Source of the DNA: a virus
Taxonomy: Duplodnaviria; Heunggongvirae; Uroviricota; Caudoviricetes
Reading direction: 5' to 3' (one strand)
IMG/VR virus record: IMGVR_UViG_2851933302_000004
Length of the DNA: 40,715 nucleotides
Program-made: the position numbers and the translations under genes
In this document: piece by piece, positions 1 to 40,715 of the stretch
Layout of the letters: each line of letters starts with the position of its first letter
Position numbering within the stretch: position 1 is the stretch's first letter
Notes under the pieces: model-generated
Seen by the model: the letters and a program-made list of their open reading frames with translations, nothing else
The model's database searches: none
Told to the model about the DNA's origin: nothing

Positions 1-516
1 ATGAAATTTAAAAAATGTCTTCTGCCTGTGGCAATGTTAGCGTCATTCACTCTGGCAGGATGCCAGTCAAATGCTGATGATCATGCCGCCGATGTTTATC
101 AAACCGATCAACTGAATACCAAACAAGAAACTAAAACCGTTAATATTATTTCCATTCTTCCCGCAAAAGTTGCCGTAGACAACGCCCAAAATAAACGGAA
201 CGCACAAGCCTTCGGCGCGCTTATTGGCGCTGTCGCTGGCGGTGTTATCGGCCACAACGTCGGGTCTGGCAGCAATTCCGGAACGACGGCAGGTGCAGTT
301 GGCGGCGGAGCTGTAGGCGCGGCAGCGGGTTCTATGGTGAATGATAAAACCTTAGTGGAAGGTGTTTCTTTAACATATAAGGAAGGCACCAAAGTGTATA
401 CCTCCACCCAGGTGGGTAAAGAGTGCCAGTTTACGACAGGTTTAGCCGTTGTTATTACCACGACGTATAACGAAACGCGTATTCAGCCAAATACCAAATG
501 TCCTGAAAAGAGCTAA
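1..516 (+). CDS. Putative lipoprotein with glycine-zipper domain (signal peptide plus lipobox LAGC, Gly/Ala-rich GxxxG segment); chromosomal flank or prophage-end cargo
   Basis: ORF 1..516; N-terminal MKFKKCLLPVAMLASFTLAGCQS lipoprotein signal; GALIGAVAGGVIGHNVG glycine-zipper motif resembling YcfJ/17-kDa-antigen-type outer membrane lipoproteins (recalled, not searched). Confidence 0.55.
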   Translation: MKFKKCLLPVAMLASFTLAGCQSNADDHAADVYQTDQLNTKQETKTVNIISILPAKVAVDNAQNKRNAQAFGALIGAVAGGVIGHNVGSGSNSGTTAGAVGGGAVGAAAGSMVNDKTLVEGVSLTYKEGTKVYTSTQVGKECQFTTGLAVVITTTYNETRIQPNTKCPEKS

Positions 517-531
517 TAATCAGGAGGAGTC

Positions 532-1071
532 ATGAAGAAAGTTTTTCTTTGCGCCATCTTAGCCTCCTTAAGCTATCCGGCTATCGCCTCATCATTGCAG
601 GATCAACTCTCGGCTGTCGCAGAAGCGGAACAGCAAGGTAAAAATGAAGAGCAAAGGCAGCATGACGAATGGGTCGCGGAGCGCAACAGGGAAATCCAGC
701 AAGAGAAGCAACGTCGCGCAAACGCCCAGGCCGCGGCTAATAAAAGAGCGGCAACGGCAGCAGCGAATAAGAAAGCTCGTCAGGATAAACTGGACGCCGA
801 AGCCACTGCGGACAAAAAACGCGATCAAAGTTATGAAGATGAGCTACGTAGCTTAGAGATTCAGAAACAAAAACTGGCGCTGGCGAAAGAAGAAGCCCGC
901 GTCAAGCGCGAAAACGAATTTATCGATCAGGAACTGAAGCACAAAGCTGCGCAAACCGATGTGGTGCAATCTGAAGCTGACGCAAACAGAAATATGACTG
1001 AAGGCGGTCGCGATCTGATGAAAAGCGTGGGTAAAGCAGAAGAGAATAAATCAGATAGCTGGTTTAACTAA
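532..1071 (+). CDS. Secreted coiled-coil protein, Lys/Glu/Gln/Ala-rich, function unknown
   Basis: ORF 532..1071 with AGGAGG RBS 6 nt upstream; predicted signal peptide MKKVFLCAILASLSYPAIASS; highly charged low-complexity body. Confidence 0.5.
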   Translation: MKKVFLCAILASLSYPAIASSLQDQLSAVAEAEQQGKNEEQRQHDEWVAERNREIQQEKQRRANAQAAANKRAATAAANKKARQDKLDAEATADKKRDQSYEDELRSLEIQKQKLALAKEEARVKRENEFIDQELKHKAAQTDVVQSEADANRNMTEGGRDLMKSVGKAEENKSDSWFN

Positions 1072-1109
1072 ACGATGTTAGTAACTTCAAACCTATAATT
1101 CTTTAGGAT

Positions 1110-1141
1110 AAAAAAACCCTCTGTAGTAACAGAGGGTTTTG
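1110..1141. terminator. Bidirectional rho-independent terminator between the left flank genes and the prophage lysis cassette
   Basis: A-run, stem CCCTCT / AGAGGG with 8-nt loop, followed by TTTTG. Confidence 0.6.
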
Positions 1142-1289
1142 TTCATTCATAGTGCAGGGTCAAATCATTCCCACTCAATTATTTACGACAACCATAACCA
1201 ATTGAGTGATAACATTTTTCCAAATCTCAATTTTTCCCGTACCGTTTTATATACCGTCACCGGAAATCAGTACCATGAAAAATGCCATG

Positions 1290-1772
1290 CTATCTGGTCA
1301 AAGTGTCGTACTGTTTTTCGCAGACTCTTCCGGCTTCGGCTGCCCGGTCAGCATACTCTGCCAGTTGTCTGTTTCTCTCGAGAGATTTGCTGAGCACGTC
1401 GGCAAGCAAAACTCCGGTGTCTGCGGCTGACGACCCAGCGCCGACAATGGCGTTATACTGCCTGAGCTGCTCACGGATGGCAAAGAGTTGTTGCTGCAAC
1501 CGGCCAGCGCTAGCGGCAGCATCAAGAGCATCATTGCGCGCCTGGTCGATCCTCTGCTGAGCTTCACGTTCATTGGTCACTTTCTCCTGTTCGTAGTACT
1601 GACGAACTTTGTCTTCTTCGGCTTTGCTGTCTTCTTCCGCCTGAGCATACCCGGCATCGTACTGGCGACTGCCGTGTATATTCCAGGCAACCACTCCTGA
1701 TATGACCAGAACAGCAAGCACTGCCACGATAAGAAACTGTTTCCAGTATGCTTTTACGAATGCCCAGATCAT
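1290..1772 (-). CDS. Rz-like inner-membrane spanin (i-spanin)
   Basis: 160 aa, N-terminal TM helix then coiled-coil periplasmic domain; last gene of lysis cassette; start overlaps endolysin stop (ATGA); contains embedded lipoprotein ORF in another frame. Confidence 0.75.
1298..1534 (-). CDS. Rz1-like outer-membrane lipoprotein spanin (o-spanin) embedded in Rz in an alternate frame; start uncertain
   Basis: Embedded ORF with [14 protein letters not shown] lipobox and Pro-rich mature region, typical Rz/Rz1 nested architecture. Confidence 0.5.
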   Translation of the reverse strand: MMLLMLPLALAGCSNNSLPSVSSSGSITPLSALGRQPQTPEFCLPTCSANLSRETDNWQSMLTGQPKPEESAKNSTTL

Positions 1773-2398
1773 ACCGCCAGCACCTTACTGGCAGTGATGT
1801 ACCGCGCTCGCCGGTCGTCGATGCCGTTCCGGCCACCATTGATAATCAGAGTTACACGTGCAATATCGCCGGTATACTTCATGCATCCTTTGCTGGCGAA
1901 GAACCACGCCGCGCTACGAGCCGCATATTCGTCCTGCGCCAGCAGTTCAGGGCTCTCCAGCAGGTCAACCTTCAGACCGTTTCCGCAATCACGATAGTTA
2001 TTCAAACCGGTAATCTGGATAAGTCCGCGCCCTCGGTAATTCCAGCCATCACCAGGGGCATTGTTCCCCATGCGTTTGCTGTATACCAGATTTGCGATCG
2101 CGCGCTGGCGCTCAAGTGGCAATGGTGGTTCACCAGCACGGCGCCCCAGTGCATTAGCCTGCCCCTGAGTGAGACGCCCAGCCCGAACGAAGTTAGCCAG
2201 TCCGCTGACACTGTAGTTGAAATTCTCCTGCAACCTGGTGAAGCCCCCAGACTCATGCCCGACTTGAGCAATAAACATTGCCTGATCTTCTGCTTTGCTG
2301 ATACCAAACTCTTTCATCGCAGAAGTTATATGCGAGAACCAGCGTGCGGCCAGTGCCTCGCTGATACCAGCAGCTCGCTGGAATTGTTTAATCTCCAT
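1769..2398 (-). CDS. Endolysin, glycoside hydrolase family 19 (chitinase-like) type
   Basis: ORF 1769..2563 trimmed to internal ATG at 2398 with GAGG RBS; motifs [34 protein letters not shown] resemble GH19 phage endolysins (recalled). Confidence 0.8.
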
Positions 2399-2696
2399 GT
2401 TTAGACCTCGATACTTTAAAAATTTGAACGACGTTACCGCGCGTTTTAATAACCGCAGCCAGCATGACAGCGTTGATAATGACCTCAGATAAATCCACAG
2501 CCATTGGCGTACGTAACCAGATTGCATAGGCGACTCGAACAGGAATACTGGCCGCAGCAACAATCAGGAAATAAGCAAGCCATCCTCCCCACCTTCGATG
2601 TTGAGAGCCGTTACGCCGGAATGTGACAACGCGAATTGCTATGCCAGTGCAAATAACTGCATTAGTGATAAGCAAAAAAAACTCATGCGTTACCAT
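2388..2696 (-). CDS. Small membrane protein, holin or antiholin-like, of lysis cassette
   Basis: 102 aa with 2-3 hydrophobic helices; overlaps both neighbours in the lysis operon. Confidence 0.5.
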
Positions 2697-3087
2697 CGTC
2701 TTTTCTCCCCGGAATTAACTCGCGTGGATTATCGGAACGGTGATAGAGCCATATACCAATACGCACAGCGACAATTGCTGACACGAATGCGCCTGCAGAG
2801 AAAACAATCCCTTTTTCAAAAGAGTCCTGCGTGATGGTAGGGATCAGGCTGGCTATGCCGATAAGAATTGATGCTGCTGGTTTGTAAAAGAGAAGGCCGC
2901 AAAGAAAGCTGAGCATCGACAGGAGCACCCGGCGACGGATGGGGTACTCTACTGCAGAGGTAACAAAAATTACCGCCCCAGCCAAAGCCCCTAAAGCAAC
3001 CTCCGGAGGGACACCTGCAATAACTGCAGCAAGAGAACCAAAACTAAGCAACTGATTTAATTGCTCACTTGTTACTTGAGCAGACAT
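2683..3087 (-). CDS. Holin-like multi-pass membrane protein, first gene of lysis cassette
   Basis: 134 aa, several TM segments, charged C-terminal tail; position immediately upstream of endolysin. Confidence 0.55.
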   Translation of the reverse strand: MSAQVTSEQLNQLLSFGSLAAVIAGVPPEVALGALAGAVIFVTSAVEYPIRRRVLLSMLSFLCGLLFYKPAASILIGIASLIPTITQDSFEKGIVFSAGAFVSAIVAVRIGIWLYHRSDNPRELIPGRKDDGNA

Positions 3088-3368
3088 ACTTTCTCCTGTT
3101 TACTATCTATAAGCCAGTCAATTATTGATGACTAAACCCGCATAGTAAACCATATATGAATCATTATTGTTCCATATCATATATCTCAATAAAAGTACTA
3201 ATGATTTTACAGAACGAGCCAGCAGAGTGGGGGCAGTTGTACAGGAACCATAGACTTAATTTTGTATTTAATAATGCTATGGTGTAATAAACCTGAACAT
3301 GTATTTAAAATACGTACTGATTCATGATAGAATTCAAAGATAACTTTTCACCAACTCCGTTTTTGATA

Positions 3369-3395
3369 CCCGCAATATTTTGCGGGCTTTTTTTT
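3369..3395 (+). terminator. Hairpin plus T8 tract overlapping the tailspike stop codon; efficient only in plus orientation
   Basis: CCCGCAA-TATT-TTGCGGG followed by TTTTTTTT. Confidence 0.4.
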
Positions 3396-6300
3396 AACGT
3401 TCTTCCAGAGACTGAACCCGCTCTTTTATCTTATCCATTTCTCTGCGCTGCCATGCTGCCTCGATATAGAATAAGAGATCAGGTCTGACCCCCCATCTAG
3501 ATCCTGCTGGCGTTATTTCAACGCGCTCAATGATGTCTTCTATTACCATCACTGGATTATCATCCTCATCAACAATGATGCTCCCGTCATTATCAGTCAG
3601 CGGCATTTCCCTTTGGCCAGTAATGACGTCATCATATACTGCGGGATAATCGTCATAGCAAAGAAAGGCATAGCGGCATGTTGTGCTTTCTTCTTCCATG
3701 AGTCCGTGAGAAATAAGAACATCACGAAGTTGCTGCGCGATTACACCATGATGTATCCTCGCCCCTTCTTCCCCCTTTATAGCGACAGCGTTCAGCCATT
3801 TATAAGCGATATACCTGACGTCACCCCAGGCATCCAGCAATGCTTCGTCAGGAGAGACCGGCTCTGTCTTTAATGTTCCGTCACTGGTAACCACAGGATT
3901 GGAGCCAAGATAAACTGTCGAGAACCTGTTTCCCGGACCACCAAGAGCATTTACATTATCAAGATAAGGTTTAACATCTCCGTTCTCAAAAAGATGTTCG
4001 AGTGCGTTATATACCGCGCGACGTGGAGTACTGCTTCCGGAACCATGCAACGTTATCATTGCACCATCTGCTGAAGACGTTGTTTCACCGCCGCTAACGA
4101 TTAATCTCTGAGCGGTAACATCATCAGACGGTACTTTCTTCGCAATAATGGCGTAATTACCCTCAAGTTTGACTTCCGCGCGAACTTGTCCTGATGTACC
4201 TGCATGGACAGTCAGTGACTGGACGGCAACATCATCTGTGAAATCAACGGGTACAGGAACCGTCCTCACGCCTGACGTCGACATAAAAGTAGGAAGCGTT
4301 CTGTTAGGAGTGGCTCCGTAGACAAAATCCCTTGAAACAAATTCTTCCTGTTTAATTTTCACCCTGAAACAATACAAATCAGCCGGGTGACCATCGTGAA
4401 CATAAGGATATTTTCTGTTGTTATCCCCTATGCTCCATGGGTTTAGAAAGTCTTCCCCACCGAAAATGTAGTACAGCCAGTTGTCTTTGATACAAACTGA
4501 ACCAACACCAACCGCAGAGTTAACTATTCCGCCCTGATAAATCTGATCAGTAACATTAACCCACTCTACATTATCCAGACTCCACTCATTGACGTTAACT
4601 CTGGTCATAAATGTTCTTGGATAATTTCCTGCATAACGGTTATCAGGTTCTCCTCCTTCCCACTCACCAAATGCGCGCTCACTGCCAAAAATAATCAGCT
4701 CATCGCCAACTTTGGCAAAAGGAAGGTTTGAGTGATGAACATTATTTGGGAAGCGAAGAGAATTCCATGATGTACCTAAATCAGAGCTTCTGTGCAATGA
4801 ACTACCGGGTTGAGTACTTAATGTCCCCCTGGTCGTCAGATACAGAATGCCATCATAATATTTTACACATGGCTCAGATGCATTCGCCTCATATTCTGCA
4901 GGTATGCGTCTGCGAACAAAGCTACCAGGAGAACCGAAAGCATCAGAGAAATAGAGTATCCCAAGCTCGCGTGGACCAATATCACCATTATGGTAGCCAA
5001 CAGCAAAACTGTTATCGCTAATCGTCGCAAAACTGTGAATCTCAGTAACAGGAGTGCTTCCGTCAACAAAAGAAGGAATAGTTCCAAGACTGGTTTTTCT
5101 CCATGGTGACGAGTGAAATGATGTACCAAAACTCCAGTATCTACCCTCGTTATTCTGATCCACATCCTGGGTATTTTGCGTCGTAACTGTAAAAGTATTT
5201 TTATCAATAACAGTAGTCACCGTCATATTCCCGGTAACACCTGTAACACCAGAGTTTGAGAAGTTGACAAAATCACCAGCAAATAATCCGTGATCAGTAA
5301 TGCGAATATAAGCGACTTGCTGATTTGCTGCTTTCGTTATACCACCATAAACGCGAAGGCTGCGACTCATTGGGCGATCCCACAACTCTGCAACCTGCAG
5401 TTTATTTCCGCTCACGGTCCGCGTCTCAATTACAGCAAAAAGGCGATTTCTGACAACCCCCATACTCATGCAGTGATAGTTAACTGTGGGATAGTTTTCA
5501 TGTAAATCTGTAAGCCATTCCGGCGTTGTCCAGGTCTTCCCGTCATCTCCTGAGCGAACCCATGCAACATGGAGGTTATTTACACCATGGCGGTCTCCAG
5601 CCATAAAAGGCGCATAGATGACATTGTCATATACAAACGTTTTATCCTGCGTCCAGGCGTTGTACCACGGTGTATCTGTAATTTTAAATAACTCTCCCTG
5701 GATAAAATCTTCAGAAGCATAAAAAAGAGGCTGGCCCGGTATTCTCTCAAATAAAAAACGAGCATTTTTAAATCGACTGACATCCGGAAGAGTTGATACT
5801 TTAAAAGTAAGCCCTAATCCGTCAATTTTATAACCTGGAGATGAGGCTTCAAGGCACGCGCTTATTGCAGTGGAATCGTCATTTATACCATCACCAACAG
5901 CTCCAAAATCTTTGGGGCTAATAGCATCACGCATTTTATCCTGGAACGTTCGGTACACAGCCCCAGAACCATACTGAATAAACCAACCAAAACCACCAAC
6001 AACCCCGGAGATTGCAGCATCGACATAATTACGCATTGAGCGATTATTTACAGCGTCCTGCTCAAATGATGGATCTGCAAGGTTAGAAATTTTGTTTTGC
6101 TTTGCATCGTAATATTTTGCAAGCAAAGATGGTTTCATCAATGCACGTCTGAACCACCCAAAACATTGCTGGATCAGCATCGTCAGGTAGTCAAAGGCAT
6201 CTTCATGCACTTCGGGGAAAAATTTTCCCTGATTGCGAAGGTCTGTCTCCTGCACTACATCAAGCACACGATCTATCGTAATTCGCCATCCAGTAGCAAG

Positions 6301-6513
6301 CGGAGACGGAAGAACCACAGAACCGCCACTATAAGTGCCCGCCCCAGTTACCGTATAACCGGTATCCAGAACCAATTCTGTTACGTTTCCGTTCAGGTCA
6401 GACACCTGAACAACCAGGTCTGATTTTCTGAAAACTCGAAAAGTATACGGAAACGATGTCGTAACGCCGTTACCGGTGTATTCGTTGTGGTCAACTTCGG
6501 TTGAGACCGTCAT
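3394..6513 (-). CDS. Tailspike with endo-N-acetylneuraminidase (endosialidase, K1 polysialic acid depolymerase) domain and C-terminal intramolecular chaperone (autoproteolytic) domain
   Basis: 1039 aa; central region (ERIPGQPLFYASEDF..ITDTPWYNAW..NYHCMSMGV..SGDDGKTW) closely parallels recalled endosialidase catalytic domains of K1 phages; C-terminal S-D-G-x-L-K segment typical of S74 chaperone domains; distinct N-terminal particle-binding domain. Confidence 0.85.
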   Translation of the reverse strand: MTVSTEVDHNEYTGNGVTTSFPYTFRVFRKSDLVVQVSDLNGNVTELVLDTGYTVTGAGTYSGGSVVLPSPLATGWRITIDRVLDVVQETDLRNQGKFFPEVHEDAFDYLTMLIQQCFGWFRRALMKPSLLAKYYDAKQNKISNLADPSFEQDAVNNRSMRNYVDAAISGVVGGFGWFIQYGSGAVYRTFQDKMRDAISPKDFGAVGDGINDDSTAISACLEASSPGYKIDGLGLTFKVSTLPDVSRFKNARFLFERIPGQPLFYASEDFIQGELFKITDTPWYNAWTQDKTFVYDNVIYAPFMAGDRHGVNNLHVAWVRSGDDGKTWTTPEWLTDLHENYPTVNYHCMSMGVVRNRLFAVIETRTVSGNKLQVAELWDRPMSRSLRVYGGITKAANQQVAYIRITDHGLFAGDFVNFSNSGVTGVTGNMTVTTVIDKNTFTVTTQNTQDVDQNNEGRYWSFGTSFHSSPWRKTSLGTIPSFVDGSTPVTEIHSFATISDNSFAVGYHNGDIGPRELGILYFSDAFGSPGSFVRRRIPAEYEANASEPCVKYYDGILYLTTRGTLSTQPGSSLHRSSDLGTSWNSLRFPNNVHHSNLPFAKVGDELIIFGSERAFGEWEGGEPDNRYAGNYPRTFMTRVNVNEWSLDNVEWVNVTDQIYQGGIVNSAVGVGSVCIKDNWLYYIFGGEDFLNPWSIGDNNRKYPYVHDGHPADLYCFRVKIKQEEFVSRDFVYGATPNRTLPTFMSTSGVRTVPVPVDFTDDVAVQSLTVHAGTSGQVRAEVKLEGNYAIIAKKVPSDDVTAQRLIVSGGETTSSADGAMITLHGSGSSTPRRAVYNALEHLFENGDVKPYLDNVNALGGPGNRFSTVYLGSNPVVTSDGTLKTEPVSPDEALLDAWGDVRYIAYKWLNAVAIKGEEGARIHHGVIAQQLRDVLISHGLMEEESTTCRYAFLCYDDYPAVYDDVITGQREMPLTDNDGSIIVDEDDNPVMVIEDIIERVEITPAGSRWGVRPDLLFYIEAAWQRREMDKIKERVQSLEER

Positions 6514-6617
6514 GTTAAATCTCCAGATAGTCGCAGCACCCGTTGCGCCGCATATCTGGTTATTCTATTACCTGGAAAACCACATATGGATAGAAAGGCT
6601 GTAAATACGAATAGATA

Positions 6618-6632
6618 TTACCTTTCAGGTAA
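6618..6632. promoter_or_regulatory. Operator-like palindrome TTACC-N5-GGTAA (copy 1) in the divergent region between tailspike and the LexA-box gene
   Basis: ATTACCTTTCAGGTAAT perfect inverted repeat; same motif recurs at 11 other positions. Confidence 0.5.
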
Positions 6633-6669
6633 TTTGCAAAACGTGCTGGATAGCAAACAAATTATTTGC

Positions 6670-6689
6670 TACTGTATAAATATACAGTT
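6670..6689 (+). promoter_or_regulatory. LexA (SOS) box 20 bp upstream of a small antirepressor-like gene
   Basis: TACTGTATAAATATACAGTT, CTGT-N8-ACAG with AT-rich spacer, matches about 18 of 20 positions of the E. coli LexA consensus. Confidence 0.7.
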
Positions 6690-6708
6690 ATTGCATGGAG
6701 AAGATAAG

Positions 6709-6966
6709 ATGCAGCAGTATCACTATCCACTGGAAGACGGATTTACCGAAAGGATTCACACGCCGGGAGGCGTCAGGTCACTGGTGGAGGGATCGCACTT
6801 GATGAAATTACTCCGGGATCTCGATAAGGATGGATTTAATGTCGATGGCCCACTTGCCGAACTGACTGCACTGATTAACTACGTCACCAGCTCACAGATG
6901 TCTATGCAGGATCTGCAAACACATCTCGACTATTGTGCCGAACAATTACGAAAACAAACCCGGTAA
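6709..6966 (+). CDS. Small SOS-regulated protein, candidate antirepressor; shares a domain with the C-terminus of the Bro-N protein at 8352..9047
   Basis: ORF 6586..6966 trimmed to ATG 6709 (GGAGAAG RBS); LexA box immediately upstream; about 50 percent identity to the C-terminal 75 aa of the 231-aa Bro-N protein (LMKLLRDLDKDGFNVDGPLAELT vs LMNLLNQLQEDGHDVSGAAAELT). Confidence 0.5.
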   Translation: MQQYHYPLEDGFTERIHTPGGVRSLVEGSHLMKLLRDLDKDGFNVDGPLAELTALINYVTSSQMSMQDLQTHLDYCAEQLRKQTR

Positions 6967-6973
6967 ATTTAAA

Positions 6974-6989
6974 GGCCGCAAGAGCGGCC
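6974..6989. terminator. Hairpin between convergent genes (GGCCGC-AAGA-GCGGCC), likely terminator for the minus-strand two-gene module
   Basis: Perfect 6-bp stem between stop codons at 6966 and 6991; T-rich on minus-strand side. Confidence 0.4.
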
Positions 6990-6990
6990 A

Positions 6991-7497
6991 TTAACAGTCG
7001 TAAAATTCCGGGTCCCACAAACTTGCATCGCGCGGCATGGATTCTAAATTTTTCAGCCGCAAAATTCTGTCACACTCGACAAGAAGTTTTTGTTTTTGTT
7101 CGTCAATTTCTACTTTTTTGTGTGCTGGCTCATCCCAGTAATCCAGAAGAAACGCATGTCGCTCAGACGTTACAAGATAAATCACATACACATCACTGGT
7201 TGGTATTTTTTTATGCTTGTTGGTGGTCTTGTCTTTCTTCCCGGATGCCCAGTTTTTCCAGCATTGTTCCGTACCGCTCTCACCAAACTTGTCAGTATAG
7301 TTTCCGATGTTTACGTGAACGTGGCGTATGTGATATTCCAGCATCTCTTTCGGTGGATCCCGAAACAGAGTGTCCTTTCCGAAATCCTTATGATGACCGT
7401 AGCGCCAGTGATCTATGAACGCGTTTTTGATAGGTATTAGCTCAGGGTCCTTCCCAAAAATTCCAGGGTGAACCAACCCCTGGAATTTATTCAGCAT
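6991..7497 (-). CDS. YafO-like toxin domain protein (candidate type II toxin or abortive-infection effector), AT-rich cargo
   Basis: ORF trimmed to ATG 7497; motifs FGKDTLFRD and HIRHVHVNIGN resemble the YafO family core (recalled); overlaps upstream gene by 11 bp. Confidence 0.4.
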   Translation of the reverse strand: MLNKFQGLVHPGIFGKDPELIPIKNAFIDHWRYGHHKDFGKDTLFRDPPKEMLEYHIRHVHVNIGNYTDKFGESGTEQCWKNWASGKKDKTTNKHKKIPTSDVYVIYLVTSERHAFLLDYWDEPAHKKVEIDEQKQKLLVECDRILRLKNLESMPRDASLWDPEFYDC

Positions 7498-7906
7498 CGT
7501 CGTAGAGCTCCTGAGCCATATCTTCGGCAGTGCGTGCAAACATCCTGCGCGAGATTGCATGAGATTTCTCGACGGACATCTTTGGGACCTCATGCATAAC
7601 ATTTTTGGGAGTTGTGTAATAGCCTATTACAATTTTCACACCTGACTTATGATTAATATCAGCATAATATACTTCTTGTTCAGACGTTTCACGACGAACA
7701 TAATCTGCCAGTTTTCCACATTTAAATTCCCCTCCCTGATGTTTTAAAATCTCCTCAACTGCACTATTTTCAGTGAAATACCGAATAAGAAATTTCTGTC
7801 CAGACTCTTCAGCATGAGGTATAACAGTATTATTGGAAGCCCGAACAATGGCCTTACTCAATATTTCATGGTCTTTATTTTTTTCTGATTTCCTCAAATG
7901 CTGCAT
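7487..7906 (-). CDS. Hypothetical protein with acidic C-terminal tail, upstream partner of the YafO-like gene (candidate antitoxin)
   Basis: ORF trimmed to ATG 7906; AT-rich; stop overlaps start of downstream gene. Confidence 0.4.
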   Translation of the reverse strand: MQHLRKSEKNKDHEILSKAIVRASNNTVIPHAEESGQKFLIRYFTENSAVEEILKHQGGEFKCGKLADYVRRETSEQEVYYADINHKSGVKIVIGYYTTPKNVMHEVPKMSVEKSHAISRRMFARTAEDMAQELYDDAE

Positions 7907-8067
7907 TACTGTAGCTCTCTTCGTGTTCACGGGCACCCCCAACTACCTCTAGGGTAAACATTCTATCGAAAGTATACGCATACTGGCAAAAAAATAGGCA
8001 GGTATTTTCTGAAATGGGATCAATCAAACCACATAGGGTTGAAATAACGTGAGTTATGCATTTATTA

Positions 8068-8082
8068 TTACCTTTGCGGTAA
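8068..8082. promoter_or_regulatory. Operator-like palindrome TTACC-N5-GGTAA (copy 2) about 270 bp upstream of the Bro-N gene
   Basis: TTACCTTTGCGGTAA; preceded by AACCACATAGG motif at 8027..8037. Confidence 0.45.
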
Positions 8083-8174
8083 ATTTACATCGCACTCCTC
8101 TTGTGCCATAGTAATCGGGCACTGGAAAAATCCAGTGCCGGGATTGGCGTCCCGGATTACTAAAAGGCGCATTC

Positions 8175-8196
8175 ACCGCGCAAGCGGTTTTTTTAT
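8175..8196 (+). terminator. Intrinsic terminator inside the 5-prime leader of the Bro-N gene (attenuator or end of a small RNA)
   Basis: ACCGC-GCAA-GCGGT hairpin followed by TTTTTTT. Confidence 0.5.
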
Positions 8197-8351
8197 GCGT
8201 ATAGCACGGCCACATTCGTATTATGGTGGGCTGTGTGGGGGCACCGAAAGGTGCGCCGGGTCCTTTTAGCCGGTTACGCCAACCCTGCACAGTTCACCAC
8301 CAACCGATTGGCGTCGGTAGTGGTGATTAACCAGACTAAAAGGTAACCACT

Positions 8352-9047
8352 ATGACAGCTACAAAAAGCACGTCCATTTTTTCTTTCGAATCCCAAGCCG
8401 ATATACGGGTAATCGTCATTAATGGTGAGCCATGGTTTATCGCTTCAGATGTTTGTCGGGCTATAGGCATAGCAAATCATCGAGATGCTGTTCGAAAACT
8501 TGATGATGATGAGAAGGGCGTCGCTTCAACCGACACCCCTGGCGGTGAGCAAGAATCGATCATCATCTCCGAGTCAGGCCTCTACACACTGATCCTCCGC
8601 TGCCGCGACGCAGTGACACCAGGCACTATCCCCTACCGCTTTCGTAAATGGGTTACAGGTGAGGTTCTTCCTCAGATCCGCCGCACCGGAAGTTACATTA
8701 AAAACTCGCTCCCGCAGGAAGAACGCATAAAGATGGTTGCCGACCAGGTAGCCAACGCCACAGCATCAGCAGTGATGCAGGCAATGAAGATAGAGAACAA
8801 AACCTACAGTGCCCCACTGAAGCCCGGCTACCGCAGCCTGATTCATTCGCCGTCTGGTGTTCTCGGCCTGACGGAGAACTCACTGCTGATGAATCTGCTG
8901 AACCAGTTACAGGAAGACGGGCACGACGTATCGGGCGCGGCGGCGGAGCTGACCACCATGTTCTGCTACATCGTCGGTGTGAGCAAGTGCCTGCGTGATA
9001 TCCAGACGCACGCGGAGTACATCAACGACAAGGCTGGGTTCTTCTGA
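8352..9047 (+). CDS. Bro-N domain protein with C-terminal antirepressor-like domain
   Basis: N-terminus FSFESQADIRVIVINGEPWFIASDVCRAIG is a classic Bro-N signature; C-terminus paralogous to the 85-aa SOS-regulated protein. Confidence 0.7.
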   Translation: MTATKSTSIFSFESQADIRVIVINGEPWFIASDVCRAIGIANHRDAVRKLDDDEKGVASTDTPGGEQESIIISESGLYTLILRCRDAVTPGTIPYRFRKWVTGEVLPQIRRTGSYIKNSLPQEERIKMVADQVANATASAVMQAMKIENKTYSAPLKPGYRSLIHSPSGVLGLTENSLLMNLLNQLQEDGHDVSGAAAELTTMFCYIVGVSKCLRDIQTHAEYINDKAGFF

Positions 9048-9113
9048 CGGGCGGCGGCACATGGATGTGCCTTTAAAATAATCATTGGCGATGTGATGTA
9101 GATTCGCGTAATA

Positions 9114-9128
9114 TTACCTTACGGGTAA
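9114..9128. promoter_or_regulatory. Operator-like palindrome TTACC-N5-GGTAA (copy 3) 60 bp upstream of the 210-aa gene
   Basis: TTACCTTACGGGTAA. Confidence 0.45.
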
Positions 9129-9187
9129 GAAAGCGTTTTTAATCTTCCCTTCAAAACGCGTCCTGTAGCCAAACATGGGAGGACGAA

Positions 9188-9820
9188 ATGAAAACAAATA
9201 CAACAAGAAAAGCGATGCCATACATTATCCCAGAAGCAGATTTCGACAGAAAACTGAACATGTCTGAGAAGAACACTAGTCACACCGAAAGCTACTTAGC
9301 GAAAGGTGTGGTTGATTTCGTTCTTCCGGGATTCACAACACCTTATGGTTATCGCCTTGTAAAATCTTGTAATGGCGATCATTACAGAATGATTACTACC
9401 AGCGATACTCCAGAAACGGTGTATGCGGTTAAGTTAATCTTTCGGGAAGATATCGTCGAAGCTAAAAGAACATGTACGCAGATCATGGTATGGCGTACGC
9501 CTAATGTTATTCATGACCGTGCTGTTCATGGTTTGCCTCAGATTTTTTTTCAGTTCTTCCTAGAGCAATATGCGATCGTTGTATCTGATGAGCAACAAAC
9601 AATCGATGGGAGAAGATTCTGGGAAAGAATGATTTCTTGGGCTATAAACACCCCGGGATATAATGTATACGTTTCAGATGGCTCTGAAGAAGATAGACCT
9701 CTTAGCTTCATGACATCATGGGATGATTTCTATAGCCAGTGGGCTGATTTCTGTTGGGGCAGTGATAAAGATGTGCATACCCACAGACTACTGGTTATAA
9801 GCAAAGATAAACTGCATTAA
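9188..9820 (+). CDS. Hypothetical cargo protein, 210 aa, function unknown
   Basis: ORF with GGGAGG RBS; operator copy upstream and strong terminator downstream; no recognisable family. Confidence 0.5.
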   Translation: MKTNTTRKAMPYIIPEADFDRKLNMSEKNTSHTESYLAKGVVDFVLPGFTTPYGYRLVKSCNGDHYRMITTSDTPETVYAVKLIFREDIVEAKRTCTQIMVWRTPNVIHDRAVHGLPQIFFQFFLEQYAIVVSDEQQTIDGRRFWERMISWAINTPGYNVYVSDGSEEDRPLSFMTSWDDFYSQWADFCWGSDKDVHTHRLLVISKDKLH

Positions 9821-9825
9821 TAGAA

Positions 9826-9846
9826 GCCCGCAGCGCGGGCTTTTTT
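9826..9846 (+). terminator. Rho-independent terminator after the 210-aa gene
   Basis: GCCCGC-AGC-GCGGGC hairpin followed by TTTTTT. Confidence 0.65.
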
Positions 9847-9918
9847 GTGGACGAAACAAAAGTCAGTGCTACACTCATTGACGCCACATTGAGGTGGCTT
9901 ATAGATGGAAATTTCACA

Positions 9919-10080
9919 ATGAAAAAAGCATTTGCTGCACTGTTCGTTTTGTTGTCTCTGGTAGCTTCAACTCAGGCCTTTGCCGGTCGTTGTCAGCACG
10001 ACAGCGATACTGCTGCTGACGGCTCCCGCTGCGGTGGGCGTTCTGCGGATTCCCGCCCGGGTGGCGGTGGCATTCGTTAA
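9919..10080 (+). CDS. Small secreted Cys/Gly-rich peptide (about 53 aa), hypothetical
   Basis: ORF 9847..10080 trimmed to internal ATG giving signal peptide MKKAFAALFVLLSLVASTQAFA; weak RBS. Confidence 0.3.
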   Translation: MKKAFAALFVLLSLVASTQAFAGRCQHDSDTAADGSRCGGRSADSRPGGGGIR

Positions 10081-10086
10081 AAACAA

Positions 10087-10102
10087 GGCCGCGAAAGCGG
10101 CC
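10087..10102. terminator. Bidirectional terminator hairpin between convergent genes
   Basis: GGCCGC-GAAA-GCGGCC with T-rich flanks on both strands. Confidence 0.5.
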
Positions 10103-10109
10103 TGTTTGA

Positions 10110-10961
10110 TCACTGTGCAGTTTTCGCTGATCGATTTTCAGCTCTAAATTCAAGAACCGTTTCAATATTTCTTTCCTTCAGCATATCAATAACATTTTTA
10201 TTCATTTGACTATCACTGGTTAATAACTGGTAAACGTTGCTTCTCTCTTTATCAGAGTTTTCTTTAACAGCTGCTTTGCATGCCAAATGCTTATTGAAAT
10301 TTTCTACATCGCTAGTACAGGAATTTACGGCTGCTGATGAAATATCAGACGCTGAAGAAACACCATCATCCAAACGTTTTATAGCATTTTCTATACATGA
10401 GTTAAGGGAATAAACGACAACTGAGCGATACCCTTCAGACGCACACCATTCTAAATTTCTTGAAGGATCGAGTGGTTTTACTTCGCTGGATTGAATTAAC
10501 TTGTCAAAAACTGACTTATATTCAATCTGTTTTTTATCTATAGCCCATACTTCAGTAGCTGATTTATAATTCCCCGTATGCCTATTAACATCAAATCCAT
10601 GTTTTATAAGCAAATCTGCCCATGAAAGATTTATTGATTCATTGTTATGAGGCCATTTTCCTGTCAGAACCGCCCCCATAGACCCCATATATCCGCCATA
10701 TGATGGTATAGCACCATGGCTCAGTAACTTCTCAGCAACCACAGGGCAATTAATTACATAAGAGGCGTAAAGCCCATTCCATAAAGCCCCTCTATAGTAA
10801 TCGCCACGATTAGGTTCTTTTAAGTCGATAGCCTTTGATAATTGTTCACACGTTTTGCATGCATCAAAGTTATCCTTATTGCATTGCAATGAACTGGCAG
10901 CTGTAGGATTTACAGAGACTATTGAAAGCACTATGCCAAAAAACAAATTTATTTTTTTCAT
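10110..10961 (-). CDS. AT-rich secreted protein, 283 aa, possibly ankyrin-like repeats; moron at the distal end of the virion operon
   Basis: Signal peptide MKKINLFFGIVLSIVSVNPTAASS; codon composition visibly more AT-rich than neighbours; LLSHGA / LLIKHGFDVN segments are ankyrin-like. Confidence 0.55.
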   Translation of the reverse strand: MKKINLFFGIVLSIVSVNPTAASSLQCNKDNFDACKTCEQLSKAIDLKEPNRGDYYRGALWNGLYASYVINCPVVAEKLLSHGAIPSYGGYMGSMGAVLTGKWPHNNESINLSWADLLIKHGFDVNRHTGNYKSATEVWAIDKKQIEYKSVFDKLIQSSEVKPLDPSRNLEWCASEGYRSVVVYSLNSCIENAIKRLDDGVSSASDISSAAVNSCTSDVENFNKHLACKAAVKENSDKERSNVYQLLTSDSQMNKNVIDMLKERNIETVLEFRAENRSAKTAQ

Positions 10962-10962
10962 C

Positions 10963-13900
10963 CTATTTCATCTGCTCTTCAACTTTATTTAGTAACGGTG
11001 ATATTGCCCACAGGTTCTGAAAAGGTAGCATTTTACGGACCGCGTGGGTTTGCTGGCTGTCAAATTCTCCGTTAAGTACACCATTCGCAACCGTCGCGGC
11101 ATCACCGCCAAGATCAAAGGTAGGACCAAGTAAAGCACCAATAGCATTACGACTCTGAAACCTTGATACCGGAGGCGCACCAAACATCGCGCCAAGACCA
11201 AACCTACCGCCGCTTATGTTCTCAACGGTATTCAGCGGCTCAGAGAGCCAGCCAAGCATTCCGCCCCGGTCGATCCCCTCTTTCACAAGGTTATTCCAGC
11301 TGTAGTCAATATCGCGACCGCTTAACTTCTGTTTCATCATATAGACCATTGAGCCAAGCGCAATCGTGCCAAGCGCACCAAGATAGAATGCAGCATCGCC
11401 CTGCTGGATACCAGATACCAGCACCCTGTTATGCTGTGCGAAGATAAACGTTTTGAACTGCGTGATCATCTTCCAGCCTTCTTTACTAAAAAACAGCGGT
11501 GTATCACCTACGCCAGGCGTTACAATCACTGAGTCTACATCTTTCAGCACTGCAGACTGGAAAATCTCTCTAGCGAAACGGTCATCCCACAGATGACTAT
11601 GCCCGGTTAACAGCCCGTCCATATCCTCTCCGTGCTTCCCGAATTGCTCCCCGATTCGGCGCAGAACATCTTCATTGATGCCGACCTGTGCCATCTTCCG
11701 CATTTCACTTTTGGAGAGCGTGCCACCAGCAGAAACTTGGCGAGCCGCGTCAAGTATCCTCGACTGCACTATCATCCCGGACCATGATTTAAGTGCGCTG
11801 TTCCACTGATTCATCAGCGTCCAGTTACCGAATTTCTGCGTCATCCAGTTCAGGCCTCGCTCAGCGGCGCTTCTCCGGCTATATGGGTCAGTAAGATCCG
11901 CTATAGCCTTTGTACGCGTAGACAGGACATAATCAAGCCCAACGGCCATTTCTCGCAAATCCCTGGTTGCAATTTTCACTGAGTCCATATTTTTAAGCAT
12001 GCTTACCATTGGTCCGAGAGATTTTCTCAGGCCATGCTGCATCATCGGTCGCATCAGATCAGTTGCAGCGGAGACAGTCATTCCACCAAGCAAACGGAGG
12101 AAGTTAATATTCCTAGCAACTCGCCCGGCACGAACAAAGAAACTGCGTGGATCTTGAGGTGCACCGTAAGTACCAAGCAGTCGATCACGCATAGCCGTAA
12201 TATCCCTAATATCAGCCTCCCGTTGCTTCTCAAGAACTGCACGTCGTTTAGGCGTTTTAGCCTCTTTTATTAGCCGGGTATATTCCTCACTAACCTGACG
12301 GATTTGCTCCCCCATATCTTTACGGCCAAACTGCGCAGTCAGCTCAATTTCTGGTGCCACCTGCCGGAGATAACTTTCCATGATGTAGTTAACATCTGAT
12401 TCAAGAAAATCTTCTATACGCTCATCAGGAATAAGCAGCGTTCTGCTTTTAGTGAAACCAGCCCGACCAACGAGTCTCTCTGGGATAATATCGGCTGGTA
12501 CAAGCCCGGAAGGTGCACCTATTATTTTATTCACGATCTCGTCAGCAGCGTCCTCTGCTTCCTCTCGGGATAGAGGCTCCATCTGCTTCAGTGCTCGTTC
12601 GCGGCTTGCATTCAGCCTTGTGGTTGAATTTGCCCGTTTTTGCAGTCGGCGAAGCTCAGAACGATATTTCCGTGGATTATCCAGCAACTCCATATGGCGC
12701 TGATAGACAGGAAGCTCACTCTTTGCCTGCGCTATATCATCAAGGCGTGTTTTAAGGTCAGAGCTTTCTTTCATCATTCTTGCCTGAAGTTTTTCTGATG
12801 AAGTCTCGGCCAACTCTTTTTCTATTCTTGTAAGACGCGCCTGTGTGTCAGTCTCCTGAGATATAAGCTTATTTCGTTTATCCAGTTCTTCCATGAGTAG
12901 AATTTTTTTACCAGACCATTTCTCCGCTTCAGCGATTTCACTAGCGAGAGCATCAGCGCGCGGTGCCGATTCCTCTGCAGTTTTTAGCAATGAATTTATC
13001 CTTTCAATTCGCTGACCTGCCTTGTCAGCACCTTTGGCACTAATCCCTTGTATCCAGTTGGCAATTCGCCCTCTGAATTCAGTGCGGTCGGAAAGTATCT
13101 TATCGAACTTATAAATGCGGGGAAGATAACTTTTCGCCGTCACGACATCGATATCCTCAGGAAGGATCCCCAGTTCCTGCATACGGGCTTTTGTGGTCTC
13201 GAAAATGGGGCGGATTCTGGCAGCTGCTTGTGAAACCTCAGGAATATCACTCTGATCACCACGGCGCATAGCCATGCCAACAGCTTCATTGAAATCAATA
13301 AAGTTCATCCTCTTCACGCCGCGGGCGCTAACAGATTTGCTGTACTGCTGGTAAGCATCACGAGTGGCTTCCATCTGCTTATAAAGCATGGCGTCGTATT
13401 GCTTAATCTTAGTCTCGACTGCCGTAAACGTAGCCAACCCCTCATCATTTTTGGCGAAGAAATAGTTATTTTCGGCAAGCTGCTGGTTAATCTGACGGGA
13501 GACAAGAGATGGTGATTGCGCCAAGCGGCCAGCAGGAGTGACACTCAACGTTTTGTTAGCAAGTCCAAGTCCAGCGAGCTGTTCCTGATCGAGTGTGGTA
13601 TTGAAAACCTGAGCTGCACCAATGCTTTGAGGAGAATCCATACCTCGCAAATGATTACCTACTGAGTTAACCACTGCCTCGCGCGCGCCAGGTCCAGCAA
13701 GTAGCTGTGCACCAGCACCAAGGATCCCACCAACGAGAGCATCAACAACAACGTTCGATACGCTCTCCATCGGTGAGCGAGCTTCCTGAGTGGCCTGTAA
13801 TGCGGCCTCTGAAGCAACACTGCCAGCAGCATTCGCCAGGGCAAAACGCCCGGCTGTTTCTGCAATACGACCGCCACGAACGACAGCGCCGAACGGAATA

Positions 13901-14352
13901 AACATAGAAATCGCATTGAATGGATCTGCTAATCTCATTGCTACAGAAGAGACTGTACCAGCAAATCCCAAGCCTGAATTGTATTCCATGTCAGCTCTCT
14001 GCTGATCGATTCGATGTTTAATTGCCATTGTTTCTTCAGGCGAACCGGAGTTGATAAACGAATCTGCAAAATCTTCATAGCCTTTAATATCTGCTGCATC
14101 GTTATCAAATGGGTTATATCCTTCAACCCTGTCAAACTGACTGAAAGGAGCACTGGCAATAAAGCTACCCAGCGTGTTATCTATACGAAATGCTGCTTGT
14201 CTAGACCTTTGAACGCGTTGATCACTGGTAAATGGGTTCACAGCAGAAAGCAAAGAAGGTGTTTCCATATAGAAATTACTGTCATCAGGTGCTGCTATTT
14301 GCTGAATATCCTCGCCAAGCAACTCTTTAGGATCCTGTTCATATATCGGCAT
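10963..14352 (-). CDS. Large internal virion / DNA-ejection protein (positional analogue of T7 gp16)
   Basis: 1129 aa, coiled-coil rich, last large gene of the structural block; assignment by size and gene order only. Confidence 0.5.
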   Translation of the reverse strand: MPIYEQDPKELLGEDIQQIAAPDDSNFYMETPSLLSAVNPFTSDQRVQRSRQAAFRIDNTLGSFIASAPFSQFDRVEGYNPFDNDAADIKGYEDFADSFINSGSPEETMAIKHRIDQQRADMEYNSGLGFAGTVSSVAMRLADPFNAISMFIPFGAVVRGGRIAETAGRFALANAAGSVASEAALQATQEARSPMESVSNVVVDALVGGILGAGAQLLAGPGAREAVVNSVGNHLRGMDSPQSIGAAQVFNTTLDQEQLAGLGLANKTLSVTPAGRLAQSPSLVSRQINQQLAENNYFFAKNDEGLATFTAVETKIKQYDAMLYKQMEATRDAYQQYSKSVSARGVKRMNFIDFNEAVGMAMRRGDQSDIPEVSQAAARIRPIFETTKARMQELGILPEDIDVVTAKSYLPRIYKFDKILSDRTEFRGRIANWIQGISAKGADKAGQRIERINSLLKTAEESAPRADALASEIAEAEKWSGKKILLMEELDKRNKLISQETDTQARLTRIEKELAETSSEKLQARMMKESSDLKTRLDDIAQAKSELPVYQRHMELLDNPRKYRSELRRLQKRANSTTRLNASRERALKQMEPLSREEAEDAADEIVNKIIGAPSGLVPADIIPERLVGRAGFTKSRTLLIPDERIEDFLESDVNYIMESYLRQVAPEIELTAQFGRKDMGEQIRQVSEEYTRLIKEAKTPKRRAVLEKQREADIRDITAMRDRLLGTYGAPQDPRSFFVRAGRVARNINFLRLLGGMTVSAATDLMRPMMQHGLRKSLGPMVSMLKNMDSVKIATRDLREMAVGLDYVLSTRTKAIADLTDPYSRRSAAERGLNWMTQKFGNWTLMNQWNSALKSWSGMIVQSRILDAARQVSAGGTLSKSEMRKMAQVGINEDVLRRIGEQFGKHGEDMDGLLTGHSHLWDDRFAREIFQSAVLKDVDSVIVTPGVGDTPLFFSKEGWKMITQFKTFIFAQHNRVLVSGIQQGDAAFYLGALGTIALGSMVYMMKQKLSGRDIDYSWNNLVKEGIDRGGMLGWLSEPLNTVENISGGRFGLGAMFGAPPVSRFQSRNAIGALLGPTFDLGGDAATVANGVLNGEFDSQQTHAVRKMLPFQNLWAISPLLNKVEEQMK

Positions 14353-17099
14353 TATTTGCCCCCTGCGTATATATTGCTCGGAAGGTAATTGGCTGAACCA
14401 TAACCGAATGGTTTGGTCAGATCTGGAGGAGTATATCCATCTTTATTGCTGAACTGCGGCAGCGGATTGCCTTCTCTCCGCACTCTAGCCTCATCAACAC
14501 GCTGTTGCTGGAACTGAATGGTTTGCCTGTACATTGGAGATGTCAGCTGATCCGGCTTGAAACGAACAGGGAGACCATTTTCTCCAATATAATTTCTCGG
14601 TTCTATCGCTCCGTTTGCGTCAGGCTGTAAAACCATAACAGCATAACTCCTATCCCTTGCCGTAAGGCCATCAGAAACAAGTATTAAGTCCGTATCACTG
14701 CGAGGACCGCCAAAGGATTTTGATTTAAGCTCGCGTTTTTCCTGCTCCCACTGCCCCTGTATCCAGTTACCAGCACCATTATTTACTCCGTACAATGCCT
14801 CAGGTGCATACTTCATAACCTCTGCTTTGCCATTAACTGTAGAAACTCCCCAGGTGGTTCTGATCATGGCATTGGTCATTTTCTCAGCCTGTTCTGCATC
14901 GCCACCTGTCTGTACAAAGTTAGCATCGTAAATTGTCTGGTAATCTCGCTGATAGGCCGCATTTGATTTTCCTGGATCGGTAATATCCGGAGACCACGAA
15001 CCAAAGGAAGTCAGACTGCTGGCGTTATTTTGTGCAGCAGTTGCCCTCGCCGCGACATATTTTTTGTCTCGCATGGCAGTGGAAAGCATCTGTTTCATTC
15101 GGTCATCCTGTTGGAACACCTGGCTGTAAGCCATATCAACAGCCTTATCCTCCGGCACGCCAGCGCGGGAATAATCGTAAACCTTGCCGTAAAATGCCAT
15201 CGTACTTTTATCAAGTGTTGCCGCTGCCGCCGGATTATTATCAAATAACTGACCGTAGAATTTTGCCATCGGGACAACCAGCGCAGGATCTCTTGATGTT
15301 GCTCCACTGTTAAGCATTGTTTTAACCTGAGTTGGTATCATGCCGCTTTTAGTTGTGACGGTGACCAGTGTATTGATGCTCTGCGGATCAGATATGGAAA
15401 ACGAAGGCGCGATATCCTGCGCGAAATAACGGTCTACCGCTGCCTGATTGTTTTTGTCGTTCGGGTCCAGCGGGAAGTTATTTTGCATTGAAGACACGAA
15501 CCTGTTTCTTCCCTGCTGAATCTCCCACTCCCTATCCATCTCTTTAAATTTGGCCTGCATTTTCTCCCAGCGTTGCTGGTTAGCTGCAAATCCAGGAGCG
15601 TTTGGATCCTGTGGACGTAAACGTTCAAGAATGTCTTGTCGTCCTTCTGGAGTGAGGTCTTTAGCGGCACCAATGACACCTCCATATTGTATCTGCGCCT
15701 GCATATCCTTCCACTTCATAGCGCCAATGCGCGGACCATTGGCCCGGATAAAATCGTCCTCAGAAGGTAACTTCTCAGGTTTCAATCCTTCATCAAGGGC
15801 TGAATATGCATCTTTAACTACGGTGCTAAGCTGGTCCGCATACTGCTGGCGGTACTGATTTCTCAGCTCATTAGCCTGCCTCAATGCCTGTATTTGCATT
15901 TGAGGGCTCATAGCGTCAAATGCCGCATTGCCCGTATAACGCTTAGGTGAATCAAGGTTAGTTAGACCAAGGGATGCCGAGATACCAGTTTCAAGCTGTT
16001 CGGTGCTATAAGGCATACTGCCATTTTCGTGTTTAATAATCCCAGCACATAAAGCAGCTAGTGTCTTTGGGTTAGAGATATCAAGCTGATCATTCTCCCC
16101 AACACCAAGCTCACTACACAATGCCCTAATATAAGCATCAGTATTATTACCATCACTAGCCGGAGCATAGCGATTAACAATCTCGCTAACGGTGTCATAG
16201 CCTTGACGCTGGTAAGACAACATATTTTTACCCAACGCGCGGATTCCATGCTCAGGGGTAGCAAACGTTGCAAAACGTCCATCGCTACCGATCTGACCTT
16301 CCCACGGGTTAGATTTGCTCGCTTCAATATTACCAGGGTTATTATTACGTAAACCACGAGCATCCAATGAATTACCATGTGATATTGCACGACTCACACC
16401 ATCAAGATCCCCTGGCTCTCCATTAACCTGAAGAAACTCGTTGTATTTTTGAGCGATATTTCCTATCCATGCTTGCTGCCCCATTTGTTCCTTGAGCTGA
16501 GTTTTCTGCTGAACACGCCACCCATCAGGAAGCCCATGTGCATCAGCGTATTGATCAATAGATTCAAATCGCTGCTTGGCTAAATCGACAAATGCTTGGT
16601 TATCGCTATATAGCCCCGCAGACTGAGTGACAGCCAATGCATTTCCTGACAAATACGTTTGATCTTGGAATTGCTGAAACTGCCCAACTTCATATCGACG
16701 TGCCTGATTGTAATAAGACTGCATAGACTGCTGGAGTTGAAAGGATAATTTATTCCTTTCCTCACTTTCAGGAATTGAGCCTAATAATGCCTGAGCCCTT
16801 TCCTGCATATTTTTCATAACAGCGTCACTCTGACCAAGAGCGTTTTTACCCTGTTTAGAAATCAGCCCATTTTCAGGGTTGTTAATCTGGTCATCTGCAA
16901 ATTGGTTAAATTGCAGTAACGCCTCCTGAGCCATAGCAACATTCGCTTTCTGCCTGGCTTCACCATATGCCACCGCATACTGATCTGCGACATTCGCCAG
17001 CACCTGACCTGCTTGAGGAACATCGAAGGTCTGAAAACCACCGGTTTGCACACCACGACTTTGCACCTGGCGTCCGGATGTAGTAGGAACAACTGGCAT
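14352..17099 (-). CDS. Internal virion protein (positional analogue of T7 gp15), possible cell-wall-degrading domain
   Basis: 915 aa; segment DARGLRNNNPGNIE..GIRALGKNMLSYQRQG is reminiscent of virion-associated hydrolase domains (uncertain); gene order. Confidence 0.5.
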   Translation of the reverse strand: MPVVPTTSGRQVQSRGVQTGGFQTFDVPQAGQVLANVADQYAVAYGEARQKANVAMAQEALLQFNQFADDQINNPENGLISKQGKNALGQSDAVMKNMQERAQALLGSIPESEERNKLSFQLQQSMQSYYNQARRYEVGQFQQFQDQTYLSGNALAVTQSAGLYSDNQAFVDLAKQRFESIDQYADAHGLPDGWRVQQKTQLKEQMGQQAWIGNIAQKYNEFLQVNGEPGDLDGVSRAISHGNSLDARGLRNNNPGNIEASKSNPWEGQIGSDGRFATFATPEHGIRALGKNMLSYQRQGYDTVSEIVNRYAPASDGNNTDAYIRALCSELGVGENDQLDISNPKTLAALCAGIIKHENGSMPYSTEQLETGISASLGLTNLDSPKRYTGNAAFDAMSPQMQIQALRQANELRNQYRQQYADQLSTVVKDAYSALDEGLKPEKLPSEDDFIRANGPRIGAMKWKDMQAQIQYGGVIGAAKDLTPEGRQDILERLRPQDPNAPGFAANQQRWEKMQAKFKEMDREWEIQQGRNRFVSSMQNNFPLDPNDKNNQAAVDRYFAQDIAPSFSISDPQSINTLVTVTTKSGMIPTQVKTMLNSGATSRDPALVVPMAKFYGQLFDNNPAAAATLDKSTMAFYGKVYDYSRAGVPEDKAVDMAYSQVFQQDDRMKQMLSTAMRDKKYVAARATAAQNNASSLTSFGSWSPDITDPGKSNAAYQRDYQTIYDANFVQTGGDAEQAEKMTNAMIRTTWGVSTVNGKAEVMKYAPEALYGVNNGAGNWIQGQWEQEKRELKSKSFGGPRSDTDLILVSDGLTARDRSYAVMVLQPDANGAIEPRNYIGENGLPVRFKPDQLTSPMYRQTIQFQQQRVDEARVRREGNPLPQFSNKDGYTPPDLTKPFGYGSANYLPSNIYAGGK

Positions 17100-17677
17100 C
17101 AGTAACCTCCTATTTTGAATCGGGAGTCAGAATTCATAAAACCTGAGTTAGATAACATTGGCGTCCCACCACTAGATGTACTTCCTTTAGAGAACGGACT
17201 CCACGTTCCGCCGCCCAACTTATATGCACCGTATGCTTTTAGTGGTGCTGTTAACAAAGTGCTGGTCATCGATGATTTAGCAGCCGACTGAGCAGCAGCC
17301 CCCTGTGCCTGAGCATTCATTCCCTGAACCTGATACCCATATGCCTCACGCTGAGCATTATTCACTGTCGTTAACGCATCAAGAGTGCCGAACTGAGCAT
17401 TATCCGCAAAAACGTCAAGAGCTGTTCCGCTACTTAATTCCGCACCGGTAGCCCCCATAGTGGCCGCCGCAGTGCCTGAGCGTTGACGCATTTCACGACG
17501 ACGCTGATCTGCTTCAATATTCCCACGATTGATTGAATCCTGTGCCTGAGCTTCAGCAATTTCAGCATTCCGATCAGCTATGGCTGACTGGTATTTTGCC
17601 TGCTTGCTCTGGCTGTACATTGACGCGGCTGTGGATGCCACTGTGACGGCAACCAAAGCGATGGCTGGGTTACACAT
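17099..17677 (-). CDS. Internal virion protein (positional analogue of T7 gp14)
   Basis: 192 aa, Ala/Gln/Gly-rich; gene order. Confidence 0.4.
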   Translation of the reverse strand: MCNPAIALVAVTVASTAASMYSQSKQAKYQSAIADRNAEIAEAQAQDSINRGNIEADQRRREMRQRSGTAAATMGATGAELSSGTALDVFADNAQFGTLDALTTVNNAQREAYGYQVQGMNAQAQGAAAQSAAKSSMTSTLLTAPLKAYGAYKLGGGTWSPFSKGSTSSGGTPMLSNSGFMNSDSRFKIGGY

Positions 17678-18141
17678 TATTTTCTCTCCATGTGAAATCT
17701 GTGGAAATTAAGACCAATAGCACCATAAGGCGCGGCTTCTTCAAGCCTGAATCCAAGCCAGTGCAGCCATGCTTTGGCAACATGGTTTCGCTCGTCGACG
17801 TAGTTTTCCAGGCGCGGATAAACTGCCAGCATCTGCTGCAATACAGGGCGGCAGTGGCGCAGAAATGTCTTCTGATATTTTTCAATACGGCTGGTCCCGA
17901 CCAGCCAGGGCGTACCATTGCCACCGATCATTGACGCCGGAGATACGCCAAACATGGTTACCAGTTCTCCGTTCGCGAACCCTGACCAGGCCATAGTCGC
18001 AGTACGCAGACCAACACGCAGCGCATCTTCGGTAGTCATCAGTGATACCGCATACAGTTCGTCAATATCAGCCTGACGAACATCCGGCAAAATCATCTGA
18101 AGATGCTCTTCGGTTGCGGGAATAATTTGAACATCGATCAT
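17677..18141 (-). CDS. Hypothetical virion or assembly protein (position of T7 gp13)
   Basis: 154 aa; translationally coupled to neighbours. Confidence 0.4.
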   Translation of the reverse strand: MIDVQIIPATEEHLQMILPDVRQADIDELYAVSLMTTEDALRVGLRTATMAWSGFANGELVTMFGVSPASMIGGNGTPWLVGTSRIEKYQKTFLRHCRPVLQQMLAVYPRLENYVDERNHVAKAWLHWLGFRLEEAAPYGAIGLNFHRFHMERK

Positions 18142-20612
18142 CAGAATCCCCCAACAGTAAGGCGAGGAATAACGGCAAGAACAGACAGCGGCAACGGATC
18201 AAGCTGACGGATTTTTACACGTCCGTTTTTGCCCCAGTTACTGTCCAGTTTCACTTCTACTTTTCCGGTAGCATCATCAACAGGATCATCGTAGAACTCG
18301 AATTCACGCTGTGGATATTCGTACCATTTACCGCCGGGCGTAGTCGCCCAGATGCCGCGACTGGCATTCACAACCAGAGTAACGGAGGGGATCACCTGTT
18401 TTTTGTCCAGCAGCGTTTCCTGTCCGTTAATGTTGATATCCAGTGTTTCGAATTCAGCAGTTATTGGCAGGCCGATGTGCACTACAGCCCCCGGAGATTC
18501 CAGCGTGACGGCACCTCCGGAAACCACTTTCTGTGGTTCCACGTTCGCATCAGAGAGAATGTTTACGGTCTGGCCTTCAAGATGAGACAGGCCTCCAAAT
18601 GTCCGGCGCGCCATCTGCCAGTTCGTGGTGGCCACATTCCTGAGGGATGGCGGGACGTTCCTGTTAGCACGAACCACTACAGCGGTATTGCTGGTTACAG
18701 AAATAATGTCGCAACGTAATTCTTTTGACACTTCATCGCCAGTATCAGGATCAGTTCCGGTATAAGGGAACTGTAGTTGCGCGCCGACATCACTACTGGT
18801 GAAGTACGCACCACCAGAAACACTGATTGTATATTCCGCACGGTAATCCCATTCACCAGAACCACCAGTGATGGTCATCGTTCTGTCAGACGTATTTCTT
18901 CCATCATAGCTAAGGCCAGAATCAACAAAGAAAGCATCTTCATCGCTGGTAAATAAACGGCTGGACAGTCGCTCGATGTATCTCACTGTTTGCCCGTTAA
19001 CGGTTCGGTTAATGACGAAATACACCGCATCTTCATTGCCTTCGCTGATACTGCATGTGCTTTCATATTTTCCGGTACTGGACTGTGGTGCCCATGCAAA
19101 AACCTGTTGATCACGCAAATAGGTCATCACCAGTAATTTACCGTCATCACGAATGCAGAAGGCGCTGGAGTAAGGGACAATAGAGAAGCACCAGTCAACA
19201 ATGCTGTGCTTCTGAAAAAGATGATTGGCAAGGATAGTAAGGTCGTTCCCCTGATAGCCGTCAACATCGAATGAGTAGGCCAGATCACGGACAACACTGC
19301 CTTTCTCCTGGACGAACAGAGCAATATTCGCCACGGCAATTGGTGGGACATTGCTCGAACCATTTGATCCCTGAGAGCTGAATGCAAATGATGATGGAGT
19401 TAATACTTTGTTCTGGTCGCCGGTGATGACGTACTCACCTCCGGAAGTCAGTGCCACCAGCGAACCGACATCAATCAGGTGGCGGATCTCATTAACCTGA
19501 CGCCCGGCATAGGTGTAGATAATTCTGTCGTCATCCTGCGTAGGATTGCTTTTGCCAAAATCCTTATAATCCCCAGTACGGCTGGCCCAGATAGTCTGAG
19601 GGAACGCTGTCGATGCGGCGAAGTAAAGACGTTGTTGATAATAAACAACCGTGCCAGGATAACCGTTAACACTGTTCCAGGCATATTTAGCCCATTTATA
19701 GCTGGCATTATCCTCGCCAACGACCTGCGAAGGGATATAGGAAATCACCTCAGCAGTTGCAGTAGTGCCATTTACAGCAGTTATACGGGCAATGCCAAAA
19801 CCACTGTGCAGATACTCCCACTCAATGCCAGTATCATCATCACCGGATCCGCCCCAGCCATCCCATGATGTGCCTTCTGTATGCGAAGGGCGCAAAGTGC
19901 CTGTTTTGCCTGCTGTAACGGCGCGATAGTAGTTACTGTCTGCACGGCGAATATCGCCAATCGACGTACTCTTACTGGTTTCCCATACCGGCACAGAATC
20001 CACTGCAGGCTGTTCCAGATAGAACAATTTGCCTACCTGCTCCGCGCCAAAAATAGAGGCGCTTGCCGTTAACGTAATTGTCCCGGTGCTGGCGCTGGCA
20101 TAAACCGTCACTGACTCATCAATATTGATATCTTCAAATGGCCCGTTCTTCGTTACCACATCAACCAGTTGCCAGTTGTCATGCGCATAGCGGCGCAGCT
20201 CTTTCGGCGGGTATGCCGGGTGAACCAGCGTAAGCACGTCGGCGCTTTGCGTGAATTTAATTCGGAACAGATCGGCTTCAGTATATGGCGTGGCAATTTC
20301 ATAAATAACATTGCTGCTGTTCAGCACCAACGCACCATCTTTGATAACGCGCATGTACTGGTGTCCGAACTCCAGAGCATAAGTCTGAACCGTCGAGAAT
20401 TGGAACGGGATCAGGCGGCATTTCCGATTTGGGTATTTGGCGGCACCGACAAAACGCGTACCAGGTCGATTCTCAACGCCGCCATACTGCCGCACGATAA
20501 AGTTATCGCACTTGCGCAATGCTACCTGGTACTTCGCCATGTCAATACGCCCGTACAACGACGGTCCAATCTCACCACCGGCAAAGCTGGGCTGGATCCA
20601 ACTGATAGCCAT
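18141..20612 (-). CDS. Tail tubular protein B-like (nozzle) protein
   Basis: 823 aa beta-rich protein immediately after a roughly 200-aa protein, mirroring T7 gp11/gp12 arrangement; assignment by architecture. Confidence 0.5.
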   Translation of the reverse strand: MAISWIQPSFAGGEIGPSLYGRIDMAKYQVALRKCDNFIVRQYGGVENRPGTRFVGAAKYPNRKCRLIPFQFSTVQTYALEFGHQYMRVIKDGALVLNSSNVIYEIATPYTEADLFRIKFTQSADVLTLVHPAYPPKELRRYAHDNWQLVDVVTKNGPFEDINIDESVTVYASASTGTITLTASASIFGAEQVGKLFYLEQPAVDSVPVWETSKSTSIGDIRRADSNYYRAVTAGKTGTLRPSHTEGTSWDGWGGSGDDDTGIEWEYLHSGFGIARITAVNGTTATAEVISYIPSQVVGEDNASYKWAKYAWNSVNGYPGTVVYYQQRLYFAASTAFPQTIWASRTGDYKDFGKSNPTQDDDRIIYTYAGRQVNEIRHLIDVGSLVALTSGGEYVITGDQNKVLTPSSFAFSSQGSNGSSNVPPIAVANIALFVQEKGSVVRDLAYSFDVDGYQGNDLTILANHLFQKHSIVDWCFSIVPYSSAFCIRDDGKLLVMTYLRDQQVFAWAPQSSTGKYESTCSISEGNEDAVYFVINRTVNGQTVRYIERLSSRLFTSDEDAFFVDSGLSYDGRNTSDRTMTITGGSGEWDYRAEYTISVSGGAYFTSSDVGAQLQFPYTGTDPDTGDEVSKELRCDIISVTSNTAVVVRANRNVPPSLRNVATTNWQMARRTFGGLSHLEGQTVNILSDANVEPQKVVSGGAVTLESPGAVVHIGLPITAEFETLDININGQETLLDKKQVIPSVTLVVNASRGIWATTPGGKWYEYPQREFEFYDDPVDDATGKVEVKLDSNWGKNGRVKIRQLDPLPLSVLAVIPRLTVGGF

Positions 20613-21220
20613 CAGGACAACCTCGCAATGGTAAACTCATCAACCGGTGGCTGTGGTTCCTGTGATTCATTCTGGCTATGCGAGCCAGCACTAAGAATCA
20701 CGCGATTGTACATATTGAGGGCAAACGTACCGAGGTCTGCATTCCCAGTCAGCGCCATGTTAATAGCTGCCGCAAGACGCCAGGCCAACGCCTCCATAAA
20801 AATGGCATCAAACATGTTCACATCTGTAACGCGAGAGACATACTTGAGCCATGCCTGAGGCTGGTCTGTGTAGATCAACTTTCCTGTTCCGTTGGTGTCT
20901 GCACCAACTTCGTACTGAACGCGCATTGCTGCTGTTGGATTGCGTACACCAGGAAGCATAATTTCAGTAATGCGCAGACAATCTGACGGGTACTGGTACG
21001 CATATTCCCAGTCAGGCGGTGGATTGCTCGTATCTGCAAGCGCCACGCGTTTGGTAGCAAAGTTCCAGTCAAAATCAGAAAGCACAGCATCACGACAGGC
21101 CTCAAAGTGCAGCGAACATTCCCCCGCTTCCTTGCTGGCTTCCGTCAGGCTGTTAATGCTGCGGCTGTTGCCAATATTGGACAGCGCACGATTACAGATC
21201 TCTACTACAGAGGCCATCAC
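20612..21220 (-). CDS. Tail tubular protein A-like (adaptor/gatekeeper) protein
   Basis: 202 aa; position between head genes and the 823-aa protein. Confidence 0.45.
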   Translation of the reverse strand: MMASVVEICNRALSNIGNSRSINSLTEASKEAGECSLHFEACRDAVLSDFDWNFATKRVALADTSNPPPDWEYAYQYPSDCLRITEIMLPGVRNPTAAMRVQYEVGADTNGTGKLIYTDQPQAWLKYVSRVTDVNMFDAIFMEALAWRLAAAINMALTGNADLGTFALNMYNRVILSAGSHSQNESQEPQPPVDEFTIARLS

Positions 21221-21546
21221 TCACCTCCGTTACCGTACAGAGTTTCAGCCGCTGATTTTTCTACATCCCCGGAAACAGGAGCGATCGCCATATCAGTGAT
21301 CTGCAGATCGGCGCTGCGATTAACGCCATCGTTAGTTTCTCTGGCAGACAGGCCTCGAATAACAGCCTTTGCAGTTATCATCACTTCCGTTCCGACGCCC
21401 TTAGGTTGCGCCTTCAGCTTATTCAATGTGTCGTTATTAAGAGTGATGCACAGCCCCCACGGGTATTCATCGCGAGTTCTGGTTTCTCCGCTCTCATCCT
21501 GGTAGCTGTCAGTGCCGGTTTTGAGGTTTACGAGTTCCATATACAC
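21217..21546 (-). CDS. Hypothetical virion protein
   Basis: 109 aa ORF in structural operon, coupled to downstream gene. Confidence 0.4.
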   Translation of the reverse strand: MYMELVNLKTGTDSYQDESGETRTRDEYPWGLCITLNNDTLNKLKAQPKGVGTEVMITAKAVIRGLSARETNDGVNRSADLQITDMAIAPVSGDVEKSAAETLYGNGGE

Positions 21547-21590
21547 TCCTGCAATAAAGGGGCCGAAGCCCCTTGTCTGATCCGCGAGGC

Positions 21591-21935
21591 TTACACGCCC
21601 AGTTCTTTACGCTTATCTGCGATCTTCTCGCGGAGCGTTTCGGCTTTGGCGTTATGGTGTGGCTTCTCGTTAAAGAGCAATTCGTACTCTTCACGGAGCT
21701 TATCCAGTTCACCATCATCTGACACATCGTTGATGATTTTGGTGCTGGTTGCTGCCATAGACACCTTTCCTGCTACCTTTGCTTTTGCCTGTCTGGCTGC
21801 ATCGTTAACAGGTTCCAGTGCGCTACCAGGCTCACCTTCGTATTCGATTTCTGCCCCCTCCGGCCACAGAGTGTTATGGATATGAGAGAGGCGCAGAACG
21901 CGGTATCTTGGTTTCTCACCTGACATCGATATCAC
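21591..21935 (-). CDS. Hypothetical virion protein
   Basis: 114 aa ORF in structural operon. Confidence 0.4.
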   Translation of the reverse strand: MISMSGEKPRYRVLRLSHIHNTLWPEGAEIEYEGEPGSALEPVNDAARQAKAKVAGKVSMAATSTKIINDVSDDGELDKLREEYELLFNEKPHHNAKAETLREKIADKRKELGV

Positions 21936-21936
21936 C

Positions 21937-22374
21937 TTAACCAGTTACTTTTGAGAGGATCGGATACGGCGTATTGGCATCAACATCAAGACTGATACCA
22001 GCAGTGAATTCGCCAGCCGTTAGTGGGCCAGTTGCGACGGAGTAGTTAACACGCAGATATCGCTGAACACCGGCAGGCACCTTTGCAGAAACAACTCGTT
22101 TACCTGCTGTCAGGGCGGTCTTTGCCAGTGCGCCACTATCATAAATAGTGGTCCATGAGCTGTTATTCTCACTCGTCTGCAACTGGATGTTTACAGTTGC
22201 ATCACCGCTTGCCGCGGCGGCTGTGTTAACCAGCGCCCAAAACTCAAGCGGGTAACCCACGCCGATATCACGACGTTTTCCGTCAATTGGACCGAGATCG
22301 ATTACGTCAGTAGAAGCCGCGGTATTCGTAACCGCCTGAGCTTCGGAGAACATCAACAGTTTGTCGGTGATCAT
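21937..22374 (-). CDS. Hypothetical virion protein, possible capsid decoration protein
   Basis: 145 aa beta-rich protein directly downstream of major capsid gene. Confidence 0.4.
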   Translation of the reverse strand: MITDKLLMFSEAQAVTNTAASTDVIDLGPIDGKRRDIGVGYPLEFWALVNTAAAASGDATVNIQLQTSENNSSWTTIYDSGALAKTALTAGKRVVSAKVPAGVQRYLRVNYSVATGPLTAGEFTAGISLDVDANTPYPILSKVTG

Positions 22375-22425
22375 CTTCTTTCTCCATTAGTGGGTCTGTT
22401 ACGACCCACAGGTTAATAACAGGCG

Positions 22426-23418
22426 TTACACCACGCGGGCTTCTGTTTCCAGAAGCGCATCAGTTTCACGGATTGGTACACCACGGAATGAAGTCCACCA
22501 CTCGCCTTCTGTCTCTTTTACGCTGATCGCCAGAGATGTTTTCTCCAGAGATTGCAGATCAAGAGCCTGGCCTACAGTGCGGTTCATGTAGAACACCGGG
22601 CGACCCATGCCACGATTTGGAATGCGATGCAGTGCTTTAACCATCAACTTCGCAATATTTGCGGCAGAGGAAGGTTCTGAAAGATTGCTGACATCGATGT
22701 TTGCAATGCGAACAACATAACGCCAGTCACGCAGAGCAAGTCCGTTGTCCCATTTGTAATGGGTACGGTAGCCTTCGTACTTGCCGCCATTAGCATCTTC
22801 CAGTGTCACCTGGCCTTTATCTTCCATCTGAATGCCAGCCTTCTGCCCTTTCGGGAAGATGCCATGCACTGTGTTTTCGCCCCACACCACTAACCAGATT
22901 GAGGTGTTATCTGTACCCGTGCCACCAGCATCAATGATGTTCTGAGCATTACCTGCAGACAGGCTGGAATAGCGGGAGGACAGTCCCATAAACTGCTGAG
23001 GGTTAACGCTGGAATCACCATAAAACAGCGTCTGCGCCATCTGCTGATTCATCGCTTCAATAAATGCGCGGTCTTCAGACAGGCGGAATTCGGCGGTATT
23101 ACCGTTCAGATCAGCCAGTGACTTATCGACTTCAGCATAGGTTTCCAGCATTCCAACGGAATCGGTGACCTGCACTGTGGTTGATTTGCTTGGCTGTACG
23201 CCATAGTTCAGCAAACGCCAGGTGGCTGAAGGTAAACCAGAACGAATGGTGGTTCGGTGTCCGGTAGGAAGGTTCCCTTCGACAAAAGGCATATCCTGAA
23301 GGATCGGGTTAGTTTGACCGAGAAGCTCGATAATCTTATCGACTTTCCCGTTTTTATCGACGCGCTTACCCCAGTCAGCCAGCGTTAGCGCAGTTAAGCC
23401 TTTAACAGCCATTGTCAT
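22426..23418 (-). CDS. Major capsid protein
   Basis: 330 aa; follows scaffold gene; size and composition typical of HK97-fold podovirus capsid proteins. Confidence 0.7.
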   Translation of the reverse strand: MTMAVKGLTALTLADWGKRVDKNGKVDKIIELLGQTNPILQDMPFVEGNLPTGHRTTIRSGLPSATWRLLNYGVQPSKSTTVQVTDSVGMLETYAEVDKSLADLNGNTAEFRLSEDRAFIEAMNQQMAQTLFYGDSSVNPQQFMGLSSRYSSLSAGNAQNIIDAGGTGTDNTSIWLVVWGENTVHGIFPKGQKAGIQMEDKGQVTLEDANGGKYEGYRTHYKWDNGLALRDWRYVVRIANIDVSNLSEPSSAANIAKLMVKALHRIPNRGMGRPVFYMNRTVGQALDLQSLEKTSLAISVKETEGEWWTSFRGVPIRETDALLETEARVV

Positions 23419-23426
23419 TTCCTCTC

Positions 23427-24128
23427 TTATTTGCCATAGAGCACTTCGGCCGCACTACGCTGGCCTTCATTACCACCGGTGACCATGCCATCTTCAGACA
23501 TCGCCTTTCCGATTTTCACGAACGTTTTGACCAGATCAGGGTGATTACCCAGCCCGGTGGTGTTCAGATATTCTTTGAGTTCAGGTGTCCCGAACTGGTC
23601 AAGCGCACGCTGTGCGGCGCTAAGGTTAGAAATCAACTTGTCGCCACCGATTTCTTTGTCAGCTTTTACATCCGCAGCCCACTGCTCGGTTGTTTTCTGC
23701 CAGGCTTCTGCCTGGCGCTGCTGAACACCTGCCAGAATCTTCGGATAAGCATCAACCAGCTTTTGCGCTTGCTCGTTGGTCAGGTTAAGTTCTCGCGCCA
23801 CCGGCTCGAATTCCTTCAACGCTTCTGTATCCAGCTCTACGCCTTCGGCAGCCTGAAACTCGTACTTCTCAGGCGCACCCTCTGGTTTATCGCCGTCCTT
23901 TTTTTCATCCTGCTTATCGTTTTCAGGCTTTTTGTCATCAGCAGGTTTATCGCCATCAGCAACAGGTTGTGGCTTATCACCTTCCTGTTGTGATGGATCA
24001 CCAACTGGAGCAGGGTTATCACCTGCAGGCGCTGACGGTTCTGACGCAGCCGGAGCTGCTCCACCATCGACTGGTTGCTCATTGCAAAGACGGCTATACA
24101 GCAAACGCTCAAATAAATTCATGATCAC
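23427..24128 (-). CDS. Scaffolding protein
   Basis: 233 aa acidic, Pro/Asp/Lys-rich low-complexity N-terminus, helical C-terminus; between portal and capsid genes. Confidence 0.6.
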   Translation of the reverse strand: MIMNLFERLLYSRLCNEQPVDGGAAPAASEPSAPAGDNPAPVGDPSQQEGDKPQPVADGDKPADDKKPENDKQDEKKDGDKPEGAPEKYEFQAAEGVELDTEALKEFEPVARELNLTNEQAQKLVDAYPKILAGVQQRQAEAWQKTTEQWAADVKADKEIGGDKLISNLSAAQRALDQFGTPELKEYLNTTGLGNHPDLVKTFVKIGKAMSEDGMVTGGNEGQRSAAEVLYGK

Positions 24129-24421
24129 TCCTGTTCACTGGCCTCTTTGGCCATCTTCAAATACTGTTCAGGACAATGCGCCATAACGCGCTGAAACAGT
24201 TCCAGCGCCAGATTGCGTTGCCCCTCATTAAATGCCATTGCCATAGCGTCCATCGGTGAGATAGCGGAAAACACACGGCCTTTCTCCAGCACCGACCAGA
24301 CAACGCGACGCCCCTGTTCACTGCTCATGACAAAGCGAATGTCATCAATTTCACGCTGTGCCATGTCACGTTGCTTACGGGCGTTTTCTTCTTTCAGTTG
24401 ATCGTCTTCGTAATCTGTCAT
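24125..24421 (-). CDS. Hypothetical small protein between portal and scaffold genes
   Basis: 98 aa ORF, overlapping stops and starts with neighbours. Confidence 0.4.
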   Translation of the reverse strand: MTDYEDDQLKEENARKQRDMAQREIDDIRFVMSSEQGRRVVWSVLEKGRVFSAISPMDAMAMAFNEGQRNLALELFQRVMAHCPEQYLKMAKEASEQE

Positions 24422-26097
24422 TGTGATTGCCCACCCTGACCACTAACTGCATTCGCCATAGCTGACAAAACACTCGGATCCGAAGTTTTAGCTTCGCTTA
24501 GCGTCTTGGCACCCTGTGCCGCCGCCATCCCCATCGCCATCATTTGTTGCTGCTGTTGCTGCTGTGCCCGTTGCTGGCGAGCCTGCTCAACCTGTTCCTG
24601 CGGAACAATGACGGTTGGAGACACTCCGGACATATCAGCGAATGCATCGATCGCCTGATCAACGTTGAGTTTGTCGAGAGCTTCTGGTTTCGCTTGCGCA
24701 AGTTGACCAATGAAGTTAACCGTGGACGCCAGACTGGACAGGCCGATAGACTTCTGCGCCTGAGCCATGACGGAAATGTATTCGACCTTCAGGGGCATAC
24801 CTTCCATCACGTCTGGCGGTGGCGGCAGCATGTTTTTACGCACCATCATCGAGAAAGAGCGGTCAATGAGAGGATTAAGACATTCGTCGTTCAGACGCTC
24901 CAGAACCGGCCCCAACATCAGAAGTTTTTCTTCTTTCATTTCGATCACCGCTTCAACAGGCATCGAGCGGGTATTGATGTTCTGCAACATCATGAACAGA
25001 TCGACAAAGTAGGCGCTGTTAATGATTTGACGAGTGTCCTGAATGTCTGCCACCAAATCTGCTGTACTGGGGTTAACCAGATAAGCAGGCCTGAAACCAT
25101 CCTGACCAGTAATCTGATCGATATACGTGATGTCGCCAGGAAGAAGGGAGGCACGCTGATTCTTGAGGGAAGTCGGAGCAACCATCGGCGGATTGGTGGC
25201 TTTATCAATCAACTGCGACTTGCGCTTCTGGAGAAGCTGCAATGCCTTAACAGGTCCAAGCGCCAGCATACCCGGGCATGATGATCCATAAACATCTTCG
25301 CCGTTAACTTCCCAGCGCGGAGCCATAATTGGAAACTCATCGAATCCGGACTCACGCAACAACTTGTCGTTATCGCCACCAACCTCGTAATAAACCGATT
25401 TGAATGGCTTGTTCTTGCTATCCAGCTTCGATGTATCGCGGTCAATGTTCGGGTAAACCGAATGCATCACTTCAATCCACTTCTCGTAGGTGCCGCTTTC
25501 CCACATGCTTTTTACGGATTCGCTGACGTTATTTAGCCCGAACTCCTGAACAAGCTGACGAACAGTCATAGAGAACTTGCGAAAACAGGTGTCCACACTG
25601 CCACGAGGTGAGTTAGCCAGGTAGTAACTGCCTATCGGGAATGGCATTGTGCGAATGATGTCCTCGTCATCCTCCAGCACCGCCATTGCACCAGTGCTGT
25701 ATGTGCCGAGGCTTCCGTATAACTGCGGAAGAGACTGGTAGAGATTCGACTTATTGAACATATCGTTCATGCGGTTCTGCACCGCCTCGAGCCACAACTT
25801 AACAGGACCATAATCCATCATTTCAGGATCTGGCGTAGCCAGGCGAAACCACGGACGCGCAGGGCTTGTGATGCCTGACATCATGCCGCTGGCGAGAGTG
25901 CGCGCCGCCATAGTCCCGGTCGAATCAATAATGCGTGTATTGCGTCGATCGTTACGGTTGACTTCAGAAGTCAGAAAGCGGGAACCACGCGGGTTGATGT
26001 AATCACTCAACTCGCGCCAGTGCGGCTCGAACGACTGACGCTCGCTTTCAAGTTGTGCGAACTGTTTGTTCAATCGCTCTTTAGTTGTTTCCGCCAT
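24418..26097 (-). CDS. Portal protein
   Basis: 559 aa with Gln-rich C-terminus; first gene of head block; size and order. Confidence 0.7.
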   Translation of the reverse strand: MAETTKERLNKQFAQLESERQSFEPHWRELSDYINPRGSRFLTSEVNRNDRRNTRIIDSTGTMAARTLASGMMSGITSPARPWFRLATPDPEMMDYGPVKLWLEAVQNRMNDMFNKSNLYQSLPQLYGSLGTYSTGAMAVLEDDEDIIRTMPFPIGSYYLANSPRGSVDTCFRKFSMTVRQLVQEFGLNNVSESVKSMWESGTYEKWIEVMHSVYPNIDRDTSKLDSKNKPFKSVYYEVGGDNDKLLRESGFDEFPIMAPRWEVNGEDVYGSSCPGMLALGPVKALQLLQKRKSQLIDKATNPPMVAPTSLKNQRASLLPGDITYIDQITGQDGFRPAYLVNPSTADLVADIQDTRQIINSAYFVDLFMMLQNINTRSMPVEAVIEMKEEKLLMLGPVLERLNDECLNPLIDRSFSMMVRKNMLPPPPDVMEGMPLKVEYISVMAQAQKSIGLSSLASTVNFIGQLAQAKPEALDKLNVDQAIDAFADMSGVSPTVIVPQEQVEQARQQRAQQQQQQQMMAMGMAAAQGAKTLSEAKTSDPSVLSAMANAVSGQGGQSQ

Positions 26098-26408
26098 TTC
26101 AATGACTCCGGTTACTGACCAAGCAGCGTTTTACCGCTGGTATTAGCGGTTGATGTGTCGCCCTGAGAACCGGTAAGCAGCGTAGAACTACGACCAGCAG
26201 CAGCGCGACGGCGACGTGTTTCTTCGTCGCGGGCATCAACAACGGCGGCATCCTGCTCCTGTGGTGCTGCCTGAACTTCTGGTGTTGCAGGCACTGATGG
26301 TGAGCTACCCATGCACATATCAATGACTCCGTACGCAATTAAATTATTACCAATTTAACCACATATGATTTATTTATCGTAGAAGGTTGACATTTAACGC
26401 GTTAATTA

Positions 26409-26423
26409 TTACCTTTCAGGTAA
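26409..26423. promoter_or_regulatory. Operator-like palindrome TTACC-N5-GGTAA (copy 4) upstream of portal, with TTGACA 16 bp away
   Basis: TTACCTTTCAGGTAA identical to copy 1; AACCACATATG at 26358..26368 also shared with copy 1 region. Confidence 0.45.
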
Positions 26424-26745
26424 CCAAAGGGCTCATTCTGGTTACTAACCTGACTGGCTTGTCGTTAAATTAAACAGGTGGAGTGAGCTTTTATTTTGAG
26501 CAGTACGGCGTATGGCACATGCGCCGATAGCGGTCTGGATACGTTTAAGGGGCACCCTCCCTTGCTCGGGCAAACGAACCAGGTAGCCGGAATGTGCAAG
26601 TCGAGCGGTTTTATTCCGCGCACGGGGATTCACCATCCCGGCGATTCGGTGTGACGCCTCGGAAGAGACGAGGGTACAACGATGAGAGCATTTATGGAGC
26701 CGCGACAAAGTGTGGCGCCTTAACAGGCTAAGTGCTCTCAGCGTT

Positions 26746-26822
26746 GTGGCATTAGCTCAGTTGGACAGAGCAACCGCCTTCTAAGCGGTTGGTCGCAGGT
26801 TCGAATCCTGCATGCCACGCCA
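26746..26822 (+). tRNA. tRNA-Arg (anticodon UCU), phage-encoded
   Basis: Cloverleaf folded by hand: 7-bp acceptor stem GTGGCAT/ATGCCAC, D-arm GCTC/GAGC, anticodon stem ACCGC/GCGGT with loop CTTCTAA, T-arm GCAGG-TTCGAAT-CCTGC, encoded CCA; resembles host argU with compensatory stem changes. Confidence 0.9.
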
Positions 26823-27020
26823 GAATCACGCCTAAGGACCGTGATGCCAGAAGTTCCAGGTGCTTGGCGGTGATGGTTTCCCTTGAAGGACTATCACCGC
26901 CCTTTTTACAGCAGGACGCCATTGCGATGACTTCATGCTGTAAACCCGTACAGCCACGGAAGGCATAACTCATTGCTTCCAGTTCGCCCGGTTCGCCGGG
27001 CATTTTTTTAAGGTGAGATC

Positions 27021-27443
27021 ATGAAAACAATTGATATGTTGGCTAAGTATCTAAATGAATGGCCATTAAAATATTCTCGTATCGTTCAGGCTGAAGACTG
27101 CGTTTTTTATGGCGTTTTTGCTGGTAATGAAATGCATTACGAAGTAATTCAGAGTGAGGGACTGGCCGGGTTAACGCTTAGCGATGACCATGGAATAGGA
27201 GTTACTTGCCATGACTGGATTTCAGCGCAGAAAACTGAAATGGAAAAAGGCAATGTGTTTGATATTTCTCGCGCTGTATACGCCAAAGAAAAAAGTGATG
27301 ATGATTACATGCGCGAAAACTTATACAACATGAAGTTACAATGCCTGGCTGAAGTGCTTAGTAAAAGATCTTTACTTGATGTGGTTGGTGCTGAGCAGGA
27401 CGCCAAGGCAATCAACGCCGCATTCGATAAAATAACCTTCTAA
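27021..27443 (+). CDS. Hypothetical moron protein, 140 aa, opposite strand to late operon
   Basis: ORF with AGGTGA RBS; flanked by hairpin terminators on both sides; between terminase and portal genes. Confidence 0.5.
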   Translation: MKTIDMLAKYLNEWPLKYSRIVQAEDCVFYGVFAGNEMHYEVIQSEGLAGLTLSDDHGIGVTCHDWISAQKTEMEKGNVFDISRAVYAKEKSDDDYMRENLYNMKLQCLAEVLSKRSLLDVVGAEQDAKAINAAFDKITF

Positions 27444-27447
27444 CGCC

Positions 27448-27462
27448 GTGACATGTCACAAT
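27448..27462. repeat. Palindromic repeat CGTGACATGTCACAAT copy B, just downstream of large terminase
   Basis: Identical 16-mer also at 29663..29678; core GTGACATGTCAC is a perfect 12-bp palindrome. Confidence 0.6.
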
Positions 27463-27463
27463 C

Positions 27464-27489
27464 AGCCCGCCGATTCGCGGGCTTTTTTA
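27464..27489 (+). terminator. Rho-independent terminator after the moron gene
   Basis: AGCCCGC-CGATTC-GCGGGCT followed by TTTTTT. Confidence 0.6.
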
Positions 27490-28962
27490 TGCAAAAGGAT
27501 CATAGTCTGTGATGGCTTTGCCTTGCTGGTTCTGCTGCCCGGGAATTCGCAGACGCTTCGACACAGGGAACGCAAACGTCAGCAGTAGCGCATCGCCTTT
27601 ACCAGGAGAACGCCCAAGTCGCTCTTTGATATCTTCCTTCGGTTCGATAACGATTTTACCGTCCACGCGAACTTTGTACTCTGCCGTCGACAGGTCGTCC
27701 GCTGTTTCCTGGTCATCCAGCATGCCGCCGAGCCTCAGCCATGTCTTGCATGAGTTGAACATCTCCCCACGCTTGTTGAGCATCTGCGGGTCAGTAGACG
27801 CGCCACCGAACGGAACAAGTTGCCATGTACGACCCCAGCCGTCACCGATTGACTTCAAACCGGTTCCGTAACCGAAGTCGATGAACACCGCGTCAGCCTG
27901 ATACTGGTCTTCAAAGTCAGCGATACGCTTCGCCATAATCAGATCGTCGGTAGTCTTGTTGCCAGTCCACAGCACCTTACTGTGTAGCCCCTGCCGCAGG
28001 TATATCACCGCGTCATCAACGCCTGAATATGCCGGGTCAACACCGATTATCACCGGAGCATGTGCCACCTGCGCAGCGGTTACCACCCGTTTCATTGCCT
28101 CGTCAGTAAGACCGGTAGGGATAAACTGCAATTCAGATGCATCAGGGAATATGCCACGCACACGGATTTTAACGAAGTCGCTATCTTCCCCATAGTCATC
28201 AACCCATTTCTGCAACTGCTGTTTGTTGGTGCCTTCCACCGTCCTGCTGTCAATCTGCGCAGTTTTCCAGCGGTGTTTGTATTTGCGGAAACATTCACGG
28301 AAACGCCCGGTGTTACGTGTAGGGTTTCCGAAAGCCACCCAGATAATCTCAGTGTCTTCGTCCGTTAGCGCACCCTCGGCAACTTCCCACACCAGATCCG
28401 CAATGTTCGACGCTTCATCAAATACCACGATGATGCGTTTACGCTCGTTGTGTAGTCCGGCGAATGCCTCAGTGTTGTGCTCAGACCAGGGGATTGCGTC
28501 AGCTCGCCACCGCTTGTCGTGCCCAGGGTCATTGCTGTACATCGCGGTAGCGGTACAGGTAAACCAGTCTTTCGTGATAGCAAGGTTTGACCACTTGATA
28601 ATTTCCGGCCAGGTCTTCGTTCGTAGCTGGTTGTCGGTGTTGGCGGTCACCACGACCTTACAATCCTCGCAAGTGGACATGCCCCAGTTGATCAGCATTG
28701 AGATGAATGCGGATTTACCAATACCGTGACCAGAAGCACGTGCCAGCATAAGCGGCTGATATCGCGTCTCTGGATTCTGCAGGTGATCACGTATCTCTCG
28801 GAACGCATCGGCCTGCCACTGACGTGGACCGGTGGCATGTGCCAGTTCAGTACCCTCTTCCCCCCACGGGAACGCATAGAGGGCATAGCCAAGCGGATCG
28901 TGAGTGAACCCTGCAATATCCTCGATTAACTGCTCTTCAGGAGATAACGCTGTATCTGTCAC
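27487..28962 (-). CDS. Terminase large subunit
   Basis: 491 aa; Walker A-like ASGHGIGKS, ATPase and nuclease segments; coupled to upstream small subunit. Confidence 0.85.
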   Translation of the reverse strand: MTDTALSPEEQLIEDIAGFTHDPLGYALYAFPWGEEGTELAHATGPRQWQADAFREIRDHLQNPETRYQPLMLARASGHGIGKSAFISMLINWGMSTCEDCKVVVTANTDNQLRTKTWPEIIKWSNLAITKDWFTCTATAMYSNDPGHDKRWRADAIPWSEHNTEAFAGLHNERKRIIVVFDEASNIADLVWEVAEGALTDEDTEIIWVAFGNPTRNTGRFRECFRKYKHRWKTAQIDSRTVEGTNKQQLQKWVDDYGEDSDFVKIRVRGIFPDASELQFIPTGLTDEAMKRVVTAAQVAHAPVIIGVDPAYSGVDDAVIYLRQGLHSKVLWTGNKTTDDLIMAKRIADFEDQYQADAVFIDFGYGTGLKSIGDGWGRTWQLVPFGGASTDPQMLNKRGEMFNSCKTWLRLGGMLDDQETADDLSTAEYKVRVDGKIVIEPKEDIKERLGRSPGKGDALLLTFAFPVSKRLRIPGQQNQQGKAITDYDPFA

Positions 28963-29555
28963 TGATTGCCATCCTGGCGTTCTTTCAGTCTCTTCCTGGC
29001 TGCCGCTATGCGATCAGCAATTGTCACATTCACATTAACATCCAGGCGTTCTTTGAATGCGTTGACGTCGACGTGCTTACCAATCAGTTCGAGGTTCTTC
29101 ACCTTGTCAGGCCATTTAATTTTTTTGAGGATTGTCTCTATCGAATCCTCGTTCATGTTCATGATGGTCGATGACAGATCAAAGCCACTAAGCGTAGTGC
29201 GCCAGATTTTCGGCCACTCGCGGATTGGCTTAAGGCTCCCATCGTCGTTGAGGATGTCGATCACGTCCATCTGGTCGATCTCCACCAGGCGCATGAGAAC
29301 GTAATCAGCACTGACGCGCATTCGTTTGTTGCGCTCTTCCATCAGCTCGGCAATCCGTTTTTGAATGCGTTCATCGCGCATCATGAGACTGGCTTTAACT
29401 GCCGCTGTATTTGGGGAGAATCCTGCGTTAATCGCTGCCTGAGTCTGGTTTTCAGGCGTTTTGATGTATGACTGGCAATAAGCCTCCTGCATTGCTGTTA
29501 GTGGCTTAAATTGCGTTGATTTGCGTTTATAGGCTTTAGGTTCAGCAGGCATCAT
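28959..29555 (-). CDS. Terminase small subunit; start placed at internal ATG
   Basis: ORF 28959..29651 trimmed to ATG 29555 because a hairpin terminator lies at 29596..29624; protein resembles recalled terminase small subunit families. Confidence 0.55.
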   Translation of the reverse strand: MMPAEPKAYKRKSTQFKPLTAMQEAYCQSYIKTPENQTQAAINAGFSPNTAAVKASLMMRDERIQKRIAELMEERNKRMRVSADYVLMRLVEIDQMDVIDILNDDGSLKPIREWPKIWRTTLSGFDLSSTIMNMNEDSIETILKKIKWPDKVKNLELIGKHVDVNAFKERLDVNVNVTIADRIAAARKRLKERQDGNQ

Positions 29556-29595
29556 AACCACCGTGGTAATAGTTACCGTTGTGGTAATAGTACCA

Positions 29596-29624
29596 TGCAA
29601 AATAAAGCCGCCATAGTTGGCGGC
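29596..29624 (-). terminator. Intrinsic terminator in the leader of the late (terminase) operon
   Basis: Minus-strand RNA: GCCGCC-AACTAT-GGCGGC followed by UUUAUUUUG. Confidence 0.5.
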
Positions 29625-29662
29625 AGTATTCAAAACCATCAAATTCATCATGCATAACCCAC

Positions 29663-29678
29663 TCGTGACATGTCACAA
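29663..29678. repeat. Palindromic repeat CGTGACATGTCACAAT copy A, upstream of late operon leader
   Basis: Identical to 27447..27462; overlaps stop codon of the upstream Cys-rich gene. Confidence 0.6.
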
Positions 29679-30014
29679 TATTAATTTCGTTTCATGCCAG
29701 CCTTTGGTCACCCAGCATTGCGAGTCACCATTACACGGGCATGAATTCACAGGAACTCTCTCGCCGCACTTACCGCAACGTTTTCTGCTGATCGATTTTA
29801 TACGCCCGTGCACGCGAGCATCATCCTGGCGGATAAGTAACGCAATATACTCACCAAATTCGTAAGGCGCACGCCCGGGGCGACGCGTGGCACAGTTACG
29901 CTCCAGCATTTCAATTTCCTGAGCATCAAGCACAATCTCCAGTTTACGCACACCAGATGCAGCTTGTCTGGCTCTCTGAGCGGCTTTGCGCTCTGCTGCT
30001 GATTTAGCCATCAA
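29673..30014 (-). CDS. Cys-rich small protein with putative zinc-ribbon; candidate late-gene regulator by position
   Basis: 113 aa; C-terminal CGKCG..CPCNGDSQC cluster; immediately upstream of late promoter/terminator region. Confidence 0.45.
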   Translation of the reverse strand: MMAKSAAERKAAQRARQAASGVRKLEIVLDAQEIEMLERNCATRRPGRAPYEFGEYIALLIRQDDARVHGRIKSISRKRCGKCGERVPVNSCPCNGDSQCWVTKGWHETKLIL

Positions 30015-30285
30015 TATTCACCTTTATCGCGAACACCTTTACCGGTTTATCACCGAAGTGGGGATGTGTGATTGTCTTGATTTCATATCCGTCATACGGG
30101 ACGTCAATTCTGCGGCTGGAATCGTCGCGCTTCGGATATCCCTTTGTGATAATCAGGCGGTCATACTCGCGGAACATAATTCGCTTATTCCAGTAGTCAT
30201 TACACAGGCGATACTCTTCCGTTTTCTCTCCGCGAATCATGGCATCGAAGTATTCACCTTTAACGGCAAGTTGCAGGTTAGCCAC
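30004..30285 (-). CDS. Hypothetical protein
   Basis: 93 aa ORF in early-left operon. Confidence 0.45.
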   Translation of the reverse strand: MANLQLAVKGEYFDAMIRGEKTEEYRLCNDYWNKRIMFREYDRLIITKGYPKRDDSSRRIDVPYDGYEIKTITHPHFGDKPVKVFAIKVNIDG

Positions 30286-30565
30286 GACCTTCCTCCTTTG
30301 GCTTGTGAATTTGTATCGTCATGCCGCTTTGAGTGGTGACTACAACGACAGAACCAGGCTGAAGACTGTTAAGATTGAATGCTTCGTAAAACGAAGCCAA
30401 GGCCAGCGCTTTTTTATTCTTTCGGTTCCACCAACGCCATCCATTGCTACAGGCTACACTGACAATCCACTGTCCACTCCTGTAAGCCATATAAAACCAG
30501 ATGAGCAAAACCTGAATGAATGCTATCCAGTCAATAATCGTATATTTCGCGAAGGAGACCATCAA
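30278..30565 (-). CDS. Hypothetical small membrane protein
   Basis: 95 aa with hydrophobic N-terminal half. Confidence 0.4.
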   Translation of the reverse strand: MMVSFAKYTIIDWIAFIQVLLIWFYMAYRSGQWIVSVACSNGWRWWNRKNKKALALASFYEAFNLNSLQPGSVVVVTTQSGMTIQIHKPKEEGRG

Positions 30566-31134
30566 TTAACCTCCTGCGGCGGTTCCGGTAGAGGCATCCA
30601 GTACAAGGCGTTCCCTAACCACGATAAAGTGCCGTCGCTCAACTCCACGTATTCCCCTTGTACCTGTCCTGCCATATACTCGCCGTGCTTTGAATAAATT
30701 AAAATCCAATCATCTTGAGCGGGCATTCGCTCACTACAGCTTATCCAACCATCCGGAGTTACCGGATAGTTGCCCGACAGCTCGTTCAACTTGTAAGTTT
30801 GGCTTACAGGTTCGGCTTCCAGTTCTGCAATGCGCTTCTCTGCAGCTTCCAGCTCAACGCGCAGCTTCCCTACCGTTAGCGCAATTTCCTCGTTCTCCTG
30901 GTCGCGGCGTTTGATGTATTGCTGGTTTCTTTCCCGTTCATCCAGCAGCGCCAGCACGGTTTCTGGTCCGGTCAGAAATTTGAAGGCGTTGAGCGCATCA
31001 ATATCCACACCGTAATCCTTAAGTTCCTGTTCACTTAACAAATCATCATCAACTGGCAACATTAACAGGCGTTCCATTGCCGGAATTGCACGTTCTGCCG
31101 CCTCACGCAGTGCCTGATAGTTAATTTTGGTCAT
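30562..31134 (-). CDS. Hypothetical protein with coiled-coil and C-terminal DUF551-like region
   Basis: ORF trimmed to internal ATG 31134 (MTKINYQ) with GGGGA RBS; C-terminal DGW..WMPLPEPP pattern recalled from DUF551. Confidence 0.45.
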   Translation of the reverse strand: MTKINYQALREAAERAIPAMERLLMLPVDDDLLSEQELKDYGVDIDALNAFKFLTGPETVLALLDERERNQQYIKRRDQENEEIALTVGKLRVELEAAEKRIAELEAEPVSQTYKLNELSGNYPVTPDGWISCSERMPAQDDWILIYSKHGEYMAGQVQGEYVELSDGTLSWLGNALYWMPLPEPPQEVN

Positions 31135-31160
31135 ATCACATCCCCCTGAAGCCGTTGCAT

Positions 31161-31436
31161 TTACGTAAAAAAATCGCAGATATAGCCCTTCATTTTTTCG
31201 TGCCAATCTCGATCATTCCCATTGCACCAACCATCAGGTGGAGTCCAGTTTTCTATCAGAGCAGCCATTTTCTTTGCTTTCGCCGGAGTAGCTGTTGCGG
31301 TATCGCAGTAATGACGAGTGTCAACCAACGTATCCATACCATCGATATCAAGTACGCAAAACCATGTGTGATTCGGCATTTCAACAGATGGTATTTGTTG
31401 CCCACGTCGACGTTTATCAATAAGACATACAGTCAC
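31161..31436 (-). CDS. Hypothetical protein
   Basis: 91 aa ORF, coupled to upstream gene. Confidence 0.4.
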   Translation of the reverse strand: MTVCLIDKRRRGQQIPSVEMPNHTWFCVLDIDGMDTLVDTRHYCDTATATPAKAKKMAALIENWTPPDGWCNGNDRDWHEKMKGYICDFFT

Positions 31437-31954
31437 TGGTTGCCTCCTTTGCGAAGCTGGGCAGCAAAGTCAACTAACCACTCAGTCATTTCAACCTTCC
31501 CTACCAGGTCTGAACCAGGGTGCATACAGCAATCACTCTGCGCCGCTTTGAAATCCTTATACTCATATTCTTGGGCCACCAGATTTTTTGCAGCTTCTAT
31601 AGCAGCATCCACCCCCTGCGCCCGTACTTCAGCCAAGAAAGCGTCGGTGGCTGTGGTTTCGATATCGTTAATTTCAGGAAGAATCTCTTCCCATGTAGCG
31701 ATATCGCCATTCAAATGCCATCCGGCAATTCCACTGGAGTTATCCGCAACACTGCGAACGGCTTCAATAGTTTCATGCATTGCCTCATTCTCCGCTGCCA
31801 GCGCATTAGCACGCACCAGTTGCACTTCCAGTTGCGTTGCCAAATCGCTGATCAGCTTTGCCACACTGCGCATATCAACGGCACCACATTCTGCTTTCAG
31901 TTCCGAAGCCATCTCATGCCCGGCGGCAACTAACCCTTTGATATTACTTTCCAT
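31433..31954 (-). CDS. Hypothetical protein
   Basis: 173 aa acidic helical protein. Confidence 0.45.
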   Translation of the reverse strand: MESNIKGLVAAGHEMASELKAECGAVDMRSVAKLISDLATQLEVQLVRANALAAENEAMHETIEAVRSVADNSSGIAGWHLNGDIATWEEILPEINDIETTATDAFLAEVRAQGVDAAIEAAKNLVAQEYEYKDFKAAQSDCCMHPGSDLVGKVEMTEWLVDFAAQLRKGGNQ

Positions 31955-32015
31955 CTTTACCCTCGCTTATCCACATAACTTATTGATTACATTGATAACT
32001 AAAAAGATCGTCGAT

Positions 32016-32363
32016 TCAGAACTCTTCGATGTTCCAGCCACCACCTGCTTTCTTTGGCTTAACCGTTACCCCGATGATTCGGAACGGATACTGATCTGCG
32101 GCGACTTTGGTTTTCACTCTGGCGTCATCGGTCCAGAATCCCCCTTTCACTTCGTGCAGTTCCATCTCGCCGGTGGCGAGCATCACAGCAAAATCTGGCG
32201 TATAGAACGTGTTGTCAGCTAACCGCAGCTTGATACCCTCAAATCGATACCAGACGATTTCTCCTGCACGTTTACGCAGCTCAAGGTGCTGGCAATACGC
32301 AGATTCTGTTTTGTTCATCTGGCCTGTTTTGAGTCGACCAAGAGCCTGCATCTGTTTTCTCAT
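32016..32363 (-). CDS. PD-(D/E)XK-type nuclease-like protein
   Basis: 115 aa; TPDFAVM and ELHEVKGG fit a PD..(D/E)XK motif; operator copy overlaps its RBS. Confidence 0.45.
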   Translation of the reverse strand: MRKQMQALGRLKTGQMNKTESAYCQHLELRKRAGEIVWYRFEGIKLRLADNTFYTPDFAVMLATGEMELHEVKGGFWTDDARVKTKVAADQYPFRIIGVTVKPKKAGGGWNIEEF

Positions 32364-32366
32364 GAT

Positions 32367-32381
32367 TTACCCCTTAGGTAA
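32367..32381. promoter_or_regulatory. Operator-like palindrome TTACC-N5-GGTAA (copy 5) overlapping the RBS of the nuclease-like gene
   Basis: TTACCCCTTAGGTAA 3 nt from the start codon; AACCACATAAG at 32387..32397. Confidence 0.45.
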
Positions 32382-32428
32382 TTAAAAACCACATAAGACA
32401 CGAAATCAATAGATTTTAGAATATTTTA

Positions 32429-32443
32429 TTACCTCTAAGGTAA
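32429..32443. promoter_or_regulatory. Operator-like palindrome TTACC-N5-GGTAA (copy 6)
   Basis: TTACCTCTAAGGTAA in the intergenic region downstream of the P-like gene. Confidence 0.45.
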
Positions 32444-32480
32444 TTATCGAGACGTAAAAAAATGCGCTATCGCGCTGGTA

Positions 32481-33281
32481 TTACTTGATAAATCCTGACG
32501 CCTTTCCCCGCCTGTATTCCTCCATCAGCCACTGCGCCGGTGTTATTCCCCCAAGGGTGGCGGCGTTAGGCATGCACCCGAAACTTCGCCCTGGTGGATG
32601 GTAAACGTCTCTCCCTGTGTCCGGAGGCGTACTCATGGGTTCTGGCTTTGCCTGTATGCTGATCACCGGATCGGGTATCTGCTGTCCGGAAGCCACCTTT
32701 TTCGCCCAATCATCGAGCAGCCTGCGCGCGTGTTTCTCAACCTCAATCTCGCTAAGCTGGCGCTGATACATTGCACGGCGGGTATCACATACGACCCAGT
32801 ACATAACCGGATGTCGCCACGGGAATCTTTCGGGACCACCAGGATATAAACTTTTTTCCTTGCTGTACCGGTGAAACTCCGCCATCACATCGTCAATGGT
32901 GACGCCAAGAACCATCTTGCTGTCTTTACACCACTTGATGAATTGCCCTGGCGACGGCCAGAACGGAGACTCACTGGCGCGGGCGTGGCGCATACCAGCA
33001 GAAACCTGTTCACGGGTTCGGATCCCCCCTTCGGCAAACGCAGCAATCCACTGCTGTTTTGCAGCAACTTCCTGCTCTGGCGTCTTCAGGTTGGTTACCA
33101 CTGCCGCCGGAAACAGTTGTTTCAGCTGTTTGAAAAGGGCATCAACAAGCCTCTCTGCTGACATGTTCACCACGTTGTCATTGTTGGTGTACTGATGCTC
33201 ATAACCTGACATGCGAGAAAGGGCTTCTCCGTCACGGTTTTGTATCGCGGTAAAAACGTTGTTCACAAGAAATCCTCCCAT
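32481..33281 (-). CDS. Replication protein P-like (replicative helicase loader)
   Basis: 266 aa; strong similarity to recalled lambda P (LFPAAVV..QQWIAAFAEGGIRTREQV..PFWPSPGQFIKWC). Confidence 0.8.
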   Translation of the reverse strand: MGGFLVNNVFTAIQNRDGEALSRMSGYEHQYTNNDNVVNMSAERLVDALFKQLKQLFPAAVVTNLKTPEQEVAAKQQWIAAFAEGGIRTREQVSAGMRHARASESPFWPSPGQFIKWCKDSKMVLGVTIDDVMAEFHRYSKEKSLYPGGPERFPWRHPVMYWVVCDTRRAMYQRQLSEIEVEKHARRLLDDWAKKVASGQQIPDPVISIQAKPEPMSTPPDTGRDVYHPPGRSFGCMPNAATLGGITPAQWLMEEYRRGKASGFIK

Positions 33282-34078
33282 GCTTCAGGGCTGTTCCAGT
33301 GCGGAACGTTGTTATCAGGTAATGTTGATTGCTTCTGTCTGCTAATCTGCAGCCGCCTTGCCAGCTTCTGCTCCCACTGTGCCTGATGGTATGCCTTACC
33401 CTCAGCCATCCAGTAAATTCTGAACTCTGCAAGTTCCTGTGCCGTTGGCAGACTGTCCAGGCAGATCCCCTGCAATGAGCTTTTCCGAAGAAAGTCATCT
33501 GATGGCTGCCATTGTTCATGCATGACAAATTTGCCTAATTGCCCTGGCCCACCAGGAGGAACAAAGTTATTCATCACGGCGTTGTTTGCGCCGGGGTCAT
33601 GATGCACAGAATCCCCGTTTTTTGTCCTGCTCTCCCTCTCTTGGTTAAATGACTGGTTATATGACTGGTTCTGGATCCCGTTTTTGGGATCATTCAACAT
33701 CCCGTTTTTGGGATCATTCAACATCCCGTTTTTGGGTATATTCCCGTTTTCGGTAACATTACCGTTTTCGGGTTCATTGCCCCCCTCTCGGTTGCCTTTA
33801 ATGTTCCCGTTTTTGGTTATATTAAGAGAGAAAACCCGCACTCTTTTTGTCGCTCCCTTTCTCTCCCCGGTATCTGAAATAAGCCCCATTTTCATGAGCG
33901 ATATAAGTCCGGCCTGCACGGTTTTTTTATTCAGGCAAGTGTCTTTAACGAGGCGTTCTATGCTGGGGTAGCAGAGGTTATATTCATCGGCTCTGTCAGC
34001 CATCGAGAGCAGTATGAGCTTTAATGACGAGCTACCTGGATCTGTCTCCCAGGCCCAATCTGTTGCATGTCTGCTCAT
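33263..34078 (-). CDS. Replication initiator, lambda O-like, with origin iterons inside the gene
   Basis: 271 aa; N-terminal HTH-like region, central Asn/Gly repeat (PKNGMLND x2) encoded by iterons, C-terminal domain; directly upstream of P-like gene. Confidence 0.7.
   Translation of the reverse strand: MSRHATDWAWETDPGSSSLKLILLSMADRADEYNLCYPSIERLVKDTCLNKKTVQAGLISLMKMGLISDTGERKGATKRVRVFSLNITKNGNIKGNREGGNEPENGNVTENGNIPKNGMLNDPKNGMLNDPKNGIQNQSYNQSFNQERESRTKNGDSVHHDPGANNAVMNNFVPPGGPGQLGKFVMHEQWQPSDDFLRKSSLQGICLDSLPTAQELAEFRIYWMAEGKAYHQAQWEQKLARRLQISRQKQSTLPDNNVPHWNSPEAWEDFL
33677..33824. repeat. Origin-like iteron array: two perfect 24-bp tandem repeats plus about four degenerate copies of CCCGTTTT(T/C)GG
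   Basis: CCCGTTTTTGGGATCATTCAACAT at 33677..33700 and 33701..33724, then degenerate copies through 33824. Confidence 0.7.
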
Positions 34079-34093
34079 GATTAATCTCCGCTA

Positions 34094-34294
34094 TCAGCTT
34101 GAATGTTGTGGGGAGGAATTAATCATGATCTGCTTAATCTCTGCCCTGATACGACGGTTTGATTCCATGGTGCACTCAACACAGTGTCCGTTGTAAACCC
34201 AGCGTTCACTGTCATGTCCGTGCTTACATGTTTTTCCGGTGTAGTAGCGTTTAAGTCCGCGCTTTGCGGCATCAATACGTGTAATGATTTCCAT
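34094..34294 (-). CDS. Small zinc-finger protein in the cII position
   Basis: ORF trimmed to ATG 34294; CKHGH..CVEC cluster; between Cro-like and O genes. Confidence 0.4.
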   Translation of the reverse strand: MEIITRIDAAKRGLKRYYTGKTCKHGHDSERWVYNGHCVECTMESNRRIRAEIKQIMINSSPQHSS

Positions 34295-34374
34295 GGTAAG
34301 CCCTGTTATTAGTATTGGGATTACGGTCATTTTGTGCTGACACAAAAAAAAGATCAACCAGATTTGGTTTTTTA

Positions 34375-34389
34375 TTACCTTTGAGGTAC
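34375..34389. promoter_or_regulatory. Operator-like palindrome (copy 7, one half-site mismatch)
   Basis: TTACCTTTGAGGTAC followed by GAATAGATAT also seen next to copy 1. Confidence 0.35.
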
Positions 34390-34444
34390 GAATAGATATG
34401 AAAAGACCGCCGGATGGCGGTCTACAGAGGGTTGTGGCTGGATA

Positions 34445-34675
34445 TCATGAGTAGAAGAAGTATGCCAATTCTGCTTTTGAGCGCAGCCATTGTCTTGTTT
34501 TACAGGCTTTAAAAAGCCCATTCATCAATACCTTACCTGGCATTTTGCGCTTACCTGTTAAGTGAGTCTGGATATAGTGACTCGTCGTTCCGGCTTCCTG
34601 TGCGAAGGCTTCACGCTCATCCGGAGTAAGTGCAAGCCAGTGCTTTTTGAAATCGAAATGTCCGTTATCGCTCAT
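34445..34675 (-). CDS. Cro-like small HTH regulator
   Basis: 76 aa; divergent from repressor gene; first gene of leftward early operon; HTH-like segment. Confidence 0.55.
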   Translation of the reverse strand: MSDNGHFDFKKHWLALTPDEREAFAQEAGTTSHYIQTHLTGKRKMPGKVLMNGLFKACKTRQWLRSKAELAYFFYS

Positions 34676-34711
34676 AGCTATTGCCTGATATTTATTTCAG
34701 ATAATAAATAT

Positions 34712-34774
34712 TCACCCATAAGGTAACAAAAATCAAGGATAGTTACCTGTGGGGTGCATTTACCTGTTGGGTAA
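34712..34774. promoter_or_regulatory. Immunity-region operator cluster: three TTACC-N5-GGTAA-type sites in the repressor/cro divergent region
   Basis: TCACCCATAAGGTAA (34712..34726), TTACCTGTGGGGTGC (34743..34757, weak), TTACCTGTTGGGTAA (34760..34774). Confidence 0.55.
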
Positions 34775-34829
34775 TATTGCTTTAAATTGAATCATCTACT
34801 GATTCATATACGAGGCGATTTTCCAGAAA

Positions 34830-35414
34830 ATGAAAAGTATCCAGGACGTCCGCAGGCAAAATCTCAACGACTTGATCGACCGTGAATTCAATGGTGTTCA
34901 GACGCGGATGGCAGAAAAACTTGGAACTCAGGCAAATCTGGTAAACCGCTGGGCTCTTGGCAAGAAGGTTATCGGCGACCAGGTTGCGCGAAAAATTGAA
35001 GCTGCCGCCAATAAACCCCGTAACTGGCTTGATATCGATCGCTCGCTTTCTCAGGAAGGTTTTCAGCCTGTCGGCCCAAGCGACATTGGCCAGCTGGCGG
35101 CTCACAACCTGGAACGCTGGATGAGCGAAAGCCGCGACCTTTCAACACAGGGAAAACTTCACCGCGCATCCGGCGTCGCCCAGGTGACAATCAGCCGCCT
35201 GTTAAACAATGAGGTCAGCGTTTCCATTTCCACCCTGGAGAATGTTGCATCCGCATTCGGGCGTCACGGCTATGAATTACTGATTCACCCGCACGACCCT
35301 GCGACCATCAACTATGACCGCTCGCGCTACGCATTGTTACCCGAAACCGAGAAAGCAAAGATCGAAAGTTACATTGAATTTGTCATCAACCAGAACGAAA
35401 AAAACAAACAATAA
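34830..35414 (+). CDS. Prophage repressor with two HTH-like segments and no recognisable LexA-type autocleavage domain
   Basis: 194 aa; divergent from cro-like gene across operator cluster; no Ala-Gly or Ser-Lys peptidase segment seen. Confidence 0.6.
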   Translation: MKSIQDVRRQNLNDLIDREFNGVQTRMAEKLGTQANLVNRWALGKKVIGDQVARKIEAAANKPRNWLDIDRSLSQEGFQPVGPSDIGQLAAHNLERWMSESRDLSTQGKLHRASGVAQVTISRLLNNEVSVSISTLENVASAFGRHGYELLIHPHDPATINYDRSRYALLPETEKAKIESYIEFVINQNEKNKQ

Positions 35415-35434
35415 AATCATATTTTTCAGTAAGT

Positions 35435-35458
35435 AAGCCGCCTTCTGGCGGCTTTTTT
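35435..35458 (+). terminator. Rho-independent terminator after the repressor gene
   Basis: AAGCCGCC-TTCT-GGCGGCTT followed by TTTTTT. Confidence 0.7.
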
Positions 35459-35471
35459 ATTGCCTATGCTA

Positions 35472-35548
35472 TTACCTAATGGGTAATTTTTTTAACTCAT
35501 ATCTATTGACATCAAACCAAATACGCATAATTATTACCTCAACGGTAA
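35472..35548 (+). promoter_or_regulatory. Rightward early promoter region: TTGACA -35 box flanked by two operator palindromes
   Basis: TTACCTAATGGGTAA (35472..35486), TTGACA (35506..35511), AT-rich -10 candidates, TTACCTCAACGGTAA (35534..35548). Confidence 0.5.
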
Positions 35549-35567
35549 CAGACCGAGGTAACAAGTT

Positions 35568-35720
35568 ATGCAGTGGAAAATCATCAACGGTTGGTACTGC
35601 GTTACTGCATGCGGATTCATGAGCTGGAAGTTCCGCACCTTACAGGAAGGCATTAAGTGGGCTTTCGTCAGCAAAGAAGCTCGCGATGTGGCCAACGATA
35701 ACGAGATATGGGAGGTCTGA
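35568..35720 (+). CDS. Small hypothetical ORF (50 aa), first gene of rightward early operon
   Basis: ATG with GAGG 9 nt upstream; below ORF-track length cut-off; read directly from sequence. Confidence 0.3.
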   Translation: MQWKIINGWYCVTACGFMSWKFRTLQEGIKWAFVSKEARDVANDNEIWEV

Positions 35721-35722
35721 TA

Positions 35723-36022
35723 ATGAACGTTAATCAGCAGAAAAATCTTCAAAAAATCATGCTGGCATTCGACAAGGACTACCGCCTGTCAGAACAGCTA
35801 TATGACCGACAAGTTGAACTGATCGAGAGCATCCGGCTTCATCAACTGGCCTCAACTTTCGACGCTGTAACAGGTAAAGGCGTTCGCCAGGAAGTACTGG
35901 AGGCCGCTAAAGACAGTCCAGAGTTCGAAGAACTGATGGATTCCTACCGGCGCGAGGCAATGGCAATTATAGCGCGCTGGGATCTGGCTGATCAGCTTGA
36001 TGGGCAGAGGGACGCGGCATGA
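35723..36022 (+). CDS. Hypothetical protein
   Basis: ORF 35708..36022 trimmed to ATG 35723 with GGGAGG RBS. Confidence 0.5.
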   Translation: MNVNQQKNLQKIMLAFDKDYRLSEQLYDRQVELIESIRLHQLASTFDAVTGKGVRQEVLEAAKDSPEFEELMDSYRREAMAIIARWDLADQLDGQRDAA

Positions 36023-36225
36023 AACCAACACTCCTCTCATTGCTGCGAGGTGGAAAACACAGCATCCGAGATATGGCAAAGATTCTTGGTATCTCAAGAT
36101 CGAAGGTTTCTTGGTTCATCGCTGAGCTTGAACGTCGCAAATGGGTAGAGGTAACCAGGAGCGCAATATATTTCCACGATGGAACCCGTTCCAACAAGCA
36201 GAACGAATACAAGGTTAAGTTATGA
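36019..36225 (+). CDS. Small putative DNA-binding (HTH) protein
   Basis: 68 aa; IRDMAKILGISRSKVSWFI helix-turn-helix-like segment. Confidence 0.45.
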   Translation: MKPTLLSLLRGGKHSIRDMAKILGISRSKVSWFIAELERRKWVEVTRSAIYFHDGTRSNKQNEYKVKL

Positions 36226-37043
36226 ATACTGGCATCTATTTCGACATCAGCAATGAGGACTACCACGCCGGTGACGGCGTGAGTAAGTCGCAACTGGACA
36301 TGGTTGCCAAGAATCCGGCGCTTCTTAAATGGGTTCAGGCAGCACCAGAAGACGAAGAGAAAAAGTCTGCACTGGATATGGGAACCGCATTGCACTGTCT
36401 GCTTCTGGAGCCTAGAGAGTTCGACAAACGCTTCATTGTTTCACCGAAATTCGATCGTCGGACGAAACAAGGTAAAGCTGACGAAGAGGCATTTCTTCGT
36501 GATGTGGCGGATATGGGGATTACGGTACTTGATGCCGAGCAGTGGCGGAAACTGGAACTGATGCGTGATAGCGCAATGGCTCACCCGGCGGCACGCTGGA
36601 TGTTGGAAGCACCTGGTTACTGCGAAGCGTCAATGTACTGGAACGATGAAGAAACGGGTGAGTTGTGCCGAATTCGTCCAGACAAATGGCTGAACGAGCA
36701 CAACGTGATCATCGACGTGAAAAAGGTTGCAGATATGGACCGTTTTGCACGTCACATCGAGGAATTCCGCTACCACGTGCAGGACGCAATGTACCGCGAA
36801 GGCGCAATGAGGGTTACTGGTCAGCCGCATGGTTTTTTCTTTCTTGCCGTGAGCGAAAGCATTGATTGTGGTCGGTATCCGGTACGCGTGTTCGAGCTGG
36901 ATGCGCCGGATGTCGATGCCGGGCACGCTCTGTTCCGCCGGGATCTGAATACCTATCACGAATGCCGCATCAACGATGAGTGGGGCGGAGTGGAAATTAT
37001 TAAACGCCCTGACTGGGCACGTAAACAGGATATGTACGTATGA
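36222..37043 (+). CDS. PD-(D/E)XK exonuclease-like recombination protein
   Basis: 273 aa; IIDVKK motif; paired with downstream annealing protein. Confidence 0.55.
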   Translation: MNTGIYFDISNEDYHAGDGVSKSQLDMVAKNPALLKWVQAAPEDEEKKSALDMGTALHCLLLEPREFDKRFIVSPKFDRRTKQGKADEEAFLRDVADMGITVLDAEQWRKLELMRDSAMAHPAARWMLEAPGYCEASMYWNDEETGELCRIRPDKWLNEHNVIIDVKKVADMDRFARHIEEFRYHVQDAMYREGAMRVTGQPHGFFFLAVSESIDCGRYPVRVFELDAPDVDAGHALFRRDLNTYHECRINDEWGGVEIIKRPDWARKQDMYV

Positions 37044-37921
37044 GCAATGATATCGCAATCACATCACAACCAGGCGCAACTGTAGGCACTGCTGCGGCAA
37101 TCTTCAGCCCCGAGGGAATGAATCAACTGGTGCGTTTCGCTGAGTTGATGTCACAAAGCAAAGCGACTGTACCGAAACATCTTGAAGGCAAACCTGCCGA
37201 TTGCCTGGCGGTGACCATGCAGGCGGCACAGTGGGGAATGAACCCTTTCGCCGTGGCGCAGAAAACGCATGTGGTAAACGGAACGTTAGGCTACGAAGCA
37301 CAGTTGGTAAACGCGGTCGTATCCTCGTCAAGCCTGCTGGCGACACGCCTGAATTATCGCTGGAGCGGTGACTGGTCGAATGTTAACGGCAAAACAGATA
37401 AATCACCGAATCTGACGGTAACTGTGTCAGCAGTTCTTAAAGGAGAAGCAGAACCACGTGAGCTTACCATCAGTATGGCGCAAGCCGGAGTGCGTAACTC
37501 TCCATTGTGGGAACAGGATCCGCGCCAGCAGCTTGCCTATCTTTGCACGAAACGATGGGCTCGCCTGCACGCTCCTGATGTACTTCTCGGTGTTTACACA
37601 CCAGACGAATTACAGGAAACGGCACCGCGCGTTGAGCGAGACATTACTCCGCAAACTACCACTGCTGCGGGAATGAACAGTCTGATCAACGCTAAAACAG
37701 TGAAAAAGCCTGATGAGCAAACGCGTAAAGCGGATAGCCGTGATCCAGAAGAAATGCTGATGGCCTTTACCAGCGCAGCGATGAATTACAGCACTGTCTC
37801 CGAACTGGATAAGGCTTACAAATACATTGCACAAAAACTTTCAGATGATGACGAACTGCTGGCAAAAGCCACCGACGTTTACAGCGTTCGTCGGGAAGAA
37901 TTAAACGAAACATCTATGTAA
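37040..37921 (+). CDS. Single-strand annealing protein, Red-beta/RecT superfamily
   Basis: 293 aa; C-terminal region resembles recalled lambda Bet (shared ERDITP segment). Confidence 0.6.
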   Translation: MSNDIAITSQPGATVGTAAAIFSPEGMNQLVRFAELMSQSKATVPKHLEGKPADCLAVTMQAAQWGMNPFAVAQKTHVVNGTLGYEAQLVNAVVSSSSLLATRLNYRWSGDWSNVNGKTDKSPNLTVTVSAVLKGEAEPRELTISMAQAGVRNSPLWEQDPRQQLAYLCTKRWARLHAPDVLLGVYTPDELQETAPRVERDITPQTTTAAGMNSLINAKTVKKPDEQTRKADSRDPEEMLMAFTSAAMNYSTVSELDKAYKYIAQKLSDDDELLAKATDVYSVRREELNETSM

Positions 37922-37970
37922 CCACCACCGCGGCGCCACACGCGCCGCACTGCAACCAAGAGAGGTATTT

Positions 37971-38219
37971 ATGAAAGGTGCATTAGGTAAGAAGGAACTC
38001 CTGGCGGTGGTGCCACTGTCATGGAGCACTATCGACCGTATGGAGCGCGCAGGGGAATTTCCTAAACGCTGGTATATCACTGACAAACGCTGTGCATGGA
38101 ACCGTGACGAAGTTGAGCGTTGGCTTGATGAACGTCAGGCAGCAAGCCCGGCAGAGTTCCAGGGTAAAAAACCTCCTGTTCAGCAACGTGTATATCGTCC
38201 CGTGAGCAACGCTGCATGA
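37971..38219 (+). CDS. AlpA-like small DNA-binding protein (excisionase/regulator family)
   Basis: 82 aa; LLAVVPLSWSTIDRMERAGEFPK..WNRDEVERWL matches AlpA-type pattern; AGAGAGG RBS. Confidence 0.6.
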   Translation: MKGALGKKELLAVVPLSWSTIDRMERAGEFPKRWYITDKRCAWNRDEVERWLDERQAASPAEFQGKKPPVQQRVYRPVSNAA

Positions 38220-38328
38220 GTGCGCTGCTAAGGCACTGGAGCAAATGGTCAGGATGGTACTTATTCCTGGCCTCTGTTTCAGCATGGCTTTATCTGCTGG
38301 CATTAATTTTCAGAGAGGGTTGGATTAA

Positions 38329-38628
38329 GTGAGAAAGTTAAGCCGACTTGAAAAATATCACATGAATAAGGTTTCAATGCGCAGTCCGTCAAAGATTGTC
38401 GCCGTTACTCCTGCGGCGATAGAGATCGAAAAACGCGCGATTGAAAGAGAGAAAAAAGGGCAGTTCCGCATTGCCGCTCACCTTTGGCTTCAGTGTATGG
38501 ATGTTGCTTCTGGTGATGTTGAACGTGCAAGGATCGCGGTTCGCAGGGACCAATGTATCACAAAAGGTAACGGCCTTCGCCGTGGCGACTATAGCGGCAT
38601 AGGATGTTGTGGGGTGGTTTATGACTAA
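38329..38628 (+). CDS. Hypothetical protein
   Basis: 99 aa ORF. Confidence 0.4.
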   Translation: MRKLSRLEKYHMNKVSMRSPSKIVAVTPAAIEIEKRAIEREKKGQFRIAAHLWLQCMDVASGDVERARIAVRRDQCITKGNGLRRGDYSGIGCCGVVYD

Positions 38629-39270
38629 GAAATACACACTAATCTATGCAGATCCACCCTGGGTATACCGGGACAAAGCCGCAGATGGTAATCGCGGTGC
38701 CGGTTTTAAATATCCGGTTATGAGTGTGCTGGATATCTGCCGCCTTCCTGTGTGGGATTTGGCCGATGAAAACTGTCTGTTGGCCATGTGGTGGGTGCCA
38801 ACACAACCACTCGAAGCACTAAAAGTTGTTGAAGCCTGGGGATTCCGTCTGATGACGATGAAGGGCTTCACGTGGATAAAATGTGGTAGTCGACAACCAG
38901 ATAAACTTGTTATGGGTATGGGACACATGACTCGCGCCAATAGTGAAGATTGCCTGTTTGCGGTAAAGGGAAACTACCTCCGCGCATTAATGCAGGGATC
39001 GTTCAGTCATTTACCGCACCGCGGCTTGAGCACTCAAGAAAACCAGATGTCGTTCGTGAAAAACTTGTGCAATTGTTAGGCGATGTTTCTCGCATTGAAC
39101 TATTCGCCCGCCAGTCGTCTCATGGCTTCGATGTTTGGGGTAATCAGTGCGAAGACCCGGCAGTGCAACTACACCCTGGATACGCGTTGGATATTGGCGG
39201 ATTAACAAATGCATTCAGCATTTCTCCGCTGTCACCAACAGACAACCAGGGGCGGGAGCGTGCTGCATGA
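38621..39270 (+). pseudogene. MT-A70-family DNA N6-adenine methyltransferase, interrupted by a 1-nt frameshift near 38965..38973
   Basis: N-terminal ORF has IYADPPWVY motif; C-terminal part (RLEHSRKPD..IELFARQ..DVWGNQ) continues in a different frame from about 38962; shift maps to short A/G homopolymer. Confidence 0.65.
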
Positions 39271-39461
39271 ACAGGGCATCACCAGCAGATTTAAGAAAAT
39301 GCCTTGAAACTGCAAACATGCTTGCACACAGCGGGATCAGGTTTGTTCCAATTCCCGCCGTCACTGATGCTGAATTTGCAACACTGTCAGCAATATTCGA
39401 AAACAAAATTGAATCACTGGCAGCAGAAGCAGAGATGGAAGAAAATCAGCAGAACTATTAA
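39267..39461 (+). CDS. Hypothetical small protein
   Basis: ORF 39147..39461 trimmed to ATG 39267 overlapping methyltransferase stop (ATGA). Confidence 0.35.
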   Translation: MNRASPADLRKCLETANMLAHSGIRFVPIPAVTDAEFATLSAIFENKIESLAAEAEMEENQQNY

Positions 39462-39464
39462 ACG

Positions 39465-40715
39465 TTATTCCCCCGCCATCCACTTCTCAAACTTCGACGG
39501 GGAGAACGGAATCAGATCCGTATGCTCCCCGTTAATCCAGGAATCAATCATATCGGCCCACTGCTGCAACATGTAGGCGCGCTGTCTGGCGTATTCCGCT
39601 TTGTTATATACGGCGCGCACACCTTTCTGCTCATGTGCCAGAGCCTTTTCAATCCAGTCTGAAGGATAACCAGCCTCATGCAACAACGTACTGGCTGTAC
39701 GGCGCATATCGTGTACGGTGAAGCCCTGAATATGCTCACCATCTTCATTTATTATTTTCACCGTTCTGTCGATCAGAGAGTTCAGCGCGGCATTAGATAA
39801 TGGCTTCCGGAAATTGTAACGACCAGGAACCAGATATTCACTTCCACCAGCGCACATCTGCAACCCAACCAATATATCCTGTGCCTGTTTAGGCAGGTAA
39901 ATAACGTGCGCCCGGCTTCCCTTCATGCGGTCTGAAGGAATTGTCCATGTCCATTTTTTAAAATCTATTTCATCCCACGTTGCATTGGTGAATTCGCCTT
40001 TACGAACCATAGTGATAAGCACCAGCTTTAAAGCCATTTTCATAGTGCCCATAGCACCAATGGCATCCAGCGTGCGGAAGAACAGGCCAATTTCTTCTGG
40101 TGTCAGTGTTCGCTCTCGTGGTTTAAATATGGCGATAGACGAAGGTTTAATGTCAGCCGCAGGATTAAACAAACCATGACCACGGTCATTGGCGTGACGG
40201 TATACGCTGCTGATGATCTCCCTGGCCTGTACTGCTGTTGCCCGACCACCGCGTTCGACAATCCGGTCACACAAATCACGAACCATCGATGTGGTAATTT
40301 CAGCCATCATTTTGTTGCCAAGAACCGGAAGTATGTCACGGTCGATCACCGCCTGCTTCATTGCGCGGGTACTGTCAGCCAGGATGACGTGTTTCATATA
40401 ACTGTCGGTATGTACCGCAAACGTCTCGGCACCACGAATCTTTTTGATACCGTCACGTTTAGCCGCAGCCGGCGACTGGCCTGCTTTAAGCAGCTTCTTT
40501 GCAGCAATCAGTTCTTCTCGCGCTTCTGCCAGGCTGATACCGTCACGCCCATACTGCCCGATTACCAGTGTTTCGCGGCGACCGTTGATACGGTAGTCAT
40601 AGCGAAACGAGACCGTGCCTGACGTAAGCACAGCTACATACAGCCCGTCACGATCGGAGACCTTGTACAGTTTGTCCTGCGGCTTGAGGTTTTTTAATTT
40701 TGTATCGGTAAGCAC
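39465..40715 (-). CDS. Tyrosine integrase (P4-like family); N-terminus at or just beyond the window edge
   Basis: 416 aa; N-terminal LTDTKLKNLKP..LYVAV..SFRYDYR pattern and C-terminal catalytic segments; the first codon at the window edge is GTG. Confidence 0.85.
   Translation of the reverse strand: MLTDTKLKNLKPQDKLYKVSDRDGLYVAVLTSGTVSFRYDYRINGRRETLVIGQYGRDGISLAEAREELIAAKKLLKAGQSPAAAKRDGIKKIRGAETFAVHTDSYMKHVILADSTRAMKQAVIDRDILPVLGNKMMAEITTSMVRDLCDRIVERGGRATAVQAREIISSVYRHANDRGHGLFNPAADIKPSSIAIFKPRERTLTPEEIGLFFRTLDAIGAMGTMKMALKLVLITMVRKGEFTNATWDEIDFKKWTWTIPSDRMKGSRAHVIYLPKQAQDILVGLQMCAGGSEYLVPGRYNFRKPLSNAALNSLIDRTVKIINEDGEHIQGFTVHDMRRTASTLLHEAGYPSDWIEKALAHEQKGVRAVYNKAEYARQRAYMLQQWADMIDSWINGEHTDLIPFSPSKFEKWMAGE

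Follow-up and report, generated by a model that had tools for sequence, protein, structure and literature searches.

How should a viral element be classified whose virion genes run in the order of phage T7 and which also carries lambda-style early genes and an integrase? The question was raised by a preliminary description of positions 10963 to 29555 of the virus record IMGVR_UViG_2851933302_000004 (40,715 nt; the whole stretch analyzed is here referred to as the window), which regarded this mosaic as unusual. We put the probability at roughly 93% that the element is an essentially complete temperate short-tailed prophage of the epsilon15/phiV10 type (Uetakevirus or its immediate neighborhood), placed at the guaA 3' end by its P4-type integrase, and that its likeness to T7 reflects ancient shared ancestry. 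The analysis itself established what the element is, its synteny, its att core, the assignment of its proteins to families and folds, and the breakpoints of an ejection-gene cassette.

The window corresponds to a ~39.7-kb prophage that sits at the guaA 3' end in the Escherichia coli IHE3034 lineage. Compared with IHE3034, the late block is 100% identical and the entire window 99.93% identical, with a 1-nt indel in the early region holding the MT-A70 methylase and ead genes. A 17-bp direct repeat is found at both prophage ends: the attL core, AATCATTCCCACTCAAT, lies at 1163..1179 (no strand assigned), and a second one, ~190 nt past the end of the window, overlaps the stop codon of guaA. Read in reverse complement, this sequence equals the attP/attB core reported for vB_EcoP_ZX5 (ZX5), a short-tailed phage of K1 hosts that has been isolated, integrates at guaA, and is spontaneously induced (PMC9782041). 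The tyrosine integrase (39465..40715, - strand) matches Pfam Arm-DNA-bind_3, Phage_int_M, and Phage_integrase. Its Arm-DNA-bind_3 N-terminus is of the P4 type, as had been proposed, and the phiV10 orthologue is annotated cd00801 INT_P4.

The ORF sizes and order of the late block were as first described, and all of these genes lie on the - strand. The terminase genes sit upstream of the portal gene. TerS (28959-29633, ORF to 29651; Pfam Terminase_2) is 77% identical to epsilon15 gp1, and the 491-aa TerL (27487-28962) is 94% identical to epsilon15 gp2; the epsilon15 RefSeq record relates both to Sf6/SF6-type terminases by HHpred. The end point originally given to the block, 29555, falls within the TerS gene. 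Between the terminase and portal genes, ARAGORN placed a tRNA-Arg (TCT) on the + strand (26746..26822), and the records of relatives also annotate a tRNA-Arg in the matched late region. The 559-aa portal protein (24418-26097) belongs to the T7 gp8 family (Pfam PF12236 Head-tail_con, 623 bits), and it and T7 gp8 are reciprocal PHROG cross-matches. The next protein, in the scaffold position (231-233 aa; 23427-24122, ORF to 24128), is probably a scaffold, as previously named, judging by its composition: the N-terminal half is P/D/E/K-rich and of low complexity, and the C-terminal half, read by eye, is likely helical. RefSeq and PHROGs (phrog_458, "protease") instead annotate a peptidase, for which Pfam, NCBIfam, and PDB searches gave no support. 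The major capsid protein (22426-23412, ORF to 23418) is of the epsilon15 gp7 family (Pfam PF20911 GP7, 496 bits). Between the capsid and adaptor genes lie three small capsid-associated genes that were missing from the first gene list: a Bbp16-type cement gene (21937-22374; Pfam Bbp16 and RefSeq name), a 111-aa accessory ORF (21591-21926), and a gp10-type "staple" gene (21217-21540; RefSeq name). Their products are 36-42% identical to epsilon15 gp8, gp9, and gp10.

The 202- and 823-aa proteins, previously likened to tail tubular proteins A and B, matched a solved connector and nozzle. The adaptor (tubular tail protein A, T7 gp11 position; 201-202 aa; 20612-21217, ORF to 21220) matches PDB 8ck1_E "Connector Protein" (E 4e-26), phrog_394 "tail protein," and phrog_9239 "tail tubular protein" and is 85% identical to epsilon15 gp11, for which RefSeq notes an HHpred match to T7 tail tubular protein A. 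The 823-aa nozzle (tubular tail protein B, T7 gp12 position; 18141-20612) matches PDB 8ck1_A "Tail Nozzle" over its full length (E 1e-217) and is 88% identical to epsilon15 gp12, which has been matched to T7 gp12 by HMM-HMM comparison (Hardies et al. 2016, PMC4819975).

The four proteins that follow also agreed with their earlier assignment to T7 gp13 through gp16. Internal virion protein A (154 aa; 17677-18141) falls in phrog_308, the PHROG common to T7 gp13, and is 63% identical to epsilon15 gp13. Protein B (192 aa; 17099-17677) belongs to the T7 gp14 family (Pfam PF24072 T7_gp14, 36.4 bits, with the cut-off at 27; phrog_418) and shows 62-64% identity to phiV10 p17 and epsilon15 gp14. Ejection protein C (915 aa; 14352-17099) is predicted to be highly helical, and the top four PDB matches of its predicted model in Foldseek were all T7 gp15; some of its 75 BFVD matches are named internal virion proteins. 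Embedded in this gp15-like body is a lysozyme-like muralytic domain (~residues 245-380). Ejection protein D (1129 aa; 10963-14352) matches phrog_342 (779 bits), which is also the best match of T7 gp16. The match covers profile positions 192-1227, without positions 1-191, and by its sequence the protein is without an N-terminal muralytic domain. T7 gp16 gave colinear BLASTP matches to 8 of 149 representatives of the 1129-aa family, an HMM of the family's representatives matched T7 gp16 alone (E 4.4e-5, negative controls included), and hhalign of the 1129-aa protein against gp16 gave a weak, colinear alignment (probability 22%) with the motif GKMxxQFKxF. Its predicted model is all-helical, with a pLDDT of 49, too low for fold comparison. 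Profile and structure comparison, the check suggested at the outset for the three large proteins, thus recovered gp15 by fold and gp16 by PHROG and HMM; shallow profiles of the 823- and 915-aa proteins did not reach T7 gp12 and gp15, respectively. The late operon ends with a gene for a 283-aa secreted Cys-rich protein (10110..10961) with a signal-peptide-like N-terminus (phrog_6118, unknown function), followed by a terminator-like site at 10103-10086. With strong family, PHROG, or homologue matches for each, the late-block genes are real.

The preliminary description would have been refuted by large late proteins belonging to the tape measure or baseplate of a sipho- or myovirus. Both the 915- and 1129-aa proteins are highly helical, and the former matches phrog_2276 "tail length tape measure protein" (E 2e-29), but this match is restricted to residues 196-411, around the muralytic domain, which is found in some tape measures. 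Moreover, the window has no genes for a tail tube, a sheath, a tape measure or its chaperone, or a baseplate, the 823-aa protein is homologous to a solved podovirus nozzle, and electron microscopy shows close relatives to be podoviruses (PMC4819975, PMC9782041). We give a long-tailed phage practically no credence.

Given a short-tailed prophage, its T7 likeness might still stem from a recent cross of a lambdoid phage with a lytic T7-like one (Autographiviridae), giving an unusual new mosaic. Gene order and sizes do parallel T7 gp8-gp16 (559/201/823/154/192/915/1129 aa here versus 536/196/794/138/196/747/1318 aa in T7), and the 1129-aa protein lies in the T7 gp16 PHROG, outside which epsilon15 gp17 falls. 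However, BLASTP against every T7 late protein found nothing significant; the ORFs of at least 500 aa in the window encode only the portal, nozzle, two ejection proteins, and tailspike, with no phage RNA polymerase among them; the capsid and the terminases upstream of the portal are of epsilon15 and Sf6/SF6-related types; and the same architecture recurs in published phages and across enterobacterial genomes numbering in the hundreds. A recent chimera is accordingly very improbable. The resemblance, visible only to profile or fold methods, is ancient homology of the podovirus tail and ejectosome module; the tail and internal virion proteins of epsilon15 have been shown to be homologous to those of T7 (Hardies et al. 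2016, PMC4819975). Nor is the combination unusual: the epsilon15/phiV10 group is known by its mix of T7-related tail and ejection genes with lambda-style early genes and an integrase, a defining architecture already published for epsilon15, phiV10, and ZX5 (PMC4819975, PMC9782041). The preliminary description is therefore partly supported: its protein assignments were largely right, but its claim of unusualness and the recent T7 x lambda hybrid that it implied do not hold.

Outside the virion block, the lysis cassette (1290..3087, - strand; Pfam, RefSeq) has the gene order of epsilon15 and phiV10: a DUF2514 spanin-like gene (1290-1772), a GH19 endolysin gene (1769-2398), and two holin genes (2388-2696 and 2683-3087). 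The 1039-aa tailspike (3394..6513, - strand; Pfam End_beta_propel, 775 bits, with End_tail_spike, End_N_terminal, and Peptidase_S74) fuses an epsilon15-type N-terminal particle-binding domain (its residues 1-165 share 71% identity with epsilon15 gp20) to a K1 endosialidase and a C-terminal chaperone. A BRO-N domain protein (8352..9047, + strand; Pfam Bro-N), a putative anti-repressor, occupies the position of phiV10 p23, and a CI-type HTH repressor (34830..35414, + strand; Pfam HTH_3) that of the epsilon15 and phiV10 repressors. The replication pair (32481..34078, - strand; Pfam), once taken for lambda O/P, includes a true lambda P-family loader (32481-33281; PF06992, 191 bits), but the initiator (33263-34078) has HTH_36 and DnaT domains and is not lambda O; six iteron-like repeats, TCCCGTTTTYGG, lie within its gene at 33676-33816 (0.31 expected). 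The recombination pair (36222..37921, + strand; Pfam), a PD-(D/E)XK (DUF3799) nuclease (36222-37043) and RecT (37040-37921), is RecET-like and not, as first read, a Red-like Exo/Bet pair.

One modest twist within the group is an alternative 7.6-kb ejection cassette in place of the phiV10 type. Nucleotide identity to phiV10 ends at window position ~17673 and returns at ~10105, an exchange almost base for base in length: proteins of 192, 915, 1129, and 283 aa here stand against 181, 837, 600, 824, and 46 aa in phiV10. BLASTP of the 1129-aa protein against phiV10 p20 found no similarity except in a weak motif region. The sewage isolate EC.W1-9 (PP445227) holds the same four-gene cassette, including a homologue of the 283-aa gene.

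By homology with characterized relatives, lysogeny would be set by the CI-type repressor and countered by the BRO-type anti-repressor, and the DnaT-domain initiator would bind the iterons within its own gene, assisted by the lambda P-type helicase loader. The terminase pair would fill an HK97-fold capsid of the epsilon15 type, strengthened with staple and cement proteins, and portal, adaptor, and nozzle would form a T7-type tail stack. Endosialidase tailspikes would attach to the polysialic-acid capsule of K1 hosts and break it down; the 154-, 192-, 915-, and 1129-aa proteins, packaged as an internal core, would be ejected at infection to form a trans-envelope channel, with the lysozyme-like domain of the 915-aa protein cutting peptidoglycan. 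We infer the virion morphology, ejection mechanism, and inducibility of this IHE3034-lineage prophage from such relatives and its genes. It might instead be a defective cryptic remnant, passed on vertically within the ST95/K1 lineage and no longer capable of virion production: RefSeq marks the MT-A70 methyltransferase as frameshifted and the ead/Ea22-like gene as truncated, and the 1-nt indel lies in the same early region. Some decay has thus occurred, but it is confined to nonessential, accessory genes; all genes for virion structure, lysis, replication, regulation, and integration are full-length and syntenic with those of viable phages, both att cores are intact, the isolated phage EC.W1-9 shares the late block, variant cassette included (93% covered at 97.7% identity), and ZX5 demonstrates spontaneous induction of such phages (PMC9782041). 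We consider a cryptic remnant unlikely and favor the essentially complete prophage.

Whole-genome comparison with temperate podoviruses, also suggested initially, placed the element in the epsilon15/phiV10 group, with gene-for-gene synteny to both. By a VIRIDIC-like measure of intergenomic similarity, the window scores ~0.81 with EC.W1-9, 0.62 with phiV10, and 0.34 with epsilon15; epsilon15 and phiV10 score 0.38 with each other, yet both are classified in Uetakevirus. EC.W1-9, the most similar overall and without a genus in its record, has integrase, lysis, and recombination genes of the same type but differs in stretches of the early and nin-like region and in its 624-aa "eliminase" tailspike, where this prophage has an endosialidase. 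phiV10 and ZX5 (Uetakevirus) are syntenic throughout, with 97-98% nucleotide identity from terminase through gp13 and in most early genes, and share the integrase and guaA att core. phiV10 differs by an O-acetyltransferase moron and an O157 tailspike, whereas ZX5, whose host is K1, has essentially the same endosialidase region (99.5% identity) and loses identity at the same right-hand point as phiV10. Epsilon15, the Salmonella phage that typifies the group, is a podovirus with an internal core characterized by cryo-EM. It shares the terminase-to-lysis gene order and the capsid, staple, and cement families, with further identities of 81% (portal) and 63-64% (gp13/gp14). It differs in its major capsid protein, which is 43% identical, in its tailspike, serotype-conversion genes, and replication genes and in having three large ejection proteins, gp15/16/17 (842/634/918 aa), of which gp17 is in phrog_684 and not phrog_342.

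CUS-3, a P22-like prophage of E. coli K1 RS218, is K1 specific like this one, and its siaK1 is 99.5% identical at the nucleotide level to the endosialidase catalytic part (nt 3423-5815). It matches in this 2.4-kb segment only, 24% of a 9.8-kb query that ran from the att end up to where the ejection cassette begins, and the N-terminal tailspike domain here is instead epsilon15-type. T7 differs in the types of its capsid, terminase, and tailspike, and the prophage is temperate, with an integrase and without a phage RNA polymerase. The muralytic domain, at the N-terminus of gp16 in T7, here lies inside the gp15-like protein. Family- or fold-level links nonetheless extend to gp8, gp13, gp14, gp15, and gp16, and the same function would be expected, with the internal core ejected as a trans-envelope channel in both.

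By RefSeq annotation, the window starts at yfgH/yfgI and enters a prophage that ends with an integrase beside guaA. A 17-bp direct repeat, AATCATTCCCACTCAAT, has its first copy at 1163-1179 and its second over the guaA stop codon, ~190 nt beyond the window end; these two positions give an element of ~39.7 kb. Its reverse complement is the attP/attB core reported for vB_EcoP_ZX5 (PMC9782041), and the integration core at the guaA 3' end, attgagtgggaatgatt, one copy of which covers the guaA stop codon, matches that of ZX5 exactly. This phage is a temperate, short-tailed Uetakevirus isolate that is spontaneously induced, infects a K1 strain and integrates at the guaA 3' end (PMC9782041). The integrase is of the P4 type, as had been proposed, with Pfam matches to the arm-binding domain Arm-DNA-bind_3 (DUF4102; PF13356, 72 bits), the central domain (PF22022, 46 bits) and the tyrosine recombinase catalytic domain (PF00589, 69 bits).

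When the prophage was searched in thirds by megablast, the epsilon15/phiV10 group was recovered in each third, with phiV10, O157 typing phages 9 and 10, TL-2011b, ZX5, PAS61, Tyrion and epsilon15 among the relatives. Close relatives are podoviruses by electron microscopy (PMC4819975, PMC9782041), and the virion predicted for a member of the group has a short noncontractile tail, six tailspikes and an internal core. The genome-wide comparison with temperate podoviruses called for in the preliminary description gave VIRIDIC-like similarities of 0.81 to the isolated phage EC.W1-9, 0.62 to phiV10 and 0.34 to epsilon15. Since epsilon15 and phiV10, both accepted Uetakevirus members, are 0.38 similar to each other on the same measure, the prophage falls inside the existing spread of the group; at 0.62, the similarity to phiV10 falls short of the 70% customarily used as a genus guideline, and formal placement in Uetakevirus is a matter for taxonomists. 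Side-by-side annotation of the Escherichia coli IHE3034 chromosomal locus, epsilon15 and phiV10, with BLASTP pairs, showed that gene order agrees gene for gene with both phages, following the order shared by the group: terS, terL, portal, scaffold/protease, major capsid protein, cement/staple, adaptor, nozzle, internal proteins, tailspike, lysis, int, recombination, repressor and replication. The late block matches the IHE3034 chromosome at 100% identity, and 116 of 5,426 complete E. coli genomes carry at least 80% of it. The prophage is one more representative of an already published phage type; our literature search found no description of this particular IHE3034 prophage.

Outside the late block, the window differs from the IHE3034 RefSeq record by SNPs at 3146 and 4401, by one extra A in an A-run at 31173, inside an ead/Ea22-like region that RefSeq calls a pseudogene, and by a 24-nt insertion at 33713-33736 that adds one more repeat unit in frame. 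The source of the window is probably a sister strain, or an assembly other than the IHE3034 RefSeq one. In the RefSeq annotation, visible decay is limited to a frameshifted MT-A70 adenine methyltransferase (38621-39270, plus strand), a region across which the window still has two ORFs, and a truncated ead/Ea22-like gene (30823-31134, minus strand).

A six-frame ORF list reproduced the claimed sizes and order of the late ORFs, all on the minus strand: terS (28959-29651), terL (27487-28962), the 559-aa portal (24418-26097), a 233-aa ORF and the major capsid gene (22426-23418), followed by ORFs of 202, 823, 154, 192, 915 and 1129 aa down to 10963. The right edge had been set at 29555, which lies inside terS, and the gene list had passed over three small genes between the capsid and 202-aa genes, encoding a Bbp16-type cement protein, a 111-aa ORF and a gp10-type staple. 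The late ORFs are real genes and not chance ORFs: every protein has strong family or homologue matches, and the block is preserved without change in IHE3034. The assignments made for the late block proved largely right in family, PHROG and fold matches. NCBIfam gave no usable match for any late protein. Most of these genes are still "hypothetical protein" or "DUF919" in RefSeq and can now be named as adaptor, nozzle and internal virion proteins A to D.

The capsid is of the epsilon15 type, with matches to the gp7-family major capsid protein (PF20911, 496 bits) and the Bbp16-like cement protein (PF21190, 160 bits) and a staple 42% identical to epsilon15 gp10 by BLASTP. The terminase genes precede the portal gene, and the large and small subunits are 94% and 77% identical to their epsilon15 counterparts. 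The large subunit, whose counterpart is epsilon15 gp2, had no Pfam or NCBIfam match at an E value of ≤0.01, which reflects a gap in the family libraries; the epsilon15 record ties this protein to the Sf6 terminase by HHpred. A 231-aa protein (23427-24122, minus strand) is annotated as "peptidase" or "putative endoprotease" throughout the phage group. Its gene occupies the position of the T7 scaffold gene, and the protein has a low-complexity N-terminal half rich in Pro, Asp, Glu and Lys, followed by a half that appears helical from its sequence. Protease-family support was absent from Pfam and NCBIfam, and a PDB search was also empty; the long-standing peptidase annotation may be wrong, and the protein may be a scaffold instead. 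A tRNA-Arg gene (anticodon TCT; 26746-26822, plus strand) lies in the interval from the terminase to the portal genes, on the other strand from the late operon, and records of phiV10-type relatives also annotate a tRNA-Arg inside the matched late region.

We compared all 18 late proteins with T7 gp8 to gp19 by pairwise BLASTP and found no significant match, so any relationship to T7 is remote. The relationship is present at the family or fold level. The portal matches the T7 gp8 family, Head-tail_con (PF12236), with 623 bits, and the PHROG cross-matches are reciprocal (T7 gp8 to phrog_332, 1.5e-31; window portal to phrog_449, 4.5e-24). The 823-aa nozzle (18141-20612, minus strand) gave a full-length match to a solved "Tail Nozzle" (PDB 8ck1_A; E value of 1e-217), and the 201-aa adaptor (20612-21217, minus strand) matched a solved "Connector Protein" (8ck1_E; E value of 4e-26) as well as phrog_9239, "tail tubular protein". 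A literature search on PDB code 8CK1 found no relevant paper. Their epsilon15 counterparts, gp12 and gp11, share 88% and 85% identity with them, respectively. By BLASTP, the adaptor had no direct match to T7 gp11, which falls in a different PHROG; the link between them rests on an HHpred note in the epsilon15 RefSeq record and on Hardies 2016 (PMC4819975). That study also reported a strong HMM-HMM match (E value of <1e-10) between epsilon15 gp12 and T7 gp12, the tubular-B groups, and standard IVP-A, IVP-B and IVP-D homologues in epsilon15 (PMC4819975). The predicted link of the nozzle to T7 gp12 rests on this match for epsilon15. Our own nozzle profile was shallow (Neff of 1.2), as the homologue search returned only sequences at least 82% identical and the profile was not deepened, and neither hhalign nor hmmsearch linked it to T7 gp12. 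When the PDB was searched with family profiles of the 1129-, 915- and 823-aa proteins, T7 gp16, gp15 and gp12, respectively, were not recovered.

Among the internal virion proteins, the 154-aa protein shares phrog_308 with T7 gp13, and the 192-aa protein passes the Pfam T7_gp14 cutoff (36.4 bits against 27). The AlphaFold model of the 915-aa protein (14352-17099, minus strand) was usable, with a pLDDT of 77. In a Foldseek search of the whole PDB, its best four matches (9jyy_G, 7k5c_A, 7eyb_A and 6yt5_A; E values of 1.6e-4 to 1.5e-2) were all T7 internal virion protein gp15. Against predicted viral structures, the same model had 75 matches at an E value of ≤1e-3; among them were internal virion protein C of Vibrio phage VP3, internal virion proteins of JG068 and RSB3, and the "lysozyme" of the phiKMV-type phage LKA1. 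An hhalign comparison of the shallow 915-aa family alignment with the single T7 gp15 sequence was negative. The 915-aa protein is a T7 gp15-type internal protein C, and it carries an embedded Enc34-type lysozyme domain.

The 1129-aa protein (10963-14352, minus strand) matches phrog_342 with 779 bits over profile positions 192-1227, and T7 gp16 has the same best PHROG. Its family comprises 5,524 representative clusters, in which the C-terminal ~540 aa are conserved. T7 gp16 gave eight colinear BLASTP matches among 149 representatives of this family, while the control queries T7 gp15, epsilon15 gp15 and epsilon15 gp16 gave zero. When an HMM built from the family representatives was searched against 31 T7 and epsilon15 proteins, T7 gp16 was the sole match (E value of 4.4e-5 at PDB-size Z). 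The hhalign comparison with T7 gp16 was weak (22% probability), with the motif GKMxxQFKxF in the same colinear C-terminal region. The AlphaFold model is all-helical, and its pLDDT of 49, from 13 close homologues, was too poor for a fold search. On these profile and PHROG matches, we class the protein as a T7 gp16-type internal protein D without the N-terminal muralytic domain of T7 gp16.

The large proteins could instead have been tape-measure or baseplate proteins of a sipho- or myovirus. The sole "tape measure" signal was a PHROG match that did not extend beyond the muralytic domain of the 915-aa protein, and neither the ORF list nor the RefSeq annotation of the window contains tube, sheath or baseplate genes; we rejected this identity.

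The ejection genes differ from those of the type phages. Identity of the phiV10 type (~98%) spans terS to the end of the 154-aa gene, stops at ~17673 and resumes at ~10105, directly after a terminator. Between these points the window encodes proteins of 192, 915, 1129 and 283 aa in 7,567 bp, and phiV10 encodes proteins of 181, 837, 600, 824 and 46 aa in 7,500 bp. There are two large ejection proteins here and three (gp15, gp16 and gp17 types) in the type phages. Similarity of the 915-aa protein to epsilon15 gp15 and phiV10 p18 is limited to its N-terminal 500 aa, at 44% identity. By BLASTP, the 1129-aa protein showed no similarity to gp16, gp17, p19 or p20 beyond a weak motif region; it belongs to phrog_342, not to phrog_684 or phrog_1145, and epsilon15 gp17 is in another PHROG than T7 gp16. 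The resemblance to the sizes and order of T7 gp13 to gp16 that the preliminary description had remarked on therefore belongs to this cassette variant and not to the type phages. EC.W1-9 carries this cassette too; several Serratia, Pectobacterium and Rahnella contigs each encode homologues of both the 915- and the 1129-aa protein, and Klebsiella phages have partial DNA matches to the cassette. The cassette is neither new to databases nor evidently nonfunctional, and the two-large-protein form is a variant common to EC.W1-9, not a formal genus criterion.

We tentatively propose, with a probability of roughly 40%, that the cassette at ~10106-17672 is a distinct, functionally self-contained ejectosome type that took the place of the three-protein gp15/16/17 cassette as one unit of matching length; as part of the same reading, the exchange may have occurred on an otherwise near-identical portal-adaptor-nozzle chassis. 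If this is true, podovirus ejectosomes would be interchangeable modules needing only a compatible gp13 and nozzle interface. The cassette swap itself provides two naturally near-isogenic phages that differ in their ejection proteins.

The 283-aa protein (10110-10961, minus strand) is Cys rich and has a signal-peptide-like N terminus. Its gene lies in a low-GC stretch and closes the late operon, with a terminator-like hairpin behind it at 10103-10086. The protein is a member of phrog_6118 (unknown function), had no Pfam or PADLOC match, and travels with the variant cassette in EC.W1-9. It could be a moron or a periplasm-acting factor in infection or exclusion.

The tailspike (3394-6513, minus strand) is chimeric. 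Residues 1 to 165 are 71% identical to the epsilon15 gp20 N terminus, and nucleotides 3423-5815 are 99.5% identical to the endosialidase gene of the P22-like K1 prophage CUS-3; the protein has the full endosialidase Pfam domains and a C-terminal chaperone. ZX5 has the same tailspike arrangement (PMC9782041). The endosialidase tailspike marks the prophage as specific for the K1 capsule, and its host genome belongs to a K1 pathogen lineage. Identity of the whole element with P22-like CUS-3 was considered and rejected. In the moron region that separates the tailspike and BRO genes, RefSeq annotates a YafO-family type II toxin (6991-7497) that overlaps the upstream 147-aa ORF (7487-7930, minus strand). 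At the thresholds used, neither Pfam nor PADLOC confirmed the toxin, and PADLOC was empty for the moron genes.

In the early region, the proposed lambda-type O/P pair held for its second member only: the loader is a genuine lambda P family protein (PF06992, 191 bits), and the initiator has HTH_36 and DnaT domains in Pfam rather than belonging to the lambda O/Phage_rep_O family. Six iteron-like repeats TCCCGTTTTYGG, all in the same orientation, lie at 33676-33816, inside the initiator gene (33263-34078, minus strand), where 0.31 would be expected by chance. Lambda has its origin inside the initiator gene, and the iteron-like repeats keep the same layout here. The recombination genes, described as Red-like, encode RecT (PF03837) and a DUF3799 PD-(D/E)XK nuclease; this pair is RecET-like, not Red Exo/Bet, and is functionally analogous to Red. 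The switch genes encode a CI-type HTH repressor and a BRO-N protein.

Homology suggests how these parts would work together. The integrase would recombine the 17-bp core at guaA, and the repressor and anti-repressor would set the lysis-lysogeny decision. The initiator would bind its own iterons, with the P-type loader recruiting host DnaB. Terminase would fill an epsilon15-type capsid bearing a short tail of portal, adaptor and nozzle. On infection, the endosialidase tailspikes would remove the K1 capsule. Core proteins of the gp14-, gp15- and gp16-like types would be ejected and build a conduit across the periplasm, and the lysozyme-like domain in the 915-aa protein would open the peptidoglycan.

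The mosaic, in which lambda-style early genes and a P4-type integrase are combined with a T7-related tail and ejectosome, had been called unusual. Temperate podoviruses of this make-up became known with the epsilon15 and phiV10 genomes. With the close isolated relatives ZX5 and EC.W1-9 already in GenBank as well, the mosaic has little discovery value. A recent T7 × lambda hybrid was considered as an origin and rejected. In the ORF list, the only ORFs of at least 500 aa are the portal, nozzle, two ejection proteins and tailspike, and a phage RNA polymerase is absent. Autographiviridae have a single-subunit RNA polymerase, are strictly lytic and lack an integrase, whereas this element has an integrase, a repressor and att sites and leaves no ORF of at least 500 aa unassigned. 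It differs from T7 itself in its capsid, which has a gp7-family protein of the epsilon15 type plus staple and cement proteins, in its epsilon15-like terminase pair encoded ahead of the portal, and in its temperate lifestyle.

Follow-up and report, generated by a model that had tools for sequence, protein, structure and literature searches.

A tRNA-Arg(UCU) gene and a cargo ORF follow a predicted structured leader RNA in the late region of a phiV10-like prophage

Why do a tRNA gene and a small ORF stand on the plus strand amid the minus-strand late genes of a prophage? We addressed this question in IMG/VR record IMGVR_UViG_2851933302_000004 (hereafter the window, meaning the whole 40,715-nt stretch analyzed), which is a phiV10-like prophage (Uetakevirus) inserted next to guaA; yfgI is its other neighbor, and the integrase lies at its far end. 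A first reading of the sequence (the original prediction) had described a plus-strand island within the late operon, and this arrangement was borne out: the tRNA gene and the ORF lie on the plus strand, and TerL and gp3/portal lie on the minus strand (Table 1). The span given for the island, 26746..27490, was too narrow, as the unit starts at approximately 26387. In order, it comprises a promoter/operator, a structured RNA of ~190 nt, a connector hairpin, the tRNA, two terminators and a variable ORF. Both the tRNA-Arg(UCU) and the 140-aa gene are genuine, yet nothing unusual for phiV10/epsilon15-type prophages, since the tRNA and the ORF slot already carry annotations in relatives. A point absent from the original prediction is that the tRNA is, on comparative grounds, the payload within a conserved unit.

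Table 1. Features of the plus-strand unit and neighboring genes, with positions in the window
Feature	Position	Strand	Remarks
Portal gene	24418..26097	-	
gp3-like gene	26112..26318	-	
Candidate sigma-70 promoter	26387..26415	+	-35 TTGACA (26387..26392), N17, -10 TACCTT (26410..26415)
Operator-like inverted repeat TTACCTTTCAGGTAA	26409..26423		overlaps the -10 and the predicted start site
Conserved structured RNA core	26494..26681	+	~190 nt, at least six helices and a pseudoknot
Connector hairpin (GAUGAGAGCAUU ... AAGUGCUCUCAGCGUU)	26681..26745	+	ends exactly at the tRNA 5' end
tRNA-Arg(UCU)	26746..26822	+	argU-like, CCA encoded in the DNA, payload position of the module; ARAGORN, Rfam
Conserved hairpin AUCACGcc...CGUGAU after the payload	26825..26845	+	kept in tRNA-bearing and tRNA-less relatives
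Terminator T1 (GGCGGTGATGG...CTATCACCGCC, then CTTTTT)	26866..26907	+	14 pairs, dG -18.7
Conserved spacer and terminator T2 (GCCCGGTTCGCCGGGC + AT7, 26986..27009)	26908..27009	+	sRNA-like stem-terminator architecture
140-aa cargo ORF, phrog_4846	27021..27443	+	ATG start, RBS AAGGTGA 27010..27016
Terminator T3 (AGCCCGCCGATTCGCGGGCT + T6), unidirectional	27464..27490	+	hairpin 27464..27483
TerL gene	27487..28962	-	
TerS gene	ends 28959	-	

The structured RNA core was matched in the window by nhmmer (26500..26675), scored 153 bits with a covariance model (R1) and contains an invariant 19-mer, GGUAGCCGGAAUGUGCAAG, at 26582..26600. Across 32 sequences, 98.6% of cells were paired, whereas slid controls reached 30–42%; 11 pairs (64 cells) were altered on both sides. 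The G-U pairs of the core were compatible with the plus strand alone. The RNA was present in 1839 of 5426 complete E. coli genomes (about a third). Given the covariation, the strand-specific G-U pairs and this prevalence, we regard the leader RNA as a real and hitherto unannotated family. The plus strand of 26424..26745 matched nothing in Rfam 15, either at the gathering score or at E ≤ 10, and the RNA was never annotated in the records examined. A literature search with the invariant motif returned unrelated primers only, and neither the P1 transcriptome preprint nor the ZX5 paper mentions the RNA.

The distribution of the leader RNA was assessed in genome contigs and in viral genomes, with at least 120 loci in IMG/VR. 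An 18-mer scan of the contigs found 27 loci, with ~17 chance matches expected; four loci without the rest of the core (L017, L021, L027 and L037) were discarded. Among 112 distinct viral loci, 24 carried a co-oriented tRNA-Arg 71–135 nt downstream of the core, and 13 carried a P1-type tRNA(CAU) 9 nt upstream, always co-oriented; the remaining 75 were without a tRNA. From sequence, we conclude that the leader RNA is a widespread module in its own right, with the tRNA only as an occasional payload. The RNA was found in the P1 ban operon, in Uetakeviruses and in lambdoid pL leaders without an N-like first early-left gene, and phages of E. coli and of Stenotrophomonas have the invariant 19-mer in common. 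The junction ...AGTGCTCTCAGCGTT|GTGG is kept in lambdoid, Uetakevirus and other copies regardless of payload. A strong conserved terminator lies 3' of the RNA in most contexts; a homologue of T1 (TGGCGGT..ACCGCC-T5) follows the core in cdtI, Stx2a_WGPS2, Citrobacter L028, Tyrion and KpST11phi3.2.

Upstream of the core, seven Uetakeviruses share the TTGAC(A/C) motif of the candidate promoter, its -10/operator block and the length, though not the sequence, of its spacer. A consensus promoter scan of 25900..27800 returned no promoter-like site; it missed the candidate because the -10 matches at only three of six positions. The conserved arrangement would be expected to act as a promoter. The pattern TTACCN5GGTAA occurs at 14 sites in the window versus 0.58 expected, a number reached in none of 100 shuffles, and these sites cluster in regulatory gaps. 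The epsilon15 record has a 'repressor' binding site annotated at the homologous position. The leader/tRNA unit is apparently repressor-controlled; alternatively, the operator could belong to a promoter for gp3 and portal on the minus strand.

As a whole, the island is best read as a single RNA operon that a phiV10-type prophage carries on the plus strand, which we consider reasonably probable. Its promoter would be silent in the lysogen, as the operator of the phage repressor overlaps it, and would fire on induction or infection. The transcript would carry the ~190-nt structured RNA, the connector hairpin and tRNA-Arg(UCU), in that order, and most transcripts would probably end at T1. The tRNA, and with it a leader RNA of ~320 nt, would be cut free by RNase P and the enzymes that process tRNA 3' ends. 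The tRNA may benefit the phage by adding capacity to decode AGA and, less efficiently, AGG. Transcripts that pass T1 and T2 would express the cargo ORF in its swappable slot.

Hairpin terminators had been placed after the tRNA and after the ORF, and both were recovered as T1, whose hairpin (26866..26901) starts 44 nt past the tRNA, and T3, a homologue of which is annotated in phiV10. A third terminator, T2, was absent from the original prediction. Its hairpin (26986..27001) is followed by ATTTTTTT, which abuts the ribosome-binding site of the ORF. The T2 spacer region is kept in all Uetakeviruses aligned, epsilon15 included, and gave a weak, sub-threshold match to a RyhB-like architecture (Rfam E = 1.3).

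The ORF itself, predicted in opposite orientation between terminase and portal, is a real gene, as indicated by a match to phrog_4846, a family without functional annotation (E = 1e-91), and 107 full-length homologs. Among close phage records, it occurs in PAS61 and HEMP4 only. Its slot is occupied by a Gp49/Sf6-gp66-family ORF instead in phiV10, epsilon15 and E2865, and by other ORFs in SPN9TCW and Klebsiella phages; a tRNA-less Citrobacter prophage has a homolog in the equivalent slot. With its low GC content (0.395 vs about 0.52) and its replacement by other genes in relatives, the ORF behaves like cargo. It had been taken for a moron. A classical moron with its own promoter, expressed from the prophage for the benefit of the lysogen (e.g., exclusion or conversion), would account for the low GC content, the own terminator, the independent assortment from the tRNA and the cassette-like replacement, which runs exactly from ATG to terminator. 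However, the consensus scan found no promoter-like site from T1 to the ATG, and by eye there were only weak candidates, between T1 and T2; the U-tract of T2 abuts the ribosome-binding site, and the sole conserved upstream promoter carries the repressor operator. The ORF had no Pfam or PADLOC match and no defense or anti-defense match, all its homologs are 'hypothetical', and its AlphaFold model is poor (pLDDT 62, pTM 0.35). We thus retain the own terminator, the atypical GC content and the patchy presence from the moron proposal; the own promoter is not supported: the consensus scan found none, two terminators precede the ORF, and the upstream promoter is overlapped by an operator. In the classical sense, a moron seems unlikely.

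The tRNA was predicted to form a cloverleaf with anticodon UCU and to resemble host argU with compensatory stem changes, and both predictions held. ARAGORN, which had been proposed as a check, called tRNA-Arg tct as the sole tRNA in the window, and the Rfam tRNA model (RF00005) gave 73.3 bits against a gathering score of 29 (E = 2.5e-14). The cloverleaf, with stems of 7/4/5/5 bp, scores above threshold with the tRNA models. Identity to argU was 85.9%: the D arm, the T arm and the anticodon loop are those of E. coli argU, and five stem pairs (2:71, 4:69, 6:67, 29:41, 30:40) differ on both sides, all still being Watson–Crick. Across 14 tRNA variants, all 294 cloverleaf cells were paired, and 12 of 21 cloverleaf pairs were doubly changed. 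A20, C35 and U36 are identity elements for ArgRS. These three and the encoded CCA were invariant in the alignment of the variants, as was the 7-nt anticodon loop CUUCUAA (14/14). Together, these features point to a genuine, probably functional tRNA-Arg(UCU) under selection.

Identical or near-identical tRNA-Arg genes are annotated at the equivalent genome position in relatives, with argU-like copies in phiv142-3, O157 typing phages 9/10, SPN9TCW, SPC32H/N, Klebsiella ST512-KPC3phi13.3 and RefSeq E. coli prophages. The tRNA is not annotated in the phiV10 RefSeq record or in PAS61; the phiV10 entry, which has an antisense ORF (p04) over the tRNA, is among the records that mis-annotate the region. 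A literature search on the Stx-phage tRNAs ileZ/argN/argO gave no match.

Could the tRNA serve mainly as an RNA-processing signal, recruiting RNase P or RNase Z so that the leader RNA acquires defined ends, with decoding as a side benefit? A tRNA or tRNA-like fold stands after the leader in Uetakeviruses and before it in P1, where trnI ends 9–14 nt before the core; tRNA punctuation and MALAT1-mascRNA offer comparisons. The junctions of the payload slot (..CAGCGTT|GTGG ... CCAC..AATCACGCC) are the same for tRNA and other structured inserts, non-tRNA structured inserts are likewise closed by a GUGG/CCAC stem, and the argU differences at 2:71 and 4:69 fall within this shared GUGG/CCAC. T-arm-like hairpins stood beside the core at 13 of 39 loci versus about 0.5 expected; three T-arm-like inserts were not called by ARAGORN with default settings, and relaxed settings gave two dubious calls. 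Against this reading stand the two-thirds of viral loci that have no tRNA (the 75 counted above), the lack of a T-arm in most payloads and the retention of all charging and decoding features of the tRNA across its 14 variants. In addition, both module-linked tRNAs decode rare E. coli codons (AGA and AUA), which points to a decoding role. We judge a mainly processing role to be quite doubtful; it is compatible with the operon reading, and the two are not exclusive.

As for decoding, the original prediction held that the tRNA may supply AGA/AGG decoding to late genes. Compared with a 50-kb host flank counted identically, the prophage was enriched in AGA (8.0 vs 1.4 per 1000, 5.6×) and AGG (5.5 vs 1.2 per 1000, 4.5×). 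The adjoining head and packaging genes were not enriched (0.9 and 1.9 per 1000); the enrichment is located in tail, tailspike, accessory and early genes, which use AGA/AGG ~5× as often as host genes; the tailspike has 16 AGA and 8 AGG codons. Across relatives, tRNA presence and codon usage did not separate cleanly: AGA frequencies per 1000 were 7.1 in Tyrion and 4.2 in epsilon15, both tRNA-less, and 4.8 in BUCT711 and 6.0 in SPN9TCW, both tRNA-bearing, so that the ranges overlap. In epsilon15, the tRNA was lost through a 394-bp deletion, and the phage is viable. That the tRNA helps to supply rare-codon decoding is plausible, but its presence and codon usage are not closely linked, because the head genes are not enriched and tRNA-less relatives are nearly as rich in AGA/AGG.

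Phage tRNAs with a counter-defense role are established in T4 (against PrrC), T5 (against PARIS) and mycobacteriophages. By analogy, the tRNA could be a spare that stands in for the host tRNA-Arg(UCU) once an anticodon nuclease or a tRNA-targeting toxin has destroyed it during infection, a role that the five altered stem pairs and the predicted early lytic expression would suit. However, a nuclease recognizing the loop would cut the phage tRNA too, as its anticodon loop is identical to that of argU and invariant in the variants. The neighboring ORF had no defense or anti-defense match, and no link of the locus to a nuclease was found. We therefore consider a counter-defense role very improbable.

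The last possibility is that the tRNA is functionless and left over from integration, or from illegitimate recombination, at a tRNA gene of the host; a relic of recombination at a tRNA gene was also raised in the original prediction. We give it almost no credence. Many temperate phages integrate at tRNA genes, and the DLP12 integrase gene adjoins argU in K-12, but here the prophage borders and the att site, which lies with the integrase ~13 kb from the tRNA, rule out an integration relic. The tRNA is a full-length gene, only 86% identical to argU; its cloverleaf stays perfect although 12 pairs are doubly changed, and in phages of Escherichia, Salmonella and Klebsiella it occupies the same place in a conserved module. 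In this prophage group, attP and attB are located at the integrase and the 3' end of guaA (PMC9782041).

Within the operon reading, what would the leader RNA do? Our leading guess, which we hold tentatively, is that it acts in cis, as put does, and renders RNA polymerase resistant to the terminators after it; we give about the same likelihood to a stable trans-acting RNA ending at T1. The RNA begins 45–50 nt after a near-consensus early-left promoter in cdtI and mEp390. An early-operon leader position with downstream terminators and no N-like match was found in cdtI, Stx2a_WGPS2, mEp390 and Stenotrophomonas BUCT708, and Pfam and PHROG scans of the first early-left ORFs of lambdoids with the RNA returned no N-like match. 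The terminators that follow the RNA in most contexts, and the position of T2 against the ribosome-binding site, also fit antitermination. For N-less lambdoids with the same yfdQ-type early-left operon, an RNA-based mechanism is suspected (PMC12315714). On the other side, the leader lacks similarity to put and is larger (see below), a terminator-resistant polymerase would also cross T3 into antisense TerL, the stretch from the RNA to ban in P1 showed no terminator, and epsilon15 retains T2 despite the loss of most of the RNA. More broadly, and with somewhat less confidence, the leader family, carried by P1-like plasmids, Uetakeviruses and lambdoids without an N-like first early-left gene, may target the host machinery for transcription or RNA processing. 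The most attractive version is a put-unrelated class of antiterminators driving early-left transcription in those lambdoids; rare-codon tRNAs would have been captured repeatedly beside the RNA.

Alone, the tRNA and the cargo ORF are minor, as phage rare-codon tRNAs and swappable ORF slots are familiar. The conserved RNA heads early operons in three unrelated temperate phage types, model phage P1 included, and in the contexts examined it is closely preceded by a repressor operator or a canonical early-left promoter. If the leader modifies RNA polymerase, it would explain how seemingly N-less lambdoids pass early terminators, an acknowledged gap (PMC12315714), and would represent a second RNA-only antitermination system.

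Three known systems invite comparison. In the ban operon of phage P1 (Op72/C1-controlled; trnA, trnT, trnI, ban), the leader core is present at ~80% identity and, as in the window, has a rare-codon tRNA next to it in the same orientation; a phage repressor controls the operon, as is apparently the case in the window. Unlike in the window, the P1 tRNA (Ile, CAU) lies upstream of the RNA, the core being placed between trnI and ban, and the RNA is followed by a helicase gene rather than by terminators and a cargo ORF. The put RNAs cause terminator read-through by binding the zinc-binding domain of RNA polymerase beta'. Like the leader RNA, they (HK022 putL/putR, HK639 putL-like) are cis RNAs at the start of early operons with terminators downstream (PMC9378689). 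Membership in put by homology was ruled out, as nhmmer found no match in HK022 or HK639 and covariance model R1 gave none at E ≤ 10. The put RNAs have ~70 nt and two stem-loops, versus ~190 nt, at least six helices and a pseudoknot in the leader, which is thus about three times larger. GOLLD and ROOL are large non-coding RNAs of phages and prophages, often adjoining tRNA genes. The leader RNA resembles them as a structured non-coding RNA of phages and prophages, but it has no Rfam match to either, is much smaller and belongs to temperate phages of the Enterobacteriaceae type.

The island, a plus-strand tRNA-Arg(UCU) and 140-aa ORF unit, yielded 94–98% megablast matches over 26098..27490 in Escherichia phages PAS61, HEMP4, phiv142-3, phiV10, TL-2011b, and O157 typing phages 9 and 10, all members of Uetakevirus (the epsilon15 group). 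Host yfgH/yfgI-like ORFs occupy the left end of the window and an integrase gene the right end. An E. coli E2865 prophage, whose tRNA is 100% identical, has the same layout between yfgI and guaA, and attP of phiV10, epsilon15, and ZX5 adjoins the integrase, with attB at the guaA 3' end (PMC9782041). Based on the matches, the E2865 layout, and the att placement, the window is a phiV10-like prophage at guaA. Portal, gp3-like gene, TerL, and TerS are all encoded on the minus strand, and ORF strands confirmed that the tRNA and ORF lie on the plus strand within the terminase/portal region. The island's hairpin terminators were also recovered, three (T1–T3) being present where two had been listed.

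Features of the island, other parts of the window, and comparison loci (L numbers denote loci from other phages and prophages)
Feature	Coordinates	Strand	Remarks
Leader RNA	26494..26681	+	~190 nt, pseudoknot, invariant 19-mer
Leader RNA copies elsewhere	P1 L039:2495-2674; cdtI L040:2495-2669; L041, L044, L045		
tRNA-Arg(tct)	26746..26822	+	ARAGORN, Rfam tRNA model
T1 terminator-like hairpin	26866..26901	+	
T1–T2 spacer	26933..27009	+	stem (GGAAG..CUUCC) and terminator
T2 terminator-like hairpin	26986..27001	+	directly against the ORF's ribosome-binding site
140-aa ORF	27021..27443	+	good ribosome-binding site
T3 terminator-like hairpin	27464..27483	+	
TTACCN5GGTAA copies	6618, 7943, 8068, 9114, 26409, 29555, 29573, 32367, 32429, 34375, 34712, 34760, 35472, 35534		presumed operators
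isrK match	8119..8194	+	76.7 bits
C4 antisense RNA match	8219..8304	+	77.7 bits
231-aa ORF	8352..9047		after isrK/C4 matches
phiV10 p04	L003:4155-4406		83 aa, antisense to tRNA
Window counterpart of p04	26752..27003	-	
phiv142-3 tRNA entry	L002:4155-4223		wrong strand, 8 nt short
140-aa ORF homolog, Citrobacter braakii prophage	L018:6132-6551		MKTVDMLAKYLNEWP..; after T2
epsilon15 deletion site	L004/L049, record about 2700..2750		
13-bp repeats, SPN9TCW	L005:2884 and 3278		
Tandem connector and payload, Candidatus Erwinia dacicola	L024:6651-7070		

The tRNA is genuine: ARAGORN called it as the sole tRNA in the window, and the Rfam tRNA model scored it at 73.3 bits (E = 2.5e-14). Its CCA is encoded. 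Identity to E. coli argU, located between fimZ and intD, is 85.9%, with the D arm, T arm, and anticodon loop the same; the proposed compensatory stem changes are borne out by pairs 2:71, 4:69, 6:67, 29:41, and 30:40, altered on both sides and still Watson–Crick. Across the 14 distinct tRNA-Arg(tct) sequences from all loci collected, 294 of 294 cloverleaf cells were paired (26–50% in slid controls), both-sided change affected 12 of 21 pairs, and the anticodon loop, A20, and T loop were invariant. The tRNA looks functional and, judging from these variants, is under purifying selection. The same gene was detected in phiV10, PAS61, phiv142-3, SPN9TCW, and two Klebsiella phages, was not found in epsilon15, Tyrion, or Klebsiella ST11-OXA245phi3.2, and at ≥95% identity is present in ~9% of complete E. 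coli genome records. Several relatives and RefSeq prophages already have it listed as tRNA-Arg. Two public records contain errors here: phiV10 RefSeq has ORF p04 over an unannotated tRNA, and the phiv142-3 entry is misoriented and truncated. Separately, 64 Synechococcus phage records matched the query at 80–90% identity (megablast), presumably via their own tRNA-Arg genes.

Codons were counted with one greedy ORF procedure applied to all sequences alike. AGA and AGG reached 8.0 and 5.5 per 1000 in the prophage vs 1.4 and 1.2 in 50 kb of adjacent host DNA, and their share of Arg codons was 22.6% vs 4.9%. The raised decoding demand is real, and the lack of enrichment that would have counted against the original prediction was therefore not what we found. 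The excess was unevenly spread among modules (AGA/AGG per 1000): accessory genes 6586..10961 (18.0/4.8), tailspike (15.4/7.7), early genes (8.1/5.3), tail and injection genes (7.3/7.9), and the head and packaging genes flanking the island (0.9/1.9). Thus, of the suggestion that the tRNA supplies late genes, the demand stood but the neighbouring head genes did not share in it. Nor did AGA use separate phages lacking the tRNA (Tyrion, 7.1 per 1000; epsilon15, 4.2) from those carrying it (SPN9TCW, 6.0; BUCT711, 4.8). The link between tRNA and codon demand is loose, and a rare-codon role is plausible. The other suggestion, a relic of recombination at a tRNA gene, is wrong, as attP lies by the integrase and attB at the guaA 3' end (PMC9782041).

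The cargo ORF matches phrog_4846, a family of unknown function, and matched no Pfam or PADLOC family; its 107 homologs, confined to Enterobacteriaceae, are all named 'hypothetical', and its structure prediction was too poor for use. Its GC content is 0.395 in surroundings of ~0.52, and homology to phiV10-type phages ends at its ATG. The same slot holds a Gp49/Sf6-gp66-family ORF (PF13876) in phiV10, epsilon15, and E2865, and still other ORFs in other relatives. In a Citrobacter braakii prophage the ORF homolog follows T2 while the payload slot, which holds the tRNA in our phage, contains a non-tRNA structured insert; therefore, tRNA and cargo ORF assort independently. The original prediction described the island correctly, and what it described is of an ordinary kind, a known phage tRNA-Arg with a variable cargo ORF.

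What it did not include is that the tRNA forms part of a conserved unit, defined here by aligning the gp3–TerL gap of seven Uetakeviruses. The unit reads, on the plus strand, an invariant TTGAC(A/C) and TACCTT separated by a 17-nt spacer of fixed length and variable sequence; an inverted repeat (TTACCtttcaGGTAA) that overlaps the -10; a non-coding stretch of ~300 nt with high conservation; the tRNA, or another insert in tRNA-less phages; and finally a conserved hairpin and T1, separated by a conserved spacer from T2 and the ribosome-binding site. The window holds 14 copies of the motif TTACCN5GGTAA vs 0.58 expected (0 of 100 shuffles reached 14), some of them in the cI/cro-like gap, in the immI-like region, and upstream of TerS, and the epsilon15 record has 'repressor' sites annotated at homologous places; the copies are presumably a repressor operator set. 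Because this motif overlaps the -10 of the conserved promoter-like pair and epsilon15 carries the 'repressor' annotation, we infer a repressor-controlled plus-strand promoter starting near 26422; its -10 is weak. The operator at 26409 might additionally act on a divergent promoter for gp3. In the interval from T1 to the ORF's ATG, no promoter was detected. A second motif (AACCACATA) lies ~32 nt upstream of operators 6618, 8068, and 32429 and 43 nt upstream of 26409. The T1–T2 spacer, conserved even in epsilon15, is a possible small RNA; it has an Hfq-type sRNA architecture, and its only Rfam match, a RyhB-like one, is weak (E = 1.3). Elsewhere, the isrK and C4 matches (above gathering score), preceded by operator 8068..8082, mark a putative immI (antirepressor) control region of the P1/P7 type, here carried by a podophage.

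Upstream of the tRNA lies a co-oriented, conserved structured RNA (the leader RNA). A conserved-block profile hit the window once (26500..26675) and also recovered the RNA from ~40 loci collected. For 32 non-identical phage and prophage sequences (Escherichia, Salmonella, Klebsiella, Enterobacter, Citrobacter, Kosakonia, Erwinia, Stenotrophomonas), RNAalifold predicted 28 pairs, 10 with compensatory changes. Our own structure adds a pseudoknot between hairpin loop CACC and downstream GGUG (C-G to A-U in six sequences); 98.6% of cells were paired (slid controls 30–42%), 11 pairs changed on both sides (64 cells), and shuffles reached the observed value in 0 of 500 cases on four measures and 1 of 500 on the fifth. 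G-U pairs are compatible with the plus strand only, and the 19-mer GGUAGCCGGAAUGUGCAAG is invariant. Novelty was judged against Rfam 15, three annotated collections, and open-access papers: Rfam 15 gave no match even at E ≤ 10, and the motif was absent from the papers searched. On this comparative evidence, the leader RNA appears to constitute a separate family of structured RNAs. Of 5426 complete E. coli genomes, 1839 (34%) carry it; none of its places there is annotated, and 554 of them are on plasmids, the listed examples being P1-sized. It is also on at least 120 IMG/VR contigs.

AGA and AUA are rare codons in E. coli, read by tRNA-Arg(UCU) and tRNA(CAU), respectively. Among 112 distinct viral loci, tRNA-Arg(UCU) lies 71–135 nt downstream of the leader RNA in 24 and P1-type tRNA(CAU) 9 nt upstream in 13, always co-oriented; 75 have no tRNA. 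Some of the non-tRNA payloads resemble tRNAs in having a T arm and an acceptor-like stem that closes them. Several IMG/VR contigs in which, as in P1, the leader RNA adjoins a tRNA(CAU) (L062, L146, L067, L109, L135) also bear, at another place in the locus, a tRNA-Arg(tct) of a different lineage. In Candidatus Erwinia dacicola, connector and payload stand twice in tandem after one leader RNA; one payload has a T-arm-like hairpin, where ARAGORN calls no tRNA. The absence of the tRNA from epsilon15 goes back to a deletion between two 13-bp direct repeats (TTCCCTTGATGCT), 394 bp apart in SPN9TCW; besides the tRNA, the deletion removed the 3' part of the leader RNA and T1's 5' arm. The leader RNA's 5' hairpin survives there, and the epsilon15 record labels it an 'RNaseIII' site.

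In P1, the leader RNA lies between trnI and ban, within the C1-operator-controlled ban operon. Among lambdoid phages it is found in pL leaders: cdtI, Stx2a_WGPS2, mEp390, and one Stenotrophomonas phage have it just downstream of a cI-like repressor gene, with a near-consensus sigma-70 promoter 45–50 nt before its start in cdtI and mEp390. Most contexts have a conserved T1-type terminator after the RNA, at +148 to +560. On induction, the island would be de-repressed; the tRNA would be cut out by RNase P and 3' processing enzymes and then supplement argU, and the cargo ORF would be fed by transcripts reading through T1 and T2. The leader RNA itself might, tentatively, be a put-like, cis-acting modifier of RNA polymerase. 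This is favoured by its position at the start of early operons in lambdoids with no N-like gene among the first early-left ORFs after it, by the terminators that follow it, and by a published comment that an RNA mechanism may operate in N-less lambdoids sharing the yfdQ-type early-left operon (PMC12315714). Against it stand T3 and antisense TerL downstream, the failure to detect a terminator before ban in P1, and the retention of T2 by epsilon15. About equally likely, the leader RNA is a stable RNA that ends at T1, with its ends set by tRNA-processing enzymes.

The added value of the analysis is an unannotated, widespread structured RNA module carrying a tRNA, which merits experimental follow-up. 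Membership of the put family was rejected, with no similarity to HK022/HK639 put by nhmmer or covariance model, and the architectures differ: those antiterminator RNAs are ~70 nt with two stem-loops (PMC9378689), whereas the leader RNA is ~190 nt with a pseudoknot.

Follow-up and report, generated by a model that had tools for sequence, protein, structure and literature searches.

Palindromic GTGAC-NN-GTCAC sites form a widespread family at module-swap points of temperate phages and most likely bind a protein

The two identical palindromes that flank the terminase genes of an Escherichia coli prophage of the epsilon15/phiV10 type (the window, that is, the whole stretch of 40,715 nucleotides analysed here) belong to a widespread and apparently undescribed family of GTGAC-NN-GTCAC sites in temperate phages. 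These sites lie at the exact points where modules are swapped and, judged from their sequence, most likely bind a protein. Literature searches for the 12-mers or for "matS-like" phage sites returned nothing relevant, and the ZX5 and epsilon15 cryo-EM papers make no mention of the palindromic sites. A first-pass annotation of the same DNA had read the palindromes as part of an antitermination-controlled late operon or, alternatively, as junctions of module exchange; the latter proved apt as a description, and a role of the palindromes as an antitermination switch is unsupported.

Within the window, the 16-mer CGTGACATGTCACAAT occurs exactly twice on the plus strand (Table 1), as the first-pass annotation had counted, and no further copy appears when up to two mismatches are allowed. 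Chance would account for 0.03 copies, and none of 100 shuffles contained two or more. One copy (copy A) lies upstream of the small terminase gene terS and the other (copy B) beyond the stop of the large terminase gene terL, also as first described; the coordinates then given were right for copy B (27447-27462) and one base off for copy A (29663-29678). Both share as their core the perfect 12-bp palindrome GTGACATGTCAC. Since the identity outside this core (a C on the 5' side and AAT on the 3' side) is not kept in relatives, where only Y-GTGAC-NN-GTCAC-R is conserved, the meaningful unit comprises 12-14 bp rather than 16. A third match to the core at 24358, with one mismatch, was set aside as it lies inside a coding gene and occurs at chance-level frequency.

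Known elements of similar appearance were considered as well and rejected. The halves TGTGA and TCACA of a CRP/FNR site are present, but they are spaced by 4 bp instead of the 6 bp that CRP/FNR half-sites need, and the conserved C and G beside the centre do not fit. Neither the P2 Ogr-type late promoter box (TGT-N12-ACA) nor the epsilon15-type repressor operator (TTACC-N5-GGTAA) matches the palindrome. A cos or pac end, suggested by the start of the phiV10 record inside copy A, likewise appears unlikely: that record was just opened after the p55 stop, the epsilon15 record was opened after the hairpin, and copy B, a third site in epsilon15 and the sites in N15-like, P2-like and lambdoid phages do not lie beside terS.

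Table 1. Features around the two palindrome copies (positions in the window)
Feature	Position	Strand	Details
Copy A	29664..29679		Core 29665-29676; holds the TGA stop of the Cys-rich gene (29675-29673, minus strand)
Copy B	27447..27462		Core 27448-27459; between convergent terL (-) and ORF140 (+)
Cys-rich 112-aa protein	29673..30011	-	Family of gp49 (epsilon15), p55 (phiV10) and gp46 (N15); phrog_536
Intrinsic terminator	29598..29624	-	GCCGCCAACTATGGCGGC (29624-29607) followed by TTTATTTTG; terminator scan, stable fold
Putative terS promoter and operator	29573..29595	-	Extended -10 TGGTACTAT (29595-29587), overlapping operator TTACCACAACGGTAA (29587-29573)
Terminase small subunit (terS)	28959..29555	-	Pfam Terminase_2, E = 7.5e-30
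Terminase large subunit (terL)	27487..28962	-	PHROG matches; 99% identity to Uetakevirus TerL
Second hairpin	27464..27489	+	AGCCCGCCGATTCGCGGGCT followed by TTTTTT; canonical terminator for the plus-strand unit; stem 27464-27483
Opposite-strand cargo unit ending at copy B	26387..27443	+	ORF140 at 27021-27443

The minus-strand hairpin and U-tract that had been noted between copy A and terS are indeed there, with the GC-rich stem-loop and U-tract of an intrinsic terminator, and in the epsilon15 and phiV10 records the hairpin behind gp49/p55 is annotated as such. Directly after the hairpin and its T-tract, 81 of 84 related loci carry an extended -10 element of the form TGnTAnTAT, overlapped by a TTACC-N5-GGTAA repressor operator that is annotated in the epsilon15 GenBank record and has 13 copies in the window. 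Because this conserved extended -10 and its operator lie beyond the hairpin, terS probably possesses its own promoter; the hairpin stands upstream of it and is thus better understood as ending the early-right operon than as part of a late leader. The true start of terS is the ATGATG at 29555/29552, as annotated in epsilon15 and phiV10, and not that of a longer ORF reaching to 29651.

At the other end of the terminase genes, copy B lies 25 nt past the terL stop and 4 nt from the second hairpin, which in the direction of terL (minus strand) has no U-tract and is followed 4 nt on by the palindrome. The cargo unit on the opposite strand opens with a promoter-like TTGACA hexamer (26387-26392) and a repressor operator (26409-26423) and includes a tRNA-Arg(tct) at 26746-26822. 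At least seven unrelated genes occupy the cargo position in relatives; the site marks cargo hotspots that take up tRNA and accessory genes.

The first-pass annotation had named absence of the palindrome from related genomes as an argument against its reading, and had proposed to look for it at module boundaries of related phages. Copy A was kept in 78 of 80 IMG/VR relatives as well as in epsilon15, SPN1S and one Klebsiella phage, and the leader region containing it was found in 651 of 5,426 complete E. coli genomes. Copy B is present in about 68 of the IMG/VR relatives and perfect in phiV10, epsilon15 and SPN1S despite differing flanks; it is degenerate in one Klebsiella phage and missing from about a dozen E. 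coli relatives. Epsilon15 shares only about 80% nucleotide identity with the window, yet both copies are retained. Moreover, both lie at mosaic breakpoints, as sequence similarity breaks off within a few bases of the palindrome: at site A, one upstream class is joined to five unrelated downstream classes, and at site B eight unrelated classes occur on the side of ORF140 and the cargo. In two of its other contexts, copy A is followed not by the hairpin but at once by a ribosome-binding site (RBS) and a gene, or by a LexA-box promoter. Epsilon15 carries a third, perfect site that holds the gp18 stop and lies 2 nt before a terminator. Thus, all three Uetakevirus sites adjoin intrinsic hairpins, and at copy B and the third epsilon15 site the palindrome is found on the hairpin side without a U-tract.

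Furthermore, GTGAC-N2-GTCAC recurs in N15-like, P2-like, ZF40, Vibrio and lambdoid phages, so that podo-, myo- and siphophages without other similarity share the site. The hosts of these phage groups all belong to the Enterobacterales or Vibrionales, which together make up the MatP-bearing clade. Lambda itself has no site, which is therefore not general to coliphages. Across lineages the half-sites GTGAC and GTCAC are invariant while the central dinucleotide varies (AT, GT, TG, AC, CC or GC), and the spacing is strict: five locus sets held 131, 65, 8, 37 and 146 sites with N2 against 0, 0, 0, 0 and 1 with N3. Invariant halves at a fixed spacing would follow the logic typical of dimeric proteins. 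Genomes usually contain 2-3 sites spaced 2-5 kb, and in P2-like and Vibrio phages arrays and lone half-sites are phased at about 33 bp.

The surroundings of the sites differ between phage groups. In N15-like and Vibrio phages, they lie 1-19 nt before an RBS or start codon, and neither a promoter nor a terminator is present; in P2-like phages, a region of variable cargo adjoins the site. In lambdoid contigs, GAGGTGTGACATGTCAC stands between several unrelated cro-like genes and at least eight unrelated downstream genes, all of which start with ATG TCA C, the central ATG being their real start. Five unrelated gene types have their stop codon embedded in the site. Where the site falls inside Q-like genes, the coding strand always reads Val-Thr-Cys-His, a constancy at synonymous sites that constitutes weak evidence only. 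N15-like loci are also enriched in a second palindrome, CGACC-NN-GGTCG.

The Cys-rich protein whose gene ends within copy A matches phrog_536 over residues 2-112 (E = 1e-54, full-length profile), and its family occurs in prophages of E. coli, Salmonella, Klebsiella, Yersinia and Vibrio. Four cysteines (C41, C80, C83 and C100) are invariant in the family alignment of six lineages, and the N-terminus is arginine-rich. Searches against Pfam, including the Q families of Pfam and NCBIfam, gave no match, and Foldseek, PDB sequence and PDB profile searches were empty. The secondary structure of the AF2 model (pLDDT 70) is compatible with a ribbon-helix-helix protein, and a sub-threshold match to this fold was obtained with the LexA-regulated protein YbfE (E = 0.05, 14 bits vs a cutoff of 62). 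The residues of the putative beta-strand differ between lineages, whereas the DNA half-sites do not. Homology of the family to MatP was considered and rejected, hhalign being negative (probability 0.1%).

The association between the site and this protein family is strong and statistically real, but not exclusive. In the vicinity of family genes, GTGAC-N2-GTCAC ranks first among the 1,024 possible 5-N2-5 palindromes in each of four lineages, with a site in 78/80 epsilon15-like, 50/50 N15-like, 38/41 Yersinia P2-like and 3/3 Vibrio loci; ZF40, where a family member is present, bears the site too. The TGA stop of the family gene lies inside the site in Uetakevirus, N15-like phages and a Pantoea prophage. 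Among stretches with the 14-mer, the family was present in 34 of 120 viral ones vs 3 of 120 from bacterial genomes (all three Enterobacterales); a GTDB scan with the 14-mer was dominated by chance matches and serves only as a background control. On the other hand, Escherichia phage SaltyDalty, whose genome is complete, carries two sites without encoding a family member, and 19 of 25 multi-site viral stretches are without one within the stretch, so not every site can be read by the family protein. Conversely, a homologue is encoded by Aeromonas phage 85AhydR10PP in a locus that contains no site over the extent examined, about 3 kb to one side of the gene and 5 kb to the other. The link between palindrome and Cys-rich gene proposed at first pass is real as a statistical association, with the protein as a candidate reader of the site.

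Taken together, we favour, at about even probability, a reading in which both copies represent a conserved 12-14 bp family, Y-GTGAC-NN-GTCAC-R, that is read by a dimeric DNA-binding protein and provides boundary elements between modules of transcription and exchange. Copy A would close the early-right operon, with the stop of the last gene within it and the terminator after it, and copy B would adjoin the hairpin that separates the terS-terL operon from the convergent cargo unit on the opposite strand. Most likely, the sites would govern whether RNA polymerase passes these boundaries: a bound protein could act as a roadblock reinforcing one-sided terminators, and sites A and B may pair with each other. 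In this phage, the gp49/p55-family protein encoded at copy A would most likely be the reader or an obligatory partner of the reader. As copy A precedes a complete terminator, however, a roadblock there would be without obvious purpose. A more specific version, which we put forward only tentatively, regards the site as a dedicated "matS minus one base" boundary element in temperate phages of MatP-bearing bacteria. It would be read by the gp49/p55/gp46 proteins as a putative new zinc-containing family of DNA-binding proteins, by functional analogues in other phages, or in competition with host MatP; its role would be to loop or insulate modules, and the points of exchange would be set as a by-product.

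Alternatively, a host factor, with MatP or another host protein as candidate, might read the sites and thereby organise, tether or loop the DNA of the phage or prophage; the Cys-rich protein would then be no more than a modulator. The identity of the half-sites with those of matS, the restriction of every site-bearing phage group to Enterobacterales or Vibrionales, and the sites of SaltyDalty, which lacks the Cys-rich family, speak for such a factor, as do the 2-3 sites per genome at distances of 2-5 kb, given that MatP tetramers can loop DNA in vitro (PMC7394560). Nevertheless, we consider it unlikely: the spacing is strictly N2 and not the N3 of matS, lambda is without sites, and a host-only model leaves the sites in five of the six family-bearing lineages unexplained. 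Moreover, none of 500 prophages contains true matS, and counter-selection has been suggested as the reason (PMC3603311); the same avoidance would be expected of any site to which MatP binds efficiently.

Somewhat less likely still, the sites could be pure recombination linkers, whose sequence persists by mediating or surviving module exchange, with no trans-acting reader and no regulation. Breakpoints within a few bases of the palindrome, the numbers of classes (one upstream and five downstream at A, eight on the cargo side of B), the joining of unrelated cro-like genes to at least eight unrelated genes by GAGGTGTGACATGTCAC, and the variable cargo region of P2-like phages would all suit linkers. 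Homology-driven exchange, however, should keep the whole sequence, whereas only the half-sites are invariant and the centre varies; phased arrays and lone half-sites would be unexpected, 12 bases are short for homologous recombination, and the same half-sites occur in phage groups without other nucleotide similarity.

The antitermination proposed at first pass appears improbable. In such a Q-like scheme, copy A would form part of a late promoter or of a loading site, the hairpin would terminate the leader, and polymerase would be admitted into terS-terL and beyond by the Cys-rich protein. It is true that GTGACA agrees with the -35 consensus at five of six positions, that a weak -10 follows 17-18 bp downstream (CATGAT in the window, TAAATT in epsilon15), that the hairpin lies within 25-45 nt, and that the Cys-rich gene takes the position of Q in lambdoid phages, with no Q homologue among the genes examined beside the terminase region; sites also adjoin terminators at three epsilon15 operon ends. 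Yet the promoter match at copy A (GTGACA-18-CATGAT) is weak and is not kept where the sequence downstream changes; in two of these alternative contexts copy A precedes an RBS and gene or a LexA-box promoter without a hairpin, and a separate candidate promoter for terS lies downstream of the hairpin. The putative transcript of epsilon15 would start at the very foot of the hairpin. Furthermore, ZF40 and N15 carry both a homologue of the Cys-rich family and a Q-like antiterminator, the sites of N15-like and Vibrio phages stand 1-19 nt before an RBS or start codon where neither promoter nor terminator is present, and the complete phage SaltyDalty has the palindrome without the protein. An RNA-level site, either a small hairpin or a stop/start cassette (SD-TGA-C-ATG) that would be nut-like or control translation of the flanking genes, is the least probable reading, since for all the stop codons embedded for five unrelated gene types, the real ATG start in lambdoid contigs, the RBS directly after the site in N15-like phages and one Uetakevirus context, and the arginine-rich N-terminus of the Cys-rich protein, the palindrome folds at -4.2 kcal/mol, no better than shuffled sequences (z = -0.75), its stem is the same in all lineages and shows no compensatory changes, the ATG is missing from the N15-like and Vibrio variants, and copy B of the window precedes only antisense cargo in the late direction. 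No boxA motif is present at the sites, Rfam returned only a sub-threshold rseX-like match (31.7 bits vs a threshold of 50) from AU-rich sequence plus terminator, and RNA is an unlikely carrier of the signal.

If the sites are indeed protein-bound boundaries, they would offer a handle on two old questions: by what means early, late and cargo transcription are kept apart in phages without Q or N, and why the mosaic junctions of unrelated phages fall so exactly at the same points. The gp49/p55/gp46 family would gain a testable function, and the matS-identical halves, together with the strict avoidance of true matS, would suggest an interplay between phage DNA and the chromosome-organising machinery of the host.

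With respect to known systems, matS (GTGACRNYGTCAC) is likewise palindromic and has the identical half-sites GTGAC and GTCAC, but these are spaced by 3 bp, 13 bp in total, in contrast to 2 bp and 12 bp in the phage site; both window copies, with their 2-bp centre, differ from the 13-bp pattern GTGAC-RNY-GTCAC. The two kinds of sites share the host clade and occur singly, dispersed and few per replicon, and MatP is a ribbon-helix-helix protein, with which the predicted secondary-structure pattern of the phage Cys-rich protein is compatible; matS, however, belongs to the chromosomal Ter macrodomain, whereas GTGAC-N2 sites are found on phage and prophage DNA. Late control of lambda by Q/PR'/tR' likewise has a small regulator gene directly upstream of the late genes, followed by a site and then by a hairpin terminator, and nutL/nutR, like copies A and B, are a short identical sequence present twice in one orientation. 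In contrast to Q and N/nut, no homology to Q or N was found and neither boxA nor boxB is present, and, unlike in lambda late control, a separate, putative repressor-controlled promoter lies downstream of the hairpin; in other phages members of the Cys-rich family occur alongside Q-like proteins, and the site itself is a DNA palindrome whose halves do not vary.

The operators of the epsilon15/SPC32H type are also dispersed palindromes of the same genome, one of them about 80 bp from copy A, but they have another sequence and lie, in 13 copies, at promoters and operon starts, whereas the GTGAC sites are located at operon ends and gene junctions. The linkers of the modular theory for lambdoid phages are found, likewise, exactly at junctions of unrelated modules; the GTGAC site differs as a defined palindrome with half-site logic and phased arrays that is shared by unrelated phage types. 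Finally, the sopC-like centromere palindromes of N15 are similarly short and dispersed over the genome of a temperate phage, where a single protein reads them, but they serve plasmid partition by SopB, whereas most phages with GTGAC sites integrate into the chromosome.

The 16-mer CGTGACATGTCACAAT occurs exactly twice in the window, where 0.03 copies are expected by chance and none further was found at up to two mismatches. This confirms the palindrome pair that the first-pass annotation had described around the terminase genes, copy A (at the terS side) lying one base to the right of its former placement and copy B past terL. Both copies share a perfect 12-bp palindromic core, GTGACATGTCAC, and the pair is a local instance of a widespread, apparently undescribed phage site with matS-like half-sites, Y-GTGAC-NN-GTCAC-R. 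A candidate third copy at 24358 (one mismatch) was discarded, being within a coding gene and at chance-level frequency. The minus-strand hairpin and U-tract of the same annotation is likewise real.

Features of the terminase region, the repressor operators and side elements in the window
Feature	Position	Strand	Remarks
Cys-rich gene (112 aa)	29673-30011	minus	last gene of early-right operon
Copy A	29664-29679	plus	contains TGA stop of Cys-rich gene; after early-right operon, before hairpin
Hairpin and U-tract	29624-29598	minus	GCCGCCAACTATGGCGGC then TTTATTTTG
terS	29555/29552 (true start)	minus	downstream of hairpin
terL, then second hairpin		minus	after terS, before copy B
Copy B	27447-27462	plus	cargo unit ends here
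Cargo cassette	26387-27489	opposite	between terL and portal gene; tRNA-Arg(tct), ORF140 = phrog_4846
Portal and other structural genes		minus	beyond cargo unit
TTACC-N5-GGTAA operators	6618, 8068, 9114, 26409, 29573, 32367, 32429, 34375, 34712, 34760, 35472, 35534		one is 29573-29587
Operators with one mismatch	7943, 29555
LexA box	about 6670-6688		TACTGTATAAATATACAGT, near-consensus
rseX match (Rfam)	29600-29684	minus	31.7 bits, threshold 50
Iteron-like direct repeats	33676-33823		TCCCGTTTTTGGG..., n=6, 18-24 bp spacing
Replication-initiator-like gene	33263-34078		contains the repeats

The window represents a temperate podophage of the epsilon15/phiV10 type (Uetakevirus), 96% identical to phage PAS61 across the region, and its leader segment around copy A (29560-29720 tested) is 100% identical to an E. 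coli IHE3034 prophage. The cargo cassette carries a consensus TTGACA hexamer overlapped by a repressor operator, and since its slot holds at least seven unrelated genes in relatives, it constitutes a cargo hotspot. Elsewhere, the iteron-like repeats probably mark the phage origin.

Among 80 IMG/VR loci chosen for close homologues of the Cys-rich gene, copy A is kept in nearly all and copy B in about 65. Both are perfect within diverged non-coding sequence in epsilon15 (about 80% nucleotide identity) and SPN1S; phiV10 retains a perfect copy B despite a different terminator and neighbouring gene, with one core substitution in copy A, and in a Klebsiella phage copy A is followed by an inserted LexA-box gene while copy B is degenerate. 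Flank clustering gave one upstream and five downstream classes for site A, and four upstream (62 of 68 sequences in one) and eight downstream classes for site B, the downstream classes being mutually unrelated and the breaks beginning no more than a few bases from it. The proposal that the palindromes are module-exchange junctions is supported as a description, as the sites coincide with mosaic breakpoints. This coincidence may simply follow from the conservation of a functional site, which would then be the only microhomology common to otherwise unrelated modules. Furthermore, epsilon15 has a third perfect site, in which the stop codon of gp18 (the closing gene of the structural operon) is embedded, with a terminator 2 nt on, so that every Uetakevirus site lies against an intrinsic hairpin where an operon ends; at copy B and this third site, the palindrome occupies the side of the hairpin lacking the U-tract.

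The antitermination-controlled late operon proposed earlier found no support, terS very probably having its own promoter downstream of the hairpin. An extended -10 motif (TGnTAnTAT) directly follows hairpin and T-tract in 81 of 84 related loci and overlaps a member of the repressor operator family TTACC-N5-GGTAA annotated in the epsilon15 GenBank record, which itself has one between hairpin and terS; terS is therefore very probably transcribed from a repressor-controlled promoter of its own. Thirteen such operators stand at operon starts throughout the window, implying direct repressor control of late operons (terS, portal) and cargo units. Most simply, the hairpin is the terminator of the early-right operon, as the epsilon15 and phiV10 records annotate it. 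A weak promoter (GTGACA-18-CATGAT) may lie at copy A itself; it is not conserved in alternative downstream contexts. The sub-threshold rseX match (rseX is an Hfq-binding sRNA) extends exactly from palindrome to terminator; AU-rich sequence together with the terminator probably accounts for this match, with which a short transcript initiated at copy A would be consistent. The LexA box, about 40 nt from the operator at 6618, fits the LexA-controlled antirepressor arrangement described in SPC32H-type phages; Klebsiella phage ST512-KPC3phi13.3 has a similar one (L185, about 5330) behind its copy A.

Several other phages encode remote homologues of the Cys-rich protein (31-65% identity); among them ZF40, the N15-like, the Yersinia P2-like and the Vibrio phages each carry the site. 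In each of four lineages, GTGAC comes out top of the 1,024 possible 5-N2-5 palindromes around family genes, the centre varying among lineages while half-sites and 2-bp spacing stay constant. In Pectobacterium phage ZF40, TGTGACATGTCACA lies 2 nt past the family gene; in N15-like phages, its TGA stop is embedded in GTGACTGGTCAC, the next ribosome-binding site following 1 nt on. Yersinia P2-like phages carry an array of imperfect site, perfect site and half-site in 33-bp phase, beside a variable stretch of cargo close to portal gene Q, and Vibrio phages one site downstream of the family gene, with a second element 33 bp off, and another 19 nt ahead of the terS start codon. In one lineage, Aeromonas, a homologue occurs with no site in the locus covered, which reaches about 3 kb to one side of the gene and 5 kb to the other. 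The N15-like loci (L089, L091-L139, L189) are also enriched in a second palindrome, CGACC-NN-GGTCG (138 copies in 50 loci), which resembles the sopC-type centromere sites dispersed in N15.

Site and family are strongly but not exclusively linked. Of the 120 stretches that a search of viral contigs for TGTGACATGTCACA yielded, 34 carry the family; 25 held at least two N2 (2-bp-centre) sites, and only six of these showed the family. Background hits in bacterial genomes were mostly single and taxonomically scattered, and the three bacterial stretches with the family, all Enterobacterales, have the site adjoining or near the gene. Bacteria with no relation to Enterobacterales carry tandem GTGAC-NN-GTCAC copies that repeat every 18 bp (L348, Candidatus Jettenia ecosi, 200-249; L431, 2988-3019). 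Lambdoid contigs present two forms: a junction, GAGGTG-TGA-C-ATG-TCAC, joining unrelated cro-like genes to at least eight unrelated downstream genes, and a site within a Q-like gene, encoding Val-Thr-Cys-His. The complete genome of phage SaltyDalty contains these two sites, no others, and lacks the family, so another reader, host or phage protein, must exist in at least some phages; lambda has no site. In the Q-like antiterminators (L432-L511), the encoded Cys is the first of a CxxC finger, and the Val codon is GTG and the His codon CAC throughout, against synonymous variation in the codons around them, which hints at a DNA-level constraint inside the coding region. In another phage type (L233, 2532 and 4755; L257, 624 and 2733), two intragenic TGTGACATGTCACA sites 2.1-2.2 kb apart, each encoding Cys-Asp-Met-Ser and one in a CII-like gene, bracket a cI-like repressor gene.

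Half-sites that never vary around a free centre, a strict spacing, arrays in phase, and several copies per genome that persist while their flanks diverge together mark a site read by a dimeric DNA-binding protein, here putative. Such features fit neither a homology linker nor an RNA hairpin, whose folding (-4.2 kcal/mol) is not significant. The operon-end position beside hairpins, on the U-less side, suggests that the bound protein would control polymerase passage, by insulation or roadblock-assisted termination. Association with the site in five lineages, and a gene whose stop codon lies inside it, make the Cys-rich protein the best phage-encoded candidate reader in this prophage. Four Cys residues are invariant in its family, whose pattern of secondary structure would suit a ribbon-helix-helix fold; an AF2 model, of only moderate confidence, had no structural neighbours, and no homology of the family to MatP was detectable.

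MatP, the host Ter-macrodomain protein, binds the 13-bp matS, GTGACRNYGTCAC, and, according to PMC3603311, none of 500 Escherichia and Salmonella prophages contains true matS, with which the phage loci examined here agree. The phage site has the same half-sites as matS, but is always one base shorter; it is an operator-like or matS-like palindrome and directly testable as such.

Follow-up and report, generated by a model that had tools for sequence, protein, structure and literature searches.

In the window (the whole stretch of DNA that was analysed; 40.7 kb), the gene for a 271-aa initiator protein on the minus strand (33263..34078) carries six direct repeats, which are under selection as DNA, are placed in the linker between two folded domains of the encoded protein, and are inherited together with its DNA-binding domain. 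Judging from the sequence, these six repeats and the 12-mers next to them are most probably the iterons of the prophage's vegetative replication origin, bound by the winged helix of the prophage's own initiator. The probable origin of the phiV10/epsilon15-like prophages is hereby placed at a defined stretch of 190 bp. In the open-access literature, we found neither a published description of this origin or motif nor an experimental demonstration, for this group of phages, of binding or of origin activity.

The repeat array and the initiator gene

The search with Tandem Repeats Finder gave a 24-nt unit (ATCCCGTTTTTGGGATCATTCAAC; 2.6 copies, 100% match) at 33675-33736 with the top score of the window (124) and an 18-nt array at 33724-33778 that overlaps it. 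By the repeat search, six direct-repeat copies were located, starting at 33675, 33699, 33723, 33741, 33759, and 33804 (spacing: 24, 24, 18, 18, and 45 nt); the copies at 33675 and 33699, which together take up 33675-33722, were identical, and the remaining four were 67-75% identical to these. Two perfect 24-bp tandem repeats plus about four degenerate copies had been noticed in the original prediction at 33677-33824; this composition was confirmed, and the coordinates agreed within 2-3 nt. The core common to all six copies was CCGTTTTYGG (10 nt), which had six matches in the window, every one in the array (expected from shuffles: 0.18; six cores were reached in 0 of 100 shuffles). The six cores span 33678-33816 and the array spans approximately 33675-33827, wholly inside the initiator ORF, where the repeats encode aa 86-135.

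The putative iterons, all on the minus strand, were numbered from the promoter-proximal end: iteron 1 (33804..33824; coding-strand core CCAAAAACGG at 33807-33816), the degenerate iterons 2 (33759..33779; core CCGAAAACGG at 33762-33771; more polymorphic in near relatives) and 3 (33741..33761; core CCGAAAACGG at 33744-33753), iteron 4 (33723..33743; GAATATACCCAAAAACGGGAT), and iterons 5 (33699..33719) and 6 (33675..33695), both of which are GAATGATCCCAAAAACGGGAT and lie in a perfect 24-mer. Iteron 5 has the dyad arms ATCCC/GGGAT on either side of AAAAAC and lies within the least polymorphic stretch of the gene. Iteron 6 is the last before two tandem 12-mers (33642..33665, minus strand; GTCATATAACCA GTCATTTAACCA on the coding strand, i.e., AACCAGTCAt(a/t)t; Tandem Repeats Finder), which are directly downstream of it, the coding strand reading ...AACCAGTCATAT AACCAGTCATTT AACC.... 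A purine-rich tract (33607..33641, minus strand; 80% purine on the coding strand) holds a degenerate iteron-like copy (ACAAAAAACGGGGAT). Note that this degenerate, putative seventh iteron (33611-33625) was not counted, because one core position (ORF nt 461) was polymorphic (A/C/G) among 67 near-identical alleles. An in-frame A_AAA_AAC slippery site at 33611-33625 was also rejected, the sequence being not conserved (a position varies A/C/G among the same alleles).

The 271-aa protein was assigned to phrog_1032 ('replication initiation protein'; PHROGs, E = 7e-108) and is built from a winged helix at the N-terminus and a DnaT-like domain at the C-terminus, joined by a disordered linker. The winged-helix (HTH_36) domain, which presumably binds the iterons, corresponds to codons 1-85 (33824..34078, minus strand; Pfam HTH_36 at aa 18-67), and the DnaT-like ssDNA-binding domain to codons 184-252 (33323..33529, minus strand; Pfam PF17948, E = 8e-16). 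In the AlphaFold model, for which 22 homologues were used, aa 1-85 formed a single, confident winged helix, aa 91-180 had pLDDT below 50, and aa 181-252 formed a helical bundle; by this model, the repeats fall exactly in the stretch, predicted to be disordered, that links the two folded domains. The C-terminal domain superposed on DnaT crystal structures (TM 0.91-0.93, ~50% identity over 70 residues), and the PDB entries 6aep, 4ou6, and 9zbt were matched both by sequence and by fold. The fold search with the N-terminal domain gave generic winged-helix matches only (the plasmid initiators 5kbj and 4pt7 were weak matches; E ~0.1).

The neighbouring gene (32481..33281, minus strand), which overlaps the initiator stop codon region by 19 nt, encodes a lambda-P-like helicase loader (Pfam Phage_lambda_P PF06992, E = 1.5e-56; phrog_109), 31% identical to lambda P (E = 9e-36). 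This region of the window shares 98% identity with Escherichia phage phiV10 and related phages (genus Uetakevirus, epsilon15-like) and 100% with prophages of E. coli chromosomes, a match being present in 540 of 5426 complete genomes (~10%). Both here and in phiV10, the repressor gene is on the plus strand and the rest is on the minus strand, in the order of cro-like gene, terminator, small ORF, initiator, P-like loader, and DUF1064 gene; the gene context is that of a lambda-like replication module. In the phiV10 annotation, the initiator is a 'putative primosomal protein' and the next gene a 'putative replication protein P'; the GenBank/RefSeq labels of the initiator are 'primosomal protein' or 'DnaT-like ssDNA-binding domain-containing protein', and one RefSeq record has 'replication initiation protein'. 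A promoter-like site of the early operon (34701..34729, minus strand) was picked up by a consensus scan at a level not above chance, and the phiV10 annotation has the same layout; from this site, the early operon reads through the cro-like gene, the terminator (34404-34423), and the initiator gene. As for GC skew, the cumulative minimum (~33-35 kb) was rejected as origin evidence; it adds nothing, because it falls where the orientation of the genes changes from the minus to the plus strand.

The adjoining 12-mers, the distribution of the core, and the N-terminal domain

A protein search was performed with the N-terminal 157 residues (526 homologues; implied copy numbers, 2-7), and the DNA was read directly for 36 genomic loci taken from one-per-species genomes. 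The core CC[AG]AAAACGG was found in 21 of these loci, 1-6 times each, at 240-560 nt into the ORF. The 21 loci belong to Enterobacterales, Vibrio, Pseudoalteromonas, Acinetobacter, Marinobacterium, Desulfovibrio, and Burkholderiaceae (the Desulfovibrio and Burkholderiaceae loci are from MAGs), and the loci with the core include those of Superficieibacter, Phaseolibacter, Proteus, Providencia, Alkalimonas, Arsenophonus, and Wohlfahrtiimonas. The tracts (the 320-nt zone after the winged helix in the 21 loci; 6.7 kb) contained 73 core matches, and the DNA outside the tracts (248 kb, both strands) contained three, all of which come from Arsenophonus and sit in an additional, tandem copy of the gene there.

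The 12-mers are likewise found in relatives. In phiV10, there are three copies, and in most of the 21 distant loci the last iteron is followed by two to four GAACC-type repeats with 10-14 nt spacing. The spacing was 10 nt in the Burkholderiaceae MAG and 13 and 12 nt in Marinobacterium; therefore, the GAACC-type repeats are not frame-bound. They account for the conserved peptide 'QNQSLEPVIEP'. We propose that the 12-mers may serve as a melting/opening element or as an ssDNA-contact element. No AT-rich tract adjoins the array, where the lowest-GC downstream 40-mer has 40% GC vs 20% in lambda; A-rich tracts were present after the iterons in the Vibrio (L009) and Pseudoalteromonas (L012) relatives. 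No DnaA box was found near the array, and the sole perfect box in the window (31967-31975) is within chance.

Among close relatives (80 viral contigs, 95-100% protein identity), the number of cores ranged from 4 to 8 and that of the 12-mers from 1 to 3. When the 67 distinct 816-nt alleles were compared, ORF nt 345-450, i.e., the three distal iterons and the 12-mers, had two polymorphic sites vs 13.4 expected (P = 8e-5), and the 12-mer stretch was nearly invariant; variation was seen in the pair of degenerate iterons in the middle and in the putative seventh copy. In lambda, the iterons beside the melting region matter most (PMC7466680), and the low variation in the distal iterons and the 12-mers is consistent with this pattern. 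When the alleles are set beside the Stx-phage footprints (PMC7466680), constraint appears to be strongest, in both, at the sites closest to the melting region.

The repeats, even if bound by the initiator, could be mainly regulatory (autorepression, titration/handcuffing, or incompatibility/exclusion), with opening taking place elsewhere, e.g., in the AT-rich intergenic region at ~34320-34400. The missing AT-rich tract beside the array is in line with such a role, as is the position of the lowest GC of the region (27.5%) ~600 nt upstream, at 34340-34399; moreover, plasmid iterons also serve copy-number control (PMC4980987). However, the AT-rich stretch at 34.3 kb contains the terminator, the conserved GAACC 12-mers abut the last iteron, as expected of a melting element, and an 8.46-kb circular element (candidate plasmid) has cores only inside the gene. 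We consider a mainly regulatory role unlikely and take the array and the 12-mers together as the probable origin.

The repeats were also compared with the domains of the protein. In the alignment of 22 homologues, the N-terminal domain and the 'PKNGxLNxPKNG' tract were kept, and the C-terminal half was DnaT-like or unrelated; in the phages TL-2011b and Tyrion, the DnaT-like C-terminus was kept with other N-termini and without these repeats. The C-terminus is swapped while the N-terminus and the repeats are retained; therefore, the repeats travel with the DNA-binding domain. More distant N-terminal homologues have different repeats at the same place, mostly dyad-symmetric around an A-rich centre: AACAGTCCCAACAACGGAAC (Acinetobacter), AACCAGTCGGAAAAATCCGAC (Sphingobium), CCAGTGCCAAAAGTGGCAC (Zoogloeaceae), CTAGTGCCCAAAGAGGCAC (Desulfovibrio), and ACCAGTCGGTAAATGCCGAC (Methylotenera), GGGGCAGGAGCTGCCC being another dyad-symmetric repeat of this group. 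In the HTH_36-type 'O' of the Min27-type Stx2 phages, GGGGTGGGGCAGGAGCTGCCC occurs three times. The differences in the repeats are matched in part by the form of the winged helix, the wing of which is short or long.

These data bear on the question of which protein would bind the sites. The core is near-identical across very different hosts, which could suggest a conserved partner, i.e., a host factor or another phage protein instead of the product of the gene that carries the repeats. Against this, the core is unlike the DnaA box, it changes as the N-terminal domain diverges further, and it is missing where phages that are otherwise 97% identical have an allele with another N-terminus; we regard another binder as very unlikely, and the initiator itself as the probable one.

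Selection on the nucleotide sequence and dyad symmetry of the repeats

Instances of the core were found in each of the three frames (57, 11, and 11), the encoded peptide being PKNG, QKR(N/D), or PKT(E/V/G). Consecutive copies within one gene were in frames 0, 2, 1, 0, 0 in Vibrio salinus, in frames 2, 1, 0, 0, 0 in Alkalimonas, and in frames 1, 0, 1, 0, 1, 2, 1 in the Desulfovibrio MAG. In the x(K/E)NG peptides, the Lys/Glu codon was A-ending in 61 of 61 cases vs 569 of 835 in the remainder of these genes (p = 2.5e-10), and Asn was AAC in 59 of 61 vs 143 of 324 in the remainder (p = 3e-16); both p-values are optimistic, since repeat copies from a single locus depend on one another. The preceding codon ended in C in 59 of 61. 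This codon pattern is seen even in taxa that share only 40-60% identity in the N-terminal domain. Because the core occurs in three frames and the synonymous sites are fixed, selection, as read from these genomes, acts on the nucleotide sequence of the repeats and not on the peptide. In the array, a protein code and a DNA code clearly overlap. A motif that recurs in several frames while its synonymous sites stay frozen provides a test, from sequence alone, for iterons concealed within genes; by this test, one iteron family is traceable across Proteobacteria.

The repeated Asn-Gly peptide motif, which had been pointed out together with the repeats, is real (the array translates as ITKNG..EPENG.VTENG.IPKNG.DPKNG.DPKNG). 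A tandem repeat at the peptide level only, i.e., an Asn/Gly-rich flexible linker expanded by slippage and having no DNA function, would fit the predicted disordered linker encoded by the tract and the copy number that varies among close relatives; it is contradicted by the 10-nt core kept in three frames with different peptides and by the synonymous positions fixed across distant taxa, dyad symmetry would be meaningless at the protein level, and we find this explanation hardly credible.

The conserved unit, aligned over 76 instances, is ~20 nt long (GAAY-RNW-CCC-AAAAAC-GG-KA). The positions flanking CC...GG covary as complements: 49 of 73 at (-2,+11) vs 34.6 expected, and 42 of 73 at (-3,+12) vs 21.5 expected. 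These values were reached in 0 of 5000 permutations, a statistic inflated by the same dependence among copies within a locus. Examples of the arm pairs are ATCCC/GGGAT, GTACC/GGTAC, GACCC/GGGTC, and CCCCC/GGGGG. Short hairpins in mRNA or ssDNA (e.g., as a priming signal, or in antisense termination or translational pausing) instead of duplex sites would agree with this covariation of the arms and with the adjacent 24-mers scoring as terminator-like hairpins on the antisense strand, but are extremely improbable, as the stems are of 4-5 bp only, conservation is highest in the unpaired AAAAAC centre and in the left flank GAAY, there is no enrichment of G-T/G-U combinations, and hairpins would not explain why the repeats are inherited with a DNA-binding domain. 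The terminator-like hairpins on the antisense strand were rejected as candidates in their own right, being by-products of neighbouring dyads.

Comparison with known systems and a possible course of initiation

An origin inside the initiator gene is textbook knowledge for lambda and the Stx phages, the O protein of which binds the iterons as dimers (PMC7466680). The original prediction likened the array to lambda, with ori inside O; as for the in-gene layout of the iterons and the P-like neighbour, the likeness stands, and as for the AT-rich tract, it fails. The suggested comparison with the lambda ori iterons revealed the same design, a dyad around an A-rich centre: both have ~18-24 bp direct repeats with dyad arms and an A-rich centre (ATCCCTCAAAACGAGGGA in lambda, ATCCCAAAAACGGGAT here). 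In both, the array lies in the initiator gene just past the N-terminal DNA-binding domain, the downstream stretch is purine-rich on the coding strand, and a P-family loader gene comes next. Unlike lambda, which has four iterons, there are six here with 24/18/45 spacing; the 80%-AT tract is absent, with the GAACC 12-mers in its place; and the C-terminal domain is DnaT-like. The name 'O-like' given to the initiator is justified by architecture and not by family: Pfam Phage_rep_O (PF04492) is matched by lambda O and not by the 271-aa protein, which matches HTH_36 and DnaT instead, and the comparison with lambda O was not significant either with BLASTP (E = 0.07) or with hhalign (probability, 7%). 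The lambda analogy rests on architecture, because homology to lambda O was not detected. A link between lambda O and HTH_36 with HHpred has been reported (PMC5509034); it was not reproduced here.

The Stx-phage origins of P27 and 933W have six iterons in the O gene, as here, and the copy number likewise differs between related phages (PMC7466680). Unlike the protein described here, the Stx-phage O proteins are close homologues of lambda O, and the AT-rich tract is kept in these phages (PMC7466680). The departures of the present system from lambda are the different initiator family, the DnaT-like C-terminus, and the GAACC 12-mers; nothing is new in principle, and the understanding of origin function is unchanged by the finding.

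The same two-gene architecture, HTH_36 plus DnaT C-terminal domain with a P-like gene next, is seen in DopC/DopE of Cellvibrionales and Oceanospirillales, in which a chromosomal HTH_36 + DnaT_C protein is encoded beside a P-like protein; Brezellec et al. (PMC5509034) derived the pair from lambdoid O/P genes and reported that dopC lacks iterons and lies away from the origin. Unlike chromosomal dopC, the gene described here is phage-borne, in a phiV10-like prophage, and has six iterons. It looks like the undomesticated viral form from which DopC/DopE-type pairs derive. The reported lack of iterons in dopC fits the interpretation that the iterons are the origin-specific part, and our data are consistent with the published idea that DopC/DopE was domesticated from such phage genes through loss of the iterons. 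As for E. coli DnaT (PDB 4OU6, 6AEP), the C-terminal 70 residues are alike; DnaT itself has no winged-helix iteron-binding domain and has its role in PriA-dependent restart, not at the origin.

With the iteron plasmids (Rep_3/RepA; reviewed in PMC4980987), the system shares a winged-helix initiator, iterons, and adjacent short direct repeats; the latter could serve as an unwinding element in the manner of the 13-mer unwinding repeats of iteron plasmids. Unlike the Rep_3 proteins, which have two winged helices, the initiator has one, and Pfam Rep_3 was not matched. To our knowledge, the known plasmid origins lie outside the rep coding sequence.

If the array is the origin, as we think probable, initiation may proceed as follows. 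On derepression, the early operon would be transcribed through the initiator gene, and dimers of the 271-aa initiator would occupy the ~20-bp dyad sites around the A-tract and form an O-some-like complex. The DNA would then open beside the last iterons, at the 12-mers and the purine-rich stretch, and the DnaT-like C-terminal domain may touch the ssDNA and/or the P-like loader, which would deliver the host DnaB.

A wider generalization, which is speculative and, in our estimation, rather doubtful, is that the HTH_36 initiators define a widespread and separate type of origin, having a near-universal core (CCRAAAACGG) and GAACC-type repeats of 10-14 nt with no AT-rich tract. Opening would occur by sequence-specific ssDNA capture of the GAACC-type repeats (here via the DnaT-like domain), as with DnaA-trios or the 13-mers of the plasmid DUE, and the origin would be written into the disordered linker in whichever frame results.

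Lastly, two small records were noticed in which the genes for CI, Cro, YdaT, an O-like protein, and a P-like protein are found together, namely the above-mentioned 8.46-kb circular record from E. coli and an 8.6-kb linear record from Klebsiella; their O-like genes have 4-5 cores. These records, which are plasmids or assembly products, are suggestive of a candidate lambda-dv-like replicon.

Apparent exchange and recurrence of the repeat-bearing initiator region

In phage TL-2011b and in ZX5 and HEMP4, the flanks were approximately 97% identical to those of the window, whereas the N-terminus of the initiator was unrelated to that of the window initiator. The initiator gene of these phages carries, 209 nt apart, two copies of a different repeat, a 28-nt sequence containing the palindrome GTAACGC...GCGTTAC (in TL-2011b, positions 2267-2294 and 2476-2503 of the fetched locus, L003). 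It looks as if the origin-specificity module has been exchanged.

The gene annotated as 'replication protein O' in Stx2 phages of the Min27 type, such as Stx2a_F403 (locus L121), showed distant similarity in its N-terminus to the HTH_36 domain of the window initiator (28.7% identity, tblastn). Three GGGGTGGGGCAGGAGCTGCCC repeats were found in this gene at the position equivalent to the window iterons (L121 2290-2355), and the GAACC-encoding 'EPVNEP' was located downstream of them. As for Arsenophonus nasoniae (locus L016), two paralogous initiator genes are arranged in tandem (about 1900-2100 and 3001-3744), each carrying both CCAAAAACGG iterons and GAATC/GAACC repeats of its own.

Short plasmid-labelled records

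Two small records filed as plasmids, one from E. coli (L123, NZ_CP148379.1; circular, 8461 bp) and one from Klebsiella (L122, NZ_CP130688.1; linear, 8600 bp), contained a CI/Cro/YdaT/O-like/P-like block as their sole replication genes. The iteron cores (4-5 per record) were all within the O-like gene, with none elsewhere in the record. These records could be lambda-dv-like mini-replicons or else assembly products.

Other features in and around the origin array

On the plus strand of the window, which is antisense, two hairpins (33685-33704 and 33709-33728) with intrinsic-terminator-like scores are formed from adjoining 24-nt iterons, each consisting of GGGAT(N8)ATCCC followed by T5; the iteron dyads probably give rise to them incidentally. 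Within the degenerate seventh iteron copy, the minus strand carries an in-frame -1 slippery heptamer, A_AAA_AAC (33616-33622), with AGGGAG 8 nt upstream and a stop after 8 codons in the -1 frame. A -1 slip here would yield an N-terminal-only initiator product of approximately 160 aa, reminiscent of dnaX. The slippery site was ruled out as a conserved feature, because nt 461 of the initiator ORF was A, C, or G in 26, 15, and 26, respectively, of 67 near-identical alleles.

A single perfect DnaA box (TTATCCACA), a number within chance, occurs in the window; it sits at 31967-31975 in a gap between genes, and 1.7 kb separate it from the iterons. Just upstream of the initiator gene, the replication operon includes a small Cys/His-rich (CKHGHDSERWVYNGHCVEC) ORF (34094-34357, minus strand; phrog_1081), which weakly matched an endonuclease VII family.

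Follow-up and report, generated by a model that had tools for sequence, protein, structure and literature searches.

A one-nucleotide deletion splits the MT-A70 adenine methyltransferase gene of a prophage in the Escherichia coli IHE3034 meningitis lineage

We are highly confident that the MT-A70 gene in a prophage of the Escherichia coli IHE3034 meningitis lineage carries a genuine, vertically inherited deletion of one nucleotide and that it is now a pseudogene of a class-beta N6-adenine DNA methyltransferase. The window, that is, the whole stretch of 40,715 nucleotides analysed here, was 100% identical across the region to the genome of IHE3034 (NC_017628.1), a human ExPEC (O18:K1, ST complex 95; PMC4232414). 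The frameshift as such is already known: RefSeq lists the same locus of IHE3034 as ECOK1_RS14875 (100% identity) and interprets it in the same way, as an 'MT-A70 family methyltransferase' pseudogene marked 'frameshifted'. Our analysis adds the exact lesion, its distribution among genomes and an assessment of a heptamer at the lesion that has the form of a frameshift site. The case is one of ordinary prophage gene decay, and nothing in it departs from such decay.

Position and nature of the lesion

A preliminary description of this DNA had placed an MT-A70 gene at 38621..39270 (+), split between two frames that meet at a short A/G run at 38965..38973. The split was borne out by the sequence, the list of open reading frames (ORFs) and Pfam, and alignments with orthologues placed the lesion exactly in that run. 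The first ORF extends from an ATG at 38621 (with an alternative GTG at 38609) to a TAG at 39077-39079; it begins MTKKYTLIYADPPW and reads MTKKYTLIYADPPWVYRDK. The second ORF lies in the -1 frame, is open over 38950..39270 and ends with a TGA at 39268-39270; it carries RLEHSRKPD and ELFARQ and reads KLPPRINAGIVQSFTAPRLEHSRKPD and then IELFARQSSHGFDVWGNQ. A frame split of this kind is far beyond what chance would give.

For the DNA alignment of the lesion, the window was compared with EC21Z-144, phiV10 and MFDS1019527, the last of which is the closest intact allele (99.7% identical). The run at the junction is AAAGGGAAA (38965-38973), and the orthologues have one more A. The lesion, which is observed directly in these alignments, is a 1-nt deletion that shortened four A's to three (38971-38973), the orthologues having GGGAAAAC where the window has GGGAAAC (38968-38974). 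In codons, the intact genes read GTA AAG GGA AAA CTA CCT, whereas the window reads GTA AAG GGA AAC TAC CTC. Restoring one A gives a frame of 216 aa as in the orthologues. Following the A4 to A3 deletion, translation from the ATG at 38621 would leave the native frame after residue 117 and end at 39077-39079, and the truncated product of 152 aa consists of 117 native residues followed by 35 out-of-frame ones. The coordinates of the features are given in Table 1.

Table 1. Features of the methyltransferase locus and its neighbours, in window positions
Feature	Position	Strand	Basis
PerC-family regulator gene	38377..38628	+	RefSeq annotation, ORF list; stop overlaps methyltransferase start
Native N-terminal part, codons 1-117 (M1..G117)	38621..38971	+	translation; no difference from intact orthologues through G117
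Catalytic motif IV DPPW, residues 11-14	38651..38662	+	read in sequence
Lesion GGGAAAC / in-phase heptamer G_GGA_AAC	38968..38974	+	DNA alignments; phase from ATG 38621
Out-of-frame tail, 35 codons (NYLRALMQ...NLCNC), then TAG 39077-39079	38972..39079	+	translations
C-terminal remnant, native codons L119..A216 + TGA; HSRKP, ELFAR, WGNQ	38974..39270	+ (-1 frame)	ORF 38950..39270, Pfam
T, against A in 3/3 intact alleles aligned nucleotide by nucleotide (AAT to ATT, N201I, untranslated remnant)	39221	+	pairwise comparisons
DUF1382 gene	39267..39461	+	RefSeq annotation, sequence; ATG overlaps native methyltransferase stop (ATGA 39267-39270)
P4-type tyrosine integrase	39465..40715	-	marks prophage end adjoining guaA

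Apart from the lesion, the window gene is very close to its intact relatives, being 98-99.7% identical in DNA to hundreds of intact orthologues of 651 nt. Relative to MFDS1019527, the sole other difference in the gene is the A to T change at 39221 (N201I), and the pairwise comparisons with intact alleles link this substitution to the frameshift lineage. PhiV10p33 (YP_512288.1, putative adenine methylase / DNA methyltransferase) and the prophage proteins WP_024238907.1 and WP_023152120.1 are orthologues in the same gene position, with DNA identities to the window copy of 98.2-99.7% and the same DPPW motif; unlike them, the window copy is one A short, is divided between two frames and has N201I in its remnant. 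The methyltransferase region as a whole showed 98.2% identity to phiV10. Of the 17 matching phage records, 15 cover one extra base relative to the query, and wherever a phage record annotates the gene, it gives a single intact gene, e.g. 'adenine methylase'.

Domain architecture and predicted loss of activity

The name MT-A70 adenine methyltransferase, which the preliminary description had given to the gene, proved right, both halves scoring above the gathering cut-off of Pfam MT-A70 (PF05063; 23.9 bits). The N fragment of the window covers positions 1-116 of the 172 of the profile (54.6 bits) and the C fragment positions 128-172 (25.3 bits), while an intact orthologue matches positions 1-172 of 172 in one piece with 78.6 bits. 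The break, which can be read directly from this division of the profile, falls inside the single catalytic domain. In class-beta amino-methyltransferases, motif IV (DPPY/W) is followed by the TRD and then by motif I, which binds SAM, and the consensus of the catalytic motif IV is (D/N/S)PP(Y/F/W) (PMC7544214). The DPPW at residues 11-14 agrees with this consensus. The order IV-TRD-I is kept in the DNA but no longer in one polypeptide, F162/R164 and WGNQ now lying in the -1 frame. Since no single polypeptide has both DPPW and the cofactor-binding part, the gene is to be counted among the pseudogenes of the MT-A70 family and not among its functional members.

A search of the PDB revealed that the closest solved relatives of the phage enzyme are ciliate MTA1 (E ~4e-13) and human METTL3 (E ~4e-6). 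In the latter match, query residues 4-167 align with METTL3 388-539, with D11-W14 at D395-W398 and F162/R164 at F534/R536. The DPPW motif is catalytic (PMC5023411, PMC7544214). METTL3 holds SAM via H512/K513, F534, R536, H538, N549 and Q550, and its activity is abolished by N549A/Q550A (PMC5023411). Judging from the motif, N175 and Q176 of the phage enzyme, which lie past the aligned stretch, would be the counterparts of N549 and Q550. In the phage enzyme, the counterparts of the METTL3 SAM contacts are the HSRKP, ELFAR and WGNQ segments, all of which come after residue 118. MTA1 (PDB 7f4r, 7f4l, 7yi8) and METTL3 (5il0 and 6ttp, among others) have in common with the phage enzyme the PF05063 catalytic domain, the position of DPPW and cofactor contacts of the ELFAR and WGNQ types in the C-terminal part. 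However, the homology is distant (E 4e-13 to 5e-5), and MTA1 and METTL3 are heterodimers with accessory subunits that act on eukaryotic DNA or RNA, whereas the phage protein is a bare domain of 216 aa. The phage enzyme is presumed to act on DNA; our literature search found no characterised target or role for a methyltransferase of the phiV10 type.

From these comparisons, the C-terminal SAM-binding half (HSRKP loop, ELFAR and WGNQ) would be left untranslated, and the truncated product should be inactive, keeping the DPPW motif for the substrate adenine and losing the cofactor site together with part of the fold. Because the cofactor-binding half would not be translated, the domain architecture predicts that the truncated product cannot methylate and that the gene is a pseudogene; it is from this that we infer the loss of activity.

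Two families in PHROGs v4 correspond to the two pieces of the gene. The frameshifted product (38621-39076) is matched end to end, out-of-frame tail included, by phrog_15877 (152 positions, 349.9 bits), and phrog_16888 (67 positions) is the C-terminal remnant (39067-39270). The fragments of a pseudogene have thus been clustered as separate phage 'families', and frameshifted genes contaminate family collections in this way.

Alternative explanations and the distribution of the deletion

Among the explanations other than gene loss, functional recoding, in which a -1 slip on G_GGA_AAC makes an active K118N methyltransferase, whether the slip is programmed or amounts to 'translational correction' of the indel, fares best and is nonetheless very unlikely. 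A slippery site had been one of the possibilities raised in the preliminary description, and the part of it that stands is the sequence itself: the deletion created an in-phase heptamer of the form X_XXY_YYZ, G_GGA_AAC (38968-38974), whose register is that of the frame opened by the ATG at 38621, and a -1 slip there enters the native C-terminal frame exactly and gives a full-length product with K118N as its sole change. The efficiency of this heptamer in E. coli has been measured by Sharma et al. 2014 (PMC4066793), whose reporter values, obtained in another sequence context, are 0.164 ± 0.004% when no stimulator is present, 0.222% when the IS911 stimulators are added and, for the strong IS3 pseudoknot, still only 0.888%. 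With a background of ~0.04-0.07%, GGGAAAC is weakly frameshift-prone, at ~3 times background (Sharma et al. 2014, PMC4066793). At the unstimulated value of ~0.16%, full-length protein would come from at most about 1 ribosome in 600.

The surroundings of the heptamer argue in the same direction. First, the downstream 86 nt showed no stimulatory fold: their minimum free energy was -16 kcal/mol, shuffled sequences averaged -19.1 (z = +0.96), and 167 of the 200 shuffles folded at least as well. Second, inspection of the 20 nt upstream (38948-38967) revealed no SD-like element of the GGAG/AGGA type. Third, the two-frame arrangement is not conserved among diverged orthologues, the annotated phage orthologues and the other genomes listed being single-frame; the site is owed to the deletion and belongs to a single lineage of four near-identical complete genomes. 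Fourth, non-synonymous changes (D22N and others) have accumulated in the frameshifted allele, as expected without selection. Thus, the window has the heptamer whose frameshifting was measured (PMC4066793), in phase, but has it without stimulator or conservation, as a by-product of the deletion and not as an evolved signal. A programmed or conserved frameshift was rejected on these grounds, the orthologues being single-frame, the downstream structure being absent and the heptamer ranking among the weak ones. We also considered that trace amounts of full-length enzyme, made by the slip after induction, might produce a low level of methylation and that such residual activity may ease the persistence of the allele in the meningitis lineage; we give this idea only a slim chance.

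The preferred reading, an inherited inactivating deletion, accounts for the distribution among genomes. The gene was present in 537 of 5,426 complete E. coli genomes, and a 51-nt probe laid over the deletion had a perfect match in only four of the complete genomes (IHE3034, N1, N21 and N54); the remaining records among the probe matches listed had the length with one base more. N1, N21 and N54 are isolates from CSF, with chromosomes of 5.10, 5.21 and 5.14 Mb, respectively; they carry the identical deletion, and all are annotated as frameshifted at this gene. Over the 6.68 kb compared, they differ from IHE3034 by 2-3 SNPs, among which is D22N (GAT to AAT, 38684), a change that is common to the three isolates and lies within the already frameshifted gene. 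In addition, an exact-sequence look-up found the truncated protein on at least 111 public contigs (NCBI, ENA, Logan and JGI). The 156-aa product called from the GTG start was found in its IHE3034 form on 59 contigs and in its D22N form on 52 contigs, 152-aa calls of the truncated product added a further 39 and 31 contigs, and several variants occurred on single contigs. The variants include D22N, W to R, I to T, C to Y, G to S and V to D, always with the same out-of-frame tail. The intact protein, by comparison, belongs to a 90%-identity cluster of 2,905 members, one of which is found on 576 contigs.

Both the inheritance of the deletion and its rarity are directly visible in these records. 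Because the deletion is present in four near-identical genomes and in many contigs with secondary variants, it is real and was inherited from a single event, and the sequences indicate that it has been handed down in one lineage and has diversified slightly since. The secondary changes in the frameshifted allele are consistent with drift after inactivation. The exact sequence of a 'repaired' protein with I201 was absent from a collection of 15 billion proteins, which fits an origin of N201I on the pseudogene and the lack of any observed reversion. The preliminary description had proposed a recent inactivating mutation. Its inactivating character was supported, while 'recent' needs qualification, the allele being near-clonal and yet present in more than 100 assemblies with secondary substitutions. 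The same description had regarded a two-ORF arrangement shared by orthologues as an argument against its own reading; this arrangement was found only in near-identical copies and in no diverged orthologue.

A sequencing or assembly error, which the preliminary description had also suggested and under which the true genome would have four A's and an intact gene, was excluded by the same data and keeps a negligible probability. Homopolymer indels are a common class of error, and the IHE3034 record alone could not have excluded one. However, a run of 3-4 nt is not especially error-prone. The same deletion is present in N1, N21 and N54, which were assembled independently, and the truncated ORF occurs on all the contigs found by the look-up; the linked SNP at 39221 and the secondary substitutions mark a real, evolving lineage.

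We find it scarcely credible that the A run serves as a contingency tract by which the methyltransferase is switched between on and off states, in the manner of the phase-variable Mod genes. The lesion does lie within a homopolymer of a DNA methyltransferase gene, but the tract is 4 nt long (3 in the window), and tracts that slip at useful rates are far longer than 4 nt. In addition, the off state occurs in one lineage in which it is identical by descent, as seen from the linked SNP and the 2-3 SNPs per 6.68 kb, and no reversion was seen in that lineage, the exact repaired protein being missing from the protein collection. A contingency gene would be expected to have a long tract with recurrent changes of length; what was found is a change from A4 to A3 in a single event.

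It is just as improbable that the locus encodes a split enzyme, with both the N and the C fragment being produced and coming together as an active methyltransferase. Both halves stay open frames, and the C remnant is sometimes called as an ORF of 67-106 aa. However, the only start of the C remnant is the TTG at 38950, which has no evident ribosome-binding site and lies 129 nt upstream of the stop of the N frame, so that coupling by termination and reinitiation is not possible. Moreover, the break is within a single catalytic domain, and the arrangement is found in no diverged orthologue. Transcriptional slippage was rejected as well, since it needs tracts far longer than the three A's present here.

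Prophage context and consequences

The methyltransferase gene is located near one end of a prophage of ~39 kb, inserted between yfgI and guaA in IHE3034, which we call phiV10/epsilon15-like from its gene order and from the similarity of its early-left, integrase and lysis regions. The local order is a PD-(D/E)XK nuclease, RecT, an AlpA-like HTH protein, a PerC-family regulator, the methyltransferase, DUF1382 and a convergent P4-type integrase; phage phiV10 (Uetakevirus) has the same gene order in its early-left region and integrase. At the opposite end of the prophage are the lysis genes (holin, endolysin and a DUF2514/Rz-like protein). The only other prophage gene that RefSeq marks as a pseudogene is a partial ead/Ea22-like gene, and the prophage looks largely intact.

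The stop of the PerC gene overlaps the start of the methyltransferase gene, which indicates that the two belong to the same operon. A scan of 38200-39600 for promoters and terminators detected neither a promoter-like site nor a terminator on the plus strand, and together with the stop/start overlaps at both ends of the gene this indicates one cistron of the early-left operon. We infer that the methyltransferase is a member of an early-left recombination operon comprising the nuclease, RecT, AlpA-like, PerC, methyltransferase and DUF1382 genes. With no signals of its own in evidence, the gene is probably transcribed from an early promoter further upstream; its expression is likely to come with induction and not during lysogeny, and as a member of this operon it would matter chiefly once the prophage is induced. 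The premature stop lies 188 nt upstream of the start of DUF1382 and may uncouple the translation of the latter; translational coupling of DUF1382 has probably been lost in the frameshifted allele. In a search of NCBIfam, no model was found for the methyltransferase or for DUF1382. The PerC-family regulator (38377-38628, +) showed a sub-threshold match to the NCBIfam ANR negative-regulator family (24.2 bits against a cut-off of 32).

If the prediction from the domain architecture is correct, this lineage of prophages, resident in K1 meningitis E. coli, no longer has an adenine methyltransferase of its own. On induction of the prophage, the DNA of progeny phage would then enter new hosts without methylation protection from restriction, and phage released from strains of the frameshift lineage should lack the protective mark of this methyltransferase. 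In methylome studies of such strains, no motif is expected from this gene, and methylation calling in an uninduced lysogen might be uninformative even for the intact allele. Beyond correct annotation, the loss matters little.

Several other features of the prophage were observed. For the tailspike gene (3419-6538, -), RefSeq gives the product WP_000218919.1 as an 'endosialidase catalytic beta-propeller domain-containing protein', so that, by annotation, an epsilon15/phiV10-like prophage with a spike that degrades the K1 capsule resides in a K1 meningitis strain; a literature search found no paper describing the IHE3034 prophage or an endosialidase tailspike of this kind. Adjoining the tailspike are a gene of a YafO-family type II toxin and a small upstream ORF (7016-7955, -), which are probably a moron or a toxin-antitoxin pair within the prophage. 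A second frame difference among relatives was noted in the recombination genes: the nuclease and RecT of phiV10 are annotated as one fusion ORF of 586 aa (PhiV10p37), whereas two overlapping ORFs encode them in the window (36222-37043 and 37040-37921, +) and also in other prophages, with 96% and 79% identity to the respective halves of PhiV10p37. Finally, a tRNA-Arg gene is annotated in the prophage at 26771-26847 (+), between the portal and terminase regions.
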